Source of the DNA: a bacterium
Lineage (GTDB): Bacteria > Patescibacteriota > Microgenomatia > UBA1400 > UBA12108
Reading direction: 5' to 3'
Assembly (NCBI GenBank): GCA_021788365.1
Contig: JAJYKS010000001.1
Location: 137,962-201,961 of the forward strand
Length of the DNA: 64,000 nt
Numbering within the stretch: the stretch's first letter is position 1; each line of letters begins with the position of its first letter. Below the pieces are notes generated by a model that was not told where the DNA came from, did not search any database, and saw nothing but the letters and a program-made list of their open reading frames with translations. This document shows positions 1 through 64,000 of the stretch, piece after piece. The translations under genes were made by a program, and so were the position numbers.

Positions 1-660
1 AGGACCGTTAAAAACACCATATAGTACACGTGTAAGTAGATATATCCTTCCCTCGGGATCGCGAAACATTGGAATAAAAAATTGTAACGGGCTGTATGTA
101 CTTGGTTCAATATTTACCTCTATCCTAGCAATAAGCACCATTACCACGACACCAACGAGCGCACCTGCCATATACGTAGCTGTGTATGAATGGGTACGTG
201 ATATAACGTAGGTAATAATTGGTACTACGATAATACTCACTGTATTCATAACAGATGATTTGGTACTAATGTACTTTGTTCCCTCTTCTCCTCGTATTAT
301 TGCTGCGGCGACTAAGCTGTATGCCACCGACTGTATACCGACGCTTGCCCCAGCAATAGTTGCGATCGGGATGAGCATAGTTTCGAGGTTATTTTGAAAA
401 AGAATCACACTAATCGCCTGCAACATACCACAGGCTATGGAGATTATATATACCTTTTGTGCACCCCATTTTCCAACCAGCGATCCAGAAATTTGGCTGA
501 AAATCATAATCGATGTAAATAGTGTTATGTAATAAGTCAAGATACTCGAAGCTTCTTTTGTTTTGTCCCAAATAAAAATTCCCACGAGAGAGCTGAGAAC
601 AAAATCGAAAATTACATATAAACCAAGAATAACGAGGAATGTTTTTTGATTTTTGGTCAT
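1..660 (-). CDS. MFS-type transporter, N-terminal part (gene runs off the window start)
   Basis: Reverse-strand ORF starting ATG at 660-658 (MTKNQKTFLVILGLYVIFDF...) read by eye, open to position 1. Hydrophobic TM segments and GSLVGKWGAQKV resembling MFS motif A. Not in the ORF track because it lacks a stop inside the window. Confidence 0.5.
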   Translation of the reverse strand, partial: MTKNQKTFLVILGLYVIFDFVLSSLVGIFIWDKTKEASSILTYYITLFTSIMIFSQISGSLVGKWGAQKVYIISIACGMLQAISVILFQNNLETMLIPIATIAGASVGIQSVAYSLVAAAIIRGEEGTKYISTKSSVMNTVSIIVVPIITYVISRTHSYTATYMAGALVGVVVMVLIARIEVNIEPSTYSPLQFFIPMFRDPEGRIYLLTRVLYGVFNGP

Positions 661-771
661 AATAATTTGTTATTTCGATGTCGTAGGGTCTTAATCGAAA
701 TTTCTTTTGGTGTGGTGTTGCGATGCCTTGACCATAGGTGGATACTACTATAATTCGAATTAAGGTAGTAA

Positions 772-1413
772 TTATTCCTTTGTTACGTCTACTATGCGGT
801 ACCAATCGTCACGAACTTCTACGTACTGAGTATCGGTGAGTGGAATAATTGGATAGGAAACGGTGTAGGCTATGGGAAGTTTGGTTTCCATATAGGTTTT
901 GCGTTTATCGGCATTGCCCCAGTGAGGAAGGATGGCAAAATTCACTATGCCGTAACTGGCGGTACTACTTAGTCCGCTGTCTGCAGCACTATGGCCGGCC
1001 CGCTCTGCCGTCCTAATATCCGGTCCCACAATGATAGATCCGGCGCTGGTACCTATATAAATGAGACCATTGTTGATGCGCTCGGTCACGTATGAACTAA
1101 ACTTGTTCTCCAGAGAGTGCTTCAACATGTTGAAGGGGTTGCCGCCCTCGACATACATGATCTCGTATTTACCTAGGTCATGGACAATGTCTGCGGAAGT
1201 TTTGCCGGTAATGTCGTAGTCTACGAAATTGAAACCTGAGTTTTTCAACTGGCGACGATTCTCGTTATGCCACTCTAGTTCTTCGGCGGTGTGTTTTCTC
1301 CCAGATAGTGGTGTGGTAATAAAGACACCTGGCTTTTTTGTGTCGTCGCCCAGTTTTTTGGCAATACTCGCGGCAACGAATTGGACTTGGGAGGTAAGAA
1401 AGAGACGCTTCAT
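772..1413 (-). CDS. Peptidase S51 family (PepE / cyanophycinase-like) protein
   Basis: 213 aa; GTSAGS nucleophile-elbow, HWGN and EGGNPF motifs typical of S51 dipeptidase E family; paralog of the upstream gene. Confidence 0.7.
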   Translation of the reverse strand: MKRLFLTSQVQFVAASIAKKLGDDTKKPGVFITTPLSGRKHTAEELEWHNENRRQLKNSGFNFVDYDITGKTSADIVHDLGKYEIMYVEGGNPFNMLKHSLENKFSSYVTERINNGLIYIGTSAGSIIVGPDIRTAERAGHSAADSGLSSTASYGIVNFAILPHWGNADKRKTYMETKLPIAYTVSYPIIPLTDTQYVEVRDDWYRIVDVTKE

Positions 1414-2057
1414 TTTTCGCTCCGCACGTCGACAATGCGATACCAGTCGCCGTTTACTTCAACGTATTCATTGTCATTGAGGAGGATGTATGGCACGTCA
1501 TCTGGAGCGTAAATTTCGGCCATGCGCCCGTTGAGATATCTCTCTTTAAACCATGGACTACCCCAGTGCGGAAGAACTGTGAAGTTAACTATGTGGTAGC
1601 AGGTGGTATCGGAGAGGCGTGGTGAGGCATCTGATTCAATGAGATATCCTGGCATTACGGGTCCCGTAATGATGGAGCCTGCGCTTGTGCTCACGTATGG
1701 CCTCCCCGTGTTTACAAAATCATGTACAAAATCGACAAACCCGGATGCACGAGATTGTTGCAGCAGATAAGGAGTATCGCCGCCAGATACGTACAAAACG
1801 TTAATGTCACCTAGGTCTTTATCTAATTGTTTACGCGTTTTCCCGGTTACGGTGTAGTCAAATACCATAAAACCGGCAGAAACCATGGCATCGCGATCTT
1901 CTTTTAGCCAGGACAAATCTTCTTGCTCGCTTGGCGGCTCGACGGGAGTTGTAATAAAAGCCGTTTTTAGTGGCTTGTTGCTACCGATTTTGGAATAGAC
2001 GGAAGCCGCAACCCCGGGAGTTCCAATACTACTTGTCAAGAAAAGTCGTTTTATCAT
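1410..2057 (-). CDS. Peptidase S51 family protein (tandem paralog)
   Basis: 215 aa; same architecture (STSAGS, HWGS, SGGDTPY); shares N-terminal MxKRLFLTS and C-terminal GDWYRIVDV with neighbour; 4-bp ATGA overlap with downstream paralog. Confidence 0.7.
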   Translation of the reverse strand: MIKRLFLTSSIGTPGVAASVYSKIGSNKPLKTAFITTPVEPPSEQEDLSWLKEDRDAMVSAGFMVFDYTVTGKTRKQLDKDLGDINVLYVSGGDTPYLLQQSRASGFVDFVHDFVNTGRPYVSTSAGSIITGPVMPGYLIESDASPRLSDTTCYHIVNFTVLPHWGSPWFKERYLNGRMAEIYAPDDVPYILLNDNEYVEVNGDWYRIVDVRSEK

Positions 2058-2061
2058 GCGA

Positions 2062-2586
2062 CTATTTTAGCAGCTTGTCCCATTCGCCGGACCAGAATCG
2101 ACGTAGTACGCGCGTCGTACGATCCGCGACCGTGTGCGTGGCGGAGAATTTTGTAAAATCGGCTTCTGTTACCCAAGCATATTCGTCTACCTCACCCGGA
2201 TCTATAGCAATCTTTGCTCCACTGGATTTTCCCAGGAACCAGTGGCAGTAATGTGTTTCGCTTGGCATAGCTACGCGTTCGCGGAATAGGTGGACGAGAC
2301 GGGGTACGTCAAAACCCATCTCTTCTACCAGTTCTTTGTGGGCAGTTTTTTCTATTGAATCGCCGTAGGTGACGTGGCCGGCGGCAGTTGTAACCCACAA
2401 GCTAGGGTTTACTTTTTTTGTGTGGCTGCGGAGTTGTAACAATACGCTACGGTTGTTGTCGACAATAAGATCGGCTATTTCGACATGAAGGTATTTAGGA
2501 TCGCTATTTGCCAGTGTACGAGGAATAACTTGGATAAGGGTTTCATTTCTGTCGACCCAAGCGACCATTTCTCCATCATCGGTCAT
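2062..2586 (-). CDS. NUDIX hydrolase
   Basis: 174 aa; Nudix box GHVTYGDSIEKTAHKELVEEMGF (Gx5Ex7REUxEExGU pattern). Confidence 0.75.
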   Translation of the reverse strand: MTDDGEMVAWVDRNETLIQVIPRTLANSDPKYLHVEIADLIVDNNRSVLLQLRSHTKKVNPSLWVTTAAGHVTYGDSIEKTAHKELVEEMGFDVPRLVHLFRERVAMPSETHYCHWFLGKSSGAKIAIDPGEVDEYAWVTEADFTKFSATHTVADRTTRVLRRFWSGEWDKLLK

Positions 2587-2891
2587 TTCTTTACTTTCGG
2601 ACGGTCGATCTTATCAAGGCCGAGGCCATGAACGACAAAGTAAACGACGGCGGCGATAATCGTAAAGTCGACCAGATTCCCGAGGAAGTCACCCCACATG
2701 AGTCGTACGGGGCCGAGGACGAGGGTAGCGTTTTTTAGATCGCCGACGGCGCCTAAAATGGGGCCGAGGAGCGGGTTGATGATGTCGGTAACCAGCGAAG
2801 TTACCAGTTTGGAGACGGCGCCACCCAAAAGAAAGCCTACGGCAAGTCCCATGACCCCTTGTTCACGAATAAAATTGAGAAAACCTTTCAT
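2583..2891 (-). CDS. mscL: Large-conductance mechanosensitive channel MscL
   Basis: 102 aa; N-terminal FxxFxxRGNVxDLAVGxxxGxAF-like sequence (FLNFIREQGVMGLAVGFLLGGAVSKLVTSLVTDII), two TM helices, basic C-tail; length typical of MscL. Confidence 0.8.
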   Translation of the reverse strand: MKGFLNFIREQGVMGLAVGFLLGGAVSKLVTSLVTDIINPLLGPILGAVGDLKNATLVLGPVRLMWGDFLGNLVDFTIIAAVVYFVVHGLGLDKIDRPKVKK

Positions 2892-2908
2892 GTATTACAC
2901 TATACTCC

Positions 2909-3718
2909 ATGACACTTAGACTCATCTCGTGTAACTGTTTTGATGTATCGCTTATCAATCGTCGGCGGGCAAAGAAGATCCGCCTTCTTGCTAAAGAACT
3001 CGCTTACCTCGCCCCTGATTTACTTTGCCTTCAAGAACTCATTTCCCACCGACATCGACGCTATATGGAATCACTCCTCACTTCTCAGGGCTACCGTACG
3101 GTGTATACGCCCAATCGTATGCGAACAACAGCCGGTGGGCTATTTTTTGCCAGCCGACTGCCAATCGTGGCACACTATTTTGTTCCCTACGCACAACAGG
3201 GTATAAAAATGTCTATGCAACTCGGCGATCGATTGCTTACCAAAGGTTGCCAAATAGTTCGTGTGCGGGCACATCACGCAACATTCACCATAGTACACAC
3301 CCATATGGCGGACGTATACAACGAGCATAGTACGCGCCAGAGAGCCATACACCATAAGCAACTTACCGAGCTGGGTGCAATTATCTCAACACTTACCCCA
3401 CCACTACTTCTTGTCGGCGACCTTGAAGAACGGACAGGTACTTCTCCCTATTTTCGCCGACTTATTAAAACAACTGGACTTGTCGATGTGACTAACCATT
3501 TGCCAGACCGAATACAGTCGACCAATACCAATGTCGCCTACATAAATGCACATTCTCCTATTCGCGAAGAGCCGGGGAAATATGACTATATCCTCGCCTC
3601 TCCATCTCTCCAGGCAGCGGCAGCTGCGGAACTCATTTTTACTGAGCCGTCTCGGGTTGGCAGACATGATGAGCACTTAACTGACCACTATCCCCTGGAC
3701 TTGACACTTAATCTGTAA
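2909..3718 (+). CDS. Endonuclease/exonuclease/phosphatase (EEP) family protein
   Basis: 269 aa; LCLQEL near N-terminus and C-terminal TDHYPL (SDHxP-like) motif typical of EEP fold. Confidence 0.65.
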   Translation: MTLRLISCNCFDVSLINRRRAKKIRLLAKELAYLAPDLLCLQELISHRHRRYMESLLTSQGYRTVYTPNRMRTTAGGLFFASRLPIVAHYFVPYAQQGIKMSMQLGDRLLTKGCQIVRVRAHHATFTIVHTHMADVYNEHSTRQRAIHHKQLTELGAIISTLTPPLLLVGDLEERTGTSPYFRRLIKTTGLVDVTNHLPDRIQSTNTNVAYINAHSPIREEPGKYDYILASPSLQAAAAAELIFTEPSRVGRHDEHLTDHYPLDLTLNL

Positions 3719-3732
3719 AAGTGTGCTATACT
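3702..3732 (+). promoter_or_regulatory. Candidate sigma70-type promoter (TTGACA-N19-TGcTATACT, extended -10) for the RRM gene
   Basis: TTGACA at 3702-3707, TG at 3724-3725, TATACT at 3727-3732. Spacer is 19 bp (slightly long). Would give a roughly 100-nt 5' UTR before ATG 3838. Confidence 0.35.
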
Positions 3733-3837
3733 ACCATCTAGTTATTTATGTGCGCTTACTTTTCCCGACGTCAGTGAGTTTTTCCTGAACCGGTACGGCA
3801 GTGAAGTGTTGGCACGAACACAATGGAGGTGCCTATC

Positions 3838-4170
3838 ATGGCAACCAAACTCTTTGTCGGTAGTCTCGCCTGGGCGACGACTGACGATTCATTAAAAAAC
3901 TTCTTTTCCCAGGTAGGAGCTGTCGCATCTGCCCGTGTCATCACTGACCGTGCTACTGGTCGCTCTAAAGGCTTCGGCTTTGTCGAGATGGCAAATGATG
4001 CTGACGCACAGAAAGCCATCCAAGAGCTCAACGGAAAAGAGCTCGACGGTCGCGCAATCGTTGTAAACGAAGCGCGTCCCATGGAACCCCGCAACGGCGG
4101 TGGTTTCGGTGGTGGTCGCCCCGGGTTCAACCGCGGTGGCAATGGCGGCGGGTACAACCGCAGCTACTAA
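3838..4170 (+). CDS. RNA-binding protein with RRM domain and Gly-rich C-terminal tail
   Basis: RNP2 LFVGSL and RNP1 KGFGFVEM motifs; GGGFGGGRPGFNRGGNGGGYN tail. GGAGG RBS 8 nt upstream of ATG 3838; the upstream in-frame ATG at 3823 lacks an RBS. Confidence 0.85.
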   Translation: MATKLFVGSLAWATTDDSLKNFFSQVGAVASARVITDRATGRSKGFGFVEMANDADAQKAIQELNGKELDGRAIVVNEARPMEPRNGGGFGGGRPGFNRGGNGGGYNRSY

Positions 4171-4203
4171 GATTCTAGAAATTAGATTTTAGAAAATAGC
4201 AAA

Positions 4204-4232
4204 CCCCACTTCGTAAGAAGTGGGGTTTTGTT
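4204..4232 (+). terminator. Rho-independent terminator
   Basis: 9-bp GC-rich stem CCCCACTTC/GAAGTGGGG with GTAA loop followed by TTTTGTT, 34 nt after the RRM stop codon. Confidence 0.7.
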
Positions 4233-4271
4233 CAGATATTTTTCAGCTATACATCTATAATAGTTAGGTAT

Positions 4272-4955
4272 ATGAAACTTCTGGTCGTCGAGGATGAACA
4301 CAGGATAGCCGGCGCCCTTAAAAAAGGTCTTGAACAGGAGGGCTATATTGTAGACGTGGCATATACCGGTACTGATGGCTACGATATGGCGGCAACGGTA
4401 CCGTACGACCTCATTGTTCTTGATCTTATGCTTCCTGGCATGGATGGTACCACTGTCACCAAAAAACTCCGCGAAGAATCTATACATACACCTATTCTTA
4501 TGCTCACGGCTCGGGGACAGGTGGCTGATAAAGTGGCTGGACTTTCTGCGGGTGCGGATGACTATCTCGCAAAACCTTTTGCCTTTGAGGAACTCTTGGC
4601 GCGCGTACGGGCAGTGACCCGTCGGCCGCGCGAGACGGCGAGCACGGTGCTTTCTGCCGAAGGACTCACTCTAGATATCACGACGTATCAGGTGGCACGT
4701 GACGGAACCTCTATTACCCTCTCTAGCAAGGAATATGCTCTCCTCGAATATTTATTGCGTAACTCTGGCCGCGTGCTCACCAAAGATCAGATAATAGATC
4801 ACGTGTGGGATTACGACGCTGACGTACTCCCGAATACTGTCGAGGTGTATATACGTAATTTGCGCAAGAAAATCGACATCCCCTTCCCGGATAAGCCCGC
4901 ACTCATCCATACCACCCGTGGATTTGGCTATAGCATAGGTACCCCACATGTTTAA
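4272..4955 (+). CDS. OmpR/PhoB-family response regulator
   Basis: Receiver domain (LLVVEDE, DLIVLDLMLPGMDG phospho-Asp region) plus winged-helix output (VWDYDxD, TRGFGY). Confidence 0.9.
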   Translation: MKLLVVEDEHRIAGALKKGLEQEGYIVDVAYTGTDGYDMAATVPYDLIVLDLMLPGMDGTTVTKKLREESIHTPILMLTARGQVADKVAGLSAGADDYLAKPFAFEELLARVRAVTRRPRETASTVLSAEGLTLDITTYQVARDGTSITLSSKEYALLEYLLRNSGRVLTKDQIIDHVWDYDADVLPNTVEVYIRNLRKKIDIPFPDKPALIHTTRGFGYSIGTPHV

Positions 4956-6090
4956 GAAAGCACGACTTAAACTGACGGCGTGGTATTTGGCAATCATCAT
5001 GCTGGTGTCTGCCACTTTTTCGGTGGCCATCTATCGTGTGCTCATTACCGAAGTTATCCGCGTAGCCCGCAGTCAGCAAATGCGCATCGAACGACTCTAT
5101 TTCGGCCCCACTTACAATACCACGCTCCCGCCAACTATTTACTTTGATACCGATCTTTTGACCGAAACTCAGCGACGGCTCATTTTTAGCCTCATTCTTA
5201 TCAACAGCGGCATCTTCGTTTTAGCTGCGTCGGTTGGTTATATTCTGGCCGGTAAAACACTGTCTCCCATTCAGGAGATGATGGATGAACAGGGTCGGTT
5301 TATCTCTGACGCCTCACACGAGCTCAAAACTCCACTCACCGCGCTTAAAAGTAGTATGGAAGTATATCTCCGTGATCCGTCGCCCACACTCGACGAGGCA
5401 AAATCTGTTGTTACCGATAGCATTACCGATATCAACCGTTTGCAAGCCTTGTCTGAATCTCTTCTCGCGCTCTCCGCGTATCAGCAGCCACTTTCCTCGC
5501 AGCTATCGCTTACTACGACTACGCTCGGTGCGGCAGTTGCCCAAGCAATAGAGCGTACGCGTGCAAAAGCGGCACTTCGCCACATCACAGTGAAAACTGT
5601 TGGTGCGCCTGCGGCAAAAATGGTCATTCAGGCAGATCCGCCAAAGCTTGCTGACGCTGCTGTTATACTCCTCGATAATGCGATCAAATACAGCAAGCGT
5701 GGAGGCACCGTCACCATCCGAACGGCATTGCATGGAGATGTTGCGATTCTTAGCGTTGCTGACACTGGAATCGGTATTGCCGAGGCGGATCTACCCCACA
5801 TTTTTGATCGTTTCTATCGCGCTGACTCTGCTCGGACACATGCCGATGAGGGTGGGTATGGCCTTGGATTGTCTATCGCCCAACATATTGCCCATCTCCA
5901 TCAAGGTACTTTGATTGCAACGAGCCGCGCTGGTAAAGGGGCGACGTTTACCCTTTCTCTCCCCCGATCTCCCCGCCTGCAAAACATAATCTCTTCACCA
6001 TTCAGTACATTTTCAGCCGTACGGAGTAAAGTGGTCGCATATGCCAAAAAAATTGTCACTCCCCGTGCAACCGTCACCGGGCGCACATAA
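4948..6090 (+). CDS. Sensor histidine kinase
   Basis: Two N-terminal TM segments; H-box SHELKTPLTALKS; G-boxes DTGIGI and GGYGLGLSIA. Overlaps the RR gene by 8 bp. C-terminal roughly 45 aa tail uncertain. Confidence 0.85.
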   Translation: MFKKARLKLTAWYLAIIMLVSATFSVAIYRVLITEVIRVARSQQMRIERLYFGPTYNTTLPPTIYFDTDLLTETQRRLIFSLILINSGIFVLAASVGYILAGKTLSPIQEMMDEQGRFISDASHELKTPLTALKSSMEVYLRDPSPTLDEAKSVVTDSITDINRLQALSESLLALSAYQQPLSSQLSLTTTTLGAAVAQAIERTRAKAALRHITVKTVGAPAAKMVIQADPPKLADAAVILLDNAIKYSKRGGTVTIRTALHGDVAILSVADTGIGIAEADLPHIFDRFYRADSARTHADEGGYGLGLSIAQHIAHLHQGTLIATSRAGKGATFTLSLPRSPRLQNIISSPFSTFSAVRSKVVAYAKKIVTPRATVTGRT

Positions 6091-7405
6091 GCCGGAGGTA
6101 GTACCCGTTTCGGCCCTCAAAAAACAGCGGTCTACGCTTTTTGCGCGAATAGCAAAGCTACCGTTCACCTTAAAGATCGTCGGAGCACTTATCATTGTTT
6201 TTGCCCTTTGGTTTGGGTGGAGTAGGTTGCAGGCTGGAAAGGCGGGACAGCCAACCTACCAAACAGCACAGGCGGCGACCGGCGACCTCGTCGTGTCGGT
6301 GACGGGTAGCGGCAGCGTCACCGCAACCAATAATGTGACCGTCTCTACTCAGGCAACAGGAGTGGTAACAAAGGTATATGTAAAGGACGGTGATACTGTA
6401 AAGGCTGGACAAAAGTTGGCAGATCTAGAGCTTGACACCAATGGTCAGCAAAACTATGCCTCGGCACTTGCCAGCTATGAGGGTGCAAAAAATGCTCTTG
6501 CTTCGGCACAGAATGCACTCTACACATCACAGTCTTCCATGCTTTCCAAGTGGAACTCGTACTACAGTCTTGCAACCAACAACTATTATCAGGATAGCAG
6601 CGGCGCACCGCAGCACCGTACCGAACAACCTATTGTCCAGGCCCAGGACGATTGGCTCGCGGCAGAGGCCGCATATAAGCAGCAACAACAAACAATAGCG
6701 CAAGCACAGACGTCTCTGTCATCGAGCTATTTGTCTTACCTGCAACACACGCCATCAATATACGCACCTATTTCAGGAACTATCTCCGGATTCTCCCTTC
6801 AGAACGGGACGGTTGTCAATGCGACGACGAGTACCAGCGGGAGTAGTCTCGCCACCAAAATCGCGAGTGTGGTCACTGGCGCCAAGCCGTCTATTGTGAT
6901 TACGCTCACCGAAGTGGATATTACCAAAGTAAAAGCCGGTGACAAGGCAACCATTACCGCCGATTCCCAGCCAGATAAGACGTTTACCGGTAGAGTAGTG
7001 TCTGTCGATACGGTTGGCTCGGTTTCCTCGGGGGTCACCAGTTATTCTGTCTACCTTAGTCTCGATACCGATGAGCCCGATCTCTACCCCAACATGAGTG
7101 CGACAGCCAATATCATCACAAAAGTAGACAACAATGTCCTCACCGTTCCCTCGAGCGCAGTCACAACTGCAAACGGCGTCTCGACCGTACAAGTGATGAA
7201 GAATGGCGCCCCGCAAACGGTGACCGTGCAGACGGGCGATTCGAGCGACACCGACACTGTGATTACCTCGGGCCTCTCGGCCGGCGACACGGTGGTGACC
7301 GCGACCATTCAGCCTACTACCAGTTCGACCAGTAGCTCACAGCAGTCCGTGTTCAGCTCGTTCGGGGGACGCACTGGTGGCGCCACGCGAGTACTGTCGA
7401 GATAA
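6041..7405 (+). CDS. HlyD/MacA-family periplasmic adaptor (membrane fusion protein)
   Basis: N-terminal TM anchor, biotinyl/lipoyl-like hairpin (VTKVYVKDGDTVKAGQKLADLELD), long coiled-coil Q/A-rich stretch, beta-barrel C-terminal region. Annotated start overlaps the HK by 50 bp, so the true start may be downstream. Confidence 0.6.
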   Translation: MPKKLSLPVQPSPGAHKPEVVPVSALKKQRSTLFARIAKLPFTLKIVGALIIVFALWFGWSRLQAGKAGQPTYQTAQAATGDLVVSVTGSGSVTATNNVTVSTQATGVVTKVYVKDGDTVKAGQKLADLELDTNGQQNYASALASYEGAKNALASAQNALYTSQSSMLSKWNSYYSLATNNYYQDSSGAPQHRTEQPIVQAQDDWLAAEAAYKQQQQTIAQAQTSLSSSYLSYLQHTPSIYAPISGTISGFSLQNGTVVNATTSTSGSSLATKIASVVTGAKPSIVITLTEVDITKVKAGDKATITADSQPDKTFTGRVVSVDTVGSVSSGVTSYSVYLSLDTDEPDLYPNMSATANIITKVDNNVLTVPSSAVTTANGVSTVQVMKNGAPQTVTVQTGDSSDTDTVITSGLSAGDTVVTATIQPTTSSTSSSQQSVFSSFGGRTGGATRVLSR

Positions 7406-7428
7406 CTCGGATAATTCAGAAAGCCAGA

Positions 7429-8178
7429 ATGCCAAAAAACCAGAAAAATCAGACCGTCATCTCAGTTGAAAATATCTCAAAAGTTTACCAAGTGGGCGAA
7501 GTGGAGACGGTGGCTCTGGATACTGTGTCTTTTACGATCGCCAAGGGCGAGTTTGTGGCGATCATGGGACCATCGGGGTCAGGTAAGTCGACTTTGATGC
7601 ATATCCTCGGGGCGCTGGATACCCCCACATCTGGCACCTATACTTTAGACGGTGAACTCGTGTCCAGCCTCTCCGACGATGAGCTTGCTGATATACGCAA
7701 TCGCAAGATTGGGTTTATTTTCCAAGCTTTTAACCTCCTTCCCCGGACTACTGCCCTCCACAACGTGATGTTGCCCATGGCCTACGCCGGGATACCCGTG
7801 GCCGAGCGGGAGGAGCGGGCGGCGGATGCCCTCACCAAAGTAGGTCTTGCCAATCGCATACATCATTACTCTAATCAGCTTTCCGGTGGGCAACAGCAGC
7901 GGGTCGCGATTGCCCGTGGCATAGTCATGGATCCGGCAATTCTTCTGGCCGACGAGCCGACCGGTAATATCGCGAGCAATCAAGCGGATGAGGTGATGGA
8001 AATTTTCCATACCATCCACCGGCAGGGACACACCATAGTGATGATCACCCACGAACCGGATATCGCGGCACATGCGGAGCGGATATTGCATATAAAAGAT
8101 GGAAAACTTGTTAATGATGAGAGGAATACTCAGAAAACTCAGAGGGTCAGAAAGCCGGAGGACCGGAAGACCGGATAA
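7429..8178 (+). CDS. ABC transporter ATP-binding protein (MacB/LolD-like)
   Basis: Walker [13 protein letters not shown] signature [13 protein letters not shown], Walker [12 protein letters not shown]-loop ITHE. Confidence 0.9.
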
Positions 8179-8183
8179 CATAC

Positions 8184-9407
8184 ATGGATATACGAGAACA
8201 GGTTGTCGAATCATTCAGAACCCTGACCGTGAACAAGTTGCGGACGGGGCTTGCGATCCTGGGTATTGTTATCGGCATCGGGAGTGTGATCGCCCTCATA
8301 TCCCTTGGCCAAGGCAGCCAGCAGATGGTACAAAACCAAATACAGTCTTTGGGCGCAAACCTACTCACCGTGCAACCTGGTTTTTCCCAGTCTGGCAGTG
8401 TACGGGGGGCGGCCGGCGGCGGCACAACACTCACCCTTGACGATGCCCTTGCGCTTTCTACTGACCCCACTATTACCACGGTAAAAAACGTGAGCCCCGA
8501 AGTTTCGAGTAGACAGCAGGTGACGGCTGGGCGCAACAATGCCAACGAGCAGGTTTACGGGGTGTATCCCGCCTATGCCGATATACACAAAATCACGCTT
8601 TCGAGCGGCAGCTTCGTAACAACGAGCGACCTGGCTGCGCAGCGGAAGGTAGCAGTCATCGGCCCCCAAGTTGTTACTGATTTGTTTGCCACCGATGCGA
8701 ATCCTGTGGGACAGAAAATACGTGTTAAGGGCCAAGAATATACCGTCATCGGGGTCACGGCGAGTAAGGGCGGTACCGGCTTCCAAAACCAAGACGCCAT
8801 CATCTATATTCCCCTCTCTACCGCCCAAAAATCCATTACGGGTAGCAGTTCGATAAACTCGATTTCCGTCGAGGCTGCGAGTCAAGACGTCATGACCACG
8901 GCGGAGGACCAGGTTGGCTATGCTCTCTTGAAACGTCATAAAATAGCGGATCCAACGCAAGCCGATTTCTCCATTTTTTCCCAGCAAGACATATTGAATA
9001 CCGCCTCGTCTGTTACCGGTACGTTTACCTCGCTCCTGTCTGGCATCGCCGCAATATCGCTCCTCGTGGGCGGCATCGGGATCATGAACATCATGCTTGT
9101 CACCGTGACGGAGCGGACGCGGGAGATAGGCCTCAGGAAAGCGCTCGGGGCGAAGCGCGCGACCATTATCCGCCAGTTTTTGATTGAGTCCATTATCCTC
9201 ACCATTCTTGGCGGGTGTATTGGTATGGCGTTTGGTGCGACCGTATCATTTATTTTATCCAAGGTTCTCTCGATACCTTTTACGATTACCATGAGTTCTG
9301 TGCTTCTCTCTATCGGGGTATCCGGCGGGATTGGGATTATATTTGGATGGTATCCAGCTAGGACGGCGGCTAAACTGCAGCCCATTGAGGCGCTGCGGTA
9401 CGAATAG
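8184..9407 (+). CDS. ABC transporter permease, MacB/FtsX-like
   Basis: 407 aa; N-terminal TM, large periplasmic domain, C-terminal 3-TM FtsX-type domain (GIMNIMLVTVTERTREIGLRKALGA). Confidence 0.8.
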   Translation: MDIREQVVESFRTLTVNKLRTGLAILGIVIGIGSVIALISLGQGSQQMVQNQIQSLGANLLTVQPGFSQSGSVRGAAGGGTTLTLDDALALSTDPTITTVKNVSPEVSSRQQVTAGRNNANEQVYGVYPAYADIHKITLSSGSFVTTSDLAAQRKVAVIGPQVVTDLFATDANPVGQKIRVKGQEYTVIGVTASKGGTGFQNQDAIIYIPLSTAQKSITGSSSINSISVEAASQDVMTTAEDQVGYALLKRHKIADPTQADFSIFSQQDILNTASSVTGTFTSLLSGIAAISLLVGGIGIMNIMLVTVTERTREIGLRKALGAKRATIIRQFLIESIILTILGGCIGMAFGATVSFILSKVLSIPFTITMSSVLLSIGVSGGIGIIFGWYPARTAAKLQPIEALRYE

Positions 9408-9467
9408 AAGTTCAGAATAATTTCAGAAATTGCGAATAGAATGTGCTTATAAAGAAGGAGGGGCATA

Positions 9468-9968
9468 ATGGTAGCAAATAAAGCAGTTACGTATGTTTTG
9501 GTAGGAGTCGTTGCGGCCGGAGCGGGGTTTGGCGGGGGATATCTCTTCCGCAATTACCAGCTTGGACAGACCCGTACCCAGTTTGCTCGACAGTTTGGCG
9601 CAGGTGCCGGATCGGCCGGCGGTAGATTTTTGACAAATGGAACCGGTACTCCACGAGCTTCTGGTGGACAAGTCCTACGCATGGGAGGCAGGCCTGTCTC
9701 CGGCGACATAATTGCCGCGGACGCAAACTCCATCACGGTGAAAATGCCTGACGGCAGCAGCCGCATTGTACTCCTCTCCCCCTCGACACAGATCACCACA
9801 GCAACGGACGTGACCCGCGACAAACTCGCGACAGGGGTACGGGTGACGGTATTTGGGACCGACAACTCCGACGGCAGCGTTTCGGCTACCTCGGTACAGC
9901 TGGCTTCTCCTTCGACAAGCTCAGGACCTTCGGCTGCTGCGTCCATCTCGCCAGCGCCTACCCAGTAA
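9468..9968 (+). CDS. Hypothetical membrane-anchored/secreted protein
   Basis: AGGAGG RBS; N-terminal hydrophobic segment, Gly/Ser-rich; no recognisable catalytic motif. Confidence 0.45.
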   Translation: MVANKAVTYVLVGVVAAGAGFGGGYLFRNYQLGQTRTQFARQFGAGAGSAGGRFLTNGTGTPRASGGQVLRMGGRPVSGDIIAADANSITVKMPDGSSRIVLLSPSTQITTATDVTRDKLATGVRVTVFGTDNSDGSVSATSVQLASPSTSSGPSAAASISPAPTQ

Positions 9969-9995
9969 CGCCCGGCGCGTATACAATGAGGGAGC

Positions 9996-10799
9996 ATGGC
10001 AACCGATCATATTTTGACAGTCACCAATTTGACGAAGCGGTTCGGTACCTTTACCGCGGTTGATTCCGTGTCGTTTGCCGTCAAACGCGGAGAGATCTTT
10101 GCGTTCCTGGGTCCGAACGGCGCGGGGAAAAGTACGACCATCAAAATGGTGACGACGCTGCTCTCGCCCACATCCGGTGCTATCATATTAAACGGTCACG
10201 AGGCGGCGCATCATAAAGACGCCGTACGTAAATCTCTCGGCATAGTCTTCCAAGACCCAAGTCTGGACGACGACCTCACGGCCCAAGAAAATCTGGAGCT
10301 CCACGCCGCACTCTACCATACCCCGGTAAAAGAGCGAGCGGCACGGATTGAAAATCTCATGACATTTGTGGAGCTGTGGGACCGCAGGAACAGCCTGGTC
10401 AAGACTTTCTCGGGCGGTATGAAGCGACGACTGGAGATAGCCCGCGGCCTCCTTCACCACCCCCATATTCTGTTTCTCGATGAGCCGACCATCGGCCTCG
10501 ACCCCCAGACCCGCAACCACTTGTGGAGCTATATCAAAAAAGTGAACCGCGACGAGGGAATGACGGTGTTTCTCACCACTCATTATATGGAAGAGGCGGA
10601 GCGGGTAGCGGACCGTATCGCCGTCATCGACCACGGGAAGATTATCGCCGAAGGAACAGCCGGGTCCTTGAAAAAACAAACGAAGCAAACCAATTTGGAA
10701 GATGCGTTTCTGGCCCTCACTGGTCACGCTATACGTGACGAAGAAGCAACCGGCCTCGACCATATGCGAGCTCGACACCAGATGTGGAGGAGGCACTAA
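9996..10799 (+). CDS. ABC transporter ATP-binding protein (ABC-2 / DrrA-like)
   Basis: Walker A GPNGAGKST, signature FSGGMKRRLEIARGL, Walker B LFLDEPTIGLD. Confidence 0.9.
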   Translation: MATDHILTVTNLTKRFGTFTAVDSVSFAVKRGEIFAFLGPNGAGKSTTIKMVTTLLSPTSGAIILNGHEAAHHKDAVRKSLGIVFQDPSLDDDLTAQENLELHAALYHTPVKERAARIENLMTFVELWDRRNSLVKTFSGGMKRRLEIARGLLHHPHILFLDEPTIGLDPQTRNHLWSYIKKVNRDEGMTVFLTTHYMEEAERVADRIAVIDHGKIIAEGTAGSLKKQTKQTNLEDAFLALTGHAIRDEEATGLDHMRARHQMWRRH

Positions 10800-10801
10800 C
10801 T

Positions 10802-11554
10802 ATGGACTTTAGCACCATTTACATACTCTGGAAGCGGCAACTTATTAAGTATTTCCGTTCGCGGAGCCGTATTGTTGGTTCACTCGGCCAGCCCATCCTT
10901 TTTCTTGTGGCGTTTGGGTTTGGATTTGGCGGTGTATATCAGCGTGCGGGGGGCGGCAGCTATATGGAGTTTCTCGCTCCTGGGATTATTCTCATGAGCG
11001 TGCTCTTTACCGCCGTGTTTTCTGGGATAGACCTTATCTGGGACCGACAATTCGGATTCCTTAAAGAAACGATGGTGGCGCCTGTCCCGCGTTTGTCTAT
11101 TATGCTTGGTAAGACATTAGGTGGGGCGACGGTCGCGGTAATTCAAGGCCTCATCGTATTTTTGCTTACGTTTCTCTTTGGGTTTCATATAGCAAGTGCT
11201 CCCCTTCTCCTTGTTGCATTCTTTGCCGTTGTGCTCGTCGCTATCTTATTTACTTCCTTGGGTGTTGCCATTGCCTCTACGCTCGAGGATATGCAGGGAT
11301 TTCAACTCATCATGAATTTTCTTGTCATGCCTACCGTATTTTTGTCGGGGGCATTCTTTCCCCTCCAGGGACTGCCGACCCTCATGGAGTATGTCGTCAA
11401 AATAGACCCACTGACCTATGGGGTGGACGCTGTGCGTGGAGCGCTTATTGGTATCTCTTCTTTTGGTATGGCGCTCGACTTTGCTATCCTGATTGGGCTT
11501 TCTGTTGCTATGCTGGCTATTGGCAGCTACCTCTTCGAGAAAGTTCAAATTTAG
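10802..11554 (+). CDS. ABC-2 type transporter permease
   Basis: Six predicted TM helices. ATG 10802 directly follows GGAGGAGG RBS and the stop of the ATPase gene; the ORF-track start 10784 overlaps the upstream gene. Confidence 0.8.
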   Translation: MDFSTIYILWKRQLIKYFRSRSRIVGSLGQPILFLVAFGFGFGGVYQRAGGGSYMEFLAPGIILMSVLFTAVFSGIDLIWDRQFGFLKETMVAPVPRLSIMLGKTLGGATVAVIQGLIVFLLTFLFGFHIASAPLLLVAFFAVVLVAILFTSLGVAIASTLEDMQGFQLIMNFLVMPTVFLSGAFFPLQGLPTLMEYVVKIDPLTYGVDAVRGALIGISSFGMALDFAILIGLSVAMLAIGSYLFEKVQI

Positions 11555-11600
11555 CCGTATTCAGCACAGATTCAGCAATAGTATCGTATACTAAAAACGC

Positions 11601-12134
11601 ATGAAAAAGTACGCACAGTTCACTCTCGTTATAGTCGCGTTCTTCCTACTCGTGTGGATACGACAAGGTGAAAGTAACTCCGAACACACGGTGGCCCTAT
11701 CACCACAACAGGCGTCGCTCGTTGCAAGTGCGCCGCCGGGAAACGCCATCGCGAGTCCAGCCGCACCTCCCCCCTCAAATCCCACCCCAACACCAACGCC
11801 AACTGCCGCAGCCCAAACCACTACCCCCACTCCCACTCCTGCACCAAAGGGACAATATCGAGATGGTACCTACACCGGTAGTGTGGCAGATGCATTTTAT
11901 GGCAACATGCAGGTACAGGCGGTTATCTCTGGCGGGCGCCTCACCGCCGTCAATATCCTCCAATACCCGAACGATAACGGTACGTCACGCTCCATCAACA
12001 GCCAGGCTATCCCCATCCTCCAGTCCGAAGCGCTCCAAGCGCAAAGCGCTAATATCGATATGGTGTCCGGCGCCTCGGCCAGCTCTCCCGCCTTTCAGCA
12101 ATCGCTCCAATCTGCTTTGTCACAGGCAAGTTAA
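11601..12134 (+). CDS. Secreted FMN-binding domain protein
   Basis: Signal/anchor (LVIVAFFLLVW), Pro/Thr-rich linker, then FMN_bind-like domain containing the ApbE flavinylation motif DMVSGAS near the C-terminus. Confidence 0.65.
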   Translation: MKKYAQFTLVIVAFFLLVWIRQGESNSEHTVALSPQQASLVASAPPGNAIASPAAPPPSNPTPTPTPTAAAQTTTPTPTPAPKGQYRDGTYTGSVADAFYGNMQVQAVISGGRLTAVNILQYPNDNGTSRSINSQAIPILQSEALQAQSANIDMVSGASASSPAFQQSLQSALSQAS

Positions 12135-12137
12135 TGT

Positions 12138-12884
12138 ATGCGTATGACACGAACGACAATGGCAATGCCCGCCGCCGTCACCGCCCTTGACGCCCACGCG
12201 TCGGCGGATGATCTTGGGCGCGTATTCCACTTGTTTGACGAAGTTGACCAGAAATTCAGCGTTTTTCGTGACGAGAGTCCGGTTTCAAAGTACCGGCGGG
12301 GGGAGCGCACCCGCGACAGCTTCGACGAGGAAGAGCGCCATGTGTGGGACCTTTGCGAACAGACAAAACGGGAGACCGATGGATACTTTGACGCGTTTTA
12401 TGGCGGGACGTACGACCCCACCGGGCTCGTCAAGGGATATGCCATACGGCGTGGGGCCGAGCTTTTGCGCTCTCTCGGATATCGACAATTTCTCATAGAG
12501 ATCGCAGGGGATGGGGAGGCCGGGGAGAAATCGCGCGGCACCGGGTGGAAAGTCGGCATATCTAATCCCTTTAACACCCGCGAAATCGTAAAAGTCGTAC
12601 AGCTCTCCAACTGCGGCATTGCCACTTCCGGTATCGCCGAGCACCTGGATCACATTGTCGATCCGCACACCCATCAGCCTGCCCACGAACTGGCAAGTAT
12701 TACCGTCATCGCGCAAGACGCCGAGGAGGCAGACCGCTTTGCCACGGCGGCCTTCTCGATGGGCACAGCGGGACTCGCGTTTGTGGAGCAGCACACCCAC
12801 TGCGCGGCATACGCCGTGACGGCCGACCGGCGCGGGGTTGCGACTACACGATTTAAGAGTTACGAGGTAGCCAGTAACCTATGA
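12138..12884 (+). CDS. ApbE-family FAD:protein FMN transferase
   Basis: YDPTGLVKGYA, ATSGIAEHLDHIVDPHT motifs typical of ApbE. Shorter than typical ApbE at the N-terminus. Confidence 0.7.
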   Translation: MRMTRTTMAMPAAVTALDAHASADDLGRVFHLFDEVDQKFSVFRDESPVSKYRRGERTRDSFDEEERHVWDLCEQTKRETDGYFDAFYGGTYDPTGLVKGYAIRRGAELLRSLGYRQFLIEIAGDGEAGEKSRGTGWKVGISNPFNTREIVKVVQLSNCGIATSGIAEHLDHIVDPHTHQPAHELASITVIAQDAEEADRFATAAFSMGTAGLAFVEQHTHCAAYAVTADRRGVATTRFKSYEVASNL

Positions 12885-14413
12885 TGCAGATAATTGATCG
12901 CTTCCTCGATCGCACCACCATGTACCGTCTGACGGTCTACTACCTGGTCGCACTCCTCGGTATTGCCACGATATTTTCTGCTGGACACATTCTCACGTTC
13001 AACCCTTTAGACATTGCCATTTCTGTCACTGCCGCCCTAGCGACATGCCTCATCGGCAACGAGATCGCTGCAGCCGTATTTGGCGCGACCGCCAACACGG
13101 AGAGTAGCACCATCACCGCGCTCATTATGGCGCTTCTTATCCCGCCCACCTATCCCATGAATATCGTGGCAGTCGTGCTTGCCTCCGGGGCCGCGATCGC
13201 CTCCAAGTATCTTTTGACAGTGGAAAAACATCATGTGTTCAACCCGGTGGCAGCGGGAGCGGTGGCCCTCGCTCTCCTTACCCCATTCTCGGTGACTTGG
13301 TGGGTTGGTAGCCCGTGGATGCTGCCCTTTGTGGCACTGGGCGGGTGGGCAATCGTCCGTAAGACTCAGCGGGAGGATATGGTGGCGACGTTCCTCGTCA
13401 CTTTTTTCGCGATCACCACACTTTCGGTACTCTTTACCCGCCCCAGTTTCTCTAGCCTCACGACGGCGTGGATTGTCGGCTTTGTTCACTCCGCGCTCAT
13501 CTTTTTTGCTACCGTCATGTTTACCGAACCCTTAACCTCGCCGGGAACAAAGGCTGGACGCCGGTGGTTTGCCGTGGCAACTGCGCTTTTGTATGCGACA
13601 CCGCAAGTACCGCTGTTTGGCCAGGTATTTACCCCGGAGATGGCGCTTGTACTCGCCAACTTCGGCGCCTTTCTTTTGTGGCCGCATTACCGCTATACCT
13701 TGACCTTGGCTGCTAAAAAAATACTTGCTAAAGATGTATACGAATTCTCTTTTTACCTCCCGGAAGAAAAGATCACCTACCGCCCCGGTCAGTTTATGGA
13801 ATGGACGTTACCCCACAGCTCTGTCGATAATCGAGGTAATCGCCGCTATTTTAGTCTATCCTCTGCCCCCACAGAAAAAACCGTGAGCTTTGCGATAAAG
13901 TATTACGACCCGCCATCTAGCTACAAGCGGACACTCGTAGCAATGGAGCCTGGCGGTAGTATTATCGCAACTGATGTGGCGGGCGACTTTACCCTCCCCA
14001 AAAAATTGTCCCAGCCACTGGTTTTTGTTGCTGGCGGGATCGGGGTAGCACCGTTTCGGAGTATGCTCAAGGCGATTGTCGATCGTGGAGAGCGCGCCAA
14101 TCTCACCATCTTATATGTTAACCGCCACGCCGATGAAATTGCGTACAACGACCTTTTTATTCGCGCTGCTGGACTTGGGGTAAAGACGTACTACATTTTG
14201 ACCGATGCCAAGTCCCTTCCCCCCGGATGGAAGGGAGGGGTGGGACACGTTGACGCTAAGATGATTGCGCAGCTCGTCCCAGATTACCAGCGAGCTAGTT
14301 TTTATCTTTCTGGCCCTCAGCCGATGGTGGAGGCGGCTGCCTCGGCGCTTGCCAACCTATCAGTCCCTGACAAGCAGATCGTTACCGACTTTTTCCCCGG
14401 CTATGCCACTTGA
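12881..14413 (+). CDS. Membrane oxidoreductase: RnfD/NqrB-like polytopic domain fused to ferredoxin-NADP reductase-like FAD/NAD(P)-binding domain
   Basis: N-terminal roughly 270 aa with about 8 TM helices and FNPLD / FNPVAAG motifs; C-terminal RRYFSLSS (RxYS FAD-binding) and GGIGVAPF (NAD(P)-binding) motifs. Confidence 0.7.
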   Translation: MMQIIDRFLDRTTMYRLTVYYLVALLGIATIFSAGHILTFNPLDIAISVTAALATCLIGNEIAAAVFGATANTESSTITALIMALLIPPTYPMNIVAVVLASGAAIASKYLLTVEKHHVFNPVAAGAVALALLTPFSVTWWVGSPWMLPFVALGGWAIVRKTQREDMVATFLVTFFAITTLSVLFTRPSFSSLTTAWIVGFVHSALIFFATVMFTEPLTSPGTKAGRRWFAVATALLYATPQVPLFGQVFTPEMALVLANFGAFLLWPHYRYTLTLAAKKILAKDVYEFSFYLPEEKITYRPGQFMEWTLPHSSVDNRGNRRYFSLSSAPTEKTVSFAIKYYDPPSSYKRTLVAMEPGGSIIATDVAGDFTLPKKLSQPLVFVAGGIGVAPFRSMLKAIVDRGERANLTILYVNRHADEIAYNDLFIRAAGLGVKTYYILTDAKSLPPGWKGGVGHVDAKMIAQLVPDYQRASFYLSGPQPMVEAAASALANLSVPDKQIVTDFFPGYAT

Positions 14414-14462
14414 GATGTGATACACTCATACACGTATTGTCATTAGTTTAAGGAGGAGAGAT

Positions 14463-15077
14463 ATGGACTATAGCAAAGTTGCAAAAAAAGATGTCGTCGA
14501 ACATGTTATTGCAGAGCTTGCAAAGCGCAACATTGACGCGATATATGTACCTGATCGCGTTGCGGCAAAGGAAAAGGTATTGTCACTTATACCTAGCGGC
14601 GCCGAAGTTTTTACCATGAGCTCCATTACCCTTAAAGAAACCGGGATCGCCGACGCCATAAACAATTCTTCTGACTATGTGTCGGTGCGAAACAAACTGA
14701 ACGCCATGAACCGTGAGACTCAGAGCAGGGAGATGCAAGTCCTTGGCGCTGCGCCGCAGGTTGCTGTGGGGTCGGTTCATGCCGTGACCGAGGATGGAGA
14801 TATATATATAGCGAGCAACACGGGTAGTCAGCTCCCGGCGTACGCGTACGGGGCAGATCGCGTTATCTGGGTCGTGGGCACACAAAAGATCGTCCTCGAC
14901 GGGAAGGCCGCACTCGACCGCCTGGATACTTATATCCTCCCCAAGGAGTCGGTGCGTTTGTCGGAGCAGTACCACGCGCAGCTGACGTCCAATGTCAGCA
15001 AGCTACTCATTGTTCATAAGGAATTTACCCCAGGGCGGGTGACGGTTGTCTTTGTCGGTGAGCAGCTCGGATTCTAA
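14463..15077 (+). CDS. LUD-domain (LutC/YkgG-like) protein
   Basis: 204 aa with LUD-domain-like layout; AGGAGG RBS upstream. Confidence 0.55.
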   Translation: MDYSKVAKKDVVEHVIAELAKRNIDAIYVPDRVAAKEKVLSLIPSGAEVFTMSSITLKETGIADAINNSSDYVSVRNKLNAMNRETQSREMQVLGAAPQVAVGSVHAVTEDGDIYIASNTGSQLPAYAYGADRVIWVVGTQKIVLDGKAALDRLDTYILPKESVRLSEQYHAQLTSNVSKLLIVHKEFTPGRVTVVFVGEQLGF

Positions 15078-15152
15078 TCATTCCCCCCTTAATCTTCTCT
15101 TAATGCACAGTGGCGTATAGATATTATTGTTATTTCATTACAAGGAGGATCT

Positions 15153-15581
15153 ATGCGAGACTCTATCATTAGTAAAGTCATAGCTGGTGTTTTGACCACC
15201 GCGTCCATCGCGACCAGCGTGGGGGCAGGTTACAAAGTATTTGCAGAGCACAATAGCGCTCCAGCACCGGTTCCGACTATTGCCGAATCGTCACCTTTAC
15301 CAACGTCTTCCCCGGAAGTACTTGGGACAGAGATAAAGGCGTCTGAAAAGACCGAGGCTACTGCGACACCTACACCAAGTGCGAGTGCGAGCCCCACCCC
15401 TAGCGCATCGCCGAGCGTAAGTCCGCTCCCCTCATTTTCTCCTATGCCGTCGTTTACCCCAGGTAAGTTCGACGATTCCTCGGACGACAGCGTGGAGATT
15501 GAAGATCAGCACGTGCACGTCGGAGTCAACGCTTCGACAACTACCTCGGTTTCACCCACCCCTGAAGCAGGTGATAACTAA
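15153..15581 (+). CDS. Hypothetical secreted Pro/Ser/Thr-rich protein
   Basis: N-terminal hydrophobic segment; low-complexity PTPSASASPTPSASPS repeats; AGGAGG RBS. Confidence 0.4.
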   Translation: MRDSIISKVIAGVLTTASIATSVGAGYKVFAEHNSAPAPVPTIAESSPLPTSSPEVLGTEIKASEKTEATATPTPSASASPTPSASPSVSPLPSFSPMPSFTPGKFDDSSDDSVEIEDQHVHVGVNASTTTSVSPTPEAGDN

Positions 15582-15606
15582 GCTAGCCATCACTAAAGCC
15601 GAGTAT

Positions 15607-15633
15607 CAGAGGCTGCGCATTCCGCAGCCTCTG
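15607..15633 (+). terminator. Candidate stem-loop terminator
   Basis: 11-bp perfect stem CAGAGGCTGCG/CGCAGCCTCTG with CATTC loop; weak T-tract (TTCC); immediately followed by TATAAT (15641-15646) 8 nt before the RR start. Confidence 0.4.
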
Positions 15634-15654
15634 TTCCGGATATAATAGCGCTAT

Positions 15655-16335
15655 ATGCGAATATTGCTTGTTGAGGATGACCTTGTTATTTCCAAAAATA
15701 TTGTAATTCTCCTTAAACGTGAGTCCTATGCTGTGGACACCGCGAACTCTATTGAGCAGGCACGCGAGCACATCGAGTCTGAGACATATGACTGCATTAT
15801 TCTTGACCGCCGGTTACCAGATGGTGACGGAGTAGCGCTCATACCCACTATTCGGACTGAGCATCCCACAACTCTTACGATATTGCTTACTGCCAGAGCT
15901 CAGACGAGTGACGTGGTGGCCGGTCTTAACGCGGGTGCCGACGACTATATTGCGAAACCATTTGTCCCGGCAACACTTCTTGCGCGACTTCGCGCACTAC
16001 TGCGCCGAGCGAGACGAGTACCTGTTACCCCTATCATCGCGATTGCTGACCTCATTATAGACACCAATACTCACCACGTTACGCGTGCGGGGCGTACCAT
16101 AGAACTTTCACCCCGCGAATACGCGATACTCGACTACCTCGCGCGGCATCCATGCCAAGCCATCGATCGCATGACTATACTCACCCATGCGTGGGACGAG
16201 CGAGTCGACCTTTTTTCCAACACCGTGGATGTCCATATTCGTTATCTGCGACGCAAAATTGATGAGGGACAGCAACTCCCCCTCATTCATACTGTTCGCG
16301 GTAAAGGCTACATGCTATGCGACCGCGCAGTATAG
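15655..16335 (+). CDS. OmpR/PhoB-family response regulator
   Basis: Receiver (ILLVEDD, DCIILDRRLPDGDG) plus winged-helix output (TVRGKGY). Confidence 0.9.
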   Translation: MRILLVEDDLVISKNIVILLKRESYAVDTANSIEQAREHIESETYDCIILDRRLPDGDGVALIPTIRTEHPTTLTILLTARAQTSDVVAGLNAGADDYIAKPFVPATLLARLRALLRRARRVPVTPIIAIADLIIDTNTHHVTRAGRTIELSPREYAILDYLARHPCQAIDRMTILTHAWDERVDLFSNTVDVHIRYLRRKIDEGQQLPLIHTVRGKGYMLCDRAV

Positions 16336-17693
16336 CGACAAAATTTACTCTGCTCGTGACGATACTTGTCACGGTGATTGTACTTGCGGCGTCGGCGGGT
16401 GTCGGGGTAATGGTTTATTTCCAAACTGAGCGAGAAATACAGCGACAACTATCTACCGAGGCGACAACTATTGTCGAGCAATATCTCCAGGTATCGAAGG
16501 GCTCCGTACAACTTTCGTCGACGGTTAGTGGCGAGGCCCTGGCATCAGCGTTGCGGACGCTTGATCTTTCTTTGTATATCGAGAATACACAAGGTGCGGT
16601 ACTTGCCACGTACGGTACATACCGTGATATTACTCCCGAGGAGCAGGCGCAGTTTATCCAGACATCGCCTATGGAAAATGGTATGTATCGGGATATTTCT
16701 TTGCGAGGTAACCGCTACGATACATACACGATTCCCCTGCGTTCAAGCGAGGGAACGGTTGGTTATATGCAAATTTCCCGACTAAACAATGTACTACCAC
16801 TCATTACCCGAACGCTCGGATCGACACTCCTCTTTATCTTACCGCTTGTTTGGATTGTCGCAGCAGCCACAACTCGCATGCTTTCTGCGGCAATACTTGA
16901 TCCGCTATCGCGACTCGTTGCTTTTATGGATCAGATAGAAGTTGAGCATGTATCTTCTCATACCCTTACGCTTCCCCCATTTGCCGACCGTGAAGTACGT
17001 GTACTTGTTATAGCTTTTAACGCACTCCTTACGCGGGTGCACGAGACTATTACGCGGGAACGGGAAGCTGCTGAAAATATTTCACACGAACTGAAAACTC
17101 CTTTAACCCGCATAGCGAGTAGTCTTGGAGTTGCCGCACAAGGTGCCCCACCTGCAACAGCTCGTGCGATACGAGCGGTAACTCGTGATATCGTTCAGCT
17201 TGGCTCACAAGCCGATGCAATCCTAGATCTAGCCATTACCCATCCCTCCACTACCCAGATGAGCTGCCTCCTTTCGCCTGTTATTGCAGAACTTTCTATC
17301 TCTATCCCACCTGACATCACGTACCACGCTCACCTATCAAAAAATTTTCGTATCCCTATGACGTCAGAGCATGCTCGAGTTGTGTGGCAAAACATTTTTG
17401 AAAATGCCATAAAGTACAACCATCATGGTGGAACACTCACTATTACTGCCAAGGTGAGCGGATCGGGATGGAGTGTGACCACCACCAACACCACACAGGA
17501 GCGGGATGGGGAGGATGGGACTGTGTTTGACCGTTGGTGGCGCGGCGCTTCTTCCTCAGTCCGCGGACGTGGGATTGGGATGGCTCTCATCCGTGACATC
17601 TGCCATATCTATCACCTAACAGCAACGTTTTCCATAAAAAACGGCATTGCCACGACCGTTGTGGCGGGACCATCGTTGCAACCAAGTTCATAG
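16317..17693 (+). CDS. Sensor histidine kinase
   Basis: TM sensor region; H-box SHELKTPLTRIASS; ATPase G-box GRGIGMALI. 19-bp overlap with the RR gene. Confidence 0.85.
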   Translation: MRPRSIATKFTLLVTILVTVIVLAASAGVGVMVYFQTEREIQRQLSTEATTIVEQYLQVSKGSVQLSSTVSGEALASALRTLDLSLYIENTQGAVLATYGTYRDITPEEQAQFIQTSPMENGMYRDISLRGNRYDTYTIPLRSSEGTVGYMQISRLNNVLPLITRTLGSTLLFILPLVWIVAAATTRMLSAAILDPLSRLVAFMDQIEVEHVSSHTLTLPPFADREVRVLVIAFNALLTRVHETITREREAAENISHELKTPLTRIASSLGVAAQGAPPATARAIRAVTRDIVQLGSQADAILDLAITHPSTTQMSCLLSPVIAELSISIPPDITYHAHLSKNFRIPMTSEHARVVWQNIFENAIKYNHHGGTLTITAKVSGSGWSVTTTNTTQERDGEDGTVFDRWWRGASSSVRGRGIGMALIRDICHIYHLTATFSIKNGIATTVVAGPSLQPSS

Positions 17694-17736
17694 TGTGATT
17701 TGATTGGTGCATACTAGTATTTATGGAGGGGAATAT

Positions 17737-17937
17737 ATGATTTTTCGTATGCGGAGTGTGGAGAAGTATTTTAGCAAGCATGTCATGGCAAATAGCGCGG
17801 CACATCTTTTCTTGGGCGTAGGCTTGGGACTTTTGGCCGCGCGGCCACTCGCCGCAACACACCCGGTACGCTGGGCACTGGTCTTTATTGCGGTTGGCCT
17901 CGGTGTACACATTATGGCAATGACTGAGAAAAAGTAA
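17737..17937 (+). CDS. Small hydrophobic protein (hypothetical)
   Basis: GGAGGGG RBS 7 nt upstream of ATG 17737; two predicted TM segments; the track ORF begins at TTG 17704. Confidence 0.3.
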   Translation: MIFRMRSVEKYFSKHVMANSAAHLFLGVGLGLLAARPLAATHPVRWALVFIAVGLGVHIMAMTEKK

Positions 17938-17952
17938 TCTATAATTGAGTTT

Positions 17953-19191
17953 GTGCGAGCTGTATTTGCTGTTTTTGTTGCTGCTACTACTTTTGTTTTC
18001 GGGCTTGCTGCCGGTTATTTTTTTGTTGTGCGACTTTTGCCAGACACCTCATTTATGCCTGACCATCCGCTCTACCGAACGTTTGGTGTGGTAAAGCCGA
18101 AGGTAGTCGGATTCCTACCCTACTTTCTTATGAGCAAAGCTACTCACGACTACCACCCCTACCTCACCGATCTCACCTATTTTGGCCTAGCGCTTCAGCC
18201 AGATGGTAGTGTACAGAAGCTGGTCAACCCCCACGAGCAAGAGCCTGGATACACTGCACTTACCGGCGGAAAGTGGACCACATTTGCTGCACCGTATGCG
18301 GATGCCGGAGTTGGTACCTCCCTCCTTGTTCATACCGGAGACGAAGACACCATTGCGACCCTTGTCGCAAACCCAGCATCGTCGGCAGCAACGCTCGTCT
18401 CATCGGTGCTTCCCGCTATGAAAACATACAACTTCCGCGACCTTAATCTCGACATTGAGAGTTTCCGCACGGCAAGTGACTCCGCGCGAGCAAACTTTAC
18501 CACGTTTCTTGCGACTGTCGCCTCTGCCATGCACACGGCTGGATATACCGTGACGGTCGAACTTTCTCCCTCTGCATTCACCAAATCGTACCTTACCGAT
18601 CCTGTCGCTGTTGGTCGGTATGCAGACTACGCTCTCGTTATGGGTTATGACTACCATTACACCGGAAGTTATGTGACCGGGCCAATCGCACCCGTCCACG
18701 GCGTGCCAAGTGTGCGCGAAAATGATGTTGCGACTACTATTGCTGCAGCCACCGCTGCCATACCCCCCGAGAAGATCATCTTGGGTATCCCTCTCTATGG
18801 TTACCAGTGGGAGACCCTTACTGCTACCCCTGCGGCTGGTGTGATCCCTGGCTCCGGTGTTGCTGCTTCTGCCGCCAGAGTTGCATCGTTATCTGCTACG
18901 TGTACGACGTGTACGGTGACCCGAGACCCAATAGCTGACGAGCGTATCATCATCAAGCCCGACCCTACAACTGGCAGTATCTACCAATTCTTCGTACCCG
19001 ACCAAGCTGCACTCACCAGCAAGCTGTCGCTTGCCACAGAGTATCACCTCGCCGGCATTGCTTTGTGGGCACTCGGTTACGAAGATGAGTCTCTTTTGTC
19101 ACCACTCTCTGCCTATCGCGCGTCTGCCCGCCTCATCCCATCATTCACTTTCCCCACAACCGTGACGAACGTGATGTCCCATATACGGTAA
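17953..19191 (+). CDS. Glycoside hydrolase family 18-like domain protein (membrane-anchored)
   Basis: N-terminal TM; DLNLDIE (degenerate DxxDxDxE catalytic region), MGYDYHY and WALGYED motifs consistent with GH18 TIM-barrel. Confidence 0.55.
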   Translation: MRAVFAVFVAATTFVFGLAAGYFFVVRLLPDTSFMPDHPLYRTFGVVKPKVVGFLPYFLMSKATHDYHPYLTDLTYFGLALQPDGSVQKLVNPHEQEPGYTALTGGKWTTFAAPYADAGVGTSLLVHTGDEDTIATLVANPASSAATLVSSVLPAMKTYNFRDLNLDIESFRTASDSARANFTTFLATVASAMHTAGYTVTVELSPSAFTKSYLTDPVAVGRYADYALVMGYDYHYTGSYVTGPIAPVHGVPSVRENDVATTIAAATAAIPPEKIILGIPLYGYQWETLTATPAAGVIPGSGVAASAARVASLSATCTTCTVTRDPIADERIIIKPDPTTGSIYQFFVPDQAALTSKLSLATEYHLAGIALWALGYEDESLLSPLSAYRASARLIPSFTFPTTVTNVMSHIR

Positions 19192-19792
19192 ACGACTGGC
19201 CCTCGTGAACCTCTAGCGTGTGCGTTGTATTCCCCGTATCTTCGTACCCGACGGTGACCACTCCCCTTTTTACCAGAAGTATCATAACTTTTGTTTTGGG
19301 GGTGTAACTCACGGTGTACTGTGCGTTTTGCGACTGCACGAGTGTTATCCCCACACGCACGGAAAGCGGTACATTCCCCACCGTATAGCCGACTGTTCCT
19401 CCTGACTCTGCTAGCAAAAACTCCGTGGGAATGGTATCTACTAACGCTACCTCTCCGTACGCTCCCAGGTCGGCTGACACGCCATTCGTAAATGATATCC
19501 TGACCGAACCTACGCCAAGGACTGCGAGCGACTCGCCTTGGAGTATCGGGCCATCTGCGGTAAGCGGGACGGGGGAATCTTCCCCACGTCGGTCTATTTG
19601 TACCGCACCCAAAATCTTTGAGATAACTCCCCCTTCTGCTTCGGTTGGCGGCGCAGAAGAAATGGGTAGGGAAGATGGAGTGAAATGTGTTTCATTGTGT
19701 ATCACCTTTACTTTGTAGGCACGGTACCACACGGCACAGGCAAAGCCAGCGACAAAGAGTGCAATAGAGCCATAGAACCAGAGCCACTTCAC
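19145..19792 (-). CDS. Hypothetical membrane-anchored protein
   Basis: 215 aa; N-terminal TM (LWFYGSIALFVAGFACAVWY); no recognisable motif. Convergent 47-bp overlap with the GH18 gene. Confidence 0.4.
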   Translation of the reverse strand: MKWLWFYGSIALFVAGFACAVWYRAYKVKVIHNETHFTPSSLPISSAPPTEAEGGVISKILGAVQIDRRGEDSPVPLTADGPILQGESLAVLGVGSVRISFTNGVSADLGAYGEVALVDTIPTEFLLAESGGTVGYTVGNVPLSVRVGITLVQSQNAQYTVSYTPKTKVMILLVKRGVVTVGYEDTGNTTHTLEVHEGQSFTVYGTSRSSRLWGK

Positions 19793-19815
19793 CTCTTTAG
19801 TATATACTCAAAGGT

Positions 19816-20844
19816 ATGCGGCACGCTGGAAAATTTTATCTCCTGCTCCTCGTTGTTGTGGGAGCGGTCGTAATTCTTCGCACCCGCACCAATCCCACAA
19901 CATCCGTTCTCCCATCCCCCACGTCTTCCCCCACGATTCCACTCTCGATTCTTGGTATGCGCGCGCGGCACTACCCGGGTAGCGATTTTGTCGTATCCCA
20001 AACACTTCCCGACACGGCGGATTATCATCAAGAGATTGTTTCATACCAGTCGGATGGTCTCACCCTGTACGGCCTTCTCACTATTCCAAAGGGAACGCCG
20101 CCTCCGGGGGGCTGGCCCGCCATCCTTTTCAATCATGGCTATGTGGATCCGCGTATCTATACGACAACGTCGCGCTATGTGCAGTTTGTCGCCGACCTAA
20201 CAAACGCTGGCTACGTTGTGTTTAAGCCGGATTATCGCGGAAACGGATCCTCTCAAGGAAAGCCCGATAGTCCCTATTTTTCACCGAACTACGCTATCGA
20301 CGACCTCAACGCCCTCTCGAGCTTGCGGCGAGACAGCCGAGTCAATCCCTCAAAAATCGGCATTTGGGGACACAGCATGGGTGGGAACGTGACTATGCGA
20401 GTGCTTGTGACCAACACAACCGATATTCGCGCCGCTGTTATCTGGAGCGGTGTGGTGGGAACGTATGACGAGATTATCAATCATTGGCAGAACATGCCGG
20501 ATATCACGTACAACCCATCGCTCTATGAGATGGGAGAGCGGTATCTTGGCAAGGATGCACTGGTTGGCGCGTATGGGGAGCCTTTGGCTAATCAAAGTTT
20601 CTGGAATACTATTGATCCTACGCACTATCTTGCTGATATTACGATCCCGGTGCAGCTTGAGATCTCAGATCACGATAATGAAGTGCCGCACAATTGGTCG
20701 GAGCAGCTTTATAGCCAACTCAAGAACCTCGGGAAAACAACCGAACTATATACATACCCTGGAACCGACCATAATATTTTGCCGCCTAACTACGCCACCG
20801 CCATGGCACGAACCATCGAATTTTTCAACAGGTATGTGAAGTAA
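19816..20844 (+). CDS. Alpha/beta hydrolase (prolyl oligopeptidase/dienelactone hydrolase-like)
   Basis: Signal anchor; GHSMGG nucleophile elbow; C-terminal D and H (TDHN) consistent with catalytic triad. Confidence 0.7.
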   Translation: MRHAGKFYLLLLVVVGAVVILRTRTNPTTSVLPSPTSSPTIPLSILGMRARHYPGSDFVVSQTLPDTADYHQEIVSYQSDGLTLYGLLTIPKGTPPPGGWPAILFNHGYVDPRIYTTTSRYVQFVADLTNAGYVVFKPDYRGNGSSQGKPDSPYFSPNYAIDDLNALSSLRRDSRVNPSKIGIWGHSMGGNVTMRVLVTNTTDIRAAVIWSGVVGTYDEIINHWQNMPDITYNPSLYEMGERYLGKDALVGAYGEPLANQSFWNTIDPTHYLADITIPVQLEISDHDNEVPHNWSEQLYSQLKNLGKTTELYTYPGTDHNILPPNYATAMARTIEFFNRYVK

Positions 20845-20865
20845 TTTTCAGCTTGTCAGTATATA

Positions 20866-22170
20866 ATGGGCGGTTCTATGTCAGTCGTAGATGAAAACCT
20901 GATTCTTGAGGAAAGCGCGGAAGTTGCGGCCGCGAGTGTGCCTTGGACCCAAAAAATACTTACGGTTTTCCCCGCTTTTTCGAGTCGCAACTATCAGCTC
21001 TACTTTTTTGGCCAGCTTGTCTCCATGATTGGCACGTGGCTACAGATCGTTGCCGAAGGGTGGTTGGTGTTCCAACTTACGCATTCGGCGCTTTACGTTG
21101 GGCTCGATGCTGCTGCCGCTATGATTCCGTCGCTTTTTCTGTCGCTTTTTGGCGGCGTTATCGTAGACAAATTTCCTAAGCGTACCATTCTCTTCGTCAC
21201 TCAAACGGCTGCGATGGTACTCGCCCTCATACTTGGCGTTATGACCATTACCGGCACTGTCACCGTGTGGTGGATTATCTTTCTCGCATTTCTCCTTGGT
21301 ATTGTGAGTGCGGTCAACACACCAGCGCTCCAATCGTATGTTGTTGAGCTTGTCGAAGATAAGTCTCATCTAGCCTCGGCTATTGCTCTTGGCGCCGGTA
21401 TGTTCAATGCGGCTCGTGCCATTGGCCCCACTGTCGCGGGGCTCCTCATTGCGGTATATGGCACCGGCGTTGCATTCATACTCAATGGTGTTTCGTATCT
21501 TGCCATTATTGTTGCTCTGTACTTTATCCGTACACAGCCAATACGGCATGGAGTTGCCGAAAATCCACTAGCCGCTATACGTGAGGGGCTTGCGTATACA
21601 TTTTCACACGAGACAATCCGACTCCTGCTCGTTCTCACCGGCATTATCTCTATTTTCGGATGGTCGTATTCAACACTCATGCCAGTCATTGCGACAACAA
21701 TATTCCACTCGGGAGCAGACACGCTTGGCTATCTTTATGCGACAACTGGGCTGGGTGCATTTACCGGCGCCATGGTCGTATCTGCCTACGCAAAGCGGAT
21801 AAGTGCCGAACGATTTATCTTGGGCGGGCTTACGCTTTTTGCGTTGTCGCTTTTCACCTTTACGTTTGTCACCAGTCTTCCCGTGGCATACCTCGTGTTG
21901 TTTGTCGTTGGATTTGGACTTGTCATGCTGTTCTCCACAACCAATAGCAGCATCCAACACGCAGTCGAGGACCATATGCGTGGGCGAGTTATGAGTATAT
22001 ATGCGTTGGTGTTTATGGGACTCGCACCGATCGGAAACGTAGAAATCGGCGCGGCGGCAGAACGGGTAGGAAGCGAAATGGCGATCCGTCTTTCGGTCGT
22101 TGTCGTCGCCCTGTTTGCCATGTACCTTTACCCCAGGCGACATAAGCTGGTCGTGCGCCACGTGGCGTAA
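20866..22170 (+). CDS. MFS transporter
   Basis: 12 predicted TM helices; MFS-type motifs (GGVIVDKFPKR). Confidence 0.8.
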   Translation: MGGSMSVVDENLILEESAEVAAASVPWTQKILTVFPAFSSRNYQLYFFGQLVSMIGTWLQIVAEGWLVFQLTHSALYVGLDAAAAMIPSLFLSLFGGVIVDKFPKRTILFVTQTAAMVLALILGVMTITGTVTVWWIIFLAFLLGIVSAVNTPALQSYVVELVEDKSHLASAIALGAGMFNAARAIGPTVAGLLIAVYGTGVAFILNGVSYLAIIVALYFIRTQPIRHGVAENPLAAIREGLAYTFSHETIRLLLVLTGIISIFGWSYSTLMPVIATTIFHSGADTLGYLYATTGLGAFTGAMVVSAYAKRISAERFILGGLTLFALSLFTFTFVTSLPVAYLVLFVVGFGLVMLFSTTNSSIQHAVEDHMRGRVMSIYALVFMGLAPIGNVEIGAAAERVGSEMAIRLSVVVVALFAMYLYPRRHKLVVRHVA

Positions 22171-22181
22171 GATACACCTAT

Positions 22182-22625
22182 ATGCGGTTGTTCTCACTTC
22201 TCCGAAACACGACCTATCAATTTGTTTTTGTTGTGGCTGGTGGGGTCGCGTATTTTCTCGTCCCTAACACGCTTTTTTCCCGAGAGCACATACTTCTTGT
22301 CGCACTTTTTATTTTGTTGTTTGCCACGACTGCGGTGTGTGTGGTACACGCTATGCGGGAGCGCATTGCGGCGGCGGCAACGGCGCAGCAGTCACTTTTT
22401 GGCATTATTGCCTCCGTACTCGGCTTTTCCGCGCTCCACGTGTGCGGGGCGGCGGCACCCGCGTGCGGAACTATTGCAAGTGTGGGACTTGCTGCAGCAT
22501 TTTTCCCTGGAGTACTCCTTTTTATCCGCCTGCACGGAACACTTCTCCTTTGGCTATCCATTGCACTCCAACTTGTGTCGCTCTATTTCTTAGGCTGTTT
22601 CCGGCGAGAACGTACGGTACAATAG
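22182..22625 (+). CDS. Hypothetical membrane protein
   Basis: 147 aa, 4 hydrophobic segments; no motif. Confidence 0.35.
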   Translation: MRLFSLLRNTTYQFVFVVAGGVAYFLVPNTLFSREHILLVALFILLFATTAVCVVHAMRERIAAAATAQQSLFGIIASVLGFSALHVCGAAAPACGTIASVGLAAAFFPGVLLFIRLHGTLLLWLSIALQLVSLYFLGCFRRERTVQ

Positions 22626-22629
22626 CTAT

Positions 22630-23355
22630 ATGGAACCAGTTCTTTTTGCCATCGGTACATTCATCTCTACGACTTTGGGCGGACTTTTTGGCATCCGCAA
22701 TCACGACCGACTACACCTCATTATGAGCTTCACCGCAGGGGTGGTGGTGGCTGTGTCTTTTTTTGACATATTACCAGAGGCAATACGACTCACTCTTGCT
22801 AGCGGAGGCGCTATTGGTACCGTTTTTGCCGCGACAGTCATAGGCTTTCTTACTTTTCATATTCTCGAGAAAACGGCGGTCATCCATCATAGCCATGAGG
22901 AGTTTTATGCTGAACATGGGCACCCGCAGGTGGGACTCGTGGGAGCAGCGGGACTGTCGTTCCATAGCTTTTTGGATGGCGTGGGGATAGGCCTCGGCTT
23001 CCATGTAGGGACACACGTCGGTCTCATCATTTCCTTGGCTGTTATCGCTCACGATTTTTCTGACGGCTTGAATACCGTGACGTTTATGCTCACCCACGGA
23101 AACACTAAAGCGAAGGCATTTTCTATGCTCTTGGTCGATGCTCTCGCGCCAGTACTTGGCGTGTTTATCACTTTTCTCCACCCTATTGCCGAGACAGCAC
23201 TTGCACCCTATCTCGGTTTTTTTGCCGGGTTCCTACTCTACATAGGTGCGAGTGATTTACTCCCCGAAGCTCATAGCCACGAGTCTTCATACCGCATGAT
23301 ATCGCTTACCATCGTGGGGGTGCTTTTTATCTATATCGTGAGTCGATTTTCGTAA
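22630..23355 (+). CDS. ZIP-family metal (zinc) transporter
   Basis: HSHEEFYAEHGH His-rich loop and HSFLDGVGIG ZIP signature in TM4/5. Confidence 0.8.
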   Translation: MEPVLFAIGTFISTTLGGLFGIRNHDRLHLIMSFTAGVVVAVSFFDILPEAIRLTLASGGAIGTVFAATVIGFLTFHILEKTAVIHHSHEEFYAEHGHPQVGLVGAAGLSFHSFLDGVGIGLGFHVGTHVGLIISLAVIAHDFSDGLNTVTFMLTHGNTKAKAFSMLLVDALAPVLGVFITFLHPIAETALAPYLGFFAGFLLYIGASDLLPEAHSHESSYRMISLTIVGVLFIYIVSRFS

Positions 23356-23356
23356 G

Positions 23357-24487
23357 TTATTGTGAGAGCGGAGCAACGCAGCGGAAGCCGACGTCGTCTA
23401 TTCCTGTTTTATCGGGCGGTGGCGATAGGTGGATGTTAAAGATGCCATCGTCCCATCCGTGGCGCCAGTTCCCACCGCGGATTACCCCATATACTGCCGT
23501 GCTTGTGTCCTCTCCGGGTGTGCTGTAGTGATAGATGCGGCCAACACCGTTTCCGGCATTCCACGCGGGGTTACTCGGCCGGAACGCGTCGTAGCCTAGC
23601 GACGGACCGGATCCATTACCCGTTATCACGCTTGTCGAAGATCCTGGGGCAAAATCGCTCGTGTGCCAGCCGGTTTGCACGACTCCTGAAACCTCCGAGT
23701 GTGGCTCGTCTTTTCTTAGTACTGTCATATCGACCCACTCCCAGACGTTCCCGGCGAGGTCCCATAGAATCTCACCGTTAGAAAGGGTGAGCGTGCGTTT
23801 TTCTGAGCTGCCGCCACACGTGCCATCCGCGTTGTTGCTGGTGCCAAAACATGGTGCGGAGTCTATCCCAGCAATCAAGGCACGAGTGCCGAATTTGTGG
23901 CCATTGGCAAGGATTTTCCCTGTGGCTCCTGGGGTGGCACCACAATTTTCTCCATTTTTATCGCACCAATTGGCAGGAATAGTTTCCGCATTCCTTGCGA
24001 TTGTCATCCATTCTGGATTGGTGATGACGTGCCAGCCACGGGCGGCACAGTAGGCGCTGGCATTATCTTCGCCACTTCCCACCATGGGAATAAAGGTGAT
24101 GGGATAGCCAGAGGCAGTTGAGACCACTTGGCGACTCCCCGTGCAGCTACAACCCACGCCATTATTTTTGTATGTGCCGTTGTCTTTGCCGTAGCTTACG
24201 CCGTCGCACGCGGTGCCGGCCTTTGGTTCTAGTCCCACGGTGGGAGTCCTTTTCTCTGCACACTTGGCTTCGTATTTCATCACACAAAAATCACTGGTGT
24301 GGTAGAGCGGGCTACCCGGAACGCGAACGAAGCCCGCGGGACAGTGCAGGACCGGGATGGGCGAGGGCGCGGGTAGGACACTCAGCGGCGGGCCAGGGAG
24401 GATACGGGGTGTGTGCCACCATATAACTCCCACCACTAGCGCAGTTACAACAACACCACCGGGGACGAGCCATTTCAGATAGTGCAC
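23357..24487 (-). CDS. FGE-sulfatase (SUMF1-like) domain protein with N-terminal TM and Cys-rich region
   Basis: DLAGNVWEWV, RGGNWRHG and GFRCV motifs typical of the formylglycine-generating enzyme fold. Confidence 0.7.
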   Translation of the reverse strand: MHYLKWLVPGGVVVTALVVGVIWWHTPRILPGPPLSVLPAPSPIPVLHCPAGFVRVPGSPLYHTSDFCVMKYEAKCAEKRTPTVGLEPKAGTACDGVSYGKDNGTYKNNGVGCSCTGSRQVVSTASGYPITFIPMVGSGEDNASAYCAARGWHVITNPEWMTIARNAETIPANWCDKNGENCGATPGATGKILANGHKFGTRALIAGIDSAPCFGTSNNADGTCGGSSEKRTLTLSNGEILWDLAGNVWEWVDMTVLRKDEPHSEVSGVVQTGWHTSDFAPGSSTSVITGNGSGPSLGYDAFRPSNPAWNAGNGVGRIYHYSTPGEDTSTAVYGVIRGGNWRHGWDDGIFNIHLSPPPDKTGIDDVGFRCVAPLSQ

Positions 24488-24503
24488 TGTTCTATTGTAC
24501 CCG

Positions 24504-25052
24504 TTACTGGCACGCCGTCAGCCAGTTGGTCGCTATTTCCTGCTGCGCGGCGGCGAGCGAGAGCTCGTGGTTGCAGACTTTTTCGTGACAGCGATTCTCA
24601 ACTTTATCTTTGGCGTTCGGGGAGGCACCACGCTCCGGCCACAAGTTTTTGGGGTCTGCCGGAGCGCCACCCAATTCTAGCGATACGAGATGGTCTTCCT
24701 CGAAATTACGCGGATCTTGCCCGCTATACCCATATGTCTCCATTTGTGCGAGCTTGAGTTTGTTTGTGTACTCGACTGGCGGGCGAACGGTCGCGGTGTA
24801 GCCCTTTTTGCAAATGGTCTCGGCGAGATTGTCTTGCGTCACTCGTGGGTCTGTCACCCCCGGCGTGCAAAAGGAATCGGGGAGACCATTGGTACTTATG
24901 CAGTGGGTGGGGGCGGCGGAGGATAGAGGTGCAGGAGTAGCCGACTGAGCAGGAGCTACAGACGGGCTGGGACGGGAGGTGCCGAGACTCAGGAAAATAA
25001 TGGCACAAAAAATAAGGGCGGAGAGTACAAAGCCTATTGACCGAGAACTCAT
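24504..25052 (-). CDS. Secreted HNH endonuclease-domain protein
   Basis: N-terminal TM/signal; EEDHLVSLELGG...NLWP...CHEKVC matches HNH DH-x-P/S-x-GG...NL...C-x-x-C pattern. Confidence 0.5.
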   Translation of the reverse strand: MSSRSIGFVLSALIFCAIIFLSLGTSRPSPSVAPAQSATPAPLSSAAPTHCISTNGLPDSFCTPGVTDPRVTQDNLAETICKKGYTATVRPPVEYTNKLKLAQMETYGYSGQDPRNFEEDHLVSLELGGAPADPKNLWPERGASPNAKDKVENRCHEKVCNHELSLAAAQQEIATNWLTACQ

Positions 25053-25095
25053 ACCGAGAGTATACAGGATTTATTACCATCAACGAGGGGGCTCT

Positions 25096-25524
25096 ATGGC
25101 GGATAAGAAAAGTACGACAGTTAAAGGATTTTCGGATGACGAGCGAGCGGCCATGAAGGAACGCGTCGCCGAGCTCAATATGGGCAAGTCGGAGGGCGAG
25201 GCAGCGGTACTCGCGAAGCTCGCGGCCATGACGGGAGATGATCGCACGATCGGCGAGCGGCTACACAAAATCATCATGGAGAACGCCCCCACCCTCACGC
25301 CCAGAACGTGGTATGGTATGCCGGCCTATGCCTATCCCGACGGGAAGATTGTCTGCTTTTTCCAGAATGCCGGAAAGTTTAAGGCGCGATACCAGATCCT
25401 TGGTTTTAGCGACAAGGCACACCTTGATGACGGCGCTATGTGGCCGGCGAGTTACGCTATTACGAAATTGACCCCCTCGGACGAGGCAAAGATTGTAGCA
25501 CTCGTGCGGAAGGCTGTTGGGTAA
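25096..25524 (+). CDS. DUF1801/YdhG-like small protein
   Basis: GAGGGGG RBS before ATG 25096; sequence resembles YdhG family; upstream part of the track ORF would overlap the convergent HNH gene. Confidence 0.5.
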   Translation: MADKKSTTVKGFSDDERAAMKERVAELNMGKSEGEAAVLAKLAAMTGDDRTIGERLHKIIMENAPTLTPRTWYGMPAYAYPDGKIVCFFQNAGKFKARYQILGFSDKAHLDDGAMWPASYAITKLTPSDEAKIVALVRKAVG

Positions 25525-25589
25525 AAATGTGGCAAAGCTAGAGCGGGTAAGTACAGGCAGTTTGCTGGCGCCCCTAAACTCCAGAAGGC

Positions 25590-26627
25590 CTATTTCAGAA
25601 GATAAGGTGCAAACTGATCGATGTTTTGACCGACAACAAAGCGGGCAAATTCTACAGCGCCATTGGCTTCGTAATATTCGCGTGCTTCTTCTATAAAACG
25701 AGTAATTGTTTGCGATACGGAAAAGTCTGCGCTTTGCGGCATTTGTACCGCGCGATCGTAATATGCCTGGCCCATTTCTTCTTTAACCCATGGATTTTGT
25801 CGTACCAAGAAGTTCCCTTTTTCTTCTGTCGCCATTTCCGGATGTGGTTGGATTTGGTACAGGACTGCGCCATTTGAGAAGGTTATTTTGCTCGCTTGGA
25901 TAAAAGTGCTATCTTGTTGTTGTAGTCCGTTTTCATCTAGATAACCACGCCTGACGGCGAGCGTGTCCGCTGCAATTACCACTATTTCTCCCCGTGCTGT
26001 TTGCACCTGAGTACCGACTTTAGGTAGTTCTGCCACGTAGTCACTATGTAGATGAGGGGCATAGAATGTTTCTGGTAATCGCCCGAATATTTTGTCTTGT
26101 TTTCCAGCTTCTGTTAACTCCTGTGCAAGCCACCCCGCTTCCGTTACCGTTTGTCCGTATGAATTTTCGGGCAATCTCCCAATTTTCCCACCGACTGCGT
26201 GGACGGCTAGCTGTCCGCCAAAACAGATTCCAAATACCCACTTCCCCTCGCCGAGTTCGTTCCGTACGGCAGCCTCGCCTCTATCCAATGCCTCCTTGTC
26301 CTCTGCAGAAAATGCAGATGGGTCACCCTCTTGAAATTTGTACATCGACATTCCCGAGCCACTGAGGATTAATGCATCATTGTTATTTATCGCTTTCGCG
26401 TTCTCAACATTTCCGAGCAGGGTTCGGAAGAACCATGGTTGATTTGCCCGGAACCATACAGATCCCTTTGGGAGTTGTCTTGCAATATTGAGGGGATACT
26501 GTCGCTTATCCGCAAGTAGTGGTTTTAGTTCGTCAGGAATGCCGATTTCTGTTGCCTGATCCTGTGCCATTCGCGATGGGTTGAAATCAATGATCTGAAC
26601 GTCAAATGTTTCTTTTTTGCTAGACAT
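25590..26627 (-). CDS. Class I glutamine amidotransferase-like protein
   Basis: GICFGGQ nucleophile-Cys motif and downstream PHPE (His/Glu) typical of GATase1. Confidence 0.65.
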   Translation of the reverse strand: MSSKKETFDVQIIDFNPSRMAQDQATEIGIPDELKPLLADKRQYPLNIARQLPKGSVWFRANQPWFFRTLLGNVENAKAINNNDALILSGSGMSMYKFQEGDPSAFSAEDKEALDRGEAAVRNELGEGKWVFGICFGGQLAVHAVGGKIGRLPENSYGQTVTEAGWLAQELTEAGKQDKIFGRLPETFYAPHLHSDYVAELPKVGTQVQTARGEIVVIAADTLAVRRGYLDENGLQQQDSTFIQASKITFSNGAVLYQIQPHPEMATEEKGNFLVRQNPWVKEEMGQAYYDRAVQMPQSADFSVSQTITRFIEEAREYYEANGAVEFARFVVGQNIDQFAPYLLK

Positions 26628-26718
26628 GACTATATTTTATCAAGATCCATTCGTTCATCTGAGCTTAACCAGATGGTTAAAAGGAATGATTCTGCACTAT
26701 TTTGTTCAATAATTTTAT

Positions 26719-27240
26719 CTATTTATTTATTGGTAAAGTTTTTTCTACCCTCGTGGCAAATTGCATCTTTAGAGCTTCGTCGGTACTCAAAATTTTTCCT
26801 TTATCAAAGGTCTTTCTGATGTTTTTCACCTTTGGTAGTTCCGCTGCCAATATCTCAAAATATCGATCATCTATCTGTCGTAAGAAGTTTGTTGTTTCGG
26901 ATTGTACGGAAATTACCTGTGACTGCTGAGGGCCGTTATAAGTTGGGGGGTGAAACCTTACCCTGCAATTTTCAATTAATGTTTTTTCCTTTCCGGATAG
27001 AAACAATATAATAGCTGCTGAATCTACTTGACCAAAACCTACTGTGTTAAGATTTAATCTTGTAGCTTTGACAAAATCATAAAACCGGATGGCCGAGTCA
27101 ATATCGCCACCTGTGGACGATATGTAAAGAGTAACTTTTACGTTTGGGTCAACGTATAATTGTTTTAATATATCGATAATTGCATCGCCTACGCTTTTTT
27201 CAGTAACCGAACACGGGAACATATACCAATATTTGTTCAT
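26719..27240 (-). CDS. ClpP/S14-like serine protease fold protein
   Basis: YISSTGGDIDSA (INSPGG-like), GFGQVDSAAIILFLSG (GxAASMG-like catalytic Ser region), RFHPP (IHQP-like His). AT-rich gene. Confidence 0.5.
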   Translation of the reverse strand: MNKYWYMFPCSVTEKSVGDAIIDILKQLYVDPNVKVTLYISSTGGDIDSAIRFYDFVKATRLNLNTVGFGQVDSAAIILFLSGKEKTLIENCRVRFHPPTYNGPQQSQVISVQSETTNFLRQIDDRYFEILAAELPKVKNIRKTFDKGKILSTDEALKMQFATRVEKTLPINK

Positions 27241-27316
27241 GATTTAATTTACAATTTTAACAAATTTTTACTTTTAGTATAGCAATGCATGCCTCGGACT
27301 GTTATGAACTGAGATC

Positions 27317-28186
27317 TTATCTATCTATCCTAACTAGCGATCTACCAGGCGTTATCCATTTTTGCGTAACAATTTCTATTAACTTTGAGAAAGGCTCTGC
27401 GTTTACCACCTGAAATAACTCCTGCGCTTCTCTTGTCATTAGGACCTCTCCAACAGCAAACTCTATCTTCTCTTCGTTAGTATTAATAACATAAATCTCA
27501 TTACCGCATTGCACTGGTATTGTTTTGGCAGAACCGACCGTTAGCTTAAAACCACTAATACTGTTAAAGTGGATTAATCCCAGACTTTCTAAGTGCTGGA
27601 GATCCTCAAAGGAAAATGTTCCATTGCTGTATTTAGCCTCTGAAGGGTCAGGAAAAATTAAGGGAACTTTTCTACCCCCGCCAACTATTGCAGTATAACC
27701 GCATATTCTTGAGAAAAGATTCGCATCATCCTGTCGCATATTAGCAAGTATGGACATTGTCTTGTACGAATAGCTTCCATTTCTTATAAATTCACCTGAT
27801 AATACTTTTGACCAAATATTTTGCATTTCTTCATTCGAAATATCTTGCGAAAAATTAAAATATTTCCTGACCCAATCAGTGTCAACTTGTTGATCTATAG
27901 GTTTTCCGCTTTCATGGAGATTTTTAAGAGCTTTTTCGGTAATTTGGTTGATATTCTTTTGATGAATTGTTTCAAGGTTCGCTAACCGATATAAGGCTTG
28001 TCTTTGTAGTCTTGAAACATTTATATCACCCTTCGCTTTTATAATTGAAGCATCAGATTCTGCTTTTGCTTTTCGTCTTATTTTAGTTGGCTCATATAAC
28101 GTATACCCAGCATGTGCAATAATATCGAGCGCTTTTGTAATTGTCTTACTTTCTATATCTATATGAAACGCTAATGGGTTTGCCAT
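27317..28186 (-). CDS. Hypothetical protein (AT-rich accessory gene)
   Basis: 289 aa; no confident motif. Confidence 0.4.
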   Translation of the reverse strand: MANPLAFHIDIESKTITKALDIIAHAGYTLYEPTKIRRKAKAESDASIIKAKGDINVSRLQRQALYRLANLETIHQKNINQITEKALKNLHESGKPIDQQVDTDWVRKYFNFSQDISNEEMQNIWSKVLSGEFIRNGSYSYKTMSILANMRQDDANLFSRICGYTAIVGGGRKVPLIFPDPSEAKYSNGTFSFEDLQHLESLGLIHFNSISGFKLTVGSAKTIPVQCGNEIYVINTNEEKIEFAVGEVLMTREAQELFQVVNAEPFSKLIEIVTQKWITPGRSLVRIDR

Positions 28187-28249
28187 GTTTTTAGCCTTAT
28201 CTATGTTTACAAGATGGCTGGCGCTCCTGAACTATGTGGGAACGTGGTA

Positions 28250-29041
28250 TCAGGTGGCGAGCGTATCTTGATAGTGAGACCACAATATGGGAGAGAACTG
28301 ACTCATCGCCTCTTTTACTTCCGCATATTCTGTGTGATTATTCTCTTCCTTCTCAATCCCATCGGACAGTACGTGACCCAGTACTCTGTCAGCATCCCCA
28401 TCAGCAACAGTAACCGATTCTGCGACTATTGCTAGGAGTTGTGCCGGTGTCGCTGCCCGTGATATAGCCTCATCGAGGATATTGAGGGCTTTGTCATATC
28501 GCTCCCACGACCGCTCACCACCCCACGTTCGCTCGTCATCTCCCCAACCGATCTCTTCAATGAGTGTTCGGGAGAGCGCATAGAGAACCAGACCCGAAAG
28601 TGAAGACATTTCATGCTCGTGTGACGCTGGAACCCTTCCTGGTTCGTAGTACCCCACGGGTTCATCCGACAAACGCGTCTTGGGAGTCGTCAAAGCAGCA
28701 TATAGCTCATTTTTCCCAGCTGCTTTCACTTTCTCTAGCACGTCTCCGGTCACAAAATCACACTCATCGTATCTGCGGCGGGTTATCGCGATACCGTGTG
28801 TCTCAATCTCTTCGACGGAGGGCTCTGGCTGTTCTTTACCATCGTGTTCTTTCCACCATTTCAGCCATTCTTGCCCGTAATAAGCAACAACGCCATCTGG
28901 CTGGGGGCAAGCATGTCTCCAGGCTGAAATGTAGAGTCGCTCCTTTGGAGTAAACTCATCAATCCTAGGATCATCCCCAAGGAACGTGCTGCTCCCAAAA
29001 TCTTTAGGTGTAAGGAATTCCTGTATGTCTGGTTTAGGCAT
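28250..29041 (-). CDS. Hypothetical acidic protein (GC-rich ORF inside AT-rich flank)
   Basis: 263 aa, Trp/Glu-rich; no recognisable domain; composition about 55% GC, unlike neighbours. Confidence 0.4.
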   Translation of the reverse strand: MPKPDIQEFLTPKDFGSSTFLGDDPRIDEFTPKERLYISAWRHACPQPDGVVAYYGQEWLKWWKEHDGKEQPEPSVEEIETHGIAITRRRYDECDFVTGDVLEKVKAAGKNELYAALTTPKTRLSDEPVGYYEPGRVPASHEHEMSSLSGLVLYALSRTLIEEIGWGDDERTWGGERSWERYDKALNILDEAISRAATPAQLLAIVAESVTVADGDADRVLGHVLSDGIEKEENNHTEYAEVKEAMSQFSPILWSHYQDTLAT

Positions 29042-29071
29042 GAGTGTATTATACCCTATAACGCAATCATT

Positions 29072-29101
29072 GCCTGGGAGGTTCGAATCCTTACCCGCCT
29101 T
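29072..29101 (+). other. tRNA-like 3' fragment (T-arm GGAGG-TTCGAAT-CCTTA plus acceptor 3' strand); possible att scar
   Basis: GGTTCGAATCC T-loop consensus on + strand with partial 4-bp stem. The upstream sequence does not fold into a full cloverleaf. Sits at the GC-to-AT composition switch. Confidence 0.3.
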
Positions 29102-29252
29102 ACACTAGTTTGATCTAGTCACTCCAGAGGGGGACCAAGAGCTGCGGGGTACGGTCTAGCACCGTTTCGTCCGTATAGTCATTGTCTCACATCCAGGGTA
29201 AATGAGACAAATGGGACAGTACTTGACTACTTAATTGATTAATATTAATGAT

Positions 29253-30425
29253 CTATTTTGATATATTAGATTGACGATCCTTCCTGAATAACAATCCATA
29301 TAGATAAATTACCGGGAGTGAAAGTATTGTCAAAATAACCAAAGCTTTGGGAGGACCCATGATATCAGCCATTCCACCCAAGAATATGCTCATAACGGTA
29401 AACCCGAGGCTACCACCAAGTGAATTAAGCGAACTCATGGTTGCTCTTTCATGATCGCTAAATTCTTTTTGCATAAGAGTTTTTTCCGATACTGACCCAA
29501 CTCCATACAATAGTGATGGTGCAGCCAAGATTATTGGGGAAAGAACTGTCGGGAACCCGTAAGCGAATAGGCTTACTACTCTGCCAAAAATGCTATCGAA
29601 TAAGAGTATTCTTATTTCTTTGAATTTTCGAATCAGCTTGCCACTAAAAAAGTAACTAAGAGATGCCCCAAAACTTGGTAAGGTTCTAGCTATACCAATT
29701 GCCCAAAGTGGCCAGACGATAGCGGTAAAAGCAGAAGAAAATTCCCATTTGATTTCATTTATGGAATACTCCCAGATAGAAGCTAAACTTAGAAGTCGAA
29801 GTTTCTCATTATGAATAAATAGTCTAAAAGCATTATCAATATGAGCGTAGATATTGGAACTCGTGTGAGTGCGTGGGCGTGGATCAATAAATTGATAGCT
29901 AATATAAAGCGCCGCAATTCCTAAGATAACTGATATCCACAACAAGTAGTGAAATGAGAAACTTGCAACAATTCCTCCAAGGATTGCTGATAATCCCATG
30001 GCGAGTTGTTCGGTTGAACTAACTTTACCCTGATATCCATGGAACTCGCTTTCCAGATGATTATCGGCCAGAGTGTCATAGAGAAAGGCATCGTTGTTGC
30101 CACTGTATAGTGACCGGGATAGACCTTCGAAAATAGCGCCGATGACTAGCCACCAATATGAGGAGCCCACTGCATAAAATATTAAAGCTATAACACGTGA
30201 CCAGGATCCAAGGATAATTGTGACTTTGCGACCAACACGATCAGACCAGATACCAGTTGGTATTTCAAATAAGGCAGAGGTAAGCGTAGTAATACCGAAA
30301 ATCGATGCCCCTAACGCAAAAGAACCAGAGACTCGTGAAAAATAGATGATAGCAAGAGGAGCAAAAAGACTAAATCCAGTAAGGAAGTTGAAAATTGAAA
30401 GTAAATGAACATTTTTCCGGTACAT
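29253..30425 (-). CDS. MFS transporter (possible exporter of cluster product)
   Basis: 390 aa; 12 TM; GIWSDRVGRK MFS motif A. Confidence 0.75.
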   Translation of the reverse strand: MYRKNVHLLSIFNFLTGFSLFAPLAIIYFSRVSGSFALGASIFGITTLTSALFEIPTGIWSDRVGRKVTIILGSWSRVIALIFYAVGSSYWWLVIGAIFEGLSRSLYSGNNDAFLYDTLADNHLESEFHGYQGKVSSTEQLAMGLSAILGGIVASFSFHYLLWISVILGIAALYISYQFIDPRPRTHTSSNIYAHIDNAFRLFIHNEKLRLLSLASIWEYSINEIKWEFSSAFTAIVWPLWAIGIARTLPSFGASLSYFFSGKLIRKFKEIRILLFDSIFGRVVSLFAYGFPTVLSPIILAAPSLLYGVGSVSEKTLMQKEFSDHERATMSSLNSLGGSLGFTVMSIFLGGMADIMGPPKALVILTILSLPVIYLYGLLFRKDRQSNISK

Positions 30426-30467
30426 ATGAAAAGTATATATGGATCAGTGCCTAGTTCGTCTAGGAAA

Positions 30468-31238
30468 CTAGAGCTGTATTTTATTGTTATTAAATTTCTC
30501 TAAGATCTTGATTTCGTTTGACCATATCTCATTTATATTTGGTCCTTTATATAGAATTTCTTGAACCATTTGCAGCATAGGATTATTCTGGTTCGACAAG
30601 TTGAGGTCCAATTTCAGGTTATCTCTTGTAATATATTTATTCATTAAGTCACATCTGACAATTTCTCCTGTCGACATATATAGCAGTAGCTCTCGCTTAG
30701 GATCGCTTGAATATCCCACTTCTATGTCCCACGGAATATTTTTCCCTGATACTAAGTAGAAATACAGATCCACTTCATGTATACCAAGGTCGAAAACTGG
30801 ACCTTCTAAATTAGCTCTATTGGGTTGGAAGCCGAATCTACTACTTCGTATTTTCGAAACGTGGGAAAGATCGACGTTCTTTTTGATAAATGAGACTACT
30901 GGATTATATCTTTCAAGGGTAGATTGGTATAGGATTTTCCCTCTCTCCTCAGCTAAGTTTTCAAGGTTGAGAGATTTATTAACCGATAGACATATAGGTT
31001 TTTCAACAAGTACATTGTAATCACTTTCTAATAAGGTTTTGGCAATGGAGAAATGTGTTTCTGATGGGGTAGAGACGATAACAAGATCAACTGCTGGATG
31101 CATTGAGACAAAGTCTTCTACTGATCTGAAATATGCTTTGTTAGCTATCGAAACAACGTCCACTATGTAATCAGCCGAAATGGCCTTATCATAGTATTTC
31201 CCCATTTTCCCATAACCAATAATGGCGAATTTGGACAT
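30468..31238 (-). CDS. Gfo/Idh/MocA-family NAD(P)-dependent oxidoreductase
   Basis: N-terminal Rossmann GxGxxG (IIGYGKMG); EKP motif (LVEKPI) typical of sugar dehydrogenases of this family. Confidence 0.7.
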   Translation of the reverse strand: MSKFAIIGYGKMGKYYDKAISADYIVDVVSIANKAYFRSVEDFVSMHPAVDLVIVSTPSETHFSIAKTLLESDYNVLVEKPICLSVNKSLNLENLAEERGKILYQSTLERYNPVVSFIKKNVDLSHVSKIRSSRFGFQPNRANLEGPVFDLGIHEVDLYFYLVSGKNIPWDIEVGYSSDPKRELLLYMSTGEIVRCDLMNKYITRDNLKLDLNLSNQNNPMLQMVQEILYKGPNINEIWSNEIKILEKFNNNKIQL

Positions 31239-31239
31239 A

Positions 31240-32310
31240 TTATTCTGCCTCCAAAAATGAAGTGAGTGTTGATGATGCTTTTTCCCAAGTGAGGTCTCTA
31301 CTTAACTGGACATTATTTTTTCCCATGGATTCTCTATTTTCATAGGCCATTGCTATACCATTCCTCCACGAATCAATATTTTTATCAACCAGGGATCCGT
31401 TGATACCATCTTTTAATAACCACCCTATTCTTCCCTTCCCCATAACTATTGGTTTACCTACTGCTAGATATTCGCTAACAGCAATTGGACTACAGTCTAC
31501 TGACACTGGGAACACTAAGACATCAGCAATGTTGGTGTAATTGGGTACTTCCAGCAATGGCACTGCACCTGTCTTTATAACTTGAGGTAAATCTGGCAGA
31601 CTAGCTAGTAGAGGTCCATCACCTACAATAAACAGGAGTTGGTTCTCGTCTATTGAAGAAATAATCAATCTAATATCTTCGTACCATTTACTTAATTTAC
31701 CCGTATAAACTAAAATTTGCTTTTGTTCAAAGCTTATATTGTATTTCTTGGCATATTTTAGCTTTAGTAATTTAATCTTTTCATCTGAATATTTGTAGAA
31801 AATATTTTCATCATATCCATTAGGAATAATTACTGTCTTATTTGTTCTGAGACCTTCTCGTTTAAGTGCTTCAAGCATGGTTGGTGATTGTGTGATTACT
31901 TTTGTTGCTATCTTAATTATGGATTCAAAACCTTTTTTTAATAAGAAATATCTTTCATCTGCTCCAAATTCTGTTAAATACATTTCTTCGTACCAATCAA
32001 TGCAATCAAAAACTATTGGGATCTTAATTGTTGGATTTATCAGAAGTGCACTAAGTGGATTGTCTATCAAAATATAATCATATTGGTGTTTTTGTAGATG
32101 CTGATTTAATTTTTCCTGCTCTATCGATACGTCCGAAATATTGTTTAGTATCTTATGTCTTAAGAATTCGACCCTACACTTACCATCCAAGTGTTGAAGT
32201 AAAAATTGCTCCCTTTGTGGGAAGCCCTGAAAGTACCTTGGCGAAAAATGCTGAATACTTTGTGCGTATACCTTATCACCGACTTTTAGTATCCTTTTCA
32301 TGCAAACCAT
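31240..32310 (-). CDS. Glycosyltransferase family 1 (GT4-like)
   Basis: C-terminal GT-B fold with E-x7-E region (EYLAVGKPIV) typical of GT1. Confidence 0.65.
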   Translation of the reverse strand: MVCMKRILKVGDKVYAQSIQHFSPRYFQGFPQREQFLLQHLDGKCRVEFLRHKILNNISDVSIEQEKLNQHLQKHQYDYILIDNPLSALLINPTIKIPIVFDCIDWYEEMYLTEFGADERYFLLKKGFESIIKIATKVITQSPTMLEALKREGLRTNKTVIIPNGYDENIFYKYSDEKIKLLKLKYAKKYNISFEQKQILVYTGKLSKWYEDIRLIISSIDENQLLFIVGDGPLLASLPDLPQVIKTGAVPLLEVPNYTNIADVLVFPVSVDCSPIAVSEYLAVGKPIVMGKGRIGWLLKDGINGSLVDKNIDSWRNGIAMAYENRESMGKNNVQLSRDLTWEKASSTLTSFLEAE

Positions 32311-33293
32311 TCTTCAAGAGCATTTCTAATTTTTTTCACTTCTCGGTCAGTTAGATTCCATCGATTAGGTACACTAACTATTCTAGACGTCCAATCTGTG
32401 TAATACTTCCTTTCGTTTATAGGAAGAATGTCGTCACCGTAATATACGAGTGTGGCAATCCCCTTCTTCTCCATATACTGCCTAAACTTGTCTCTTTTCT
32501 CTATCAGGAGATTAAACACGGAGTATATATGTCTATCTCCTTTATGTTCGGCCAAGAATGGCTGTATCGTAGGGATTACTTGAAGATATTCCCTGGAAAT
32601 ATCTCGTTGTATCTTAATCCTATCTTCATAGTGAGAGAGCTCGTGTAAAAGGAATTCTGCCTTAATTTCGTCCATTCTTAAATTTAAAGCGATGTTCTCT
32701 GTCATTTTTCCATCTTCTCGTCCGGATTGAATAAAGACTTTCATTTTTTGATACAACTCTTCGTCGTTCGTAACAATGGCTCCTCCATGACCGCATGTAT
32801 GAAGCGACTTGGTAGGGTAGAAACTGTAACAACCCACCACCCCGATAGTACCCACTTTCACCCCTTGAATCTCAGCGCCAAAAGCCTGACAAGCATCTTC
32901 TATTAACACGTTTTTGTCAATTTTGTTGACAAGCCGATTTGGTTGACCATACAAATGAACTAGAGTACTTACGGTTGATGGATCAATAGATATCTTTTGT
33001 TCGAGGATATTTTTGCGATATTTAATTTTGTAGCCTAGTAAACGTGCGGGTTGGTAAGTGGCAGGAAAAGTGTAAGGATCAACTATTAATCTTGAATACT
33101 TTTCTCTTAAGGCCCAATATGCTGCAAGTAGTGAAGATGTCCCGTTATTTGTAAGTAAGACATACTTCACATTTAGATATTCTTTGAGTTTTTCCTCCAG
33201 GTTTCTTATCATGATCCCATCAACCCAGTTGCCGGAATTGTACACTTGGCTCTTATAATCAGAATTTAGTAGGTATATCGGTATATTGTCCAT
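32298..33293 (-). CDS. DegT/DnrJ/EryC1/StrS-family PLP-dependent sugar aminotransferase
   Basis: DACQAFGA and SFYPTKSL (Schiff-base Lys region) motifs. Confidence 0.75.
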   Translation of the reverse strand: MDNIPIYLLNSDYKSQVYNSGNWVDGIMIRNLEEKLKEYLNVKYVLLTNNGTSSLLAAYWALREKYSRLIVDPYTFPATYQPARLLGYKIKYRKNILEQKISIDPSTVSTLVHLYGQPNRLVNKIDKNVLIEDACQAFGAEIQGVKVGTIGVVGCYSFYPTKSLHTCGHGGAIVTNDEELYQKMKVFIQSGREDGKMTENIALNLRMDEIKAEFLLHELSHYEDRIKIQRDISREYLQVIPTIQPFLAEHKGDRHIYSVFNLLIEKRDKFRQYMEKKGIATLVYYGDDILPINERKYYTDWTSRIVSVPNRWNLTDREVKKIRNALEEWFA

Positions 33294-33294
33294 A

Positions 33295-34020
33295 TCATTC
33301 TTCTAAAATAGTTGTGAGCAGCTTAGTTCCCGATGCAGAAATAGGTGTATATGAACTGACCTGGAAGGCCTCGCCGTAGGAAGCTCCCGCAGTATTGCCT
33401 CTCAACGCAAGGCAGCTTTTAATTTTAGACATTAGCCAGTCTTGGCTAGTTTTATGTTCATCTTTAACAGATGCATAACAACTGAAAGCAGCCAACTTAT
33501 TCGCTACGTTCTCACTCGATATTGCAGATATAACTTGAGATTCAAAAGGAGTTGTCATTTCTAGATCGACTTCTCCTTGTAGAATTACTGTTGCACTCCA
33601 TTGAGTTTCCCCACCACATAGTTTGCAGCCACTTTGAAAGTTTGCTTCGGGAATTACTTCCCCTAGAGTACGATGGTCAATATGTTTATCTTTTATGTGA
33701 TGCGTAATTATCAAATCTGGTTTGACCCTTCTAATTTCGCCCATAGTGGCCTGAATTAACCTCCCTTTATCTTTTTGTAGTTCCATATCCACAAAATCTA
33801 GAAAATTTACCTGAAATCCCAATAACTTACTACTAGCTTTCCCCTCTAATTTTGTTCGTAAAATTCGAACTTTTTGTTTTTCGGATGCAAAATAAGCTTG
33901 ATCGTTGTTGGTAAAAAAGCTGACATGAACTTCATGATTTTTCTTAACCAGTTTATCAATCGTTCCTCCGCAAAGGATCGTTTCGTCATCTGGGTGCGCT
34001 AGTAATGCCAGGATTTTCAT
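33295..34020 (-). CDS. PIG-L/LmbE-family N-acetyl-sugar deacetylase
   Basis: AHPDDET zinc-binding motif near N-terminus; downstream HxxH. Confidence 0.75.
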   Translation of the reverse strand: MKILALLAHPDDETILCGGTIDKLVKKNHEVHVSFFTNNDQAYFASEKQKVRILRTKLEGKASSKLLGFQVNFLDFVDMELQKDKGRLIQATMGEIRRVKPDLIITHHIKDKHIDHRTLGEVIPEANFQSGCKLCGGETQWSATVILQGEVDLEMTTPFESQVISAISSENVANKLAAFSCYASVKDEHKTSQDWLMSKIKSCLALRGNTAGASYGEAFQVSSYTPISASGTKLLTTILEE

Positions 34021-34029
34021 TTTGGTCTT

Positions 34030-34749
34030 TTATACCTTTCTTTTAGCTCCCCAGATATCACAATGAAGTCTGCCAAGAAGACGATATCCTTTGACCTTTA
34101 CTGTTTCCACTACTTTTTGAGCATTTTCAGATACCTCTAAAGATGTTTTCCCCTGAGGCATGATAATAATTTTGTCTATGTTAAGTTTGAGTGGCTTGAT
34201 AAAATCATTTTCGATTTCATCTAAGTCATTAGTGTTGTTAACCACAAACTTAAAAATAGAATTTGCTTTATTAATCGCTCTTAAAACATTTTCATTTATT
34301 CTGGCTTGACGGAGATTCCCTGAATTCTCTAACTTGGGAGAACAATTAAACTGACAACGTTCAAGAAGGTATTCTGATGGCATGACTGTCCCGTTCGTTT
34401 CAATTTCTACTGTCCAATCTGGCATTAACTTAATTAACGTTTCAATACTACTTTTCTGTAACAATGGCTCTCCACCGGTAATTACAAGACGTTTCTCGAC
34501 TTTTTTATTTGTACATGTCCATGCAGTAATTATTCTTTCTTTAGTTTCCTCAATACTCCATTTTTGCTTTTCATTCCAGAATTCTGGTAATTTGGCATCC
34601 CAGGCGTAGCGCGTATCACACCAAATACATTTCAAATTACATACACACAACCGCAAGAAACATGCGGGCTTACCCATCGAGATTCCTTCACCCTGGATTG
34701 TATAGAAGACGCCGTCGCCTGATACATTAAAATAGTCGTTATTTAGCAT
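34030..34749 (-). CDS. queE: 7-carboxy-7-deazaguanine synthase QueE-like radical SAM enzyme
   Basis: CNLKCIWCDT cluster (QueE-type CxxxCxxC with preceding Cys) and ITGGEPL SAM-binding motif. Adjacent to queD and folE. Confidence 0.8.
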   Translation of the reverse strand: MLNNDYFNVSGDGVFYTIQGEGISMGKPACFLRLCVCNLKCIWCDTRYAWDAKLPEFWNEKQKWSIEETKERIITAWTCTNKKVEKRLVITGGEPLLQKSSIETLIKLMPDWTVEIETNGTVMPSEYLLERCQFNCSPKLENSGNLRQARINENVLRAINKANSIFKFVVNNTNDLDEIENDFIKPLKLNIDKIIIMPQGKTSLEVSENAQKVVETVKVKGYRLLGRLHCDIWGAKRKV

Positions 34750-35179
34750 AACTAGCCTTACTTGTGGGAGTTTCCCAGATAGTTACCTCTGATAACTTAA
34801 GACCTGTACCAAAATTATCTTTAAACTTTGCTGCTAGCTTTTTATATATCCAATACGCAATTCTTTCCGCAGTTGGGATAAAGGGTACCGATAGATTTTT
34901 TAAAAGCGGGTTGGTTTTAAAAAAGCTAGCCATTACTTGGTCTTTTTCCCAATACATGAACGAGTGATCGCAAATATTAATAATCTCTTCTTGGAGAATG
35001 GTTTTGATTTCACCAAAATCCATTACCATATCCTCACTAGATTCGTTTGATTTATTAATTAACGAACCTTCTAGGCAAATTTCTGCCCTATACCTATGGC
35101 CGTGAACATTTTTGCATTGTGATTTATGATTTGGGATGCGGTGGCCCATATCCCATTCGACTATTTTATATACCTTCAT
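34739..35179 (-). CDS. queD: 6-carboxy-5,6,7,8-tetrahydropterin synthase QueD
   Basis: CxNxHGHxY motif (CKNVHGHRY) and HRIP region. Start set to the internal ATG at 35179 (MKVYKIVEWDMGHRI); the track start 35254 overlaps folE by 89 bp. Confidence 0.8.
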   Translation of the reverse strand: MKVYKIVEWDMGHRIPNHKSQCKNVHGHRYRAEICLEGSLINKSNESSEDMVMDFGEIKTILQEEIINICDHSFMYWEKDQVMASFFKTNPLLKNLSVPFIPTAERIAYWIYKKLAAKFKDNFGTGLKLSEVTIWETPTSKASYAK

Positions 35180-35747
35180 GGCTTTTGGCCTCGCTTGACG
35201 TATCAACCTGATGCATAAATTGCATAACAAGGCTTTTGTCTTTATTAAATACACCCGTCTTTATCAAGGTTCTCATCTGACTAGATCCATTTTTTACGCC
35301 GCGCATGCTCATGCATAGATGCTTAGCTTTGCAATAAACGATTACGCCTTTAGTTCTAAGGTTCTTTTGGATTGTTTCAGCTATTTGTTTGGTTAAACGC
35401 TCCTGTAACTGTAATCTGTGGGAAAATATCCCTACTAATCTGGCAAACTTGGATAAACCTAGAACTTTTTTGTCTGGAATATAGCCGATATGAATCTTTC
35501 CATAAAATGGCAGCAGGTGATGTTCGCAGAGGCTATAAAAGTCTATATTTGAGACTACTACCATTCCGTCATAGTCGTCGCTTTTAAAACATTTGAAAAT
35601 ACTTTTAGGATCTAAGTTATAACCATCAAGTAGTTCGGCATACATTTTAGCGACACGCCTGGGTGTTTCCAACAAACCCTCTCTATTAGGATTTTCACCT
35701 ATTTCTGATAACAATTGCCTAGTAATATCCTCTATTCTTGCTGTCAT
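35166..35747 (-). CDS. folE: GTP cyclohydrolase I FolE
   Basis: CEHHLLPF catalytic motif and the LTKQIAETI region typical of GCH-I. Confidence 0.85.
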   Translation of the reverse strand: MTARIEDITRQLLSEIGENPNREGLLETPRRVAKMYAELLDGYNLDPKSIFKCFKSDDYDGMVVVSNIDFYSLCEHHLLPFYGKIHIGYIPDKKVLGLSKFARLVGIFSHRLQLQERLTKQIAETIQKNLRTKGVIVYCKAKHLCMSMRGVKNGSSQMRTLIKTGVFNKDKSLVMQFMHQVDTSSEAKSHEGI

Positions 35748-35853
35748 ATTTAATAACTATTATTACGACTGCATAATTCTACTATAGGTTTCCAGGCAGG
35801 TAAAGAGCGTCACCAGGGGTGGTTTCGGAGTAACATTTATTAAATAAATTTCT

Positions 35854-36753
35854 CTATTTTGCAGATTTTTCATATTCATATCCAGATAAGTAGAACATTC
35901 TCCAAAAAGCAATAAACAAAGCAGTATCCCATCCATATTTCTCCATAGCCGTTTGATAGTATTCTTTTGCACCCTCAGTAAAATAACCCGTCTGGATTTG
36001 ATTCCATAGATCTGGGCATTTATTTCCCACTCTTTCGATTTGTGCCTCACTTCTGCCGAATTGGAACGCCGTTCTTAATTCGTGCTTTAAATCTATGGGG
36101 TCATGGTAAATGACTGCCTCTTGGGACACAAAGATGGGTACGCCGGCAGCCTTAATTTTTTGATCTAGATATCCATCATCACCAAATCTTACTTCGGGGT
36201 GGTATATATTACCCTCTTCTCCGATAACATCTATGAGCTCTCTCCGCTTTAACCCAAGTCCTGGTGAATATGATTTTGGTTCATAACGATTTTCGTGTGT
36301 CCTGGAATTGCTGATCAATTTACTAACCCTACTACCATCGTTAAGAAATATAACAGTTGGCTGAACTACCAAGTTACCCATCTTCAAGGATTGATTGATT
36401 ATTGCGATGGCGCCAGGTGCAAAAACAGAGTCGCTGTCCATGACAATAATATCGTTATGAGTTGATTCTTTGATCCCAGCTTCTGCAGCAATACTCCAAT
36501 TTCCATACCTGTGAGGGGCGACTTTAATACCTCTTATTTCATCTATAAAATCAGCGTCGTCTGCTACACTTGCCACAACCTCAACGGGCACATCTATAGA
36601 ATCCATACACCGGAGAAGTCCTTCTCTACTTCTTCCACATCTAATGACAACAGAGAGATCAGTTTTTTGATTTAAACCATTTTCAAATTTCATATTGCTT
36701 ACTTTAAGCCCTATATTTGTAGGCATTTTACTACTATAAGTCATTCTAGTCAA
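35854..36753 (-). CDS. Glycosyltransferase family 2
   Basis: N-terminal GT-A fold; DxD (MDSDS) motif. Confidence 0.6.
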   Translation of the reverse strand: MTRMTYSSKMPTNIGLKVSNMKFENGLNQKTDLSVVIRCGRSREGLLRCMDSIDVPVEVVASVADDADFIDEIRGIKVAPHRYGNWSIAAEAGIKESTHNDIIVMDSDSVFAPGAIAIINQSLKMGNLVVQPTVIFLNDGSRVSKLISNSRTHENRYEPKSYSPGLGLKRRELIDVIGEEGNIYHPEVRFGDDGYLDQKIKAAGVPIFVSQEAVIYHDPIDLKHELRTAFQFGRSEAQIERVGNKCPDLWNQIQTGYFTEGAKEYYQTAMEKYGWDTALFIAFWRMFYLSGYEYEKSAK

Positions 36754-36781
36754 AAAAAATATTAGTAGTAAAATATGCTCT

Positions 36782-37981
36782 ATGCTATCTCAAGAGAAGA
36801 ATATTCCTCTAGAATATCATGGTAGAAGTATAGGCGCGGCTGACTATGTTGCCGCAGTTTCTGCGGAAAATGTTCACAATATTATTGGACCTCATAATGT
36901 TTTGTTACAAGTCAATTATGGATGCTATCTTCATTGTGAGATGTGTGATCGCCATAAATGGGTAAAGGAAGGGGTCCCCGTAGATGAAACGATGACAACA
37001 AACCAGCTGTTGGGATTGGTTGATGAGCTTTCGGCCATGGGAACCAGGCGAATTACAATTGTTGGAACAGAACCCGTCATGAGGAAAGATTTGACTCTTA
37101 TGCTCGGGAGAATCAGAGAGAATAATATAAAACCAGAATTATATACGGCCGGTATAGTACTATCAGATGAGTTGATTGAGTCGATATTGTTAACATCAAC
37201 AGATGTGGCATTTTCTTTAGATGGTTTTAATGAGAATAGCCATAATCGCATAAGAGTCCCAAATAATGAGTTCAATGCCTATGCGCGGACACTAGGTTCG
37301 ATAGAGCGGTTAACAAAAGCAAGGGCGGCAAAAAATATTAGCCAAGAAAACGTTAGAATAACGGCAAATTTCACCATTCAACGGAATAACATTAGTGATT
37401 TAGCGCTAGTAACACCAGAACAAATTGATTTATGCGGTTTAGACGTTTTGCGGATGTCTGTGGTACACGGTGAGGGTAGCTATGCTTTAGTAAGTGAAGA
37501 CATACCGATAATATTAGAGTTTATGCAAAGGATGAAAGCGAATTCATCGCGTACTGAAATATCATTTTCAAATGCATTGGAATATCTTGCTAACAATTCG
37601 CTTACCCCCCAAGATTTTAATGTAAATACTCTTATTCCTTCACGAATCGCTGATGGCACTAATAAATTAAAGTGCCACATCGCAGAATACAGTACGATGA
37701 TTGATCCGAAAGGAGATGTCCGTCCTTGCCTGTATTTGTATGACGATAACGGTTCGTTTGACTCAAGTGATCGAGATCAGTTTGTGATGGGAAACGTAAA
37801 AAATGATTCGTTTAGAGCAATTTGGAATGGTGAAGCATATACCACTTTTAGAAGGTCAAAGGAATACCCGGATTTGAAGAGTGGCAGTCGTTGTCGTACA
37901 TGCGAATACACTGATCAGTTTGAAGAGATGGATCAAATAATTGCCTTATCAAAAATTAACGATATTCAGATTGGTTGGTAA
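36782..37981 (+). CDS. Radical SAM / SPASM-domain protein
   Basis: CYLHCEMC (CxxxCxxC) near N-terminus; C-terminal Cys cluster CLYLYD...CRTCEY consistent with SPASM/twitch auxiliary cluster. Confidence 0.7.
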   Translation: MLSQEKNIPLEYHGRSIGAADYVAAVSAENVHNIIGPHNVLLQVNYGCYLHCEMCDRHKWVKEGVPVDETMTTNQLLGLVDELSAMGTRRITIVGTEPVMRKDLTLMLGRIRENNIKPELYTAGIVLSDELIESILLTSTDVAFSLDGFNENSHNRIRVPNNEFNAYARTLGSIERLTKARAAKNISQENVRITANFTIQRNNISDLALVTPEQIDLCGLDVLRMSVVHGEGSYALVSEDIPIILEFMQRMKANSSRTEISFSNALEYLANNSLTPQDFNVNTLIPSRIADGTNKLKCHIAEYSTMIDPKGDVRPCLYLYDDNGSFDSSDRDQFVMGNVKNDSFRAIWNGEAYTTFRRSKEYPDLKSGSRCRTCEYTDQFEEMDQIIALSKINDIQIGW

Positions 37982-39168
37982 ATATGTTAATCGAAGGCAT
38001 ACACTCGTTTCACATTAACGAATCAGGGGCGCCCACAGGAGGAGCCGAACGTTATTTAATAGCGCTTCATCAGGAATTACAGGCTTCTGGAAATCCCGCA
38101 ATATTGATATACGGCCGTAATGAGCCTGGGACTTATCTTCCGCCTGATGGTTCTACAATTGTAGAAGGAATTGATTTGGCAGATGAGCCAGAATCTTCAA
38201 GAGCTGGGTTCCTACAGCTATTAAAACATAATAAACCTGATTTAATTCACTTTCATAATCTAAATAACACCTCCCTTATTTCTCAGATGTCTACTACTCA
38301 AACAACGGTAAGGACAGTACATGATTCTAGATTATTTTGTCCAATGGAGTTCAGAATGAAGAATAATGGAGAATTATGTAATGAAGCGGCAGGATTAAAC
38401 TGTCTTGCTTGTATGAGTGATTTCCAAATGGATAATGACGAATCCATTACGAGATTAAAACAAACGATGCAAGAAATTGAAGCTACAAAACAAGTGTCAA
38501 TTCTTGTAACTCCAAGCAATTATATTAGGGAGCAACTAATTCTTAATCAAGTTGACGACTCTAAGATCATAGTTATACCTCCATTCTTATTAAACGAGAT
38601 AGATACTTCATCTTCACATATGGAGAAAGAAACAACCGATGTTCTTTTTGTAGGAAGAATTGTTAGATCAAAGGGACTTCATCTCTTACTCGAAAGTTTG
38701 GTAGAGTTGCCGAATGATACAACTTTAACCATCGTTGGAGATGGACCTGATTTGAATAACAATATCGAACTATCTAGACGATTAAAATTAGGTAACAGGG
38801 TAAGCTTTGTTGGATGGGCAAATTCTAACCAGTTGAGCCACTATTATCGTCGATCCAAGGTATTAGCAGTTCCATCGATGGGTCCTGAAGCGTTTGGGTT
38901 AGTTGGATTAGAAGCTATGGCAGAGGGAAAACCAGTCGTGGCTTTTGACTCTGGTGGAATTAACCAATGGTTAGTTGATGGCATTAATGGATATTTGGTT
39001 TCTAGGGGCAATGTAGAAGATCTGACTGACAAAATTGGTCGACTAATTAATAATCAGGACTTGAGAAATAGTTTTGGCCATAATGGATTATCCATGATAC
39101 ATGAAACTTTTAATCGGAAAGCTCATGTTGATAGACTTCTTACTATATACCAATCAATACTCACCTAG
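37975..39168 (+). CDS. Glycosyltransferase family 1
   Basis: GT-B C-terminal domain with EAFGLVGLEAMAEGKPVV (E-x7-E). Confidence 0.75.
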   Translation: MVNMLIEGIHSFHINESGAPTGGAERYLIALHQELQASGNPAILIYGRNEPGTYLPPDGSTIVEGIDLADEPESSRAGFLQLLKHNKPDLIHFHNLNNTSLISQMSTTQTTVRTVHDSRLFCPMEFRMKNNGELCNEAAGLNCLACMSDFQMDNDESITRLKQTMQEIEATKQVSILVTPSNYIREQLILNQVDDSKIIVIPPFLLNEIDTSSSHMEKETTDVLFVGRIVRSKGLHLLLESLVELPNDTTLTIVGDGPDLNNNIELSRRLKLGNRVSFVGWANSNQLSHYYRRSKVLAVPSMGPEAFGLVGLEAMAEGKPVVAFDSGGINQWLVDGINGYLVSRGNVEDLTDKIGRLINNQDLRNSFGHNGLSMIHETFNRKAHVDRLLTIYQSILT

Positions 39169-39182
39169 TATAAAATTAGATC

Positions 39183-39902
39183 ATGAGAAAAGATTATTCT
39201 TTGGTCGCTAAGGAAGTTGGTAAAGAATACGAGTCTCACCCTAACTTAATCGGTATTTTGTGGATTGGCTCCTCTTCTTTTGGGATAACTGATCGCTTTG
39301 CAGATATTGATATTCGTTTATTAATTGATAAATCAAATAAACAATTCCCAATGCAACAATTTGTTAGACATGGAATCAATATTGAAGTAGACGAAATAAG
39401 TTGGGATTGGTTGATGAAAAATCATGCCATTGATAGTGAAGAGCGCTGGATAAGAGAGAAAGGGGTTGTCCTATATGATCCTCATAAGCGAATTGCTAAA
39501 AGATACACATTTTTGAAGAGAAAGATGAGGGTTTCAACCAACAGACAATTATGGGAAGAATTTAAGGATATTTTTTATAGTAACGACATTGAGAATTGTC
39601 TAAGGAGAGATGATATTGTTACCTCCACCCTTTATCTTAATAGAGGAATCGAAAAGATGCTTAAGTTTATCTTTTTGTTTAACGAGAAGCCCGTCCCACC
39701 GTTTAAATGGCGGTGGTATTTTGTACGTCAGGATAAAATTCTTCCATCAAAAATAACTGATTTAATGGAAGATATTATAAAAACTAGTGACTCTATAAAT
39801 AATAAATTGGAAAAATTAATTAGTATAGAAAGAGAGTTTCAAAAACTGATGATAGCAAAGGGATTTCCCAAAGAGCAGGTTATGGAGCATTGGCGGTTTT
39901 AA
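39183..39902 (+). CDS. Pol-beta-superfamily nucleotidyltransferase
   Basis: GSSSFGITDRFADID matches the GSx9-13Dx[DE] NTase motif. Confidence 0.55.
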   Translation: MRKDYSLVAKEVGKEYESHPNLIGILWIGSSSFGITDRFADIDIRLLIDKSNKQFPMQQFVRHGINIEVDEISWDWLMKNHAIDSEERWIREKGVVLYDPHKRIAKRYTFLKRKMRVSTNRQLWEEFKDIFYSNDIENCLRRDDIVTSTLYLNRGIEKMLKFIFLFNEKPVPPFKWRWYFVRQDKILPSKITDLMEDIIKTSDSINNKLEKLISIEREFQKLMIAKGFPKEQVMEHWRF

Positions 39903-39903
39903 A

Positions 39904-41433
39904 TCAAACGTTCCATGTTAAATAGGGATGAAAAAGGTCGATATTTCTGAAAATAGTGCTGTAGAAAATCATAGCTCGTTCATCGTCTCCATCTGCTTCC
40001 CTCAGCTTATCCTTTAACCTTGCTTGCAGTGGACTAATTCTGTGGTTATTACGGTTGAGATAGATTTCAATGTCTCTTCCGAACATTGCCGTCCCCTGGT
40101 TAAGCTTATCCTCAATCTCGGCAAGAAGTGGAACCATGTCATTAAACCCAGATTCGAAATATGGGTGGGTGAAAGCCTGGAAACCATATGATGTAAGGAA
40201 TTCAGGAGGCACATTTAAGAGCCTACCATTTTGTTGCATCTTCTTAAAAACTAGAGTGTCTGGCTCCATCATCATATTAGATACTATGAACCCTGAAGGG
40301 TTCAATTCTTGAAGCTGGTCAATCTCATGTCCTATGTTTTGTCTGCTATGCCAATCGTGACCAATGATAAATGTGGTAGCGATTTTGACACCTGCTGATT
40401 GATATTCCTTAATTTCTTCTTTGAGGTCAACATTATCATTTTTTGCATATGGATTAAGCATTGATTCAACGCCAATATTGACACAGGTAACACATAAATC
40501 TCCCTCAGTTATTTCTGCAGGCGAATATTGTTTTAGTATTTTTGAAGATGTGGTAGTAGCAAGTTCGACCGTATATCCTAAGTTGCGGCATCTCTTAAAT
40601 ATTTCTTTCCAAGTGGGAATATCACCCATACCTTGAGGATCAGCTAAGGAGAGAGAAATGACTTCATCTTCTTTTCCCAGCATTCTGTGTGCATAGTCTA
40701 TGGCTGAAATGATTTCATCTGCAGAATGGGGAGCGGTGAACTTGCCTTTGAATTGTGCCGTGGCTGGGCAGAAGTCACACTGATAGAAGCACCCATAACT
40801 AGACATCATCACGCCTATGGTGCTATTTTTAGCTTGGTTGCTGTAGGTAGTTTGGGTATGAGATGGTACGACGGATACCTTGAGTGGACGGCTGTCTTCG
40901 CCCAATAGCTTTCTTAAATCATCGATTTGGTTACCTTTAAGTGAGTAGTCTGATAATTGTGAAGTCTCCGGGATGGTAGCGCCAACTGCACCAGCTATTA
41001 TTTTTATTTCAGGGTGAACTTTACGTAAATGTTCGCTAATATCCCGAAAAACGCTATAGCCATTAAGGTAGATGGAAACAACTAAAGCTTTAATGTCTGG
41101 CTCATTTTTTAGTGTTTTTTCGAGATTTTCGATTGATATAGGATCTCGAATAACGATCCCATCTTTTTGAGTATTTATATTTAAGAAATTACCTGGTGGA
41201 TTCTCAGGCGCCCACGAAAAGGAAAAATTCTCACCTGCTTGTCTTTCTTTTAAAGCAGATATGTGTTCTTCTAAGAAATTTGCATCATAGAATTGTGGGT
41301 TTCCCCGCTGGATATATTCTCTCCCAACCTGATCAAGGTATTCAAGCTGCTTTGCTCTATTAGTTGTATTGTAGTCATACGATTGAGCGACTCCATATGC
41401 TATGGGACCTTCAATGACTGTCTCTTTTTGCAT
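39904..41433 (-). CDS. B12-binding-domain radical SAM protein (class B)
   Basis: 509 aa; N-terminal Rossmann-like cobalamin-binding region; CFYQCDFC (CxxxCxxC) radical SAM cluster. Confidence 0.7.
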   Translation of the reverse strand: MQKETVIEGPIAYGVAQSYDYNTTNRAKQLEYLDQVGREYIQRGNPQFYDANFLEEHISALKERQAGENFSFSWAPENPPGNFLNINTQKDGIVIRDPISIENLEKTLKNEPDIKALVVSIYLNGYSVFRDISEHLRKVHPEIKIIAGAVGATIPETSQLSDYSLKGNQIDDLRKLLGEDSRPLKVSVVPSHTQTTYSNQAKNSTIGVMMSSYGCFYQCDFCPATAQFKGKFTAPHSADEIISAIDYAHRMLGKEDEVISLSLADPQGMGDIPTWKEIFKRCRNLGYTVELATTTSSKILKQYSPAEITEGDLCVTCVNIGVESMLNPYAKNDNVDLKEEIKEYQSAGVKIATTFIIGHDWHSRQNIGHEIDQLQELNPSGFIVSNMMMEPDTLVFKKMQQNGRLLNVPPEFLTSYGFQAFTHPYFESGFNDMVPLLAEIEDKLNQGTAMFGRDIEIYLNRNNHRISPLQARLKDKLREADGDDERAMIFYSTIFRNIDLFHPYLTWNV

Positions 41434-41532
41434 GTGGTATATTATATACTAACCTTATAAGGTTATATTTATACGTTAAATAAGTCATATACTATAGGGA
41501 GTTGGGTCAAAGTCAATTTCCAGTCAGAGCAA

Positions 41533-42522
41533 ATGAAAAAAATAATATCGAACATACCACCGATGGAATGGGGCAGCGCATCAAAACTCATGGATGACAG
41601 GCCAGCAGTTCTTATTACCAGCCGTACAGCACTGAAAGTATCGCAACCCTTTATAAATAACATTAACATTAATGAAACAGTTATTATTGAAAATAGTCAT
41701 CGCGAGTATGTAGAGTCAATTCAAATTAAAAGACAGGATATCGCTATAGCCTATTTAGTAGGAGCAGGTCAAGTTAATGATATAGGGCGATATCTATCCT
41801 ACAAATGGCAATTGCCTGTAATAAGTATTCCTACCGCGATAACTGCAGATGCTTTTCTAGTAGATTGTACTGGGTTAAGAGAGAACAGAGGAGTAACGTA
41901 TCAGCCATCAAAAAGAGCGAATAAAATTGTACTTGATTGGGAATTGTTAAAAAAAGCACCTTGGAATATCAATGTCAGTGGCTGTGGAGATGTACTATCA
42001 ATTTTTACTGGACTTTGGGACTGGCAACATTTCGATGAATTTTACGATGTGGCTGTAGCAACCGAAGCAAAAGGTATTCTTGATGCTTTAATTAGCCAAA
42101 AAAACTCGATCGTTCGGCCTTCTCAAAAAGCATTGGAAATGCTCGTGAATTGCTTAGCAATGGAAGTTCAGTTGTGTTATCTATATGGTAATAGCAGGCC
42201 AGAAGAAGGTGGTGAGCACTTTTTCGCTTATTGTATAGAAAACAAGATAGGGCATTGTTTGCATGGTGAGATTGTGGGTTTTGGTATCCTTTTGACAGGC
42301 TTCTTGCAAAATCAAGATATAACCCAGATTAAAAACTTTATGGATACGATTAGTATGAGCTATTTACCTAGTAATATTAATGAAAAGGTGGTTATAGATA
42401 CACTAAGAGAACTACCCCAATATGTCAGAGAACAAAATTTGCGTTCTAGCATCTATAATAATTTTAACTATGATCAATCTAAGGAGAAGATAAAGTCTTT
42501 CTTTAAGTTAATAAACCTATGA
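41533..42522 (+). CDS. Dehydroquinate-synthase-like / glycerol-1-phosphate dehydrogenase-like enzyme
   Basis: GAGQVNDIG (GGGxxxD-like NAD motif), ISIPTAITADA and HCLHGEIVGFG metal-binding His motifs of the DHQS/Fe-ADH superfamily. Confidence 0.55.
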   Translation: MKKIISNIPPMEWGSASKLMDDRPAVLITSRTALKVSQPFINNININETVIIENSHREYVESIQIKRQDIAIAYLVGAGQVNDIGRYLSYKWQLPVISIPTAITADAFLVDCTGLRENRGVTYQPSKRANKIVLDWELLKKAPWNINVSGCGDVLSIFTGLWDWQHFDEFYDVAVATEAKGILDALISQKNSIVRPSQKALEMLVNCLAMEVQLCYLYGNSRPEEGGEHFFAYCIENKIGHCLHGEIVGFGILLTGFLQNQDITQIKNFMDTISMSYLPSNINEKVVIDTLRELPQYVREQNLRSSIYNNFNYDQSKEKIKSFFKLINL

Positions 42523-43193
42523 ACATTAAAACTAAATTTAACGAGGAGCTACTAATTGGTTTGGAGCGACAACCAACCAAAAAGGCTGTGCTATTGTTTT
42601 CTGGTGGAATTGATAGCACTGCTGCGGGAATTTTACTGAAAGAAAAAGGCTATCGAGTATTTCCACTATTTATCGATTATGGTCAAAGTTCGTTGGCAGC
42701 AGAACAATTAGTTGTTAACAAAATTGCTATCAAATTAGGTTTTGAGCCTGTTAGAGTCATAACTACTGAATTGCTCAAACAACTAACGAAAAGTAATCTC
42801 TTGGGTAAAGAGGCAGTCGATGATAGCCAAGCTTGGGTTCCAGGAAGAAATACTTTATTCATGATCATTGCCGGCATTTTTGCAAAGCAGGTTGATGCTG
42901 ACGGGGTATGTATTGGTTATATGCTTGATGACAATTTTGTTTTTGGAGATAATGATTATTTTCATCATAAGAATGTTGAGCAATTATTATCCAAGTCTTT
43001 TTTACAACCAATGGAAGTATTTATGCCTATTGTTAGTTACAGGAAAAAGGATTTAGTCACGCTTCTTATGGAGAAAGGCTTGTTAAGTGATACTGTTTCG
43101 TGTTGGAATGCTAAAGTAGTTAGGGGTAAGGTGGTTTCTTGCGGAAGTTGTGCGAATTGTTTAGAGAGAAATAGCTTGTTGGTTGTTAAATAA
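42519..43193 (+). CDS. queC: 7-cyano-7-deazaguanine synthase QueC
   Basis: PP-loop SGGIDST; C-terminal zinc-binding CWNAK...CGSCANC typical of QueC; 4-bp overlap with upstream gene. Confidence 0.85.
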   Translation: MNIKTKFNEELLIGLERQPTKKAVLLFSGGIDSTAAGILLKEKGYRVFPLFIDYGQSSLAAEQLVVNKIAIKLGFEPVRVITTELLKQLTKSNLLGKEAVDDSQAWVPGRNTLFMIIAGIFAKQVDADGVCIGYMLDDNFVFGDNDYFHHKNVEQLLSKSFLQPMEVFMPIVSYRKKDLVTLLMEKGLLSDTVSCWNAKVVRGKVVSCGSCANCLERNSLLVVK

Positions 43194-43223
43194 AATAAAA
43201 ATTATAGCTTTATATGTACCGGT

Positions 43224-43601
43224 ATGGCAGAATTTAAAATCGAAGTTGGAACACGATTTAAAGTAAATCCGGGAGTTTTTAAGAACTCTGGAATAGAAAG
43301 GGTTATCTTAAACCCTAAGCCCCATAACAATCGAGACGAAATTCTTGCCGCCCTATTTGTATCAGAACCTGACTGTATGTTATATCAGTTTCATGAGTTG
43401 TCTGCTGGATATATCTGGAATTTAGGTAAAGTGCCAAAATTGTCGAACGACGAAATTATTCGATATCTAGAAACATCTTTGAGAATCGGTAGGATTTCTG
43501 CTGGACAAATGAGGGATGTTAAACAACAAATCAGAGATGGTATATCAAAAAGGAATATTGTAATTCAGCGATTAGATAGCATTTTGGAAAGAGCTTATTG
43601 A
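43224..43601 (+). CDS. Hypothetical protein
   Basis: 125 aa; no motif. Confidence 0.35.
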   Translation: MAEFKIEVGTRFKVNPGVFKNSGIERVILNPKPHNNRDEILAALFVSEPDCMLYQFHELSAGYIWNLGKVPKLSNDEIIRYLETSLRIGRISAGQMRDVKQQIRDGISKRNIVIQRLDSILERAY

Positions 43602-43659
43602 TTGCTCTCCATTAGTCACAATGTGTGCTGTGCGATATACTCCTAACTACTAATAAAAA

Positions 43660-44295
43660 TTACTGCAATATTGGCTTTAGGCTAGGCATTCCAACTTGTT
43701 TTAGTAGAAGAATATACTTCTTTGCGATTCTATCGAGTTCCTTCAAGGCGTTGTTGTATTTTTCTAAACTTGGCGGATTTGGAACTGATGGATCCCGATG
43801 AGCAATGGCTTTATCGACGTAAGCTTTAATTCCCGAAGTCGCTTCTGACAATATCTTAATATCTTTGTCTATGATCGCGGGATCTAAGAACTGATCACCA
43901 AAATGATTGTTAAACTCTGTTGCCGGTATCCCCCTGATAAAACCAGCTAATTCAGGATTATCTTTGAGAAGACTTGAGTCGGTGAGCCATTCTTTAACAT
44001 ACCAATCTTTCGTAATCAGTGTGTTATTCTTCCTCATTCTTAGCAGGAGTTTCATCAGACTTATTTCGGAAGATTTTTGGTCATTAGTAATTTGTCTTCT
44101 CACGGAGGTTAGCATGTCAGAGTAATGACTTTTCGTTACAGTGGTACGTATATGTGGATCAATATCCGATTCGTGCAATTTTGGAATTGTTATTCTAGTG
44201 AAAACATCCTCTTTATAGAGGATGTCTGTTATTTCTTCTGAAATTATTTCTAGATCGTATTTAAGTTTTTTTATAAATTCTTCTTGCATGCCCAT
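43660..44295 (-). CDS. Hypothetical alpha-helical protein, third gene of helicase-nuclease operon
   Basis: 211 aa; 6-bp gap to upstream nuclease gene; contains an Rx6H stretch (HIRTTVTKSH) that could be HEPN-like (weak). Confidence 0.4.
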   Translation of the reverse strand: MGMQEEFIKKLKYDLEIISEEITDILYKEDVFTRITIPKLHESDIDPHIRTTVTKSHYSDMLTSVRRQITNDQKSSEISLMKLLLRMRKNNTLITKDWYVKEWLTDSSLLKDNPELAGFIRGIPATEFNNHFGDQFLDPAIIDKDIKILSEATSGIKAYVDKAIAHRDPSVPNPPSLEKYNNALKELDRIAKKYILLLKQVGMPSLKPILQ

Positions 44296-44301
44296 AAAAA
44301 C

Positions 44302-45804
44302 TCATTTCGACTTTTCCAGGTAATCTTTTATCACCATCGTGGCCTTACAGTCGTCTTCGTTATAGTCAATAATACGCCGTAATTTAGTTGGGTTTTTATC
44401 TTTTAAGTATTCGTTAAACCACTGAATAGAAAGCGCACCTGATGGAGATATATCACGCCATGAAAACCCAAGGTACTTGGCAATATCTTTGAGAGAGTAA
44501 CTATATAACGGCCAGTCTGTCATCTTGAGAATGTATTGACTATACAAATCGATTGCACGTTCCGGAGACAGCAGGTAATCTAATTCTTCGAGCAAAATTA
44601 CGTCTGGATATTGCTTCTGCATTCTATGGTAGGTTGTAACTTCGTGATGCGAATAGTAATAAAGACACCATTTATCCTGGGGCAGGTTCTTGAGGTAACT
44701 AATAAATCCTTTCCATGCTTGCTCTTCTGCTTCTGGAGTCTTTTCTTTGGCTACGAAAGGGATAAATCTTGAGCCGTTGGGAGACCTCTCGTAGACTCCA
44801 TGAAGATAAACAAAGCTTTGAGTCGGATCATCTTCGATATCGAAATAAAGTTCATAATCAACTTGTGGGAAGTGGATTTCGCCGTTAACTACTGGTTTCT
44901 TGATATCAGCTAGAACCTTTGCTCTAGTTTGTAATTTCTTGAGAGTCGGTTCACCAATTCCCCGTAGAAAGGATTTATTTCCTGCCTTTTTTCCCATCGC
45001 AATGGCAATATCAAGATCACGCAGTTCTTCTACTGTTTTTAGCTCAAGATCATGAGCTAGCGTTCCCCTTATACTTCGGCCCAGGTAAAAGAGTGTTGTT
45101 AAATCGTGATTCTTTGTACACCACCCCTTACAACTATCGTACCAAGGACAGAGCTTACACGCGCCACTTAACGCTGGCTCATTCCTTGCTTCGTTATTTA
45201 ACAGATGTCGTACCTCGTTTTTGGTTTCTTGATATAAATCCCACCAAGTTGCGTGATTGCGAACACCCATTGGCTTACCCAGCTCATACAGAGTCTCATT
45301 GTGATCTATATCGTAGATTATCCCCATCTTATCTTTAGCGAATCCTAGGGCGATAAGCACCTCTGCGTAGAGGGCAAGTTGGACAGCGTAGTGCTTTTTG
45401 GGTTTACCGGGATTTTCCTCTTCTTCGCTGACGCCTTCTAGCCCTCTTCCACTTTTAATATCGATGGGCAAGTACGTTCCATCTGGCATGAGGCGGAGCA
45501 GATCTGGTTCTCCTGCAAGATCGTTATAACGGATATAGCCATGATAAATAAGAGGGGTTTTATTCCTCATTGCCTCTAAAGTACGAGCAAATTGTGTATC
45601 TTTGTCGGGATTGCTCAGATCAAGTATTGCCCCAATACCGCCAATAACATCTTTCTCATGTTGGACACCTTTCTCCCAGAGCATCTCCACAAATGGATTT
45701 GTTTCTTTTATCTTTTCTTCCTGAGGACCATATAAATCTCTCCATGGTCTATGGGGACACTGGAGGTATGCATAGAGCTTGGAGGGTGTTATTAAATAAG
45801 TCAT
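44302..45804 (-). CDS. RecB/Cas4-like PD-(D/E)xK nuclease-domain protein
   Basis: N-terminal YLQCPHRPW Cys motif, MPDGTYLPIDIKSG (PD...DxK core), C-terminal Cys cluster CKLCPWYDSCKGWC (Cas4-like Fe-S). 4-bp ATGA overlap with helicase gene. Confidence 0.55.
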   Translation of the reverse strand: MTYLITPSKLYAYLQCPHRPWRDLYGPQEEKIKETNPFVEMLWEKGVQHEKDVIGGIGAILDLSNPDKDTQFARTLEAMRNKTPLIYHGYIRYNDLAGEPDLLRLMPDGTYLPIDIKSGRGLEGVSEEEENPGKPKKHYAVQLALYAEVLIALGFAKDKMGIIYDIDHNETLYELGKPMGVRNHATWWDLYQETKNEVRHLLNNEARNEPALSGACKLCPWYDSCKGWCTKNHDLTTLFYLGRSIRGTLAHDLELKTVEELRDLDIAIAMGKKAGNKSFLRGIGEPTLKKLQTRAKVLADIKKPVVNGEIHFPQVDYELYFDIEDDPTQSFVYLHGVYERSPNGSRFIPFVAKEKTPEAEEQAWKGFISYLKNLPQDKWCLYYYSHHEVTTYHRMQKQYPDVILLEELDYLLSPERAIDLYSQYILKMTDWPLYSYSLKDIAKYLGFSWRDISPSGALSIQWFNEYLKDKNPTKLRRIIDYNEDDCKATMVIKDYLEKSK

Positions 45805-48800
45805 TTTTCAAATAAATAGTCAGCTTCTAACGCTTTATTCACTATTTTTTCACCATAAGCTTGCTGCTTATCAGTCAGATGACCTTTTCGTGAAAGATAT
45901 ACCCCCAAAGAAAAACAGAATCTATTCTCAAATGAACTAAATTTGCCCGTTGTCTTTCCCCAATGAGCTAGGGCGAACCAATATTCCTTCTTAGTAAAAA
46001 GGTTGGCGGGAATAGTATTAACAAAAAGCCTTGTTTGTTTATCGTTTTTCTTTTTCAATTTTTGTTTAGCTCTCGATATTTTCGGGTTTGACTCTACGAC
46101 TTTTAGTACGGCGTTTGCGTCGGCTTCCTCGGAAGCTAATACCGTGATGTTGGTATCTAATTCTTTGTCTTCGATTGGATATTGTTCTATTTTTCGCTCA
46201 GTATTTGTTGGCTGTTTAGCTAATGACGCTAAGATATTATCAATAGCTTCCTCAGGGTTCCGATAAAATATGCTTGCAGTCAATCGCTCTACATCCCATT
46301 GAGTTATTCTTTCTATAGTAGCTTGGCGCTGGTAGTGTTCAGGTGGCAGTTCACCAGAGTCATCAAACTTAAAATCTCCATCACATTCTAGTGCCAATGT
46401 GCGCCCTTCTTTATCAAAGAGTACCTGGTCTATTCTATAACCACCACATTCAAATTGAGTTACTACATTTATCCCTCTTCCTCTGATAATATTGCAAACG
46501 TCTTCTTCAAACATGCTATCAAAATGATCATCTTTAGGCTTCAGTGGATCAGAATACGTTTCTTGAATATGAATAGCATGTTCCATGAATGACTTAATTA
46601 ATTTACCAGGGAATTGGCTAGGTTTTCTCGAAGTGAAAATTATTGCTTTTCTTCTGGCACGTGTAAAAGCAACATTCATGCGCTTAAAACCTTCTTCATT
46701 TACGCCGCCCTCTATACTGGTTACACTCCCTGCTTTACCGTCTGGAGCTGATCTCATAGAGTATAGGATTACGTCTCTCTCATCACCCTGGAAACCGTCA
46801 ACTGTTCTTGACTGAATACCAAAATTTACGATATCATCTGGCGATAAGTTTTGATAAATAAGTTCGCTTATATAATCAGCTTGCTGTCTAAATGGAGAAA
46901 TAACTCCTAGAGACAGACCATTCATTGAACGATCTGAAACTAATTCTTTAAGTGTTAACAATACCTCATTAGCTTCAATTCTGTTGATCTTAGCTTCGGT
47001 ATCTTCAGATCCGGAGTCTATATACCGCACCTCCATTGGGGGATTGAACCTGTTCTCCCAAATGGGGGTCATGATTTTCATCATATTGTTATAAACATTC
47101 TTATTTGACCAAGCGATGATGGTGGGATCACAACGAAAATGCTCGATTAAGGGGATAGGTGGTGTTGCAGCTTGCGCGAAAGTGAGGAGCGAGAATTCTT
47201 TACAGTCAAAAAATTGAGATTTATCGTGATTTAGCAAATTGTATTTTCGTTGGAGCGTATCCGTAATACCTTTTTGCAAGAAGCGAAGACTTGCGCTCGG
47301 CAATTGCTTTTCATCCCCTACGATAATTGCATTTTTTGCGCGATAAAAGAGATGTGGTATCGCAGTCTGACTGCATTGAGATGACTCATCTACGATTACG
47401 TAGTCGAATAAACCCTTCTGGAGGGGAAAATATCTAGAAATATCATCAATGCTGACAATCCAACAAGGGAAATAATATAGGACTTGAGAAAAATCTATTG
47501 AATCTTTCTTTTTAAGGAAAGAGAGGGTTTTCTTTTTCTTACCCAGGAGTTGTTTTAGCTTCACTAGATTCGCATTCGCCAAACGACTACCACTAGCCTC
47601 ATGAAGCGATTTTAGTCTAGTGAACAAAATATACTTATGAATGAGTGCCTTGTTTTTACTTTCTATTTGCTTGATCGTTTTTGCAATCAACCCAGGAGTT
47701 TCCGTAACTACATCGCCATATAATCGCATTAGCCTGTGACATTCAACAATATTTTCTATTTCAAGCAGTTTTTTTGGTACGGCATAGTTATTTTGAATAA
47801 GGAGCTCTTGAATTATTTTCAAAGATTTTGGAATAGTAAGTAACTTTCCAGCTACGACCTGATAGCGATGGAATTGCTTAAATTTTTCCGTACTATCCTC
47901 AATGCGTCTCAGCATGTCTTGAACAGAAACTGGAGACGTCCAGTCAGGAAGTTCAAGGATTGGTGTACTAGTCGAAGATAGTTTTCTATAGTTGTTTATA
48001 CTTTCGATGCATAATTTTATATCTAACAAAGAACGCTCAGAGTCTATATCAAAAGTTTTATTAAAAAGCTCATCAAGGTTATGCTCTCGTAATTCTGAGA
48101 ACAATTTAAATAGCTTAAGAATATCTTGGAGAAGTTTATAAAAGCTACCATACTCTTTGATATTGCATAATTCAACAGATATTAATTCATATGAAGAGAT
48201 TTCTGTTTTTACGGCCTCTATATTGAGAAGAGTTTTTTTAATGTTTATTATTCCTTCTATCTTTTGTATTAAGAGAGGTTTTACACGCTTGTCTATTTGC
48301 GAAATTCCAAAAATACTGGCTATATACTCATGCGCTAAAACTGATTTTTTATCAACAAACTTAGATAGTAGGTGTAAGCTGGATTTTTTAATTATTTCCA
48401 AGTTCTGTTCTAAGTCGAAAAGAGTGTATCGTGTGTTTTCTGCGAGTGGAAGCAGTTCGTTTAAGTTTGGATGTTTGTCGATACAATAATTGCTAGCTTT
48501 TACTAGTTTAAGCAGCTTATCGTATTCCAGCTTGGAAAGCTTAACGATTTGGTCAACTACTGCTGTCCGGTCGGCAATTAAGGGTACATCATTTTTGAAT
48601 TCTGATATGGTATCTTTATATTTTAATAGTATATCTAGATAGGAAATAACTTTCTTGAAGTCTTTACTTACGCCAAGAATATCTTTGAAAAGCTTAGTGT
48701 CAAAATTTGTTGATGTAGATTTCGTAAGCACCTTGTTTAGATTGCTAGCCATTTTGTTTAAGGTATCGATGTTGACTTCAACTTGCTTAATCGTTAGTTT

Positions 48801-50390
48801 GTATTCCTGAAAAATCATTAACTCATCTTTAAGACTTGTTAGAACATTAATATATTCCTTTAGGAGGTTAATATTATTTATTTGTTCTTTACTTTCGAAA
48901 TACTCATTACTATCAATTACATTGAACTCCCCGAGTTCTTTTATCCTAATGGGCGAATCTTCCGCTGATTTATACTTCTTCCGCTCTTCTATCTTAAGTT
49001 CAGAAAATTTATTAGATAGATTAGCAATTTTTTCTTTATTTATACGTAGGTTGTTCTTTATTTCGGTTAGTTCTGTATTAATTTCATACGTCGAGCCAAT
49101 CCCGAGTGAGTACACACTCAAAGCCTCGAGTTTAGCTCGAATGTCATCAGCAATTTTCGATTCCTTTTGGCCTCTAATGAGTGAGAGTTCTAGTGGGACC
49201 GTTAATTCTGGGTGTTTTGGTGCAGGTAGTGAGATATTTCTCTTAAGTTTGTCTCTAACTACTTCAAGAGCCTTGGGTTGCTGACTTGTCACTAATACAG
49301 ATTTTCCGCTTGCAATAAGATGGCATACTAAGTTTGATATTGTCTCTGATTTTCCAGTGCCAGGGGGTCCCCAAACTACGGTAAGTTTCTTTTCCATTGC
49401 AGCATCACAGATTCGCTGTTGATGAATATTTGACTTTAATGGAAAAAAATAATGATCTTGCTTTGGATTATTACTAGTTTGACTATCTTCAACATTCTCA
49501 TTTTCCTGAAAATTGACTGTCAACAACTCTTCAATGGGAGTGTTTTCAATAGTGTCGTTGATGGTCGATAATTGATCGAGATCATCTAAAACAAATGATC
49601 CTGTCCTTGGTGTATTGACCAAAACACCTGCATTGGCGACATATGCTTTTTCTTCAAGTGCGAGTATTTCATTTACCGAATTCAGCTTGTGAAAGATTTT
49701 AATGTCTCTAAAATCTTTTATATGGTTGGTAAGTAGTTCTACAAACTTATCTATAAATGAAGAGTCTATTTCTTCAGATTCTAGAAATATTTCATTAATT
49801 TCACTTCTTACGGGAATCATTGAATCGTCTGGCAAAAGGCTAGCAATTAGTCCGCGGTTTAGGTCTGGTTTACTTGCTAATCTAGTAATAGTAAACGCAG
49901 ATGTGGTGGGATCGTACGCAATGTCAACTTGATTTATTAAAAGCGGAGCAAAAAAGGTTTTCTTGTTTATCGATGCTTTTACAATATATTGCCCTAATAC
50001 TGTTTCTCGTTCGTATGGATTGTTTTCCTGAGTTCGCCAGATTTTATTGACTGCTGCCCAAGCGATATCTTCATCAGTTATCTCTAGCTCTCCAGCTTCT
50101 TCATCCTGGTTAACTTCTTCGAGAGCATTTTCTTCTTCCTCAAATTTTTTAGCAACAAGATCTTTTTTTGGCTTTTTTATTATTATTACTTCTTTTGCAA
50201 GATATTCTCTTTCTTTTATTAGCAGCGCGAGATCGGAAACCATACCATATCTTTGTCCTAGAGCAAGGTTCTGAAGTACTCTTGATGCTGATGAGGAAAC
50301 ATATTTGAGCACTTCTCTGTAATACTTAGCTAGACTTTGTAATAAAGCTGCCTCTACCGTTGGTTCATTTTTCAAGTTTGAATCTAGCAT
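45801..50390 (-). CDS. Large Upf1/DNA2-like SF1 helicase with C-terminal DUF559 (Vsr-like) endonuclease fold
   Basis: 1529 aa; Walker A VWGPPGTGKSETISNL, long coiled-coil insert, motif II VIVDESSQ, motif VI MNVAFTRARRKAIIF; C-terminal ECGGYRIDQVLF...LALECDGDFKFDD nuclease-like fold. Confidence 0.8.
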   Translation of the reverse strand: MLDSNLKNEPTVEAALLQSLAKYYREVLKYVSSSASRVLQNLALGQRYGMVSDLALLIKEREYLAKEVIIIKKPKKDLVAKKFEEEENALEEVNQDEEAGELEITDEDIAWAAVNKIWRTQENNPYERETVLGQYIVKASINKKTFFAPLLINQVDIAYDPTTSAFTITRLASKPDLNRGLIASLLPDDSMIPVRSEINEIFLESEEIDSSFIDKFVELLTNHIKDFRDIKIFHKLNSVNEILALEEKAYVANAGVLVNTPRTGSFVLDDLDQLSTINDTIENTPIEELLTVNFQENENVEDSQTSNNPKQDHYFFPLKSNIHQQRICDAAMEKKLTVVWGPPGTGKSETISNLVCHLIASGKSVLVTSQQPKALEVVRDKLKRNISLPAPKHPELTVPLELSLIRGQKESKIADDIRAKLEALSVYSLGIGSTYEINTELTEIKNNLRINKEKIANLSNKFSELKIEERKKYKSAEDSPIRIKELGEFNVIDSNEYFESKEQINNINLLKEYINVLTSLKDELMIFQEYKLTIKQVEVNIDTLNKMASNLNKVLTKSTSTNFDTKLFKDILGVSKDFKKVISYLDILLKYKDTISEFKNDVPLIADRTAVVDQIVKLSKLEYDKLLKLVKASNYCIDKHPNLNELLPLAENTRYTLFDLEQNLEIIKKSSLHLLSKFVDKKSVLAHEYIASIFGISQIDKRVKPLLIQKIEGIINIKKTLLNIEAVKTEISSYELISVELCNIKEYGSFYKLLQDILKLFKLFSELREHNLDELFNKTFDIDSERSLLDIKLCIESINNYRKLSSTSTPILELPDWTSPVSVQDMLRRIEDSTEKFKQFHRYQVVAGKLLTIPKSLKIIQELLIQNNYAVPKKLLEIENIVECHRLMRLYGDVVTETPGLIAKTIKQIESKNKALIHKYILFTRLKSLHEASGSRLANANLVKLKQLLGKKKKTLSFLKKKDSIDFSQVLYYFPCWIVSIDDISRYFPLQKGLFDYVIVDESSQCSQTAIPHLFYRAKNAIIVGDEKQLPSASLRFLQKGITDTLQRKYNLLNHDKSQFFDCKEFSLLTFAQAATPPIPLIEHFRCDPTIIAWSNKNVYNNMMKIMTPIWENRFNPPMEVRYIDSGSEDTEAKINRIEANEVLLTLKELVSDRSMNGLSLGVISPFRQQADYISELIYQNLSPDDIVNFGIQSRTVDGFQGDERDVILYSMRSAPDGKAGSVTSIEGGVNEEGFKRMNVAFTRARRKAIIFTSRKPSQFPGKLIKSFMEHAIHIQETYSDPLKPKDDHFDSMFEEDVCNIIRGRGINVVTQFECGGYRIDQVLFDKEGRTLALECDGDFKFDDSGELPPEHYQRQATIERITQWDVERLTASIFYRNPEEAIDNILASLAKQPTNTERKIEQYPIEDKELDTNITVLASEEADANAVLKVVESNPKISRAKQKLKKKNDKQTRLFVNTIPANLFTKKEYWFALAHWGKTTGKFSSFENRFCFSLGVYLSRKGHLTDKQQAYGEKIVNKALEADYLFEK

Positions 50391-50448
50391 GGGTAGAATT
50401 ATAGATTAGTTTAAGAGACAGTTAAAGAATATCCGATAGGAGATAGTC

Positions 50449-50676
50449 TTATGAAAATAGTTCCGAAAGCTTGATTTTGAGTGTTTTGGCAAGCTTACCT
50501 GTATTGTCTAGGGAAACATTCTGTTCGCCTCTTTCGATAGCACCAATATAAGTTCTGTGGATATTTGCCTTGAATCCTAGGTTCTCTTGAGAAAGTCCTA
50601 AGCTCTTGCGAATTTCTCTAACCCTTTGACCAAATTGCTTACGCAATCTCAGATTAGGTTTTTGTTTTGTCGTCAT
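50449..50676 (-). CDS. XRE-family (Cro/CI-like) HTH transcriptional regulator
   Basis: 75 aa; helix-turn-helix LGLSQENLGFKANIHRTYIGAIERG. Confidence 0.8.
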   Translation of the reverse strand: MTTKQKPNLRLRKQFGQRVREIRKSLGLSQENLGFKANIHRTYIGAIERGEQNVSLDNTGKLAKTLKIKLSELFS

Positions 50677-50785
50677 ATACTAGAGGTTATCTAGCTGCAG
50701 TCAATAACTCTACAGACAATAACTAGCAATTGTTCGCTATTCCTGATATATTGATGACAATAAATAGCACCTGGAAAGGAGTAAT

Positions 50786-51271
50786 ATGGCAGATGTATAT
50801 AAAAAGAAAAATTGGTTTGCCAGACACAAAATATTGACTGGCATCTTGGTAATTATTGCTATAGGGATGATTGGGAACGCTGCAGGGGGTAGCAATAAAG
50901 GCGACTCTAGCGCCGGATCTTCCCCTACTCCCAGTGCTCAAGAAATAACTTACGAAAAACTGGACACAAAGAGTTTTATCGCTGAGTTTGATCAGAATCA
51001 GCTAGCAGCTGAGAGTAAATATAAAGATAAATACGTCGAATTTAAGGGCGTGATTAAGAATATCTCTGAGGATATCGCGAGCAACCCATTTCTCTCGATT
51101 GAACCACCGACAACTGGTGACTACTACTATGGGACGACAATCAAATGCACTTTTAAGAGCAAGGATGAGCTGATGAACGTGCAGAACAAGCAGACGGTTA
51201 CGCTGCGTGGACAGGTGAAGAGTCAGACACTAGGAATTATCAGTTTGGATAAATGCTCGCTTATTAAGTAG
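50786..51271 (+). CDS. Hypothetical membrane-anchored protein
   Basis: 161 aa; N-terminal TM; AAGGAG RBS; divergent from XRE gene. Confidence 0.45.
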   Translation: MADVYKKKNWFARHKILTGILVIIAIGMIGNAAGGSNKGDSSAGSSPTPSAQEITYEKLDTKSFIAEFDQNQLAAESKYKDKYVEFKGVIKNISEDIASNPFLSIEPPTTGDYYYGTTIKCTFKSKDELMNVQNKQTVTLRGQVKSQTLGIISLDKCSLIK

Positions 51272-51326
51272 GAACAGAAATTGTAATTATACCTGGCAAG
51301 TTGTACCTACAAGGTATAATTAGCTT

Positions 51327-52037
51327 ATGGAGAAAAGAACTTATTTGACAGATTCGGCCATTATCCTGCAACATATGGCGAGGTTTAGGAAGGCGGTGGA
51401 AAAAATAAGAAGAAAATGGGGAGTCCCCAAGAACGGATATCCTGTAGAAGAAAGAGGAGCAGCCCATGCACGACTATATTGGGAAGGAAACGAAGACAAT
51501 GACCATAGTGATTATTCAGAACTTGGGAATGATTTTTTGCCTCCTACGACAAAAGTTCGAGGTCAACTAAGAGCCTTGTCAAGTCGATTTAACTTAGATT
51601 ATAGATGGCACGCATCCCTCTATACTCATATCTTGGGTGGGGGGAAAATTGACCCGCCTTTCGAAAATGTAAACATTGAAGTGCGGCTTAACGACGTACG
51701 ATTGCCAAAAGAGCAATGGGTAGTTAAGAGTCTGAAGATCGAAATTTATAAAGAAACTAGACTTAATGATATTCGTAAAGTATGGAAGAAAGTAAAAGAG
51801 TGGCAGGATATGATGCCAGCTGCCATGCCAGATCGTAAACGCACAAGTCGAAATGTAGATCGTTATGTAGCAGTCAGAGAATTAGAGGAAAAATGTTTCA
51901 GCCATAGGCAAATATTGGAGCAGGCGAAACTAGGTTTTGGCAATGACGTAAAAGCTGTTAGTCAACTTAAATCAGAAATGGAAAGTCGTTTTTCTAGTGG
52001 TCAATTTAAGAAAATCCGTACGTTAATGGACCGTTAA
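51327..52037 (+). CDS. Hypothetical protein (phage-like module)
   Basis: 236 aa basic protein; no motif. Confidence 0.4.
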   Translation: MEKRTYLTDSAIILQHMARFRKAVEKIRRKWGVPKNGYPVEERGAAHARLYWEGNEDNDHSDYSELGNDFLPPTTKVRGQLRALSSRFNLDYRWHASLYTHILGGGKIDPPFENVNIEVRLNDVRLPKEQWVVKSLKIEIYKETRLNDIRKVWKKVKEWQDMMPAAMPDRKRTSRNVDRYVAVRELEEKCFSHRQILEQAKLGFGNDVKAVSQLKSEMESRFSSGQFKKIRTLMDR

Positions 52038-52092
52038 TTGACGGTCGTTTCCTCTCCACGTTAGTATCATACTCCGCCTTGAAAGGAGGGGT

Positions 52093-53430
52093 ATGAACAA
52101 ACATACACCAAAAGAAATCCGTGAAGTGTCGGTGACTGAGTTAAAGCCGGCAACTTATAACCCCAGGAAATGGGATAAGGAGGCTATAGGCCAGCTTACT
52201 GAGAGTCTGACCCGGTTTGGATGTGTTGACCCGATTATTGTTAACAACGCGCAGGGTCGAGAAAACGTTGTGATTGGCGGGCATTTCCGTCTCAAGGTTG
52301 CAAAGGATCTGGGTTACACCACCATCCCTGTTGTATATGTCACTATTCCCGAAATAGAGCGAGAGAAAGAGCTTAATCTGCGGCTAAACCGTAACCTTGG
52401 AGAGTGGGATTGGGAAATCTTGACTCAGTTTGATGAATCGCTGCTTAATGATGTTGGCTTTAGCAGCGAAGAGTTGGACGAGATATTTACGTTAGACCCC
52501 GCCCCCGAGTATTTTGACCTCAAAAAAGAGTTGGCGAAACTTGAAATTTCTAAAGTAGCAATCCAAAAGGGAGATATCTACCAGCTCGGAGAAAGTCGAA
52601 TGATGTGCGGAGATTCCACCATAGAGGCTGACATGCTCAAGTTACTGGGTAACGAGCGGGCGGATATGGTGATGACAGATCCTCCTTATATACTGGATTA
52701 CCTGCACGCCAAGCGTCATGGCGAACCAACAACTGGGTTTGGGGCGAAGAAGAATCGACGCTATTTGGAAACAGACTTTCTCCCCGACAACTTTACCGAC
52801 CTGTGGATGGCTAACATCGCCAAAATTGCCAAGCCTAATTTTTCGATTATTGTCTATGAAAACTGGAAGAACCTGCGAACGATATGGGCTGGGATGGAAG
52901 CACAGAGCTTTAAGGTCCGAAATATGTTGGTTTGGCATATCCCTAACCGCCATCAGGGTTTTTCGGCAAAGTATAAATTCTTTTCGAAACATGATATAGC
53001 GATGGTCGGGACGCAAGGTGAAGTTAAACTTAATCTTGGAGATGAAGAGGAGCTAGTGCAAAACGAGTACGAGACTGCTCTTTTTGCCACTCAAGGCAAA
53101 CCAACTTGGGAAGGATATAAACAAGATAAGAAGAACCAACCCTCTGACTTTATCGAGCACATTGCCTGTGATGCTAAACAGACTGGACAAGACATTATCT
53201 TTGGCACGAAGCCCGTAGAAATTCTAATTCCTTACATTAAAGTGCTAACCAAACGAGGAGACTTAGTAGTCGAACCGTTTGGTGGGAGCGGCAGTACTCT
53301 TATAGCTTCCAGCATGATTAACCGCCGCTGCTACTTAATGGAAAAGTCACCGGTTTATGCCGAAGTGATCAGACATCGCTGGGAGAAGTGGAGCGGACAA
53401 AAGGTGATAAAGATAGAGGAGGCCAAATGA
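52093..53430 (+). CDS. ParB-like nuclease domain fused to N6/N4 DNA methyltransferase
   Basis: N-terminal ParB-N motifs (IVNNAQGRENVVIGGHFRL); C-terminal DPPY (MTDPPYILDY) and SAM-binding EPFGGSGST. Confidence 0.8.
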   Translation: MNKHTPKEIREVSVTELKPATYNPRKWDKEAIGQLTESLTRFGCVDPIIVNNAQGRENVVIGGHFRLKVAKDLGYTTIPVVYVTIPEIEREKELNLRLNRNLGEWDWEILTQFDESLLNDVGFSSEELDEIFTLDPAPEYFDLKKELAKLEISKVAIQKGDIYQLGESRMMCGDSTIEADMLKLLGNERADMVMTDPPYILDYLHAKRHGEPTTGFGAKKNRRYLETDFLPDNFTDLWMANIAKIAKPNFSIIVYENWKNLRTIWAGMEAQSFKVRNMLVWHIPNRHQGFSAKYKFFSKHDIAMVGTQGEVKLNLGDEEELVQNEYETALFATQGKPTWEGYKQDKKNQPSDFIEHIACDAKQTGQDIIFGTKPVEILIPYIKVLTKRGDLVVEPFGGSGSTLIASSMINRRCYLMEKSPVYAEVIRHRWEKWSGQKVIKIEEAK

Positions 53431-53831
53431 CGAAGACAGAGAGCACCAAGAGGAAAGTGCTTTCGTTTCTTGCTATAGCTCCGGTAGTAGAAGTAGCGGT
53501 AAAACGAGCGGGAGTTGCCCGAGCGACCTACTACCGCTGGCGTAAAAGTGATTCTGTTTTTGCCCAAGCTGCTGATGAAGCCATCGAACAAAGTTGCCAC
53601 CTAGTAAACGATCTTGCCGAATCCCAACTAATTAGCGAGATTAAAGCTAAGAATATGACCGCCATTATGTTTTGGTTAAAACACCGACATGCAGGATACC
53701 GCAACAAGCTGGAGCTATCAGGGAAAGTTGAAACTGAGAGCAATAAGTTGTCGCCGGAACAAGAAGAGGTTGTGAAACGAGCGTTAGAAAATGCAGGATT
53801 GCTGCCACTGGAGTCTACTAATGAAACTTAA
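53427..53831 (+). CDS. Putative terminase small subunit (HTH)
   Basis: GAGGAGG RBS before ATG 53427; HTH-like region GVARATYYRWRKS; immediately upstream of large terminase. Confidence 0.45.
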   Translation: MTKTESTKRKVLSFLAIAPVVEVAVKRAGVARATYYRWRKSDSVFAQAADEAIEQSCHLVNDLAESQLISEIKAKNMTAIMFWLKHRHAGYRNKLELSGKVETESNKLSPEQEEVVKRALENAGLLPLESTNET

Positions 53832-55275
53832 TCAGACATATGACCCACGCTTATGGGAACAAATCCGCATAAATAAGGAGCTGAGAGTCAAACTAGCATC
53901 CGAAAGCTTGTATTGGTTTTTCCATCTCTATTTTGGAGAAAATGCGAACTACCCCACGGCTGAGTTTCAAAAAGAGATATATGCAATACTGGAAGACCCA
54001 AACGCTAAACACGTCGTGATCGTAGCTTTTCGCGGATCTGGAAAATCGACAATTGCTACCCTGGCTTACCCCATTTGGGCAATTTTAGGTAAACCGGCTA
54101 ATAAGTTTGTGCTTATTCTGAGCCAGACCCAGTCGCTCGCCCGGTCGCATCTACAAAATATTAAACGGGCTTTTGAGGGAAATGAGCTACTACGGAATGA
54201 CTTTGGACCAATTAATGAAATGAGTGACGAATGGGGATCCACGTCTTTGGTAATCCCGAAATACAATGCCAGAATCAGTACCGCTTCAACGGACCAAAGT
54301 ATCCGGGGAATCAGGCATGGCGCACATAGGCCAGACTTGATTATTGCGGATGACGTCGAAGATATAAGTTCTGTCCAAACCCAAGAAGGACGTGACCGGA
54401 CATACGAGTGGTTTGTATCAGAAGCCATACCAGTAGGAGACAAAGAAACCAAGATTGTGAATATCGGCAATTTACTGCACGAGGATTCACTCCTTATGCG
54501 GCTGCGAGAAAAAATGGAATCAAAGACACTACCTGGCGTATACCGAGAATACCCGATAATCGACAAAAACAACATACCGCTGTGGCCGGGGAAATATCCG
54601 ACTACAGAAGATATTGAAGAACAGAAAAGAAAAATCATGGACGAGCGAGCGTGGTTGAGGGAATATTGTTTGAAAATCGTGGCAGCAGACGGACAGCTAA
54701 TTAAACCAGAGTGGATCCATACTTACTTTAAGTTACCAGAGACTAGTGAGGATTCTTTCTCGCACGCGGCTTTTGCGGTGGATTTAGCGATTACACAAGG
54801 CTTAAATTCTGATTACACAGCGATAGTGTCGGCACACATTTTCCATGATGCTAACGACAAGATCACTATTTACATCTTGCCAAACCTAATAAATGAAAGA
54901 GTGGACTTCCCGACTATGGTGGAGACGGTGAAAATGTTTAAAAGAACATTGCTGCCCAGCCATCGAGTCGAGACCTATGTAGAAAGTAATGGGTTCCAAG
55001 TGTCGCTAGTACAACAGCTTAATAATGAGGGATATGATGATATCAACAGTGTGAAAGTAAGTGCCAATAAGCGGATACGTTTACAAAATACAACTCATCT
55101 TTTAAAGAATGGATCGATTCTTTTCCCACAGCATGGCTGCGAACAGTTAATAACTCAATTAGTAGGTTTTGGCAAAGAAAAACATGATGATTTGGCCGAT
55201 GCTTTTTCACTGTTAGTCAACCAAATAATGGTAAATGAAAAACCGACGCCGGGAATATTTGTTATTGAATACTAG
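53821..55275 (+). CDS. Phage terminase large subunit
   Basis: Walker A-like VVIVAFRGSGKST, acidic IIADDVED motif, C-terminal RNaseH-like nuclease region. Confidence 0.75.
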   Translation: MKLNQTYDPRLWEQIRINKELRVKLASESLYWFFHLYFGENANYPTAEFQKEIYAILEDPNAKHVVIVAFRGSGKSTIATLAYPIWAILGKPANKFVLILSQTQSLARSHLQNIKRAFEGNELLRNDFGPINEMSDEWGSTSLVIPKYNARISTASTDQSIRGIRHGAHRPDLIIADDVEDISSVQTQEGRDRTYEWFVSEAIPVGDKETKIVNIGNLLHEDSLLMRLREKMESKTLPGVYREYPIIDKNNIPLWPGKYPTTEDIEEQKRKIMDERAWLREYCLKIVAADGQLIKPEWIHTYFKLPETSEDSFSHAAFAVDLAITQGLNSDYTAIVSAHIFHDANDKITIYILPNLINERVDFPTMVETVKMFKRTLLPSHRVETYVESNGFQVSLVQQLNNEGYDDINSVKVSANKRIRLQNTTHLLKNGSILFPQHGCEQLITQLVGFGKEKHDDLADAFSLLVNQIMVNEKPTPGIFVIEY

Positions 55276-55299
55276 ACTTACTCGAGGCTTCACGGTACT

Positions 55300-56604
55300 G
55301 TGTGTCCTGCCATGGATACCCCTACCCCATCCCTAAAATATGTCCTGTATGCCCGTAAATCTAGCGAGCAGGATGAGCGACAGGCGATGTCTATCGACTC
55401 ACAAATCAAGGAGATGGGAGAGTTGGCAGTACGAGATGGCGCTACAGTGCTCGATATCCGGCAAGAAAGTCATTCTGCCAAACAATCAGGCCAACGTCCT
55501 GAGTTTATGCGTGTACTACAAGATATTCGAGATGGCACATTTAACGCAATACTAACTTGGGCACCAGACCGACTATCGCGGAATGCGGGAGACCTTGGGA
55601 TGTTAGTAGACCTAATGGATCAAGGAAAGCTTGTGCAGATTAAGACTCCTACCCAGACATTCGCCAATAACCCGAATGAGAAGTTTCTCCTTATGATCCT
55701 ATGCTCGCAGGCTAAGCTCGAGAATGATCAGAAAAGCCTGAATGTTAAGCGGGGAATACGCGCCAAGTGTGAGATGGGCTGGAGGCCGGGGCCGCCACCA
55801 ATCGGCTACTATAACCGGACAATGGCGGGATTAAGGGATATTATTGTTGACCCTGACCGAGGATATGTGATAAAGCAGATGTTTGAAAAGTCTAGGGATG
55901 GATGTGGGGGACGGGCCATTGATCGCTGGTTTCAGGAGATTGGCTTTACGACCAGGAAAGGTAAACGAGTAACCCTATCGCAGATTTACCTAATGCTGCG
56001 GAATCCTTTTTACCATGGTGCATTCGAGTACCCCAAAGGTAGCGGTAGGCTTTACCAAGGAGCTCACACGCCCCTAGTATCGAAAGAATTATTTGAGGAT
56101 GTACAAAAGAAATTAACGGTTCCAGTTAAAGCCAAGTGGGGTGGTAAAGACTTTGCATTTAAAGGAGTGTTCTTATGTGCAACTTGCGGAAGTAGCGTGA
56201 TTGGGGACGAAAAATTACGTAAGCGTAAATGGGCTGAGCCAAAGCGTCATATTTATTATCATTGCACGAGGAAACGTAACTATGATTGCCCAGAGCCCCC
56301 TACCACTGAGGAAGAGTTGACGAGAGAATTAGTCCGCTATATTCGCTTGATTGAGAATGTGAAGCCACAATATATTAAATACTCGCCTCGACTCTCTAAG
56401 CGGATTGAACATTTTAAGAGTCTGCGCGACCAGGTTTTCTTAACTGGCGATGTTGACCCAGACAAGCATACGCTCAGGTTTAATGACTATGTGAAGTACG
56501 TTATGCAGATGGGGAGTTTGGAGGAGAAAAGGGACGCAGTGTTAGCTGTTAACAGACAGTTATATCTCCATAACAAATCAATTATTGTGAGTCCGATTGT
56601 GTAG
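55300..56604 (+). CDS. Large serine recombinase (integrase)
   Basis: Resolvase catalytic domain (YARKSSEQDERQ with catalytic Ser, DRLSRN), recombinase domain, zinc-ribbon CATCGS...YYHCTRKRNYDC. Confidence 0.85.
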   Translation: MCPAMDTPTPSLKYVLYARKSSEQDERQAMSIDSQIKEMGELAVRDGATVLDIRQESHSAKQSGQRPEFMRVLQDIRDGTFNAILTWAPDRLSRNAGDLGMLVDLMDQGKLVQIKTPTQTFANNPNEKFLLMILCSQAKLENDQKSLNVKRGIRAKCEMGWRPGPPPIGYYNRTMAGLRDIIVDPDRGYVIKQMFEKSRDGCGGRAIDRWFQEIGFTTRKGKRVTLSQIYLMLRNPFYHGAFEYPKGSGRLYQGAHTPLVSKELFEDVQKKLTVPVKAKWGGKDFAFKGVFLCATCGSSVIGDEKLRKRKWAEPKRHIYYHCTRKRNYDCPEPPTTEEELTRELVRYIRLIENVKPQYIKYSPRLSKRIEHFKSLRDQVFLTGDVDPDKHTLRFNDYVKYVMQMGSLEEKRDAVLAVNRQLYLHNKSIIVSPIV

Positions 56605-57733
56605 AAAATGATAATCTCATTTGTATTTCCGGAATTACTTTCCCAGTAGGTAGTCTGGCAATGTCGTCAAATACTCCAGATTTGTCGGTCTTGACGAATC
56701 CCATGTGCTCATAAAAGCCAATCGCATGATTGTTATACTCTACAACGTTGACGAGAATGTCTTTAGTGTTGCCCAGCCAAGAAAAGGCAAGTTCGATTAA
56801 CCTCTTCCCGGTACCGGTTCCCTGGTACTTAGGGAGCACATAGATCGCCATAATGCGATTGATACTCCTTTCTTTGATAGCGTGACAGAAACCGATAATT
56901 TTCCCCTTATCTTCGGCTACCCAAATATGAATGTTGGGATCACTGTACCTTGCTTTCCTTCGTTCGAGTTTCGCTTTGGTTTTTACTGGATCATCCTCTT
57001 TATAAACACTTTCAACATCTTCGATAGTGATCCCTGCTTCTTTGTTTGGATAGGTTGCGAGCCAAGTTTGGTGTGCCACCTCGTTAATTCCTGGCAAATC
57101 GTCTACTGCTGAATCACGAATCACGATGTTTTGTAACAATTTCTTGCGGATGGCATTGTTGCTTGTTATTCCGTGATCACCTCCTAGCTTATACAGAAAG
57201 CTCTGCCAGCCAAAAGACTTCGCAGCCTCTACGTTATCTTCTGCATCATCAATGAGCAAGATACTGCTCCCGATTTCATGAATTTTTGTTTCAACGTATT
57301 GAAAGATGGCCGGATCAGGTTTTCGCAGTTTAATATCTGAGGATTCAAAAATATACTCAAAGTTTTCCATACCTTTTATATGTAATAATTTTGGTCCCAT
57401 GTCGTTCCAGTTATTTGTAAGAATCGTTAAATGGTAGCCTGCATTTTTTAGTTCGCTAACTAAATTGATCGTATCTTGTAACCAAAACTCTTCTGACCAC
57501 CACATATCTGTTACTCTACTTAGCTCATTTTGTTTATTAAGTGGTTTTAGAATATCAAGCCATACCTGATCAAAAGTGATGGTGCCAAGTTCTCCGCTGC
57601 CGATATATTTATCCAAAACACTCATGATGTGATTTGAGTCAGTTTCCAAGTGCTTGTTGATTGCATCGAAAGCGCGTTTATAGTCGAAGAGTACTCCGCC
57701 AACATCGAAGATTATCCATTTTGGTTTAATCAT
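56582..57733 (-). CDS. HAD-family hydrolase fused to GNAT acetyltransferase
   Basis: N-terminal IIFDVGGVLFDY (HAD-IA variant motif I), KPD motif; C-terminal GNAT Q/RxxGxG/A (YQGTGTGKRL). Confidence 0.65.
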   Translation of the reverse strand: MIKPKWIIFDVGGVLFDYKRAFDAINKHLETDSNHIMSVLDKYIGSGELGTITFDQVWLDILKPLNKQNELSRVTDMWWSEEFWLQDTINLVSELKNAGYHLTILTNNWNDMGPKLLHIKGMENFEYIFESSDIKLRKPDPAIFQYVETKIHEIGSSILLIDDAEDNVEAAKSFGWQSFLYKLGGDHGITSNNAIRKKLLQNIVIRDSAVDDLPGINEVAHQTWLATYPNKEAGITIEDVESVYKEDDPVKTKAKLERRKARYSDPNIHIWVAEDKGKIIGFCHAIKERSINRIMAIYVLPKYQGTGTGKRLIELAFSWLGNTKDILVNVVEYNNHAIGFYEHMGFVKTDKSGVFDDIARLPTGKVIPEIQMRLSFSTQSDSQ

Positions 57734-58356
57734 AAATTGCCTAGGTGAGCATTATCGTTCCAGGTTTGGAGGTGCCACTTGTTCTCGACTCTCTCTAGAA
57801 GAGTGATTCCAGTATTGGCGAGGTGCATGGTCCCTTCCATAGCCTTATATATTTCAGGGGTTAGGAGGTCTTCAAATATCACATTCCCCAGGATCGCGCC
57901 GATGAATATTCCGTGGGATACAGCGAGAATGTTTTCCTCGCTACGAATACTTATATACTCTAAAAACTTCTTGGCTCGACTAATAAGTTCGTGGATATTT
58001 TCTTCGTCAGAATGGTGCCAAAGCGAATCATGGAGATTGGCTCTAATTTGTGCCCTTATCTCAACTGCGACTGGATCCATTGTGGGCTTGCCTTCGAGCG
58101 TACTAGGTCGTTTGATTTCACGAAGTAATTCGTTGATTTCTAGCTTTACACCCACGTGATTGGCGACAATTTCGGCGGTACTTTGGGCTCGTTTGAAATG
58201 ACTCGTGAGGATGAGGTCGAGCGGAATCGATTTAAAGCGCTTGGCAAGCTCATTGGCTTGGGACATACCTAGCTCAGATAGCGGAGTGTCGGCATGTTGG
58301 TGGATTTTATTCACGTTGCCAACACTTTGACCATGACGTACAAGATACAACTTCAT
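57730..58356 (-). CDS. Histidine phosphatase (phosphoglycerate mutase family)
   Basis: LVRHGQSVGN catalytic RHG motif. Confidence 0.75.
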   Translation of the reverse strand: MKLYLVRHGQSVGNVNKIHQHADTPLSELGMSQANELAKRFKSIPLDLILTSHFKRAQSTAEIVANHVGVKLEINELLREIKRPSTLEGKPTMDPVAVEIRAQIRANLHDSLWHHSDEENIHELISRAKKFLEYISIRSEENILAVSHGIFIGAILGNVIFEDLLTPEIYKAMEGTMHLANTGITLLERVENKWHLQTWNDNAHLGNL

Positions 58357-58396
58357 CCCTATAGTTTATCACCTCGAAGGAAAGTATAATCAAATC

Positions 58397-58927
58397 ATGA
58401 AAATGGTATTTCTGTATGGACCTCCTGCGGTTGGCAAACTAACAGTTGCTAAAGAACTAGCAAAGCTTACTGGCTATAAGTTATTTCACAATCATTTGAC
58501 TGTCGACCTTGTGTCATCTCTCTATGAGTGGGGATCACTTAAATACTGGGAGTACCTGAGAGCTATCCGTGAGGAGCTGTTGGAAAATTTGGCTAAGGAT
58601 AACGTCGATGTTATTTTTACTTTTGTTTATGCAGCTGGTGAAGATGAACAGGTAATGGAGAGAATGTTTAAAAGGATTGAAGAAAATGGCGGTGAAGTAT
58701 TGCTCGTACAACTAACAACTAGCGTTAAAAAATTGAAAGAGCGCATTGTGACTGATGTTCGCAAACAATTTAAAAAGATGTCAAAAACAGAAGCCTTAGA
58801 TAAATGGTTAAAGCAATATAAATTATTTGAAGCGTACCCGAATCGCAAAAATATTATTATTGATAACTCAGACTTATCTCCCAGAGAAACAGCCAAGCTG
58901 ATTGTGGAGAAATACTACTTGAAATAA
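58397..58927 (+). CDS. P-loop NTPase / small kinase-like protein
   Basis: Walker A GPPAVGKLT near N-terminus; 176 aa. Confidence 0.5.
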   Translation: MKMVFLYGPPAVGKLTVAKELAKLTGYKLFHNHLTVDLVSSLYEWGSLKYWEYLRAIREELLENLAKDNVDVIFTFVYAAGEDEQVMERMFKRIEENGGEVLLVQLTTSVKKLKERIVTDVRKQFKKMSKTEALDKWLKQYKLFEAYPNRKNIIIDNSDLSPRETAKLIVEKYYLK

Positions 58928-59652
58928 TCGTGTAGTATTTTAATTTCTTCCTGATAGACTTGTTGGGCTAGGTCGTAGTCCCACGGACTATGATCCTGAC
59001 CTTTTAGAATCATTACGGGCTGAGATTTTCCCTCAACGATATTAATGGTTTTGTTTTTGAGATCATGATCGACATATTTGTCGGTTTCACCATAGACTAA
59101 GTGGATTGCTCCGCTATATGAGTTTAGGCATTCGAAAAAGTTGGCGTCTTTAGCTTCTTGCCAGAATCTGCCATCGTATTTCTGACCTCCTTCTTCGTAA
59201 ACTTTACCTATCATTTCCTCAATATTGCTCTTGGGGTCAGGAACCCAAAGAAGTATGCAGGGTATTTTCCCGGCGATTGCTGGGTTGTGCGTCGCTACTA
59301 CCGTGGCACTAGCTCCCATACTTTGGCCAAGTAAAGCTACTTGATAGCTGAGCTCTAGATATTTTTTCGAAAAATAAACAATAGTTGCCACCCACTCCTT
59401 GAACGAAGAATTGAGGAAATCCCCTTCAGAATTACCGCAGTTGGGCTGATCAAAACGAAGGACAGAGTAGCCTTCTTTTAATAGAAGTTGTGCAAAATCA
59501 ACAAATTGCCTGGCAGGGCCAATCGAGGAGCCGCGAAAGCCGTGGGACATGATTATAATTTTTCTAGTAGGCTCGTCTGGTTCGGAAAAAATACAGAAGA
59601 TTTTCTTCCCGTTTATTTCTTCAAAGTAAACTTTATTGTTGACCATACTCAT
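58915..59652 (-). CDS. Alpha/beta hydrolase
   Basis: GQSMG (GxSxG) nucleophile elbow; HGFRGSS oxyanion region. Confidence 0.65.
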   Translation of the reverse strand: MSMVNNKVYFEEINGKKIFCIFSEPDEPTRKIIIMSHGFRGSSIGPARQFVDFAQLLLKEGYSVLRFDQPNCGNSEGDFLNSSFKEWVATIVYFSKKYLELSYQVALLGQSMGASATVVATHNPAIAGKIPCILLWVPDPKSNIEEMIGKVYEEGGQKYDGRFWQEAKDANFFECLNSYSGAIHLVYGETDKYVDHDLKNKTINIVEGKSQPVMILKGQDHSPWDYDLAQQVYQEEIKILHDYFK

Positions 59653-59831
59653 AGTATAGCGTATTTACTCGAGTATGTTCGAGTCCGAACCGACTAGTTG
59701 AATAACATGATGGCTACCCAGCTCGAGTTATGAGGATTTTGGACGGTAGGGAGAGTTTGGGGGGTTTATCTCGATTTTTAGCGGATAGATAGGTGTTAAT
59801 GATGGGTTACGGTCTCTCGAGGTGTTCGTGT

Positions 59832-59905
59832 TGGTTGCGGGACAGGGATTCGAACCCCGATACTGGCGTTCAGAGCGCCGAGTCCTACCTTTAGACGATC
59901 CCGCA
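59832..59905 (-). tRNA. tRNA-Gln (anticodon CUG), CCA encoded
   Basis: Folded by hand: acceptor UGCGGGA/UCCCGCA with U1-A72 (a bacterial tRNA-Gln hallmark); D stem GUCU/GGAC, D-loop with GG; anticodon loop CUCUGAA (U33, CUG, A37); T stem CGGGG/CCCUG, loop UUCGAAU; discriminator A plus CCA. Confidence 0.75.
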
Positions 59906-59935
59906 AAGGTAACCGTATTTTACCACCTCGAGGAC

Positions 59936-61057
59936 TTATTTCCCGATGAGCCTAGTTGCCGATGTGAGGAGTGCGCCGAGGCCGACCAGGACCGCCAGAA
60001 CATTGACCAGCCCACCCCCGACGGGGACCATGCGGATCACTGTAAAAAGTGTAAAACCAATTGCAAACACGAGGTAGGCAGATTGCTTCTTCCAGCCCAA
60101 TTTCTCCACCGCCCAAAAACCCAAGGCGTACCCGACGACCAACTTGGCAAGGTAGAAACAAGTGAGGAAGAGTGCAACTGATAGTAGTGCAAGTGGGGCG
60201 GCGAGCACCGTGAACAGTAAAATAAAGAATCCCGGAACAATGACGAGACAGGCGAGGAATCCGATGCCGAGGTTCCGCAGGATGTTGTGACGCGTGGCGT
60301 CGGCAACGACACGGCTTGGTTTTGGAAATAACTTGAGCATGAGCAGCCCCATGAGTAGTGCGGAGAGGTAGCCAATGAGCGCGAGAGTATGACCAACCGT
60401 ATCTTTGTATTTGACGAGTTCTGTAGCAATAGCCTTGCCTTTATCTGCTGCTTCGGCTGGGCGTTCCATTTTCGTAACCGTACCTGCAATCGTGGCTGTC
60501 GGTGACTCGGTGATACTAGCGTCGTTCCCCATTACATATGTGAGATCCCCTGCAACTACCGTGGCGGGACCTAGCGCTATCTTGCCACCTGCGAGTCGCG
60601 CTTCTTTTCCTACGCGGCCGTTTATGGTGAGGTTGCCCGCGCCGACAAAAAGATTCCTGCCAACTGTTGCTTCGTCATCGAACGTTCCCGCGCCTGCAAG
60701 GAGTGATCCCCCAATTGTTGTGTTTTTGTCGATTGTTACTTGGCCGGCGCCCAGGTGCACGCTACCCGCAAGGTGCGCCCCTGTAATATTCACGCTACCC
60801 GCACCCACAAATACATCGCCTTTTACCGTGCCGGTTACTGAGACAGAACCTGCCCCTACGTAGAGATTGCCCAGTACCGTACCGGCAATATCAGCCGTAT
60901 CGGCGCCAACAAAAAGATCGTCATTCACTACTTCACCTGCGCCAAGCGTATAGGGACTGTTCTTTTCTATTGCCACTTTTGCTTCCGCTTTTGTGGCTGA
61001 GATGAAAGGAAGAATTAACAGAAATATCAGAGATAGCAACCATTTTTTCATATGCAC
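59936..61057 (-). CDS. Signal-peptide protein with bactofilin-like beta-helical repeats and C-terminal multi-TM domain
   Basis: Repeats of GDVFVGAGSVNITG / GSVHLGAGQVTID type; C-terminal 4 hydrophobic helices. GC-rich backbone gene. Confidence 0.45.
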   Translation of the reverse strand: MHMKKWLLSLIFLLILPFISATKAEAKVAIEKNSPYTLGAGEVVNDDLFVGADTADIAGTVLGNLYVGAGSVSVTGTVKGDVFVGAGSVNITGAHLAGSVHLGAGQVTIDKNTTIGGSLLAGAGTFDDEATVGRNLFVGAGNLTINGRVGKEARLAGGKIALGPATVVAGDLTYVMGNDASITESPTATIAGTVTKMERPAEAADKGKAIATELVKYKDTVGHTLALIGYLSALLMGLLMLKLFPKPSRVVADATRHNILRNLGIGFLACLVIVPGFFILLFTVLAAPLALLSVALFLTCFYLAKLVVGYALGFWAVEKLGWKKQSAYLVFAIGFTLFTVIRMVPVGGGLVNVLAVLVGLGALLTSATRLIGK

Positions 61058-61083
61058 CCCTCCTTTTATAGTATCATGACACT

Positions 61084-61716
61084 ATGACTATTCAAGATGC
61101 GTACTCGCGATATGAGATCATGCCGCAGTTGTCCCTCCATATGCGGCGGGTCGCGGGAGTGGGAAAGCTGATCCTCGACGGGTGGCGGGAGCCTATCGGG
61201 CATGACACGGTCATGCGCACCCTACTCCTACACGACATGGGAAATATCGTAAAATTTGACCTCACCGAGGCGGGACAACGGAAGCTGAAAAGTGCAGAGC
61301 CAGAAGACCTACCCCGTTGGCGCGACATCCAAGCAAAATACTGGAAAGCGTACGGCAAAAGCGCGTACGAGGCAACACTCGCAATCGTCAAAGAATTACA
61401 CCAGGAAGACCTCGTGGAAATATATCAGGCGGATCATGAGGGTTATGCAAAGAGCTACCCCGCACTACTCCTCGACCAGTCACCCACGGTACAGATACTC
61501 GCATACTGCGATGTGCGGGTGGTGCCATCTGGCGTAGTACCCATGAAGGAGCGAATCGCGGATCTGCAGCGACGCTACGGTAGAGACCTCTCTTGGTACG
61601 ACTTTCTCTATCAGCTGGAGGAAAGTGTTGGAGCGATGACAACAACGCCTCTATCCTCCATAACCGAGCAATCGGTTGCGCCGTTTCTCCCCAGTTTGTT
61701 GCAATATCCGCTTTAG
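61084..61716 (+). CDS. HD-domain-like hypothetical protein
   Basis: LLLHDMGN (H..HD.G-like) motif; otherwise unrecognised. Confidence 0.4.
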   Translation: MTIQDAYSRYEIMPQLSLHMRRVAGVGKLILDGWREPIGHDTVMRTLLLHDMGNIVKFDLTEAGQRKLKSAEPEDLPRWRDIQAKYWKAYGKSAYEATLAIVKELHQEDLVEIYQADHEGYAKSYPALLLDQSPTVQILAYCDVRVVPSGVVPMKERIADLQRRYGRDLSWYDFLYQLEESVGAMTTTPLSSITEQSVAPFLPSLLQYPL

Positions 61717-61932
61717 GGCGATACAATGGCGAAAAGGCGATGAAGGGGTTTCCCGCCCTGGAGCCCGGTGTGATGAATACCGCGTAGCTGCACGAGACGC
61801 AGAGAAGTAAGTGAATTGACGAGGTGGTATCGTCTGTGAAGACCCTCGCATGGACCCAAGTTTTTGGGTATGTGCGAGGGTTTTTTTCGTCCAAAGGACG
61901 ATCAGCCTTTGGCTGAGTATAAAGGAGCATAT

Positions 61933-62271
61933 ATGACCATATCTTATGATGACTTTTCCAACGTCGACATTCGCGTGGGGAAAATTGTGGCGATAGACGA
62001 TTTTCCCGAAGCGCGGAAGCCTGCCTACAAACTAACCATCGACTTTGGACCGACAATCGGCACAAAGCGATCGAGTGCTCAGGTGAAGAAATACTATACA
62101 AAAGAAACGCTCCTCAATAAACTCGTGCTCGGCGTCGTGAACTTCCCGCCTAAGCAGATCGGTCCGTTTGTCTCGGAAAGTCTCACCCTCGGCGTGCCCG
62201 ACGAGGAGGGGCAGTGCGTGCTTGTCACCCCCGACAATGAACAGGCAGTTATTGGCGGAAAATTATTCTAG
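61933..62271 (+). CDS. tRNA-binding domain protein (CsaA/EMAP-like OB fold)
   Basis: VDIRVGKIVAI...DFG...A.V motif pattern typical of tRNA_bind domain; AAAGGAG RBS before ATG 61933. Confidence 0.6.
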   Translation: MTISYDDFSNVDIRVGKIVAIDDFPEARKPAYKLTIDFGPTIGTKRSSAQVKKYYTKETLLNKLVLGVVNFPPKQIGPFVSESLTLGVPDEEGQCVLVTPDNEQAVIGGKLF

Positions 62272-62281
62272 GATCGAAGAT

Positions 62282-63157
62282 ATGCAACAAAATAAAACAA
62301 AAGCCGTGGGTTTTGCACTTGCTTGTATAGTGTTATGGGCGTTTATACCTGTAGTTTCGAAAACAGGCCAACAAAGTTTGGATAACTACCAATTTCTTTT
62401 TTGGTCTAGCTTACTATCTTTTTTAGTTTTACTCGGTATTACCCTCATTAGTAAAAAAGGCCATTGGTTTACCAAATATAACTTTGGACAGATAGCAAAG
62501 AATCTCGGACTTGGATTTTTGGGTGCTTATTTGTATTATTTGCTTTTGTATTTTGCATATGCACATGCGCGTGGATTGGAAGTACTTGTCTTACAGTATA
62601 CCTGGCCTCTGTTCATTGTTTTGCTTTCAATCCCCGTCCTTAGAGAAAAGCTAACTAAAATGACGATTTTATCGTCACTGCTTGGTTTTACTGGAGTACT
62701 TATTGTCCTAACAAAAGGTAATTTCACTCATGTTTACTTGGGCAATTTAACTACTGACGGACTTGTGCTCCTTGGATCTTTGTCGTTTGGATTATTCTCA
62801 GTTTTAACGAAGAAAGTAAAACTTGAATATTACACTGACACCACACTTTTCTTTGCTTCAGCAACATTGTTTTCCTTAATATCAATGCTCATATTTTCTA
62901 GATTTTCCTGGCCTAGCTATAGCACTCTCCTACCATTATTTGTGAATGGAGCTTTTATAAATGGTTTGTCTTATGTGTTTTGGCTGAAGGCACTTCGTTA
63001 TGCAAAAGCTAGTTTTGTTGCTCCTCTAGTCTTTATAACTCCAGTCTTGGCGGCAGTTTTGATTACTATATTTTTTCACGAAATTTTCCTGCCAATATAT
63101 GTGTTGGGTATTTGTCTCGTAATCTCTGCTGGATTGCTTAGTCAAAAAAATACATAA
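62282..63157 (+). CDS. EamA/DMT-family transporter
   Basis: 10 TM helices in two EamA repeats; start set at ATG 62282 (MQQNKTKAVGFALACIVLWAF). Confidence 0.65.
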   Translation: MQQNKTKAVGFALACIVLWAFIPVVSKTGQQSLDNYQFLFWSSLLSFLVLLGITLISKKGHWFTKYNFGQIAKNLGLGFLGAYLYYLLLYFAYAHARGLEVLVLQYTWPLFIVLLSIPVLREKLTKMTILSSLLGFTGVLIVLTKGNFTHVYLGNLTTDGLVLLGSLSFGLFSVLTKKVKLEYYTDTTLFFASATLFSLISMLIFSRFSWPSYSTLLPLFVNGAFINGLSYVFWLKALRYAKASFVAPLVFITPVLAAVLITIFFHEIFLPIYVLGICLVISAGLLSQKNT

Positions 63158-63175
63158 TAACAGGAGGAGGGTCAT

Positions 63176-64000
63176 ATGAAATACTCACAACTTTTTGCAA
63201 AAACACTAAAGACAGCACCCGCTGCCGCAGATACCGTAAATCATAAACTTTTGGTGCAGGCGGGGTACGTACGGCAAGTCATGGCGGGGGTATACGACTA
63301 TCTCCCTCTGGGCCTCCGCGTGCTTAACAATATCTCTAAAATCGTCCGCGAGGAAATGAACGGGATCGGCGGGCAAGAAGTACTCATGCCCGTTTTGCAC
63401 CCCTCTGCTATATGGAAGCAAACCGGTGGGTGGGACAAGATAGACGTGCTCTTTAAGGTGAAGAGCCGCACGGGGAAAGATTACGCCCTTGCTCAAAGCA
63501 ACGAGGAAACGGTCACCCCGCTCGCAAAAGAATGGATCCACAGCGCCAAGGATCTGCCTCTTGCCATTTATCACGTCAATTGGAAGTTCCGCGACGAGCT
63601 CCGGTCCAAATCGGGAATCCTTCGTGGGCGTGAGTTCCTTATGAAAGACCTTTATAGCTGGCATGCGACGCAAGCTGATTTTGATGCCTTCTACCAAACG
63701 GCGAAAGAAGCATACAAGCGGGTATTCTCACGGCTTGGGCTCACCGCAAAAGTGACGGAAGCTTCGGGCGGCGCGTTTACCGAAAAGCTCAGCTACGAGT
63801 TCGAGGTACTTACTGATGCGGGCGAGGCACGAATACTCTACTGCGAGTCATGCGACTACTGCGTAAACGTAGACGATATCGCGACGTATAAGGAGGGAGA
63901 CACCTGCCCCCGCTGCAAGGGCGACACGCTCAAGCCTGCAAAAGCTGCGGAAGTGGGGAATGTATTCGACCTCGGCACCAAATATACGAAAGCGTTTGAT
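63176..64000 (+). CDS. proS: Prolyl-tRNA synthetase (N-terminal part; continues beyond window)
   Basis: AGGAGGAGG RBS. MKYSQLFAKTLKTAPAAADTVNHKLLVQAGYVRQVMAGVYDYLPLGLRVL matches the conserved ProRS N-terminus. Class II motif region FRDELRSKSGILRGREF. Zn-ribbon CESCDYC...CPRC. Confidence 0.85.
   Translation, partial: MKYSQLFAKTLKTAPAAADTVNHKLLVQAGYVRQVMAGVYDYLPLGLRVLNNISKIVREEMNGIGGQEVLMPVLHPSAIWKQTGGWDKIDVLFKVKSRTGKDYALAQSNEETVTPLAKEWIHSAKDLPLAIYHVNWKFRDELRSKSGILRGREFLMKDLYSWHATQADFDAFYQTAKEAYKRVFSRLGLTAKVTEASGGAFTEKLSYEFEVLTDAGEARILYCESCDYCVNVDDIATYKEGDTCPRCKGDTLKPAKAAEVGNVFDLGTKYTKAFD

Follow-up and report, generated by a model that had tools for sequence, protein, structure and literature searches.

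A compact flavin module of the NQR/RNF-like class predicted in a candidate-phyla-radiation bacterium

Three adjacent genes were predicted to encode an "NQR/RNF-like" flavinylation-associated system, i.e., a two-subunit transmembrane electron conduit with its own flavin transferase, and a probability of roughly 70% was given to this assignment. The genes are placed in a window of 64,000 nucleotides, the whole stretch of DNA analyzed. The host is a candidate-phyla-radiation (CPR, Patescibacteria) bacterium. The original prediction had proposed a compact three-gene flavin module at positions 11,601 to 14,413, and each gene assignment was supported by Pfam domains, a confident AlphaFold model, and Foldseek. 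Its further proposal, a minimal route from NAD(P)H through a membrane flavoprotein to an extracytoplasmic flavoprotein, related to NQR and RNF, is supported by the domains, fold, topology, and motif and stands as a prediction. This class had already been predicted bioinformatically in published work, and the locus adds one instance only. Meheust et al. 2021 (eLife, PMC8238504) defined the class from genomes, and Huang et al. 2024 (PMC10979944) provided a model of it. Both papers name CPR bacteria as hosts, the hosts being mainly Actinobacteria and CPR. The conduit reading equals the hypothesis published there and is therefore a rediscovery; the AlphaFold-multimer model of a homologous complex agrees with it as well (PMC8238504, PMC10979944).

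The three ORFs are co-directional on the + strand and tightly packed, and reading of the ORFs gave exactly the boundaries first proposed (Table 1). ORF1 and ORF2 are separated by 3 nt, and ORF2 and ORF3 overlap by 4 nt (ATGA). All three exceeded the curated cutoffs in Pfam search. The gene order, i.e., FMN_bind, ApbE, and fusion gene, was kept and tightly packed in at least 61 independent related loci, which span Patescibacteria, Chloroflexota, Thermoleophilia, and Dormibacterota. Only the trio was conserved across these 61 loci, and the identical arrangement was found in two independent assemblies of this organism. Ktedonobacter racemifer is an example of a cultivated carrier. Matches above the curated cutoffs, together with this recurrence, exclude chance.

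Table 1. Positions of the predicted genes, domains, and motifs in the window.
Feature	Position	Strand	Basis
ORF1, NqrC/RnfG-like subunit, membrane-anchored single-domain FMN_bind protein, 177 aa	11601-12134	+	PF04205, 8P2A match, gene order in 61 loci
ORF1, N-terminal anchor helix FTLVIVAFFLLVWI, KK before helix	11619-11660	+	Kyte-Doolittle, family motif
ORF1, Pro/Thr/Ala-rich low-complexity tether from anchor to FMN domain	11676-11867	+	Read from sequence
ORF1, ApbE acceptor motif DMVSGAS, residues 153-159	12057-12077	+	Motif position, conservation, PMC12052999
ORF2, short leaderless ApbE-type FAD:protein FMN transferase, 248 aa	12138-12884	+	PF02424, PDB ApbE matches, invariant S164/H172/D199
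ORF3, NqrB/RnfD-like membrane domain, about 10 TM helices, without flavinylated-Thr loop	12881-13684	+	PF03116, AlphaFold2, Foldseek, hhalign
ORF3, cytoplasmic FNR-type module, FAD-binding barrel and NAD(P)H-binding domain	13694-14413	+	PF00970, PF00175, PDB profile matches, Foldseek
ORF3, RRYFS of FAD-binding barrel, residues 321-325	13841-13855	+	
ORF3, GGIGVAPF of NAD(P)H-binding domain, residues 385-392	14033-14056	+	

ORF1 and ORF2 share the same frame in the window, with TAA and one codon between them, and a read-through fusion of FMN_bind and ApbE was considered. This same-frame, single-stop arrangement was seen in only 12/61 loci, and the remaining loci overlap in other frames. Because 12/61 does not exceed the one-in-three chance expectation, the arrangement was regarded as ordinary translational coupling and not as a read-through fusion. 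The promoter and terminator scan gave nothing useful.

The FMN_bind domain of ORF1 was recognized with 28 bits against PF04205 (cutoff 22), and residues 90-176 matched PDB entry 8P2A (SaFMN3-D2) at E = 7e-14. This nearest solved FMN domain carries covalent FMN on Thr, has an Em of -184 mV, and is O2-reactive (PMC10339131). The acceptor motif for ApbE, D-x-x-[ST]-G-A-[ST] as defined in PMC12052999, is also present, as originally proposed. Among homologous FMN_bind domains, [ST]GA[ST] was present in 76 of 77, and the first position of the motif was D or N/S/Q. Judged from the sequence, the FMN-phosphoester site is predicted at Ser159 (12075-12077), 18 residues before the C-terminus.

ORF1 was first described as a secreted FMN-binding protein. 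The FMN_bind assignment was confirmed, whereas the protein is better called membrane-anchored than secreted: its N-terminal helix is conserved, and neither a cleavage site nor a lipobox is obvious. In MKKYAQFTLVIVAFFLLVWIRQGES, neither Cys nor lipobox was found. The Kyte-Doolittle maximum of the anchor over 17 residues was 2.27, two K/R residues stand ahead of the helix, and the N-terminal motif of the family is MKK[FY]xLSxxVIxxFxxYA. In the homologues, K/R is followed by the hydrophobic helix and then by a neutral or acidic flank, which indicates an N-in/C-out orientation. The topology check thus agreed with an FMN-binding domain outside the membrane. The length of the tether varies in relatives, i.e., about 30-120 aa. 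Tat export of a pre-folded, pre-flavinylated protein was considered and rejected, as the twin-arginine motif was found in just 1 of 77 N-termini.

ORF2 was recognized as the expected ApbE-type flavin transferase. It matched PF02424 at E = 7e-38 (131 bits, cutoff 25.6) and ApbE structures in PDB at E values down to 5e-32. Its S164, H172, and D199 are invariant among 26 homologues and line up with ATSG...H..DP...D in E. coli ApbE. The same residues align with the conserved catalytic Ser/His/Asp named in PMC12052999, i.e., S241/H257/D285 of V. cholerae ApbE. The protein is short, and about 50 residues of the ApbE helical insert are absent. The best 120 homologues were 222-262 aa, and ApbE was likewise short (about 245 aa) in 61/61 related loci.

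A lipoprotein or secretion signal at the N-terminus is typical of extracytosolic ApbEs, not universal. In the 61 loci, no ApbE had a signal peptide, anchor, or hydrophobic N-terminus, and no export signal was found in the best 120 homologues. The divergent ApbEs of two loci, L064 and L071, are leaderless too. This trait had not been noted in the original prediction. In ORF2, a stop codon is located one codon upstream of the start, and from about residue 8 onwards the sequence belongs to the fold. The possibility of a signal peptide hidden ahead of ApbE was also rejected: stop-to-stop ORFs leave at most 8 residues in about 25 loci, and where the upstream frames of the 61 loci were longer, no hydrophobic segment was detected. 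For NQR/RNF-like systems, the shortness and missing leader of ApbE are not mentioned in the searched passages of PMC8238504 and PMC10979944, and the literature search on ApbE in CPR returned nothing specific beyond these two papers.

ORF3 encodes 510 aa (12881-14413) with FFPGY at the C-terminal side of the NAD(P)H-binding domain, and the proposed fusion of an NqrB/RnfD-like domain to an FNR-like reductase was borne out. PF03116 was matched with 37.6 bits (cutoff 27.7), PF00970 was matched, PF00175 was matched at E = 8.7e-15, and both reductase motifs were located. The full-length Foldseek result was dominated by the FNR domain, and the membrane domain was therefore modelled separately. The AlphaFold2 model of this domain had a pLDDT of 86.6, and its top 15 Foldseek matches in PDB were all RnfD or NqrB (TMq 0.69-0.73 and 0.58-0.66, respectively). 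The hmmsearch of PDB with the membrane-domain profile gave a marginal match only (E = 0.36). Profile matches of the FNR module in PDB were cytochrome b5 reductase and NqrF FAD domains (E = 1e-19 to 1e-15); by profile and Foldseek together, it resembles the modules of NqrF, flavohaemoglobin, and cytochrome b5 reductase. Across 30 homologues, K+R in predicted loops numbered 10.6 inside and 1.7 outside. By these positive-inside counts, both the FNR domain and the N-terminus are on the cytoplasmic side, the side originally expected for the reductase.

One claim on the membrane domain did not survive. The motif LASGAAI (residues 100-106) had been placed where NqrB/RnfD carry the flavinylated threonine, and a role as a degenerate flavinylation site was considered. 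In hhalign profile alignment, it aligns instead with a transmembrane helix of E. coli RsxD, "LGTVFAVIIAK", ahead of NPFNPA, which rules out this role, and SGA at 100-106 is not kept among relatives. The T187 of RsxD (GISQAT187PLD) belongs to an insert of about 85 residues on the extracytoplasmic side, and the insert is missing from this family. A short loop of about 14 residues, TPFSVTWWVGSPWM, is found in its place. As another candidate, T139 of the conserved "SATWW" in the short external loop was regarded as unlikely, as its spacing misfits D-x-x-[ST]-G-A-[ST] and the window has SVTWW.

The class assignment follows published definitions. By the operational definition of Meheust et al. 2021, an NQR/RNF-like system has N-terminal PF03116 and C-terminal PF00175 on one protein, encoded in a flavinylation-associated cluster with an adjacent ApbE and/or FMN_bind gene. 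ORF3 has both domains, and the FMN_bind and ApbE genes are directly upstream of it. The flavinylated Thr of NqrB/RnfD, not conserved in the -like subunit by Huang et al. 2024, is likewise missing from ORF3. In a scan of species-representative genomes, the family was confirmed at no fewer than 421 loci, and it forms 1249 clusters at 50% identity, mostly of about 500 aa. The family appears larger than the 127 genomes first counted by Meheust et al. 2021 (PMC8238504).

Other nqr or rnf subunits were searched around the module. By phmmer with E. coli queries (E up to 1), no homologues of RsxA, B, C, E, or G were found in the 64-kb window, and in 80 related loci phmmer found none within 6 kb upstream or downstream of the fusion gene. 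Pfam scans found no nqr or rnf genes among the neighbouring genes, and no linked conserved terminal reductase or acceptor gene was found in the related loci. Neighbours recurring in a minority of loci were MacAB-type ABC exporter/DUF5666, two-component systems, ECF sigma factor, MarR, MsrA/MsrB, and 2-hydroxyacid dehydrogenase. In the window, a LUD-domain gene, which is not conserved, is located downstream, and a ZIP metal transporter is encoded 8 kb downstream.

On the domain identities, folds, topology, motif conservation, and gene linkage observed above, the following mechanism is proposed. NAD(P)H would reduce the FAD of the cytoplasmic FNR domain in the 510-aa protein, and the fused NqrB/RnfD-like domain would carry electrons across the membrane. 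Without the covalent-FMN loop, this domain presumably holds non-covalent flavin(s). Electrons would then reach FMN, bound by a covalent phosphoester to Ser159 of the small FMN_bind domain and probably installed by the translationally coupled ApbE. The conserved N-terminal helix and the flexible Pro/Thr linker would hold this domain outside the membrane. The reduced FMN domain may pass electrons to an extracytoplasmic acceptor not encoded in the module, e.g., O2, Fe(III), a soluble mediator, or a host-surface component. In a cell without a respiratory chain, the module would give electrons an outlet that regenerates NAD(P)+ or is protective.

Two observations count against this explanation. No conserved acceptor gene is linked to the module. 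As encoded, ApbE and its predicted substrate domain would be separated by the membrane, and the consistent lack of an ApbE export signal raises the question of where and how the covalent flavin is installed. ApbE is able to modify 7-residue terminal tags. A tentative and rather doubtful answer is cytoplasmic attachment of FMN to the C-terminal tail of ORF1 before the tail folds, followed by export of the flavinylated chain. It is drawn from ApbE being leaderless in 61/61 loci of four phyla, whereas the substrate is Sec-type, N-anchored, and outward-facing. The position of the acceptor Ser/Thr, only some 20 residues ahead of the C-terminus, and the translational coupling to apbE point in the same direction.

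The missing export signal, in the 61 loci and in the best 120 database homologues, would also fit a redox chain facing the cytoplasm as a whole. The FMN_bind domain would then be flavinylated and work inside, and the membrane domain would be a mere anchor or sensor. Pairs of a cytosolic ApbE and a cytosolic substrate have been described (PMC12052999), cf. ApbE and fumarate reductase of Klebsiella. However, the N-in/C-out pattern of K/R, hydrophobic helix, and neutral or acidic flank argues against it, and Pro/Thr/Ser-rich tethers after such a helix are typical of extracytoplasmic proteins. The homologous FMN domains of NQR and RNF are outside, and a 10-helix RnfD fold on an internal reductase would have no evident purpose if nothing crossed the membrane. 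The cytoplasmic arrangement is hence considered improbable.

It is likewise improbable that the module is a miniature ion pump, a stripped-down NQR that would couple Na+ or H+ translocation to the oxidation of NAD(P)H by way of the NqrB/RnfD-like domain and so conserve energy instead of just discarding electrons. The membrane domain shares its fold with NqrB/RnfD, which are subunits of ion-translocating complexes, and seven polar or charged intramembrane residues (N60, N72, E74, K109, H118, E216, and E253) are invariant. However, NqrD/E, RnfA/E, and their intramembrane Fe-S centre are absent in the window and around the fusion gene in the 80 loci, and no quinone or ferredoxin site is evident. 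The published analysis prefers unidirectional, uncoupled flow.

Urea transporters followed RnfD/NqrB as the next Foldseek neighbours of the membrane domain, and a role in flavin handling was weighed. The NqrB fold would move flavin like a urea transporter, and the FNR module and ApbE would reduce or process it, in salvage or as a ferric/flavin reductase of iron uptake. Metal transport genes would suit this role, i.e., the ZIP transporter 8 kb away and the VIT1 iron transporters found in 6 NQR/RNF-like clusters by Meheust et al. (PMC8238504). However, the similarity to urea transporters is weak (E above 0.3, TMq about 0.4), and the strictly conserved acceptor motif of FMN_bind indicates a covalent-flavin redox protein, not cargo, so that flavin handling is very improbable. 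It is scarcely credible that the module has been split off from a complete nqr/rnf operon encoded elsewhere or is what is left of one in decay. The view is limited to 64 kb of the genome, yet the trio, always with the reductase fused and the flavinylated loop missing, is found again in the 61 or more loci and the 1249 clusters, the Rsx homologues are absent from the window and from the flanks in 80 loci, and the strong conservation (mean column identity of 65%) argues against decay.

CPR bacteria are without respiratory chains, and their NAD(P)H balancing is poorly understood. The electron conduit, as a compact flavin path from NAD(P)H to the outside in many CPR lineages, is a plausible general electron outlet; an oxygen or iron reductase and a host-interaction device are other plausible roles. 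If cytoplasmic flavinylation before export is true, it would be a previously undescribed route of extracytoplasmic cofactor loading, and FAD export would be unneeded in flavin-scavenging organisms. The reported under-representation of extracytosolic flavinylation in CPR would then be partly an artefact of signal-peptide filtering, and the module would be a widespread redox outlet of these bacteria.

Among known systems, the cytoplasmic ApbE of Klebsiella pneumoniae, which matures fumarate reductase, lacks a signal peptide like ORF2. Its substrate is a soluble cytoplasmic enzyme, whereas the predicted substrate domain of ORF2 is extracytoplasmic. The multi-domain proteins SaFMN3 and CbFMN4 (PDB 8P2A and 8P2B; PMC10339131) gave the best FMN-domain sequence match with the motif at the same position, and share the N-terminal anchor and flexible linkers with ORF1. 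They carry covalent FMN on the last motif residue (PMC10339131). However, they have 3-4 tandem domains with Thr, and ORF1 has a single domain with Ser.

Flavin-based extracellular electron transfer of Listeria (Ndh2, DMK, EetA/B, PplA, and FmnB) resembles the module in several respects: the cell is of monoderm type, the transferase belongs to the ApbE family, electrons come ultimately from NADH, and the protein chain of carriers ends with a small FMN_bind domain tethered at the surface. Its membrane step is made of Ndh2, quinone, and EetA/B, whereas a single NqrB-like::FNR fusion is found here. PplA is a lipoprotein with two FMN domains, and ORF1 has one domain with a TM anchor and no Cys lipobox. 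FmnB is exported, whereas the ApbE of the module is leaderless, and neither a PplA-type lipoprotein carrier nor an exported FmnB is encoded in the module.

Homology to Na+-NQR and RNF was found in the NqrB/RnfD fold, seen by Foldseek, the FMN domain of NqrC/RnfG type, predicted to be flavinylated by ApbE, and the NqrF-like FAD/NADH domain. However, these complexes have six subunits and the module has two, with NqrA/D/E (RnfA/B/C/E) absent; no full NqrA-F or RnfABCDGE set is encoded together in the window or the 80 loci. The intramembrane Fe-S centre and the 2Fe-2S domain of the reductase are missing. The S-G/x-A-T loop bearing covalent FMN on the NqrB/RnfD Thr is deleted, and the reductase is fused straight to the NqrB-like domain. 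Electron flow in Na+-NQR/RNF is semicircular, whereas that of the module is probably one-way, outwards. The NQR/RNF-like system is closest. The small 8P2A/PplA-like FMN domain on a long flexible tether is not mentioned in the searched passages of PMC8238504 and PMC10979944, but the architecture described there is identical, i.e., the NqrB/RnfD-like and PF00175 fusion, the adjacent NqrC/RnfG-like FMN_bind protein, and ApbE.

The flavin module (window 11601-14413) is composed of three closely packed ORFs in one direction, i.e., an FMN_bind protein (ORF1), an ApbE flavin transferase (ORF2), and an NqrB/RnfD-like membrane domain fused to an FNR reductase (ORF3). The TAA stop of ORF1 is followed by one codon and then the ORF2 start (TAATGTATG, window 12132-12140), and ORF2 and ORF3 overlap by ATGA. 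Identical proteins in an identical arrangement were found in ENA ERZ27233565 and Logan SRR13170411, which are public assemblies independent of each other, so the stop codons are not sequencing errors. ORF1 and ORF2 share one frame, which looked like a possible read-through fusion. The shared frame occurred in 12 of 61 related loci with all three genes placed, not above chance, and the fusion is not supported.

Coordinates of the flavin module genes and of the preQ0 genes in the window
Feature	Window position	Strand	Length	Assignment
ORF1	11601-12134	+	177 aa	FMN_bind protein
ORF2	12138-12884	+	248 aa	ApbE
ORF3	12881-14413	+	510 aa	NqrB/RnfD-like::FNR fusion
QueE-like radical SAM	34030-34749			preQ0/7-deazaguanine pathway gene, low-GC block
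QueD/PTPS	34739-35254			preQ0/7-deazaguanine pathway gene, low-GC block
FolE	35166-35747			preQ0/7-deazaguanine pathway gene, low-GC block
QueC	42519-43193			preQ0/7-deazaguanine pathway gene, low-GC block

In Pfam search, ORF1 matched PF04205 FMN_bind (28 bits, cutoff 22). Residues 90-176 were similar to SaFMN3-D2 (PDB 8P2A), a solved covalent-FMN domain, with E=7e-14 (phmmer, PDB sequences), and the acceptor motifs IDMVSGASASS and IDAVSGATYTS were aligned. DMVSGAS occupies residues 153-159, and Ser159, 18 residues before the C-terminus, is predicted to bear the FMN. Among 77 FMN_bind homologues, [ST]GA[ST] was retained in 76, and the first Asp was frequently Asn, Ser or Gln. Such replacement would be tolerable, because a D-to-A change in the motif had only minor effects (review PMC12052999). 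Many designed armadillo-repeat proteins also matched ORF1 residues 96-132 (window approximately 11886-11996; phmmer, PDB sequences, E down to 7e-11). These matches came from a short stretch like 'GNEQIQAVIDAGALPALVQLLSSPN' and are repeat-summed and spurious, not homology.

ORF1 starts with MKKYAQ. A hydrophobic helix of 14 residues comes next, and a tether of approximately 60 residues, rich in Pro, Thr, and Ala, connects it to the FMN domain. The pattern MKK[FY]xLSxxVIxxFxxYA was common to the 77 homologues, their tethers were of low complexity (30-120 residues), and a twin-arginine motif was found in only one. These features indicate a signal anchor of N-in/C-out orientation, which places the FMN domain outside. 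The conservation of the anchor sequence suggests that it packs specifically against the membrane subunit.

ORF3 matched PF03116 NQR2_RnfD_RnfE (37.6 bits, cutoff 27.7), PF00970, and PF00175. The AlphaFold2 model of full ORF3 was confident (mean pLDDT 86.7), as was that of the membrane domain modelled separately (86.6), whose top 15 PDB neighbours were only RnfD and NqrB chains (query-normalised TM-scores 0.58-0.73). The C-terminal half, carrying RRYFS (321-325), GGIGVAPF (385-392), and the C-terminal end FFPGY, was similar to the FAD/NAD modules of flavohaemoglobin, NqrF, and cytochrome b5 reductase. Topology was evaluated from the model helices and 30 homologues by counting Lys and Arg on each predicted side. 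The loops that are cytoplasmic with FNR inside had a mean of 10.6, versus 1.7 in the opposite loops. By the positive-inside rule, the modelled reductase and N-terminus are therefore placed in the cytoplasm, as originally predicted for the reductase.

LASGAAI (ORF3 residues 100-106) had been taken for the position of the flavinylated Thr of NqrB/RnfD, and this placement was wrong. When the family profile was aligned to E. coli RsxD, the segment fell on the helix LGTVFAVIIAK before the conserved NPFNPA. RsxD T187 (GISQAT187PLD) is inside an extracytoplasmic insert of approximately 85 residues, and the ORF3 family has a loop of approximately 14 residues, TPFSVTWWVGSPWM, instead. The profile alignments to two PDB proteins, NqrB of V. 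cholerae and RnfD of A. vinelandii, agreed with this placement, and the SGA tripeptide within residues 100-106 was not conserved among relatives. The view that the membrane domain lacks a covalent-flavin site still stands, on these grounds rather than on LASGAAI. Huang et al. 2024 (PMC10979944) reported this absence earlier.

ORF2 matched PF02424 ApbE (E=7e-38) and solved ApbE structures (E down to 5e-32). Approximately 50 residues of helical insert are missing compared with E. coli ApbE. The conserved Ser, His, and Asp are kept (S164, H172, and D199), so the enzyme is probably active. ORF2 lacks both a signal peptide and a lipobox and has no hydrophobic segment. A stop codon is located one codon upstream of its start, the ApbE fold begins from about residue 8, and the best 120 database homologues were all 222-262 aa. 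A hydrophobic segment upstream of the fold was found in none of the 61 loci, and the upstream open frame was at most 8 residues in approximately 25 of them. Distally encoded or divergent ApbEs of the system were also leaderless.

ApbEs are typically exported lipoproteins, Salmonella ApbE required periplasmic localisation for function, and for cytosolic ApbEs the only substrates known are themselves cytosolic (PMC12052999). Four resolutions are possible. The unfolded C-terminal tail of ORF1 could be flavinylated in the cytoplasm, with Sec export afterwards; this is based on the acceptor lying approximately 20 residues from the C-terminus, the translational coupling of ORF1 and ORF2, and the modification of 7-residue terminal tags as ApbE substrates (PMC12052999). 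Alternatively, ApbE may be exported non-classically, another, exported ApbE may be encoded elsewhere in the genome, or the FMN domain may face the cytoplasm. Keyword search of Meheust et al. 2021 and Huang et al. 2024 returned no comment on leaderless ApbE. In Meheust et al. (PMC8238504), genes encoding neither a signal peptide nor a lipidation site were dropped, and CPR (Patescibacteria) were then "strikingly underrepresented"; this might be partly due to the filter.

Word-indexed search returned more than 1000 full-length ORF3 homologues, and nearly all of the named ones belong to Patescibacteria (e.g., Saccharimonadales and Levyibacteriota). At least 421 ORF3-type loci were confirmed in species-representative genomes, including Chloroflexota, Thermoleophilia, and Dormibacterota. 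With only the membrane domain as query, an exhaustive HMMER search gave 1249 clusters at 50% identity, most of approximately 500 aa, so these carry the fusion. The order FMN_bind, ApbE, fusion was invariable in 61/61 loci, with a gap of 2-16 nt or an overlap between the FMN_bind stop and the ApbE start. RsxA, B, C, E, and G (E. coli queries, phmmer) had no match in the window, nor in 80 related loci over the 6 kb flanking the fusion gene on each side, and Pfam scans of further window genes found no nqr/rnf components.

By neighbour-gene clustering, conservation was limited to the three genes, and no linked terminal reductase was found. The commonest other neighbours were MacB-type ABC ATPase (18 loci), response regulators (17), and MacA-like adaptor (13), followed by FtsX permease (9), DUF5666 (9), ECF sigma factor (8), MsrA/MsrB (5-6), and 2-hydroxyacid dehydrogenase (5). 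In the window, a MacA-like adaptor, MacB-type ABC ATPase, FtsX permease, and small DUF5666 membrane protein (6041-11554) adjoin the module. These genes recurred beside it in 9-18 of approximately 76 related loci of different CPR lineages, and a two-component system often accompanied them (e.g., loci L018, L022, L029, L032, L042, L045, L074, and L079), and a functional link is possible. The methionine sulfoxide reductases MsrA/MsrB flank the module in 5-6 loci, and the NAD-dependent 2-hydroxyacid (lactate-type) dehydrogenase is directly upstream of it in 5 (loci L006, L032, L063, L064, L065, L071, and L072; also L017, L042, L043, L075, and L078). A LUD-domain (lactate-utilisation-type) gene (14463-15077) is directly downstream in the window and was not conserved among related loci. 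These neighbours are weak hints of an oxidative-stress or lactate/NAD-balance context. A 142-aa ORF (15153-15581), flanked by the LUD gene and a two-component system, has an N-terminal hydrophobic segment, a Pro/Ser/Thr-rich body, and no Pfam match; the gene calls of other assemblies include it.

Elsewhere in the window, two tandem paralogous Peptidase_S51 genes (cyanophycinase/dipeptidase E family, 772-2057) adjoin a NUDIX hydrolase and MscL. GC falls at about 26 kb from 50-56% to 36-40%. In the low-GC block (26600-43600), the preQ0 genes share a cluster with a DegT aminotransferase, PIG-L deacetylase, several GT4/GT2 glycosyltransferases, GFO/MocA oxidoreductase, MFS transporter, and two more radical SAM enzymes. 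The block resembles a cluster for the biosynthesis of a 7-deazapurine sugar or nucleoside, gained by horizontal transfer, and would be unusual in a CPR genome. Another block (44302-56604 and 59835-59905) resembles a mobile element or defence region. It encodes a 500-aa PD-(D/E)XK and RNase H-like protein, a 1529-aa AAA_11/AAA_12 helicase with an MTES_1575 restriction-endonuclease domain, a ParB_N::N6/N4 DNA methylase, a terminase-like protein (DEAD and Terminase_6C), and a large serine recombinase (55300-56604), with the sole tRNA of the window nearby.

The original prediction of a minimal NAD(P)H-to-outside conduit is supported by domain identities, folds, topology, gene linkage, and conservation of motifs and catalytic residues, which are the observed basis of the mechanism proposed here. 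NAD(P)H would reduce the FAD of the cytoplasmic FNR domain, and flavin(s) in the NqrB/RnfD-like domain would carry electrons across the membrane to the covalent FMN on Ser159. The tethered FMN domain would then reduce an acceptor that the module does not encode, and its long flexible tether would allow it to move back and forth from the membrane subunit to acceptors farther away. For the closest solved FMN domain (SaFMN3-D2), the Em is -184 mV and re-oxidation by O2 proceeds at 1.2 per second (PMC10339131), which makes oxygen, Fe(III), free flavins, and host-surface molecules all plausible acceptors.

This reading is the published interpretation, reached independently. In the definition given by Meheust et al. 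2021 (PMC8238504), the "NQR/RNF-like system" is a flavinylation-associated cluster, and its defining protein joins an NqrB/RnfD-like membrane domain (PF03116) at the N-terminus to a cytosolic PF00175 domain at the C-terminus. All of these elements are present in the window module. The locus is a further instance of a system already known as a kind, with its function predicted from sequence; what remains of interest is that its ApbE is leaderless and that the system seems to be widespread among CPR lineages. The Ktedonobacter complex, for which Huang et al. 2024 (PMC10979944) built an AlphaFold-multimer model, was described there as having only two subunits and no conserved NqrB/RnfD flavinylation site, and the covalent FMN of its NqrC/RnfG-like subunit was noted to come near what appears to be a non-covalent flavin site in the membrane subunit.

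Follow-up and report, generated by a model that had tools for sequence, protein, structure and literature searches.

A capsid-less, terminase-encoding integrative element at the 3' end of a tRNA-Gln gene in a Patescibacteria genome

Positions 28,221 to 59,835 of the window (the whole stretch of 64,000 nucleotides analysed here) constitute, together with a shared TG dinucleotide, a 31,617-bp integrative mobile element in a Microgenomates/Woesebacteria-like Patescibacteria genome, the best GluRS matches with a name being from Woesebacteria and Microgenomates. The element is probably a terminase-encoding, capsid-less, helper-dependent phage satellite that carries defence and biosynthetic cargo and was inserted by its own recombinase. 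An occupied copy identical to that of the window is also found in an independent assembly, ERZ27233565.

The limits of the element are given by an empty site. In the metagenome contig L007, window position 28220 is fused straight to the 3' end of tRNA-Gln at 59832 with the element absent, and the extent of the mobile unit follows from this junction; the flanks are 99.6% identical to the window (13 mismatches in 2981 bp). An empty tRNA-Gln site in a close relative had been named in the initial annotation as a check on acquisition at this locus, and its discovery in a near-identical strain proves that an integrative element was acquired there. In the strain lacking the element, the DUF2806 gene abuts the tRNA-Gln(CTG) 3' end; since the entire ClpP-like/DUF2806 block is retained on this contig, it lies outside the mobile unit, and the island start originally placed at 26640 has to be moved to 28221, its first 1.6 kb being kept in the empty-site strain. 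The right-hand limit at the tRNA-Gln gene, with the 3' end facing the island, was placed correctly. The features at the two ends are as follows.

26719..28186, minus strand: ClpP-like protease and DUF2806 protein (Pfam; low GC of 35.6%), outside the mobile unit
28195..28250, unstranded: attL (host B arm and element P' arm), with the crossover TG at 28219-28220 and element DNA from 28221, from the L007 comparison
59790..59860, unstranded: attR (element P arm and tRNA B' arm), with the crossover TG at 59836-59837, from window versus L007
59832..59905, minus strand: tRNA-Gln(CTG), the integration target (ARAGORN; Rfam 53.5 bits)

Sliding GC and tetranucleotide analyses both revealed an abrupt discontinuity. 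The GC content is 51.5-52% over positions 1-26630, 35.6% over 26631-28220, 39.4% over 28221-59831 and 49% past 59832, while the tetranucleotide correlation with the backbone is about 0 within the island versus about 0.8 in the flanks. The sharp compositional island described at the outset was thus borne out, whereas the contrast then given (35% against 57% GC) was too strong, the measured values being about 39% and about 52%. Within the element the GC content is uneven, with 37.4% in the biosynthetic and defence cargo, 44-45% in the terminase and recombinase core and 50.5% in the open reading frame at 28250-29041. It is very improbable that the region is ancestral and was lost from the empty-site strain through a deletion unrelated to site-specific recombination, or that L007 is an assembly chimera. 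The empty site is indeed seen in one short metagenome contig of 3.1 kb, yet its junction falls exactly at the end of the tRNA acceptor and coincides with the middle of a dyad conserved in related elements, the element is foreign in composition, no element cargo was found beside relatives of the core, and an overlap of 6 bp should be unable to make such a join in a de Bruijn assembly at k=141.

The tRNA-Gln gene is whole with and without the element, the sole difference being the discriminator base (A versus G), and positions 59832-59835 (TGGT, plus strand) are element DNA supplying the discriminator A and the CCA. The attL/attR repeats, a search for which was proposed in the initial annotation, turned out to be minimal: neither a long direct repeat nor a duplicated tRNA 3' segment is present at the two junctions, which share only the short sequence TGGYTG, with five of its six bases matching at the two ends. 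TGGCTG and TGGTTG differ by C/T at the fourth base, which puts the exchange within the final TG. The P' arm of attL, GCGCTCCTGAAC...GGGAACGTGGT, has homologous counterparts at the left ends of related elements, GCGTCCTTGAGCCAGAACCGTGGT, and the P arm of attR at their right ends. When reconstructed, attP forms an imperfect dyad around the TG (6/14 positions in the window, 10/14 in relatives), with a GAAC block in the window at the same position as in relatives and a perfect site, GCTCAAG-CTGGC-TG-GCGTC-CTTGAGC, in the related locus L084. Such symmetry about a TG agrees with a large serine recombinase but not with a tyrosine integrase; the Phage_integrase domain of the latter was detected by Pfam in no island open reading frame. 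Judging from these sites, integration would have been carried out by the element's own large serine recombinase via a crossover with a 2-bp stagger at the final two acceptor-stem bases of the tRNA, whereby the P arm of the element would take over the discriminator, CCA and trailer of the tRNA. Neither an excised circle nor an attP junction, proposed as evidence for excision, was found in any of the sequence collections searched, and there were no circular contigs among the related loci.

All five hallmark genes listed in the initial annotation (serine recombinase, both terminase subunits, ParB-methylase and XRE regulator) are present according to Pfam and PHROG, the match of the small subunit being weak, and the strands confirm that the XRE gene is divergent from the core operon.

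50449..50676, minus strand: XRE-family HTH repressor candidate of 75 aa, divergent from the core operon (HTH_3/HTH_19/HTH_31 matches, scored on an identical copy of the gene)
52093..53430, plus strand: ParB_N and N6/N4 DNA methyltransferase fusion, core gene 1 (Pfam; PHROG 498, 4e-82)
53388..53831, plus strand: small terminase subunit (TerS) candidate, core gene 2 (weak PHROG TerS match, 2.8e-8; HTH_Tnp_1_2)
53791..55275, plus strand: large terminase subunit (TerL), core gene 3, apparently intact (PHROG 38, 1.6e-84)
55300..56604, plus strand: large serine recombinase (integrase), core gene 4 (Pfam; PHROG 95 integrase, 9e-63)

The recombinase comprises Resolvase (PF00239, 6.5e-21), Recombinase (PF07508, 1.2e-15) and Zn_ribbon_recom (PF13408, 3.7e-7) domains, and its N-terminal serine motif, YARKSSEQ (residues 17-24), is aligned to YLRRSRQD of SPbeta SprA. 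The best matches among solved structures were SprA and the TP901-1 integrase, the identity to SprA being low (E = 1e-11, residues 17-320). In TerL, for which more than 3900 homologues were found, the Walker A lysine, the Walker B aspartates and the acidic residues of the nuclease are invariant in an alignment of 35 sequences. The arrangement of the XRE gene is the same in the close relatives L177 and L178, with a LexA/S24 repressor at that spot in more distant ones; a promoter scan of the divergent XRE/core region gave nothing above chance.

The reported lack of virion structural genes also held up. Portal, capsid, tail and lysis families had no Pfam match in any island open reading frame of at least 80 aa and no PHROG match in the ten frames scanned (those of the core plus the unannotated frames), and tblastn with the portal and capsid proteins of related phages retrieved nothing from the window. 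Families of primase, Rep or replicative helicase were likewise not encountered among the island reading frames (Pfam; PHROG for ten), four of which are unannotated; no recombination directionality factor was recognisable in the element, and Pfam found no relaxase, coupling protein or type IV secretion family in the island.

The core was further compared with 159 related loci (80 from GTDB and 79 from IMG/VR), in most of which the order ParB-methylase, TerS, TerL, serine recombinase is kept. In the GTDB loci, TerS is found in 80/80, the ParB-methylase directly 5' of it in 77/80 and the recombinase 3' of TerL in 69/80, all collinear; the IMG/VR loci follow the same pattern, the ParB-methylase lying directly 5' of TerS in 61/79. 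At least 51 of the 80 loci bear Patescibacteria lineage names, as given in the records, and the family was found in several hundred GTDB species representatives as well as among IMG/VR "viral" contigs. The layout of this large, mostly patescibacterial family begins with variable, often defence, cargo and a divergent XRE or LexA-type repressor, runs through the ParB-methylase, TerS and TerL, and continues with optional cargo, the serine recombinase, optional cargo again and a tRNA 3' end, with homologous arms flanking the elements. In 29/29 loci the first tRNA past the recombinase is encoded on the other strand and faces it. Those relatives that were delimited measure only about 14.5 kb, half the 31.6 kb of the window element. 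Two tandem TerL genes occur in some relatives.

These comparisons bear on one of the two origins considered in the initial annotation, a decayed prophage, in which deletions would have removed the structural genes of an ordinary phage and left the remainder to degrade on the spot. A phage origin holds for the terminase, the ParB-methylase and the serine integrase alike, and a related species (L174) retains only a ParB_N fragment beside the same tRNA-Gln, from which it follows that decay does occur at this site. Against this, the capsid-less core is found again, its genes intact and its TerL monophyletic, across more than 100 loci of many lineages, the delimited relatives are small, presence or absence differs between strains of 99.6% identity, and separate deletions are unlikely all to have ended exactly after TerL. 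No portal or capsid query from related phages matched any recombinase-linked locus, and the delimited 14.5-kb element of L078 contains no virion genes. In the TerL tree, a single 134-tip clade takes in the 107 recombinase-linked TerLs and none of the 11 portal-linked ones, which makes random prophage decay unlikely. Decay of a prophage in place is thus poorly supported and distinctly improbable. Of the alternative given beside it, a satellite or PICI-like element, the satellite-like reading appears to be the best, whereas a PICI in the strict sense does not fit.

A more serious contender is an unpackaged genomic island moved by a serine recombinase, in which the ParB-methylase, TerS and TerL are kept for another job, either blocking the packaging of invading phages as a form of defence or processing and methylating the element's own DNA, while transfer proceeds by transformation or some other route. 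No helper, circle or replication module was found, defence systems fill the slots near the core (the PDC-S37-like operon of the window, CBASS in L078 and restriction-modification in L178), and tandem TerL genes are odd for simple packaging. TerS and TerL nevertheless stay together, collinear and catalytically intact throughout the clade as a minimal unit of DNA recognition and translocation, and their closest relatives outside the elements are ordinary phage terminases beside portal genes, so that an unpackaged island is considered unlikely, if less so than a decaying prophage. We infer that a helper-dependent satellite is the best reading of the mechanism. Such a satellite would stay repressed in the chromosome and excise upon induction, after which its TerS and TerL would load element DNA into the procapsids of a helper phage; packaging by the element's own terminase is in this respect purely conjectural. 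The helper would belong to a related lineage having portal and capsid genes after the ParB-methylase, TerS and TerL. Phage ancestry is supported by L151, with ParB-methylase, TerS, TerL and portal, and by L140 and L153, with TerS, TerL, portal and capsid.

The remainder of the element is cargo, and the biosynthetic, defence and hydrolase genes mentioned in the initial annotation were all recovered by Pfam, with PADLOC in addition for defence.

28250..29041, minus strand: 263-aa open reading frame at the element's left end, 50.5% GC
29253..43193, unstranded: biosynthetic cargo, a preQ0-plus-aminosugar cluster (Pfam)
43660..50390, minus strand: defence-type operon (Pfam; PADLOC candidate PDC-S37, 9e-63; Cas4-like matches)
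50786..52037, plus strand: OB-fold lipoprotein (tRNA_anti-like, Sie-like) and 236-aa orphan protein, 5' of the core (Pfam, PHROG)
56582..59652, unstranded: right-hand cargo of HAD-GNAT fusion, histidine phosphatase, P-loop kinase-like protein and alpha/beta hydrolase (Pfam)

The biosynthetic cluster encodes an MFS exporter, Gfo/Idh/MocA dehydrogenase, GT4, DegT aminotransferase, PIG-L deacetylase, QueE, QueD and FolE, followed by GT2-like, SPASM radical SAM, GT4 (BshA/MshA-like) and DUF4037-like proteins, and by an HpnJ-like radical SAM protein, a G1P-dehydrogenase-like Fe-ADH and QueC. It gave only sub-threshold matches to NCBIfam, contains no TGT/DpdA homologue and is absent from all related loci compared. 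The defence-type operon consists of a 1529-aa SF1 helicase with an MTES_1575 nuclease domain, a PD-(D/E)XK and RNase_H_2 protein and a HEPN AbiU2-like protein; in relatives, slots around the core hold CBASS (L078) or restriction-modification (L178), and their slot between recombinase and tRNA is filled by unrelated cargo. The 263-aa reading frame had no Pfam, PHROG or PADLOC match and no homologue in 80 related loci, while the 236-aa orphan protein belongs to a family of only 34 representatives and had no fold match, its predicted model being poor (pLDDT 63).

PICIs, including SaPIs, and other phage satellites combine site-specific integration, a divergent repressor, TerS and accessory or defence cargo with the use of helper-phage particles. 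The element resembles them in its integrase, divergent repressor candidate, TerS, defence cargo and lack of capsid and tail genes, with helper dependence presumed. It differs in that its integrase is a large serine recombinase instead of the tyrosine enzyme of PICIs, in having no recognisable primase or replication module, in encoding its own full-length TerL besides TerS as well as a ParB-methylase, in its 31.6 kb, which is above the typical PICI size, and in its Patescibacteria hosts. The cf-PICIs possess their own TerS and TerL, as does the element, but also portal, major capsid, protease and head-tail connector genes; the element has none of these, nor do recombinase-linked loci have portal or capsid genes. 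The PLEs of Vibrio cholerae, phage satellites with anti-phage functions, use a large serine recombinase for integration and may on both counts be likened, by description only, to the element; they reside in integron repeats and are not known to encode a terminase, whereas the element resides in a tRNA gene and encodes one. SPbeta (SprA) and TP901-1 share the three-domain recombinase architecture, yet both are complete phages inserting into protein-coding genes or intergenic sites, unlike the capsid-less, tRNA-inserted element. Tyrosine-integrase islands of the Islander/TIGER type insert at tRNA 3' ends, restore the gene with element sequence, have the integrase near the tRNA-proximal end and occur in tandem arrays (PMC12424338, PMC12884075). 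The element is comparable to them, but employs a serine recombinase with a 2-bp crossover core where the islands have a long duplicated tRNA segment. Among mycobacterial elements, attB sites in tRNA genes were reported to be used by tyrosine integrases, whereas the PICI with a serine integrase shown there does not reside in a tRNA gene (PMC10654092). No description of a capsid-less terminase family was found in a full-text literature search of partial coverage, which is weak evidence for novelty.

The genomes of candidate-phyla-radiation bacteria are tiny, and gene exchange among these bacteria is poorly known. As a tentative generalisation, held with less than even confidence, the family may represent phylum-wide, ancient "terminase-only" satellites that kept no more of a phage than its packaging front end of ParB-methylase, TerS and TerL, with a large serine recombinase evolved to target tRNA 3' ends (Gln, Ser, Arg, Asp, Glu, Lys and Met) in place of the portal and all that follows it, and became a main vehicle for defence systems and even biosynthetic clusters in the reduced genomes of Patescibacteria. 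If true, a complete terminase in elements devoid of a capsid would widen the known range of satellite designs, and the targeting of tRNA 3' ends by a large serine recombinase would fall within a niche classically occupied by tyrosine integrases. Virus-prediction pipelines are likely to score such elements as prophages. Should they be satellites, specific helper phages are predicted among the portal-linked TerL relatives. Genome engineering of uncultivated lineages could benefit from this clade of serine integrases, whose tRNA attB sites are predictable and whose attP dyads can be read, and the family could prove to be a principal route by which defence systems (CBASS, restriction-modification and helicase-nuclease) and metabolic cargo enter candidate-phyla-radiation bacteria.

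Searching public assemblies for exact matches to the flank proteins established the borders of the element. It returned identical occupied copies (ERZ27233565, 100% identity over the retrieved parts, window 15590-36627 and 49936-64000), together with the contig L007 (ERZ27237541, 3,119 bp), in which window 25240-28220 (99.56% identity, 13 mismatches) is joined directly to 59832-59974, the tRNA-Gln. L007 is an empty site, the comparison that the initial annotation had called for, and the insert measures 31,617 bp. A scan of GTDB genomes for further empty sites using the right-flank DUF8173 protein returned no relatives. The left border, previously placed at 26640, has to be moved inwards, since the empty-site strain also carries the low-GC pair encoding a ClpP-like protease and a DUF2806 protein (26631-28220, 35.6% GC), which thus lies outside the mobile unit. 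This block may be what is left of an earlier element inserted at that tRNA; the 12 bases beside the tRNA in the empty-site strain (GCCATCTTGTAA) agree at 9 of 12 positions with the right-end (P) arm of related elements. A motif resembling the left-end (P') arm was sought at the 26.6-kb GC edge and nothing above chance was found, so that no borders of an older element can be assigned to the block.

The compositional discontinuity described earlier was confirmed by both GC and tetranucleotide profiles, although its size (35% against 57%) had been overstated: GC content is 51.5-52% up to 26,630, 35.6% in 26,631-28,220, 39.4% in 28,221-59,831, and about 49% beyond, and 4-kb windows correlate with the backbone in tetranucleotide profile at about 0.8 outside the island and about 0 inside. 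Within the island, GC is uneven, being 37.4% in the biosynthetic and defence cargo, 44.9% in the block from the ParB_N-methyltransferase (ParB-methylase) to the recombinase, and 40.9% in the right-hand cargo, with one ORF at the left end reaching 50.5%. The alternative that the island is an ancestral region deleted in the empty-site strain is poorly supported alongside these profiles and the L007 junction. For the glutamyl-tRNA synthetase encoded in the backbone just past the window, the best named matches are from Candidatus Woesebacteria (76%) and from members of the Microgenomates group (66-69%), which identifies the host as a Patescibacteria (CPR) bacterium. Elsewhere in the window, positions 1-1000 have 40.5% GC against about 52% in the adjoining backbone and may mark the border of a further foreign segment, and an EamA transporter gene (62168-63157, 38% GC) is absent from the syntenic region of four related-species contigs (L172-L175) and therefore looks like a separate small insertion.

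Gene content of the island from left to right
Left end, first gene: 263-aa orphan
29253-43193, second from the left: 14-kb biosynthetic cluster, with FolE, QueD, QueE and QueC (full GTP-to-preQ0 pathway); two GT4 (one BshA/MshA-like) and one GT2-like glycosyltransferases; DegT aminotransferase, PIG-L deacetylase and Gfo/Idh/MocA dehydrogenase; among these a BshB-like enzyme and a sugar dehydrogenase; SPASM radical SAM, HpnJ-like radical SAM, G1P-dehydrogenase-like protein and MFS exporter
43660-50676, minus strand: defence operon headed by a 75-aa XRE regulator, with a HEPN AbiU2-like protein, a PD-(D/E)XK + RNase_H_2 protein and a 1529-aa helicase-nuclease (PADLOC candidate PDC-S37, 9e-63)
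Divergent from the XRE operon, in this order: OB-fold lipoprotein, 236-aa orphan, ParB-methylase, TerS, TerL (PHROG 38, 1.6e-84) and large serine recombinase (434 aa)
Between recombinase and tRNA: right-hand cargo of four hydrolase/transferase genes
59832-59905, minus strand: tRNA-Gln(CTG), 3' end toward the island, as first annotated

Searches of the island genes turned up no family of portal, capsid, tail, lysis, relaxase, primase, or tyrosine-integrase proteins, which bears out the original remark that virion structural genes are missing. The tRNA was the sole RNA found by Rfam, with no riboswitch or other RNA, and a promoter scan around the XRE gene gave no signal over the shuffled expectation. 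The 236-aa protein beside the core belongs to an orphan family with three close and 34 distant representatives; a fold search found no match, and its predicted model is poor (pLDDT 63). None of ten biosynthetic enzymes reached an NCBIfam curated cut-off, so the product of the cluster cannot be named; its enzyme content suggests a 7-deazaguanine glycoside or an aminocyclitol natural product, and such biosynthetic cargo is unusual for a reduced CPR genome. A Dpd-type DNA-modification role for the preQ0 genes was rejected, as the gene content includes no TGT/DpdA homologue.

The left junction reads aagaTGGCTG/gcgctcc, the right gtgtTGGTTG/cgggac, and the empty site aagaTGGCTG/cgggac, with TGGYTG alone common to both junctions. 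Exchange in the last TG would account for the C/T difference (TGGCTG against TGGTTG) with no additional mutation. In terms of the tRNA, the crossover is the CA closing the acceptor stem, and the new discriminator (A for G), the CCA, and the trailer are all supplied by the element. The discriminator of the tRNA-Gln is thus G at the empty site in L007 and A when occupied (59832-59835), with the CCA retained. For the window element, the attP is predicted to be GTTACGGTCTCTCGAGGTGTTCGTGTTGGT-TG-GCGCTCCTGAACTATGTGGGAACGTGGTAT and the attB, the empty host site, ctatgtttacaagatggc-TG-cgggacagggattcgaaccc. Four related Saccharibacteria/Paceibacterota elements, delimited where their mutual similarity begins and ends, have right ends of the form ..GCTCAAGTTGGC-TG-tRNA and left ends of the form flank-TG-GCGTCCTTGAGCC.., and the attP rebuilt from such ends is dyad-symmetric around TG at 10 of 14 positions. 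The window attP is symmetric at 6 of 14, its GAAC block being equally distant from TG as in the relatives, and its arms are visibly homologous to theirs. Large serine recombinases exchange strands at a 2-bp crossover within imperfect inverted repeats. The recombinase of the island has the three domains of this class complete, with the N-terminal serine motif, and the att features fit large serine recombinases and not tyrosine integrases. Insertion at the 3' end of the tRNA, with junctions of the serine type, is demonstrated.

The same arrangement recurs in a large family. TerL homologues number more than 3,900, and a profile scan covering GTDB at one genome per species yielded at least 586 loci, the best 80 of which were taken with 10-kb flanks and searched by tblastn with all island proteins. 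TerS was found in all 80, the ParB-methylase in 77, and the recombinase in 69. The genes are collinear and share one strand, save for two upstream recombinase matches and one reversed, and TerL is separated from the recombinase by 0.1-9 kb of variable DNA; the cargo genes of the window were found in none of the 80 loci. Fifty-one of the 80 loci bear record titles of Patescibacteria lineages (Saccharibacteria, Paceibacteria, Dojka-, Woese-, Doudna-, Gracilibacteria, and others), and IMG/VR added 223 relatives with the same pattern. Clustering of the ORFs over the 80 loci revealed no further widely conserved gene save a divergent LexA/S24 repressor, present in 35. In L177 and L178, the two nearest relatives whose context is available (TerL 72% and 63% identical), an XRE gene takes the LexA/S24 position, with other defence cargo behind. 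No two of the elements examined share a defence system in this slot: the window has a PDC-S37-like helicase-nuclease together with HEPN (43660-50676), L078 has CBASS (Cap15 and CD-NTase; 4357-6795), and L178 has type I/IIG restriction-modification (392-5706). The slot appears to be a hotspot for defence cargo. Nine loci (L015, L024, L105, L106, L107, L116, L118, L133, and L148) carry two tandem full-length TerL genes between TerS and recombinase, an arrangement for which we know of no precedent and which could be an adaptation to two helper phages.

The first tRNA downstream of the recombinase lies 0.1-8 kb away on the opposite strand in 29 of 29 loci that have such a tRNA (22 from GTDB and seven from IMG/VR), which has a probability of about 2e-9 if orientation were random; the types are Ser (14), Gln (8), Asp (2), Glu (2), Arg, Lys, and Met (one each). 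Tandem arrays occur, as seen in L084 (~3976-4110), in which a perfect attP-like dyad, GCTCAAG-CTGGC-TG-GCGTC-CTTGAGC, lies where one element meets the right-end remnant of another, and in L017 (2275-7250), where recombinase and tRNA-Arg are followed within 3.4 kb by another tRNA-Arg copy and a further core module.

The phage ancestry of the core was demonstrated through phage contigs whose TerL is 35-43% identical (L140, L151, L153, and others), in which portal (PHROG 2662, 1e-120) and major capsid (PHROG 10, 6e-90) genes directly follow TerL; the order in L151 is ParB-methylase, TerS, TerL, portal. When the phage portal, scaffold, and capsid proteins were used as tblastn queries against 159 loci and the window, matches were confined to phage contigs, with none in a recombinase-linked locus. 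In a neighbour-joining tree of 150 TerLs, all 107 recombinase-linked sequences fall inside a clade of 134 tips, which includes none of the 11 portal-linked ones, and no substitution occurs at the ATPase or nuclease catalytic residues across an alignment of 35 sequences. The 14.5-kb L078 element, which terminates at tRNA-Gln, is filled by its CBASS, LexA, a 210-aa protein, the four core genes, a MacB/ABC/HlyD exporter, and an ECF sigma factor, with no space left for a virion module. The core, capsid-less with an intact terminase, is thus conserved while the cargo slots vary, and random prophage decay is a poorly supported explanation. Decay products also differ in look from intact family members, judging by L174 (11958-13571), from a species with 79% GluRS identity, where the syntenic tRNA-Gln is followed by a 359-aa ORF and an 85-aa ParB_N fragment that matches the beginning of the window ParB-methylase at 53% identity. 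This is a decayed relative at the same tRNA-Gln site, which is therefore a recurrent target.

The circular junction suggested earlier as evidence of excision was not found in the collections searched. The leftmost (263-aa) and rightmost (hydrolase) genes of the element retrieved the integrated form only, exact searches of JGI metagenomes and IMG/VR with the attP sequences predicted for the window element and for L057-type elements gave no match, and no related contig bears terminal repeats indicative of circularity. The contig L002 (ERZ27233560 k141_659119; 1-3612) fuses window 59070-59515 to 54539-57704 at the 6-bp microhomology CCTGGC (54532-54538 and 59509-59515). This 59515/54539 junction is head-to-tail over a 4,977-bp segment with the recombinase, cuts inside TerL and the alpha/beta hydrolase, has arms unlike the att arms, and is compatible with a circle, a tandem duplication, or a chimera formed in the library.

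Among known systems, the element has all the sequence-level features of a large serine recombinase integrative element and the position of a tRNA-inserted island, but lacks the tyrosine integrase and long direct repeat usual for the latter. It has no conjugation genes, unlike ICEs and IMEs, and no capsid or portal genes, unlike cf-PICIs and prophages; it departs from PICIs in integrase family and replication module, and goes beyond them in carrying TerL. In its workings it most resembles a phage satellite of the PICI, PICMI, or PLE type. Full-text literature searches found no description of a terminase and serine-recombinase module in Patescibacteria, and this capsid-less family is apparently undescribed; one study reports VIBRANT-predicted "prophages" in Saccharibacteria without analysis of such modules (PMC10746230).

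In the proposed cycle, the recombinase would catalyse integration and excision, the repressor would hold the core operon off, and, after induction, TerS and TerL would load the element into capsids from a helper phage, one of the sister lineage whose TerL is linked to portal genes. That the island is an integrative element and belongs to this family is held with high confidence; the satellite step, packaging by TerS/TerL into helper capsids, is put forward tentatively, as somewhat short of an even chance. Its main rival holds that the island is not packaged and that the terminase module does another job, such as packaging interference as defence. The initial interpretation was largely right once its left border is corrected, and the island is an unusually cargo-rich member of a large capsid-less family in Patescibacteria that encodes a terminase and a tRNA-targeting serine recombinase.

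Follow-up and report, generated by a model that had tools for sequence, protein, structure and literature searches.

A rare CPR gene cluster joining 7-deazaguanine and amino-sugar genes: a probable pathway to an exported small molecule

What do 7-deazaguanine genes make when they lie among sugar genes on a low-GC mobile island of an uncultured, ultra-small CPR/Patescibacteria bacterium? The 15 genes concerned are tightly packed at positions 29253-43193 of the window, the whole 64 kb stretch of DNA that was analysed (Table 1). Pfam and NCBIfam profile scans located all the genes named in the original prediction where it had placed them, including those for the MFS, Gfo/Idh/MocA, DegT and PIG-L proteins, three glycosyltransferases and two extra radical SAM enzymes. 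The genes for FolE, QueD, QueE, PIG-L, DegT, GT, Gfo and MFS form a single minus-strand run in which neighbouring genes lie -14 to +42 nt apart, the Fe-ADH gene overlaps the QueC gene, to which it is translationally coupled, by 4 nt, and Que and sugar genes overlap inside common operons. Because of this spacing, the Fe-ADH/QueC overlap and the recurrence in independent metagenomic loci, the linkage of Que and sugar genes is not due to chance. The two halves, joined into one system in the original prediction, are thus not separate loci, as they share operons and travel together across many genomes.

The comparative evidence favoured one of the two predicted outcomes, an amino-sugar-decorated 7-deazapurine small molecule on a mobile island, although no experimental data exist. 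The cluster probably encodes the biosynthesis of an exported small molecule with a 7-deazaguanine core and amino sugars, still without experimental support, and its product is possibly ribosome-targeting, for which experiments are equally lacking. Since members of the cluster family turn up in dozens of related loci from metagenomes, the cluster looks like an undescribed antibiotic-type pathway in CPR, a group credited with very little biosynthetic capacity. Against this, CPR bacteria are not known to produce such metabolites.

Table 1. Coordinates in the window, strand and supporting matches of the cluster genes and island features
Feature	Position	Strand	Evidence
MFS transporter, at the end of the long minus-strand operon	29253..30425	-	PF07690 3.7e-27
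Gfo/Idh/MocA NAD-dependent sugar dehydrogenase	30468..31238	-	PF01408 1.6e-15
GT-B (GT4-type) glycosyltransferase GT1b	31240..32310	-	Glycos_transf_1, Glyco_trans_1_4, Glyco_transf_4
DegT/DnrJ/EryC1-type PLP sugar aminotransferase	32298..33293	-	PF01041 8.9e-54
PIG-L (LmbE-type) N-acetylhexosamine deacetylase	33295..34020	-	PF02585 2.4e-25
QueE-like radical SAM (CPH4 to 7-carboxy-7-deazaguanine)	34030..34749	-	TIGR03963 (best model) 94.1 vs 260
QueD, 6-carboxytetrahydropterin synthase	34739..35179	-	PF01242 2e-30; TIGR03367 83.1 bits vs 89.25
FolE, GTP cyclohydrolase I	35166..35747	-	PF01227 1.7e-71; NF006826 237.5 bits vs cutoff 162
GT-A fold (GT2-like) glycosyltransferase	35854..36726	-	PF00535, weak, 1.4e-4; MDSDS (DxD) motif
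Radical SAM/SPASM enzyme	36782..37981	+	PF04055, PF13186; CxxxCxMC motif
GT4 glycosyltransferase	37984..39168	+	Glycos_transf_1 2.8e-38, Glyco_transf_4, GT4-conflict
Small pol-beta-type nucleotidyltransferase-like protein (DUF4037), weak	39183..39902	+	DUF4037 1.6e-4
509-aa radical SAM, N-terminal Rossmann (B12-binding-like) domain plus radical SAM barrel	39904..41433	-	AprD4-like architecture
Fe-ADH_2 family NAD(P)-dependent dehydrogenase, G1P/glycerol dehydrogenase-like	41533..42522	+	PF13685; NF002022 G1PDH 1.4e-33, below cutoff
Non-canonical QueC-family ATP-dependent enzyme	42519..43193	+	PF06508 2.8e-35, 122 bits; TIGR00364 107.5 bits vs 150.3
125-aa ORF downstream of QueC, no assigned function	43224..43601	+	
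Low-GC island (37-44%), cluster as cargo	25600..59830	.	composition; genome about 52% GC
ParB-MTase	52093-53430		
TerL-like gene	53791-55275		
Large serine recombinase	55300-56604		
tRNA-Gln	59832-59905		

In the established chemistry of these families, GTP is converted to H2NTP by FolE, then to CPH4 by QueD and to 7-carboxy-7-deazaguanine (CDG) by QueE. FolE scored above its NCBIfam threshold (NF006826), QueD (start at 35179 taken from the public gene call) carries the CxxxHGH motif as CKNVHGH, and QueE carries the CxxxCxxC motif as CNLKCIWC. All five NCBIfam QueE models were the top matches of the latter, each below cutoff, and its PDB sequence matches were only QueE structures (6nhl, 5tgs and 4njg). 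CDG formation by the three enzymes is therefore well supported. The predicted Que assignments were the best matches in profile searches, though QueC, QueD and QueE fell below the curated NCBIfam equivalog cutoffs, a shortfall in sequence scores that counts against the small-molecule reading.

The QueC-family enzyme is less ordinary. Its best PDB match was Cap9 (9nto_B, 2.9e-16), ranking above QueC structures, and its catalytic signature is only partly canonical, with YxQ(x)5E, FGDN in place of YPDC and W in place of Y189; the signature of its subfamily is closer to that of Cap9. Therefore CDG synthesis is secure while preQ0 is not, and the "complete preQ0 pathway" of the original prediction was worded too strongly, with firm support for the CDG part only. 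The enzyme possibly activates CDG as a nitrile synthase or an amide ligase, the product being inferred and open, and ligation of CDG to an amine may replace or accompany nitrile formation. Such an amide-ligase role, like those of Cap9 and RoyL, is possible; the QueC-like RoyL produces CDG amides (bioRxiv 10.64898/2026.04.15.718813).

For the sugar genes, the best NCBIfam matches were UDP-GlcNAc 3-dehydrogenase for Gfo/Idh/MocA (3.5e-19) and BshB1 for PIG-L (7.3e-23), both below cutoff, and the DegT product was LegC- and PseC-like. Gfo/Idh/MocA always lay within a syntenic PIG-L-DegT-GT-Gfo block in related loci, where GT1b was kept at 49-67% identity. The second GT4 (37984..39168) matched BshA (3e-27) and MshA (6.7e-25) best, both below cutoffs, occurs in some relatives only (orthologues in L007 and L094), and is inferred to add an extra sugar. 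Of the predicted GT1, GT2 and GT1 enzymes, these two are GT-B/GT4 proteins; the third matched GT2 weakly in sequence, but its GT-A fold was confirmed by an AlphaFold model (pLDDT 93.1) with Foldseek matches to WrtF, hyaluronan synthases, AvpGT and TarP/TarS. This GT-A protein, whose family has only 31 members, is a candidate for first-sugar attachment. The predicted pol-beta nucleotidyltransferase is present, kept in relatives at 38-61% identity, but its assignment is weak, resting besides DUF4037 on PDB 2rff (a putative NTase) at 0.058 and a G-S-x(n)-D-x-D motif seen by eye.

The radical SAM/SPASM gene was always coupled with the GT-A gene in the loci examined, and its product gave PDB profile matches to CteB, SkfB, BlsE (7vob, 2.8e-6) and BtrN (4.9e-6). 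For the 509-aa radical SAM protein, AprD4 was nearest in structure comparison (14% identity, TM about 0.5), with B12-dependent methylases scoring nearly as high; this is an architecture-level likeness only, which counts against the small-molecule reading. AprD4 itself acts on an aminoglycoside with the NADPH-dependent reductase AprD3 as partner (PMC5461906). In all six core loci the Fe-ADH gene adjoins that of the 509-aa radical SAM protein; it lies immediately upstream of QueC in L003, L005, L007, L008 and L010, and most of the remaining loci with coverage contain both it and QueC. Its product, predicted to be DHQS-like, matched Fe-ADH_2, G1P dehydrogenase and glycerol dehydrogenase (PDB 3ce9, 4rgq and 5fb3), and a DHQ synthase identity was rejected.

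Independent loci (L003, L005, L007, L011 from Candidatus Roizmanbacteria, and L094) show the whole arrangement again at 45-75% amino-acid identity, and scanning metagenomes with the QueC subfamily as anchor gave about 40 further loci, while the signature families number only 14-31 proteins each among 5.8 billion. The cluster is thus not a one-off curiosity of this island but a member of a rare, conserved, modular family, which in the sampling so far is confined to CPR/Patescibacteria-like low-GC loci. The near-constant core consists of the Que genes, the AprD4-like radical SAM and Fe-ADH; the PIG-L/DegT/GT/Gfo block and the GT-A/rSAM-SPASM pair are variable, and so are further proteins found in relatives, namely SAM methyltransferases, APH-like kinases, GNATs, an HDAC-like deacetylase, a TobZ-type carbamoyltransferase, an Asp/Glu racemase and proteins resembling GlyRS or SerRS. 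The variable tailoring enzymes are of the kind seen for aminoglycosides or nucleoside antibiotics. Such core-plus-variable modularity is typical of antibiotic BGCs, and the APH-like kinases, GNAT, TobZ-like carbamoyltransferase and KsgA/Erm-like methyltransferase of relatives follow antibiotic-BGC logic.

The MFS protein, a putative exporter and self-protection factor, matched the drug-efflux families Tet and EntS best in NCBIfam. Among about 25 loci compared, its homologues were confined to the window, L009 and L109 (41-46% identity). A KsgA/Erm-like rRNA adenine methyltransferase occurred in 15 of 25 unique loci, and was not found in the window or L109, the two informative MFS-bearing loci (L009 is incomplete and uninformative on this point). 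Its absence where the pump is present suggests alternative means of self-resistance, and its replacing the pump in most relatives suggests self-resistance and a ribosomal target. However, the methyltransferase could be a biosynthetic N-methyltransferase and the MFS protein an importer, both of which would count against this interpretation.

From these assignments a pathway can be proposed. FolE, QueD and QueE would convert GTP to CDG, whose carboxylate the QueC-family enzyme is inferred to adenylate, giving nitrile preQ0 or an amide conjugate. By analogy with huimycin HuiG and blasticidin S BlsD/BlsE, GT-A and its radical SAM/SPASM partner would attach and radically tailor the first sugar; HuiG uses UDP-GlcNAc to N-glycosylate a preQ0 derivative (bioRxiv 10.64898/2026.04.15.718813). 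The PIG-L, DegT, GT4 and Gfo/Idh/MocA block may add a GlcNAc-type sugar that is deacetylated, oxidised and transaminated to an amino or diamino sugar, as modelled on BshA/BshB, MshA/MshB, BtrM/BtrD and pactamycin PtmJ/PtmG/PctP/PctC. The AprD4-like radical SAM and the adjacent Fe-ADH are inferred to be a radical dehydratase and reductase pair for deoxygenation or, alternatively, to perform an HpnJ-type carbocycle-forming step; HpnJ and PtmC are radical SAM enzymes acting on glucosamine glycosides (PMC9092360). Further decoration would come from the second GT4 and the NTase-like protein, and the MFS pump would export the product. The base-sugar (or CDG-amine) bond has no confidently assignable enzyme, a point against the proposal.

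A cell-associated glycoconjugate or low-molecular-weight cofactor for the CPR cell's own use, such as a GlcN conjugate resembling bacillithiol or mycothiol, or a glycolipid head group based on G1P and bearing a 7-deazaguanine amide, is an unlikely alternative to an antibiotic. The closeness of GT4 and PIG-L to BshA/MshA and BshB1 and of Fe-ADH to glycerol-1-phosphate dehydrogenase, the series of GT, deacetylase and ligase like MshA/B/C that a QueC-type ligase would complete, and the chromosomal position of some relatives all agree with it, but the family is very scarce and patchily distributed, recombinases often adjoin its loci, lipid-carrier and membrane-anchoring enzymes are lacking, and an efflux pump or rRNA methyltransferase better suits a toxic exported product than a housekeeping cofactor. 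The preQ0-modified glycan offered as the second predicted outcome is unsupported, with Wzx/Wzy, a polyprenyl-phosphate transferase and a lipid carrier enzyme all absent.

Quite unlikely is nucleic-acid hypermodification, in which an unrecognised transglycosylase would insert a 7-deazaguanine derivative into DNA or RNA for subsequent glycosylation, as an epigenetic mark or as an anti-restriction or defence function of a mobile element. As predicted, no QueF or TGT was detected, nor DpdA or a phosphoribosyltransferase, among the scanned ORFs of the window (nearly all those of at least 150 aa, apart from any nested antisense in called genes), in the Pfam lists precomputed for loci with gene calls or among the recurrent unassigned ORFs of metagenome loci; the marker tblastn over about 25 loci was not one that could have revealed a TGT or DpdA. 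Rfam gave no preQ1 riboswitch, PADLOC no Dpd match except a trivial helicase motif, and the 2.9 million viral contigs of IMG/VR no cluster orthologues. The island does bear a recombinase and a terminase, with a ParB-DNA methyltransferase, an AbiU2-like HEPN protein, a RecB-like nuclease and a PDC-S37-like helicase as neighbours, but such defence genes are not kept beside the cluster in other loci, several of which are chromosomal and adjoin ftsZ or ribosomal protein genes. The QueC homologue is nearest to Cap9, a defence enzyme, and the KsgA/Erm-like proteins of relatives are RNA-directed, whereas the tailoring set (MFS, APH, GNAT, carbamoyltransferase and aaRS-like) belongs to small-molecule pathways. 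A conjugative or integrative element (L091) carries a GT4, GT-A and rSAM-SPASM module but no Que gene; together with the GT4 match to PF20706 GT4-conflict, this indicates that the module has its own life in conflict or mobile contexts and counts against a small-molecule product.

Supply of preQ0 for tRNA queuosine to a tgt elsewhere, with the sugar genes as an unrelated glycan locus, is very unlikely, for although FolE, QueD and QueE are chemically ordinary and a distant tgt is not excluded, the 64 kb examined being only part of a contig that spans at least 580 kb, QueC is non-canonical, shared operons contain overlapping Que and sugar genes, which remain together despite extensive rearrangement in many loci, Wzx/Wzy and initiating-transferase genes are lacking, and the genes lie on a horizontally acquired island.

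The cluster was probably acquired from a lower-GC CPR lineage as cargo of the recombinase-bearing island, whose host is a Microgenomates-type CPR bacterium. No flanking direct repeats of the island were found. Cluster membership of the 125-aa ORF is doubtful, since it is not conserved in relatives (no tblastn match in related loci, and no Pfam, NCBIfam or PADLOC match). Defence-type genes adjoin the cluster, which counts against a small-molecule role. The predicted GC contents of 57% for the genome and 35% for the island were corrected to 51.7% for the flanks and 37.4% for the cluster, a difference of 14 points.

The cluster is a variant of the glycosylated 7-deazapurine natural-product clusters, among which those of huimycin and dapiramicin are the nearest; new relative to these are its aminoglycoside-like tailoring, its core enzymes, and the unexpected phylum. 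Profile searches recovered every gene family that the original prediction had named, while the enzyme that had been called DHQS-like, the Fe-ADH dehydrogenase, matched glycerol-1-phosphate dehydrogenase and glycerol dehydrogenase best and gave no DHQ_synthase match; a role as a DOIS/DHQS-type cyclase making 2-deoxystreptamine was rejected on this ground. The FolE, QueD, and QueE genes are adjacent and overlapping and their catalytic motifs are present, and the predicted formation of 7-carboxy-7-deazaguanine (CDG) by the three enzymes is well supported. QueC, QueD, and QueE all scored lower than the NCBIfam equivalog thresholds. Of the complete preQ0 pathway proposed before, the part leading to CDG held, whereas preQ0 itself was not established because the QueC-family enzyme is non-canonical. 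The intergenic gaps from FolE through the MFS gene were only -14 to +42 nt, indicating that the 7-deazaguanine and sugar genes form one operon, and the two PF13439/PF00534 glycosyltransferases (GTs) lie in operons shared with Que genes. Synteny and this operon fusion exclude a chance juxtaposition of the Que and sugar genes. GC content was 37.4% in the cluster (29253-43601) and 51.7% in the flank (1-25500), so that the genome is at about 52% instead of the 57% first given; the low-GC stretch extends over ~25.6-59.8 kb. The perfect 18-nt direct repeat GTTGGGATTGGTTGATGA, the copies of which are 2391 nt apart, is the sole exact repeat that long in the island and is probably a product of chance.

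Genes and other features of the cluster and its surroundings, in window coordinates
Feature	Position	Strand	Basis and remarks
ClpP-like protease (173 aa), DUF2806/TIGR03899 protein (289 aa), 263-aa ORF without family match	26719-29041	minus	left edge of low-GC region, GC ~43%
GT-A-like, FolE, QueD, QueE, PIG-L, DegT, GT4-type, Gfo/Idh/MocA, MFS genes, in this order	36726 to 29253	minus	profile searches
GT-A-like protein	35854-36726	minus	
FolE		minus	scores above NCBIfam cutoff
QueD		minus	CxxxHGH motif; 83.1 vs. equivalog cutoff 89.25
QueE		minus	CxxxCxxC motif; best matches are all five QueE models, below equivalog cutoff; PDB matches are QueE structures only
PIG-L deacetylase		minus	closest NCBIfam model BshB1
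DegT aminotransferase, GT4-type glycosyltransferase, MFS transporter		minus	profile searches
Gfo/Idh/MocA dehydrogenase		minus	closest NCBIfam model UDP-GlcNAc 3-dehydrogenase
Radical SAM/SPASM protein (rSAM-SPASM)	36782-37981	plus	profile searches
Repeat GTTGGGATTGGTTGATGA, first copy	37009-37026		in rSAM-SPASM gene
Second GT4		plus	profile searches; closest BshA, MshA
Small NTase-like protein	39183-39902	plus	profile searches
Repeat GTTGGGATTGGTTGATGA, second copy	39400-39417		in NTase-like gene
509-aa radical SAM protein	39904-41433	minus	convergent with plus-strand rSAM-SPASM/GT4/NTase-like genes
Fe-ADH_2 dehydrogenase	41533-42522	plus	overlaps QueC-family gene by 4 nt
QueC-family protein	42519-43193	plus	
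AbiU2-like HEPN protein	43660-44295	minus	
TM0106-family RecB/Cas4-like nuclease with RNase H-like domain	44302-45804	minus	
1529-aa SF1 helicase with MTES_1575 REase domain	within 43660-50390	minus	PADLOC PDC-S37 near full length, 9e-63; ProA, Hhe partial
Small HTH gene; tRNA_anti-like OB protein	within 50449-56604		start of mobile/phage-like module
ParB_N-N6/N4 DNA methyltransferase fusion	52093-53430		
HTH_Tnp_1_2 protein	53388-53831		possible small terminase
Terminase-large-like gene	53791-55275		
Large serine recombinase	55300-56604		
HAD-GNAT fusion	56582-57733		
Histidine phosphatase, small kinase-like P-loop protein, alpha/beta hydrolase	within 56582-59652		low-GC cargo between recombinase and tRNA-Gln
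tRNA-Gln	59832-59905	minus	near end of low-GC region

The family was viewed through the neighbourhoods of the homologues of the 509-aa radical SAM protein, of which only 14 were found among 5.8 billion proteins, of 31 GT-A homologues, and through ~40 metagenomic loci reached via the QueC subfamily. Just one of 185,579 GTDB species representatives, a Candidatus Roizmanbacteria MAG, carries a 509-aa orthologue. All related loci with composition measured had a GC content of 34-41%. The near-constant part comprises FolE1 or FolE2, QueD, QueE, the QueC subfamily, the Fe-ADH, and the 509-aa radical SAM protein, with the Fe-ADH gene usually immediately upstream of QueC across the family. Variable are a syntenic block of PIG-L, DegT, GT4, and Gfo genes, and the pair of GT-A and rSAM-SPASM, which GT4 and the NTase-like protein may or may not accompany; further, the tailoring genes (APH-like kinases, GNAT acetyltransferases, SAM methyltransferases, a TobZ/NodU-type carbamoyltransferase, and an HDAC-like deacetylase), BpsA with AdoMet decarboxylase, an Asp/Glu racemase, and GlyRS-like or SerRS-like proteins. 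Full versions resembling the window were found in four related loci (L003, L005, L007, and L094), while some relatives have the 509-aa enzyme without any GT. These results demonstrate that the cluster is a conserved family and not a chance neighbourhood, and its fixed scaffold pathway with combinatorial tailoring, resistance-type, and transport genes has the look of antibiotic-type biosynthetic clusters. One compact relative, L093, consists of FolE, QueD, QueE, a QueC-like gene, GT-A, rSAM-SPASM, and a KsgA/Erm-like gene, a layout that by analogy recalls the BlsD/BlsE logic, in which base glycosylation is followed by radical sugar tailoring.

The sugar module was also seen alone. At L091 (ENA ERZ19399218 scaffold_358, 8169-13802), GT4(-conflict), GT-A, and rSAM-SPASM genes are accompanied by genes for a methyltransferase, a GNAT, and an additional GT2, without any 7-deazaguanine gene, and are surrounded by integrase, resolvase, relaxase, TraG-like ATPase, reverse transcriptase, NERD, and PLD genes. 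This occurrence without Que genes indicated an independent role of the sugar module on mobile elements.

The QueC-family protein was compared with canonical QueC, taken as the preQ0 synthase of PF06508 cluster 1 of Libby et al. 2026 (PMC13329287), which carries SGGxDS, YxQxHxxE, VPxRN, YPDC, K165, and C(x)8CxxCxxC including Y189, and of which the mutants Y35A, R99A, Y131A, and Y189A are inactive and Y131F is partly active. The phosphate-binding SGGxDS loop (FSGGIDST in the window protein) is invariant in all family members, and VPxRN is kept as WVPGRN, with VPGRN conserved in all seven cluster orthologues. YxQxHxxE is lost: the window protein has YGQSSLAAE, that is, YxQ(x)5E with Ser for His and a one-residue insertion as in Cap9, and all seven orthologues share this Cap9-type motif without His (YGQS[AS]xxAE), as do almost all of the ~40 nearest representatives (YxQ(x)5E type). 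Further, YPDC is replaced by FGDN (FGDS in some orthologues), with the Cys missing in 7/7, and TCYNG by SCWNA, also in 7/7, so that Y189 is Trp. Four Cys are retained as C(x)12CxxCxxC, compared with the canonical C(x)8 spacer, and zinc binding by this putative site is plausible. A loop deletion in the seven orthologues is common to Cap9. The window protein fell below the equivalog cutoffs of TIGR00364 (107.5 vs. 150.3 bits) and NF008317 (67 vs. 378), and its best PDB match was Cap9 (2.9e-16), with QueC structures coming next (1.9e-12 and 3e-10). Among 1.84 billion representatives searched, no more than 14 sequences reached E<=1e-30.

In Cap9 and RoyL, the QueC fold serves to couple adenylated CDG to amines (PMC13329287; bioRxiv 10.64898/2026.04.15.718813), so the enzyme here may likewise form an amide, for example to a deacetylated amino sugar, or equally preQ0. 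An amide to such a sugar may complete a sequence of GT, deacetylase, and ligase like that of mycothiol and bacillithiol. In the RoyL system (roseomycin A, peptidyl 7-deazapurines) and in Cap9 deazaguanylation, a member of the QueC family activates CDG by adenylation and, without completing the nitrile, hands it over to an amine. However, RoyL reportedly keeps Tyr41, His45, and Glu48, the His being Ser in the window protein, while Cap9 retains YxDC and has a protein N-terminus as its target, beside a CD-NTase, whereas the window has FGDN and no CD-NTase or Cap10. The acceptor amine in the window, if any, is predicted by analogy, without assay data, to be an amino sugar.

Other enzymes of the cluster are unusual as well. 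AprD4/AprD3 is a pair of a radical SAM diol dehydratase, a two-domain protein with a B12-like Rossmann domain lacking cobalamin and a barrel, and an NAD(P)H reductase; the 509-aa protein resembles AprD4 at the level of architecture, and a like pairing with the Fe-ADH is putative. HpnJ was the best, though weak, NCBIfam match of the 509-aa protein (45.9 bits, far below the cutoff of 577.6) and covered the radical SAM core only. A carbocycle-forming reaction of the HpnJ/PtmC type on a glucosamine glycoside would be an alternative for this enzyme (PMC9092360). The GT-A model (pLDDT 93.1) has a GT2-like fold and an MDSDS motif, and its Foldseek neighbours are WrtF, hyaluronan synthases, AvpGT, and TarP/TarS. 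Its rSAM-SPASM partner has the CxxxCxMC motif, an unusual one known from BlsE and MilG (PMC3715490), and the top PDB profile matches of this partner included BlsE (2.8e-6) and BtrN, which scored no better than RiPP maturases. PDB sequence searches with the 509-aa radical SAM, GT-A, and NTase-like proteins gave nothing useful. Among GTDB representatives, the relatives of the 509-aa enzyme that came next after the CPR loci were Asgard archaeal proteins, at 24-29% identity, in MAGs of Hodarchaeota, Promethearchaeota, and Odinarchaeota (loci L012-L014); a connection with sugar carbocyclisation of the calditol-synthase kind is conceivable.

Like the window cluster, the huimycin (Kutzneria albida) and dapiramicin type has FolE/QueD/QueE/QueC and a GT-B/GT4-type GT (PF13439) and no TGT. 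The linkage in this type is an N-glycosidic GlcNAc on the 2-amino group of O6-methylated preQ0. The huimycin GT uses UDP-GlcNAc to glycosylate the preQ0 derivative (bioRxiv 10.64898/2026.04.15.718813). However, the huimycin cluster has just an O-methyltransferase and one GT, with a LuxR regulator, in an actinomycete, whereas the window cluster, from a CPR bacterium, combines a non-canonical QueC and an Fe-ADH with three GTs, three radical SAM proteins, a deacetylase, an aminotransferase, and a dehydrogenase. No SAM O-methyltransferase was found in the window cluster; relatives have PF08241 methyltransferases.

The tailoring genes belong to the same enzyme families as those of the aminoglycosides butirosin, neomycin, and apramycin (BtrM/BtrD, BtrS, BtrN, AprD4/AprD3, and TobZ). 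Shared with the window is the logic of GT4 GlcNAc transfer, PIG-L/LmbE deacetylation, DegT, and, as inferred here, radical SAM oxidation or dehydration with a reductase; in relatives these genes are joined by APH-like kinases, GNAT, carbamoyltransferase, and rRNA methyltransferase. In contrast to aminoglycosides, the window lacks a DHQ-synthase-type sugar phosphate cyclase, its Fe-ADH being G1PDH/GldA-like, and there is thus no evidence for 2-deoxystreptamine; the predicted aglycone is a 7-deazaguanine. Blasticidin S, mildiomycin, and gougerotin (BlsD/BlsE) similarly combine a free nucleobase with an NDP-sugar GT, then a sugar-tailoring radical SAM enzyme with CxxxCxMC, then transamination; in these hexopyranosyl nucleoside antibiotics the base is cytosine and the target is the ribosome. 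Pactamycin (PtmJ/PtmG/PctP/PctC/PtmC) and bacteriohopanetetrol cyclitol ether (HpnI/HpnK/HpnJ) offer a further likeness in GT, deacetylase, Gfo-type, DegT, and HpnJ-like radical SAM genes, the last acting on a glucosamine glycoside (PMC9092360). A cell-associated cofactor or glycolipid as the product was considered improbable. For the glycosylated 7-deazapurine proposed here, every mechanistic step past CDG is inferred only from the families to which the proteins belong, from structural similarity, and from the co-occurrence of genes.

The absence of TGT and QueF in the original prediction was borne out, as no TGT, DpdA, or QueF domain was found by profile searches in the scanned window ORFs (nearly every ORF of >=150 aa, excluding those nested antisense within called genes). 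Linked TGT/ArcTGT, QueF, QueA, QueG/H, and ArcS were missing from these ORFs and from related loci with precomputed Pfam lists, and TGT, DpdA, and phosphoribosyltransferase from every related locus having a domain scan. Dpd DNA modification, which also occurs on genomic islands, and the queuosine and archaeosine pathways share with the cluster the FolE/QueD/QueE/QueC precursor pathway, whereas DpdA or TGT, DpdB-K, QueF/QueA/QueG/QueH, and ArcS are absent in the window and in relatives with a domain scan. For the Dpd set (DpdA, DpdB, DpdC-K), PADLOC gave only a trivial 21.8-bit DpdJ helicase-motif match, which falls on the neighbouring 1529-aa helicase, itself PDC-S37/ProA/Hhe-like; a TGT-fold protein is likewise missing from the ORFs scanned. 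Over the window, Rfam detected only tRNA-Gln and no preQ1 riboswitch. A nucleic-acid modification or defence system would fit the island context, the GT4-conflict match, the Cap9-like QueC, and the GT4/GT-A/GT2/GNAT/rSAM-SPASM set of L091 on a conjugative or integrative element without a Que gene, but seems very improbable, as no transglycosylase was seen in the ORFs and loci scanned and the pump, the kinases, the carbamoyltransferase, and the chromosomal copies would remain unexplained. Supply of tRNA queuosine by the Que genes is hardly credible, if not fully excludable without the whole genome.

These observations confirmed the original finding and supported the small-molecule branch of its interpretation. 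In clusters of the toyocamycin, sangivamycin, and tubercidin type, a ToyH/TubE-like phosphoribosyltransferase is accompanied by GMP reductase, paralogues of adenylosuccinate synthetase and lyase, and a HAD phosphatase. PF00156, PF00478, PF00709, and PF00206 gave no match in the cluster or its relatives, and the cluster does not fit this type. No orthologues of the GT-A or radical SAM families were found in IMG/VR viral contigs, and the cluster was not found in E. coli genomes.

A KsgA/Erm-family protein (PF00398, 318-354 aa) was found in 15 of 25 unique loci, scoring best with KsgA/RsmA (129-150 vs. cutoff 171) and next with Erm (95-108 vs. 212); no homologue occurs anywhere in the 64-kb window. 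Homologues of the window MFS protein, at 41-46% identity, were found only in the window and in two related loci, L009 and L109. The window and L109 lack the methyltransferase, L009 being truncated and uninformative. rRNA methyltransferase and efflux are a classical pair of alternative self-protection devices. By this analogy, the occurrence of the one device in part of the loci and of the other elsewhere suggests, without proving, a ribosomal target; alternatively, the PF00398 protein could be a biosynthetic N-methylase.

On its boldest reading, which we regard as unlikely though possible, CPR bacteria carry and exchange on mobile elements clusters for new ribosome-targeting 'deazaguanine aminoglycoside or hexosyl-nucleoside' antibiotics. 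The Cap9-like QueC would then act as an amide ligase joining CDG to an amino sugar, following the mycothiol/bacillithiol order of GT, deacetylase, and ligase; the AprD4-like radical SAM protein and the Fe-ADH would deoxygenate or carbocyclise the sugar; and the KsgA/Erm-like rRNA methyltransferase or the MFS pump would provide self-protection. If this is true, the compound would serve the episymbiotic CPR bacteria as a weapon or as a means of host control. To our knowledge, CPR/Patescibacteria are supposed to be almost devoid of secondary metabolism, and almost all bioactive 7-deazapurine products that we know of (toyocamycin, tubercidin, huimycin, dapiramicin, and roseomycin) come from actinomycetes. 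CPR bacteria are not mentioned in the main text of a 2026 survey of ~2 million genomes (bioRxiv 10.64898/2026.04.15.718813). A conserved modular mobile family in Patescibacteria would bring 7-deazapurine chemistry to a phylum regarded as biosynthetically minimal and would offer new enzymology in the non-canonical QueC, the AprD4-like radical SAM protein with its Fe-ADH partner, and the GT-A/rSAM-SPASM pair. It would also indicate a ribosome-directed scaffold, possibly a new one, that comes with a resistance methyltransferase of its own, of relevance to resistance surveillance, and give a handle on the chemical interaction of episymbiotic CPR cells with hosts or competitors.

The exact cluster was found on a 580-kb contig of the MAG GCA_027372535.1 and in one ENA assembly. 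The best named relatives of a flanking MacB-type permease (~70% identity) were from Candidatus Roizmanbacteria, Woesebacteria, and Gottesmanbacteria, indicating that the host is a Microgenomates-type CPR/Patescibacteria bacterium. The cluster rides as cargo on a mobile island, phage-like or integrative, and was presumably obtained from a lineage of lower GC. The module at 50449-56604 could be what remains of a prophage, or else a satellite-like element, in the CPR genome. No att direct repeats flank the island beyond chance-level short matches, as is expected for a serine recombinase. Three defence-type genes, the AbiU2-like, nuclease, and helicase genes, directly adjoin the cluster, the latter two overlapping by 4 nt; none of the three was found beside the cluster in other loci, and on this and the PADLOC result the helicase and nuclease were rejected as Dpd components.

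Relatives lacking the GT-A module contain a truncated class II aminoacyl-tRNA synthetase paralogue, GlyRS-like in L008 and L009 and SerRS-like in L010, L108, L116, and L135 (279.7 vs. cutoff 301.65 with the SerRS model for the seryl-type paralogue). In L008-L010 it immediately precedes the 509-aa radical SAM gene, and relatives bearing it often also have the Asp/Glu racemase and GNAT genes. The paralogue could serve to add an amino acid or as a resistant copy of the target, which would hint at aminoacylated product variants; it was set aside here, as the window has none. The GNAT part of the HAD-GNAT fusion in the window gave a weak tblastn match (3.8e-5) to the cluster-associated GNAT of relatives, and by this similarity the fusion could be a displaced resistance or tailoring gene.
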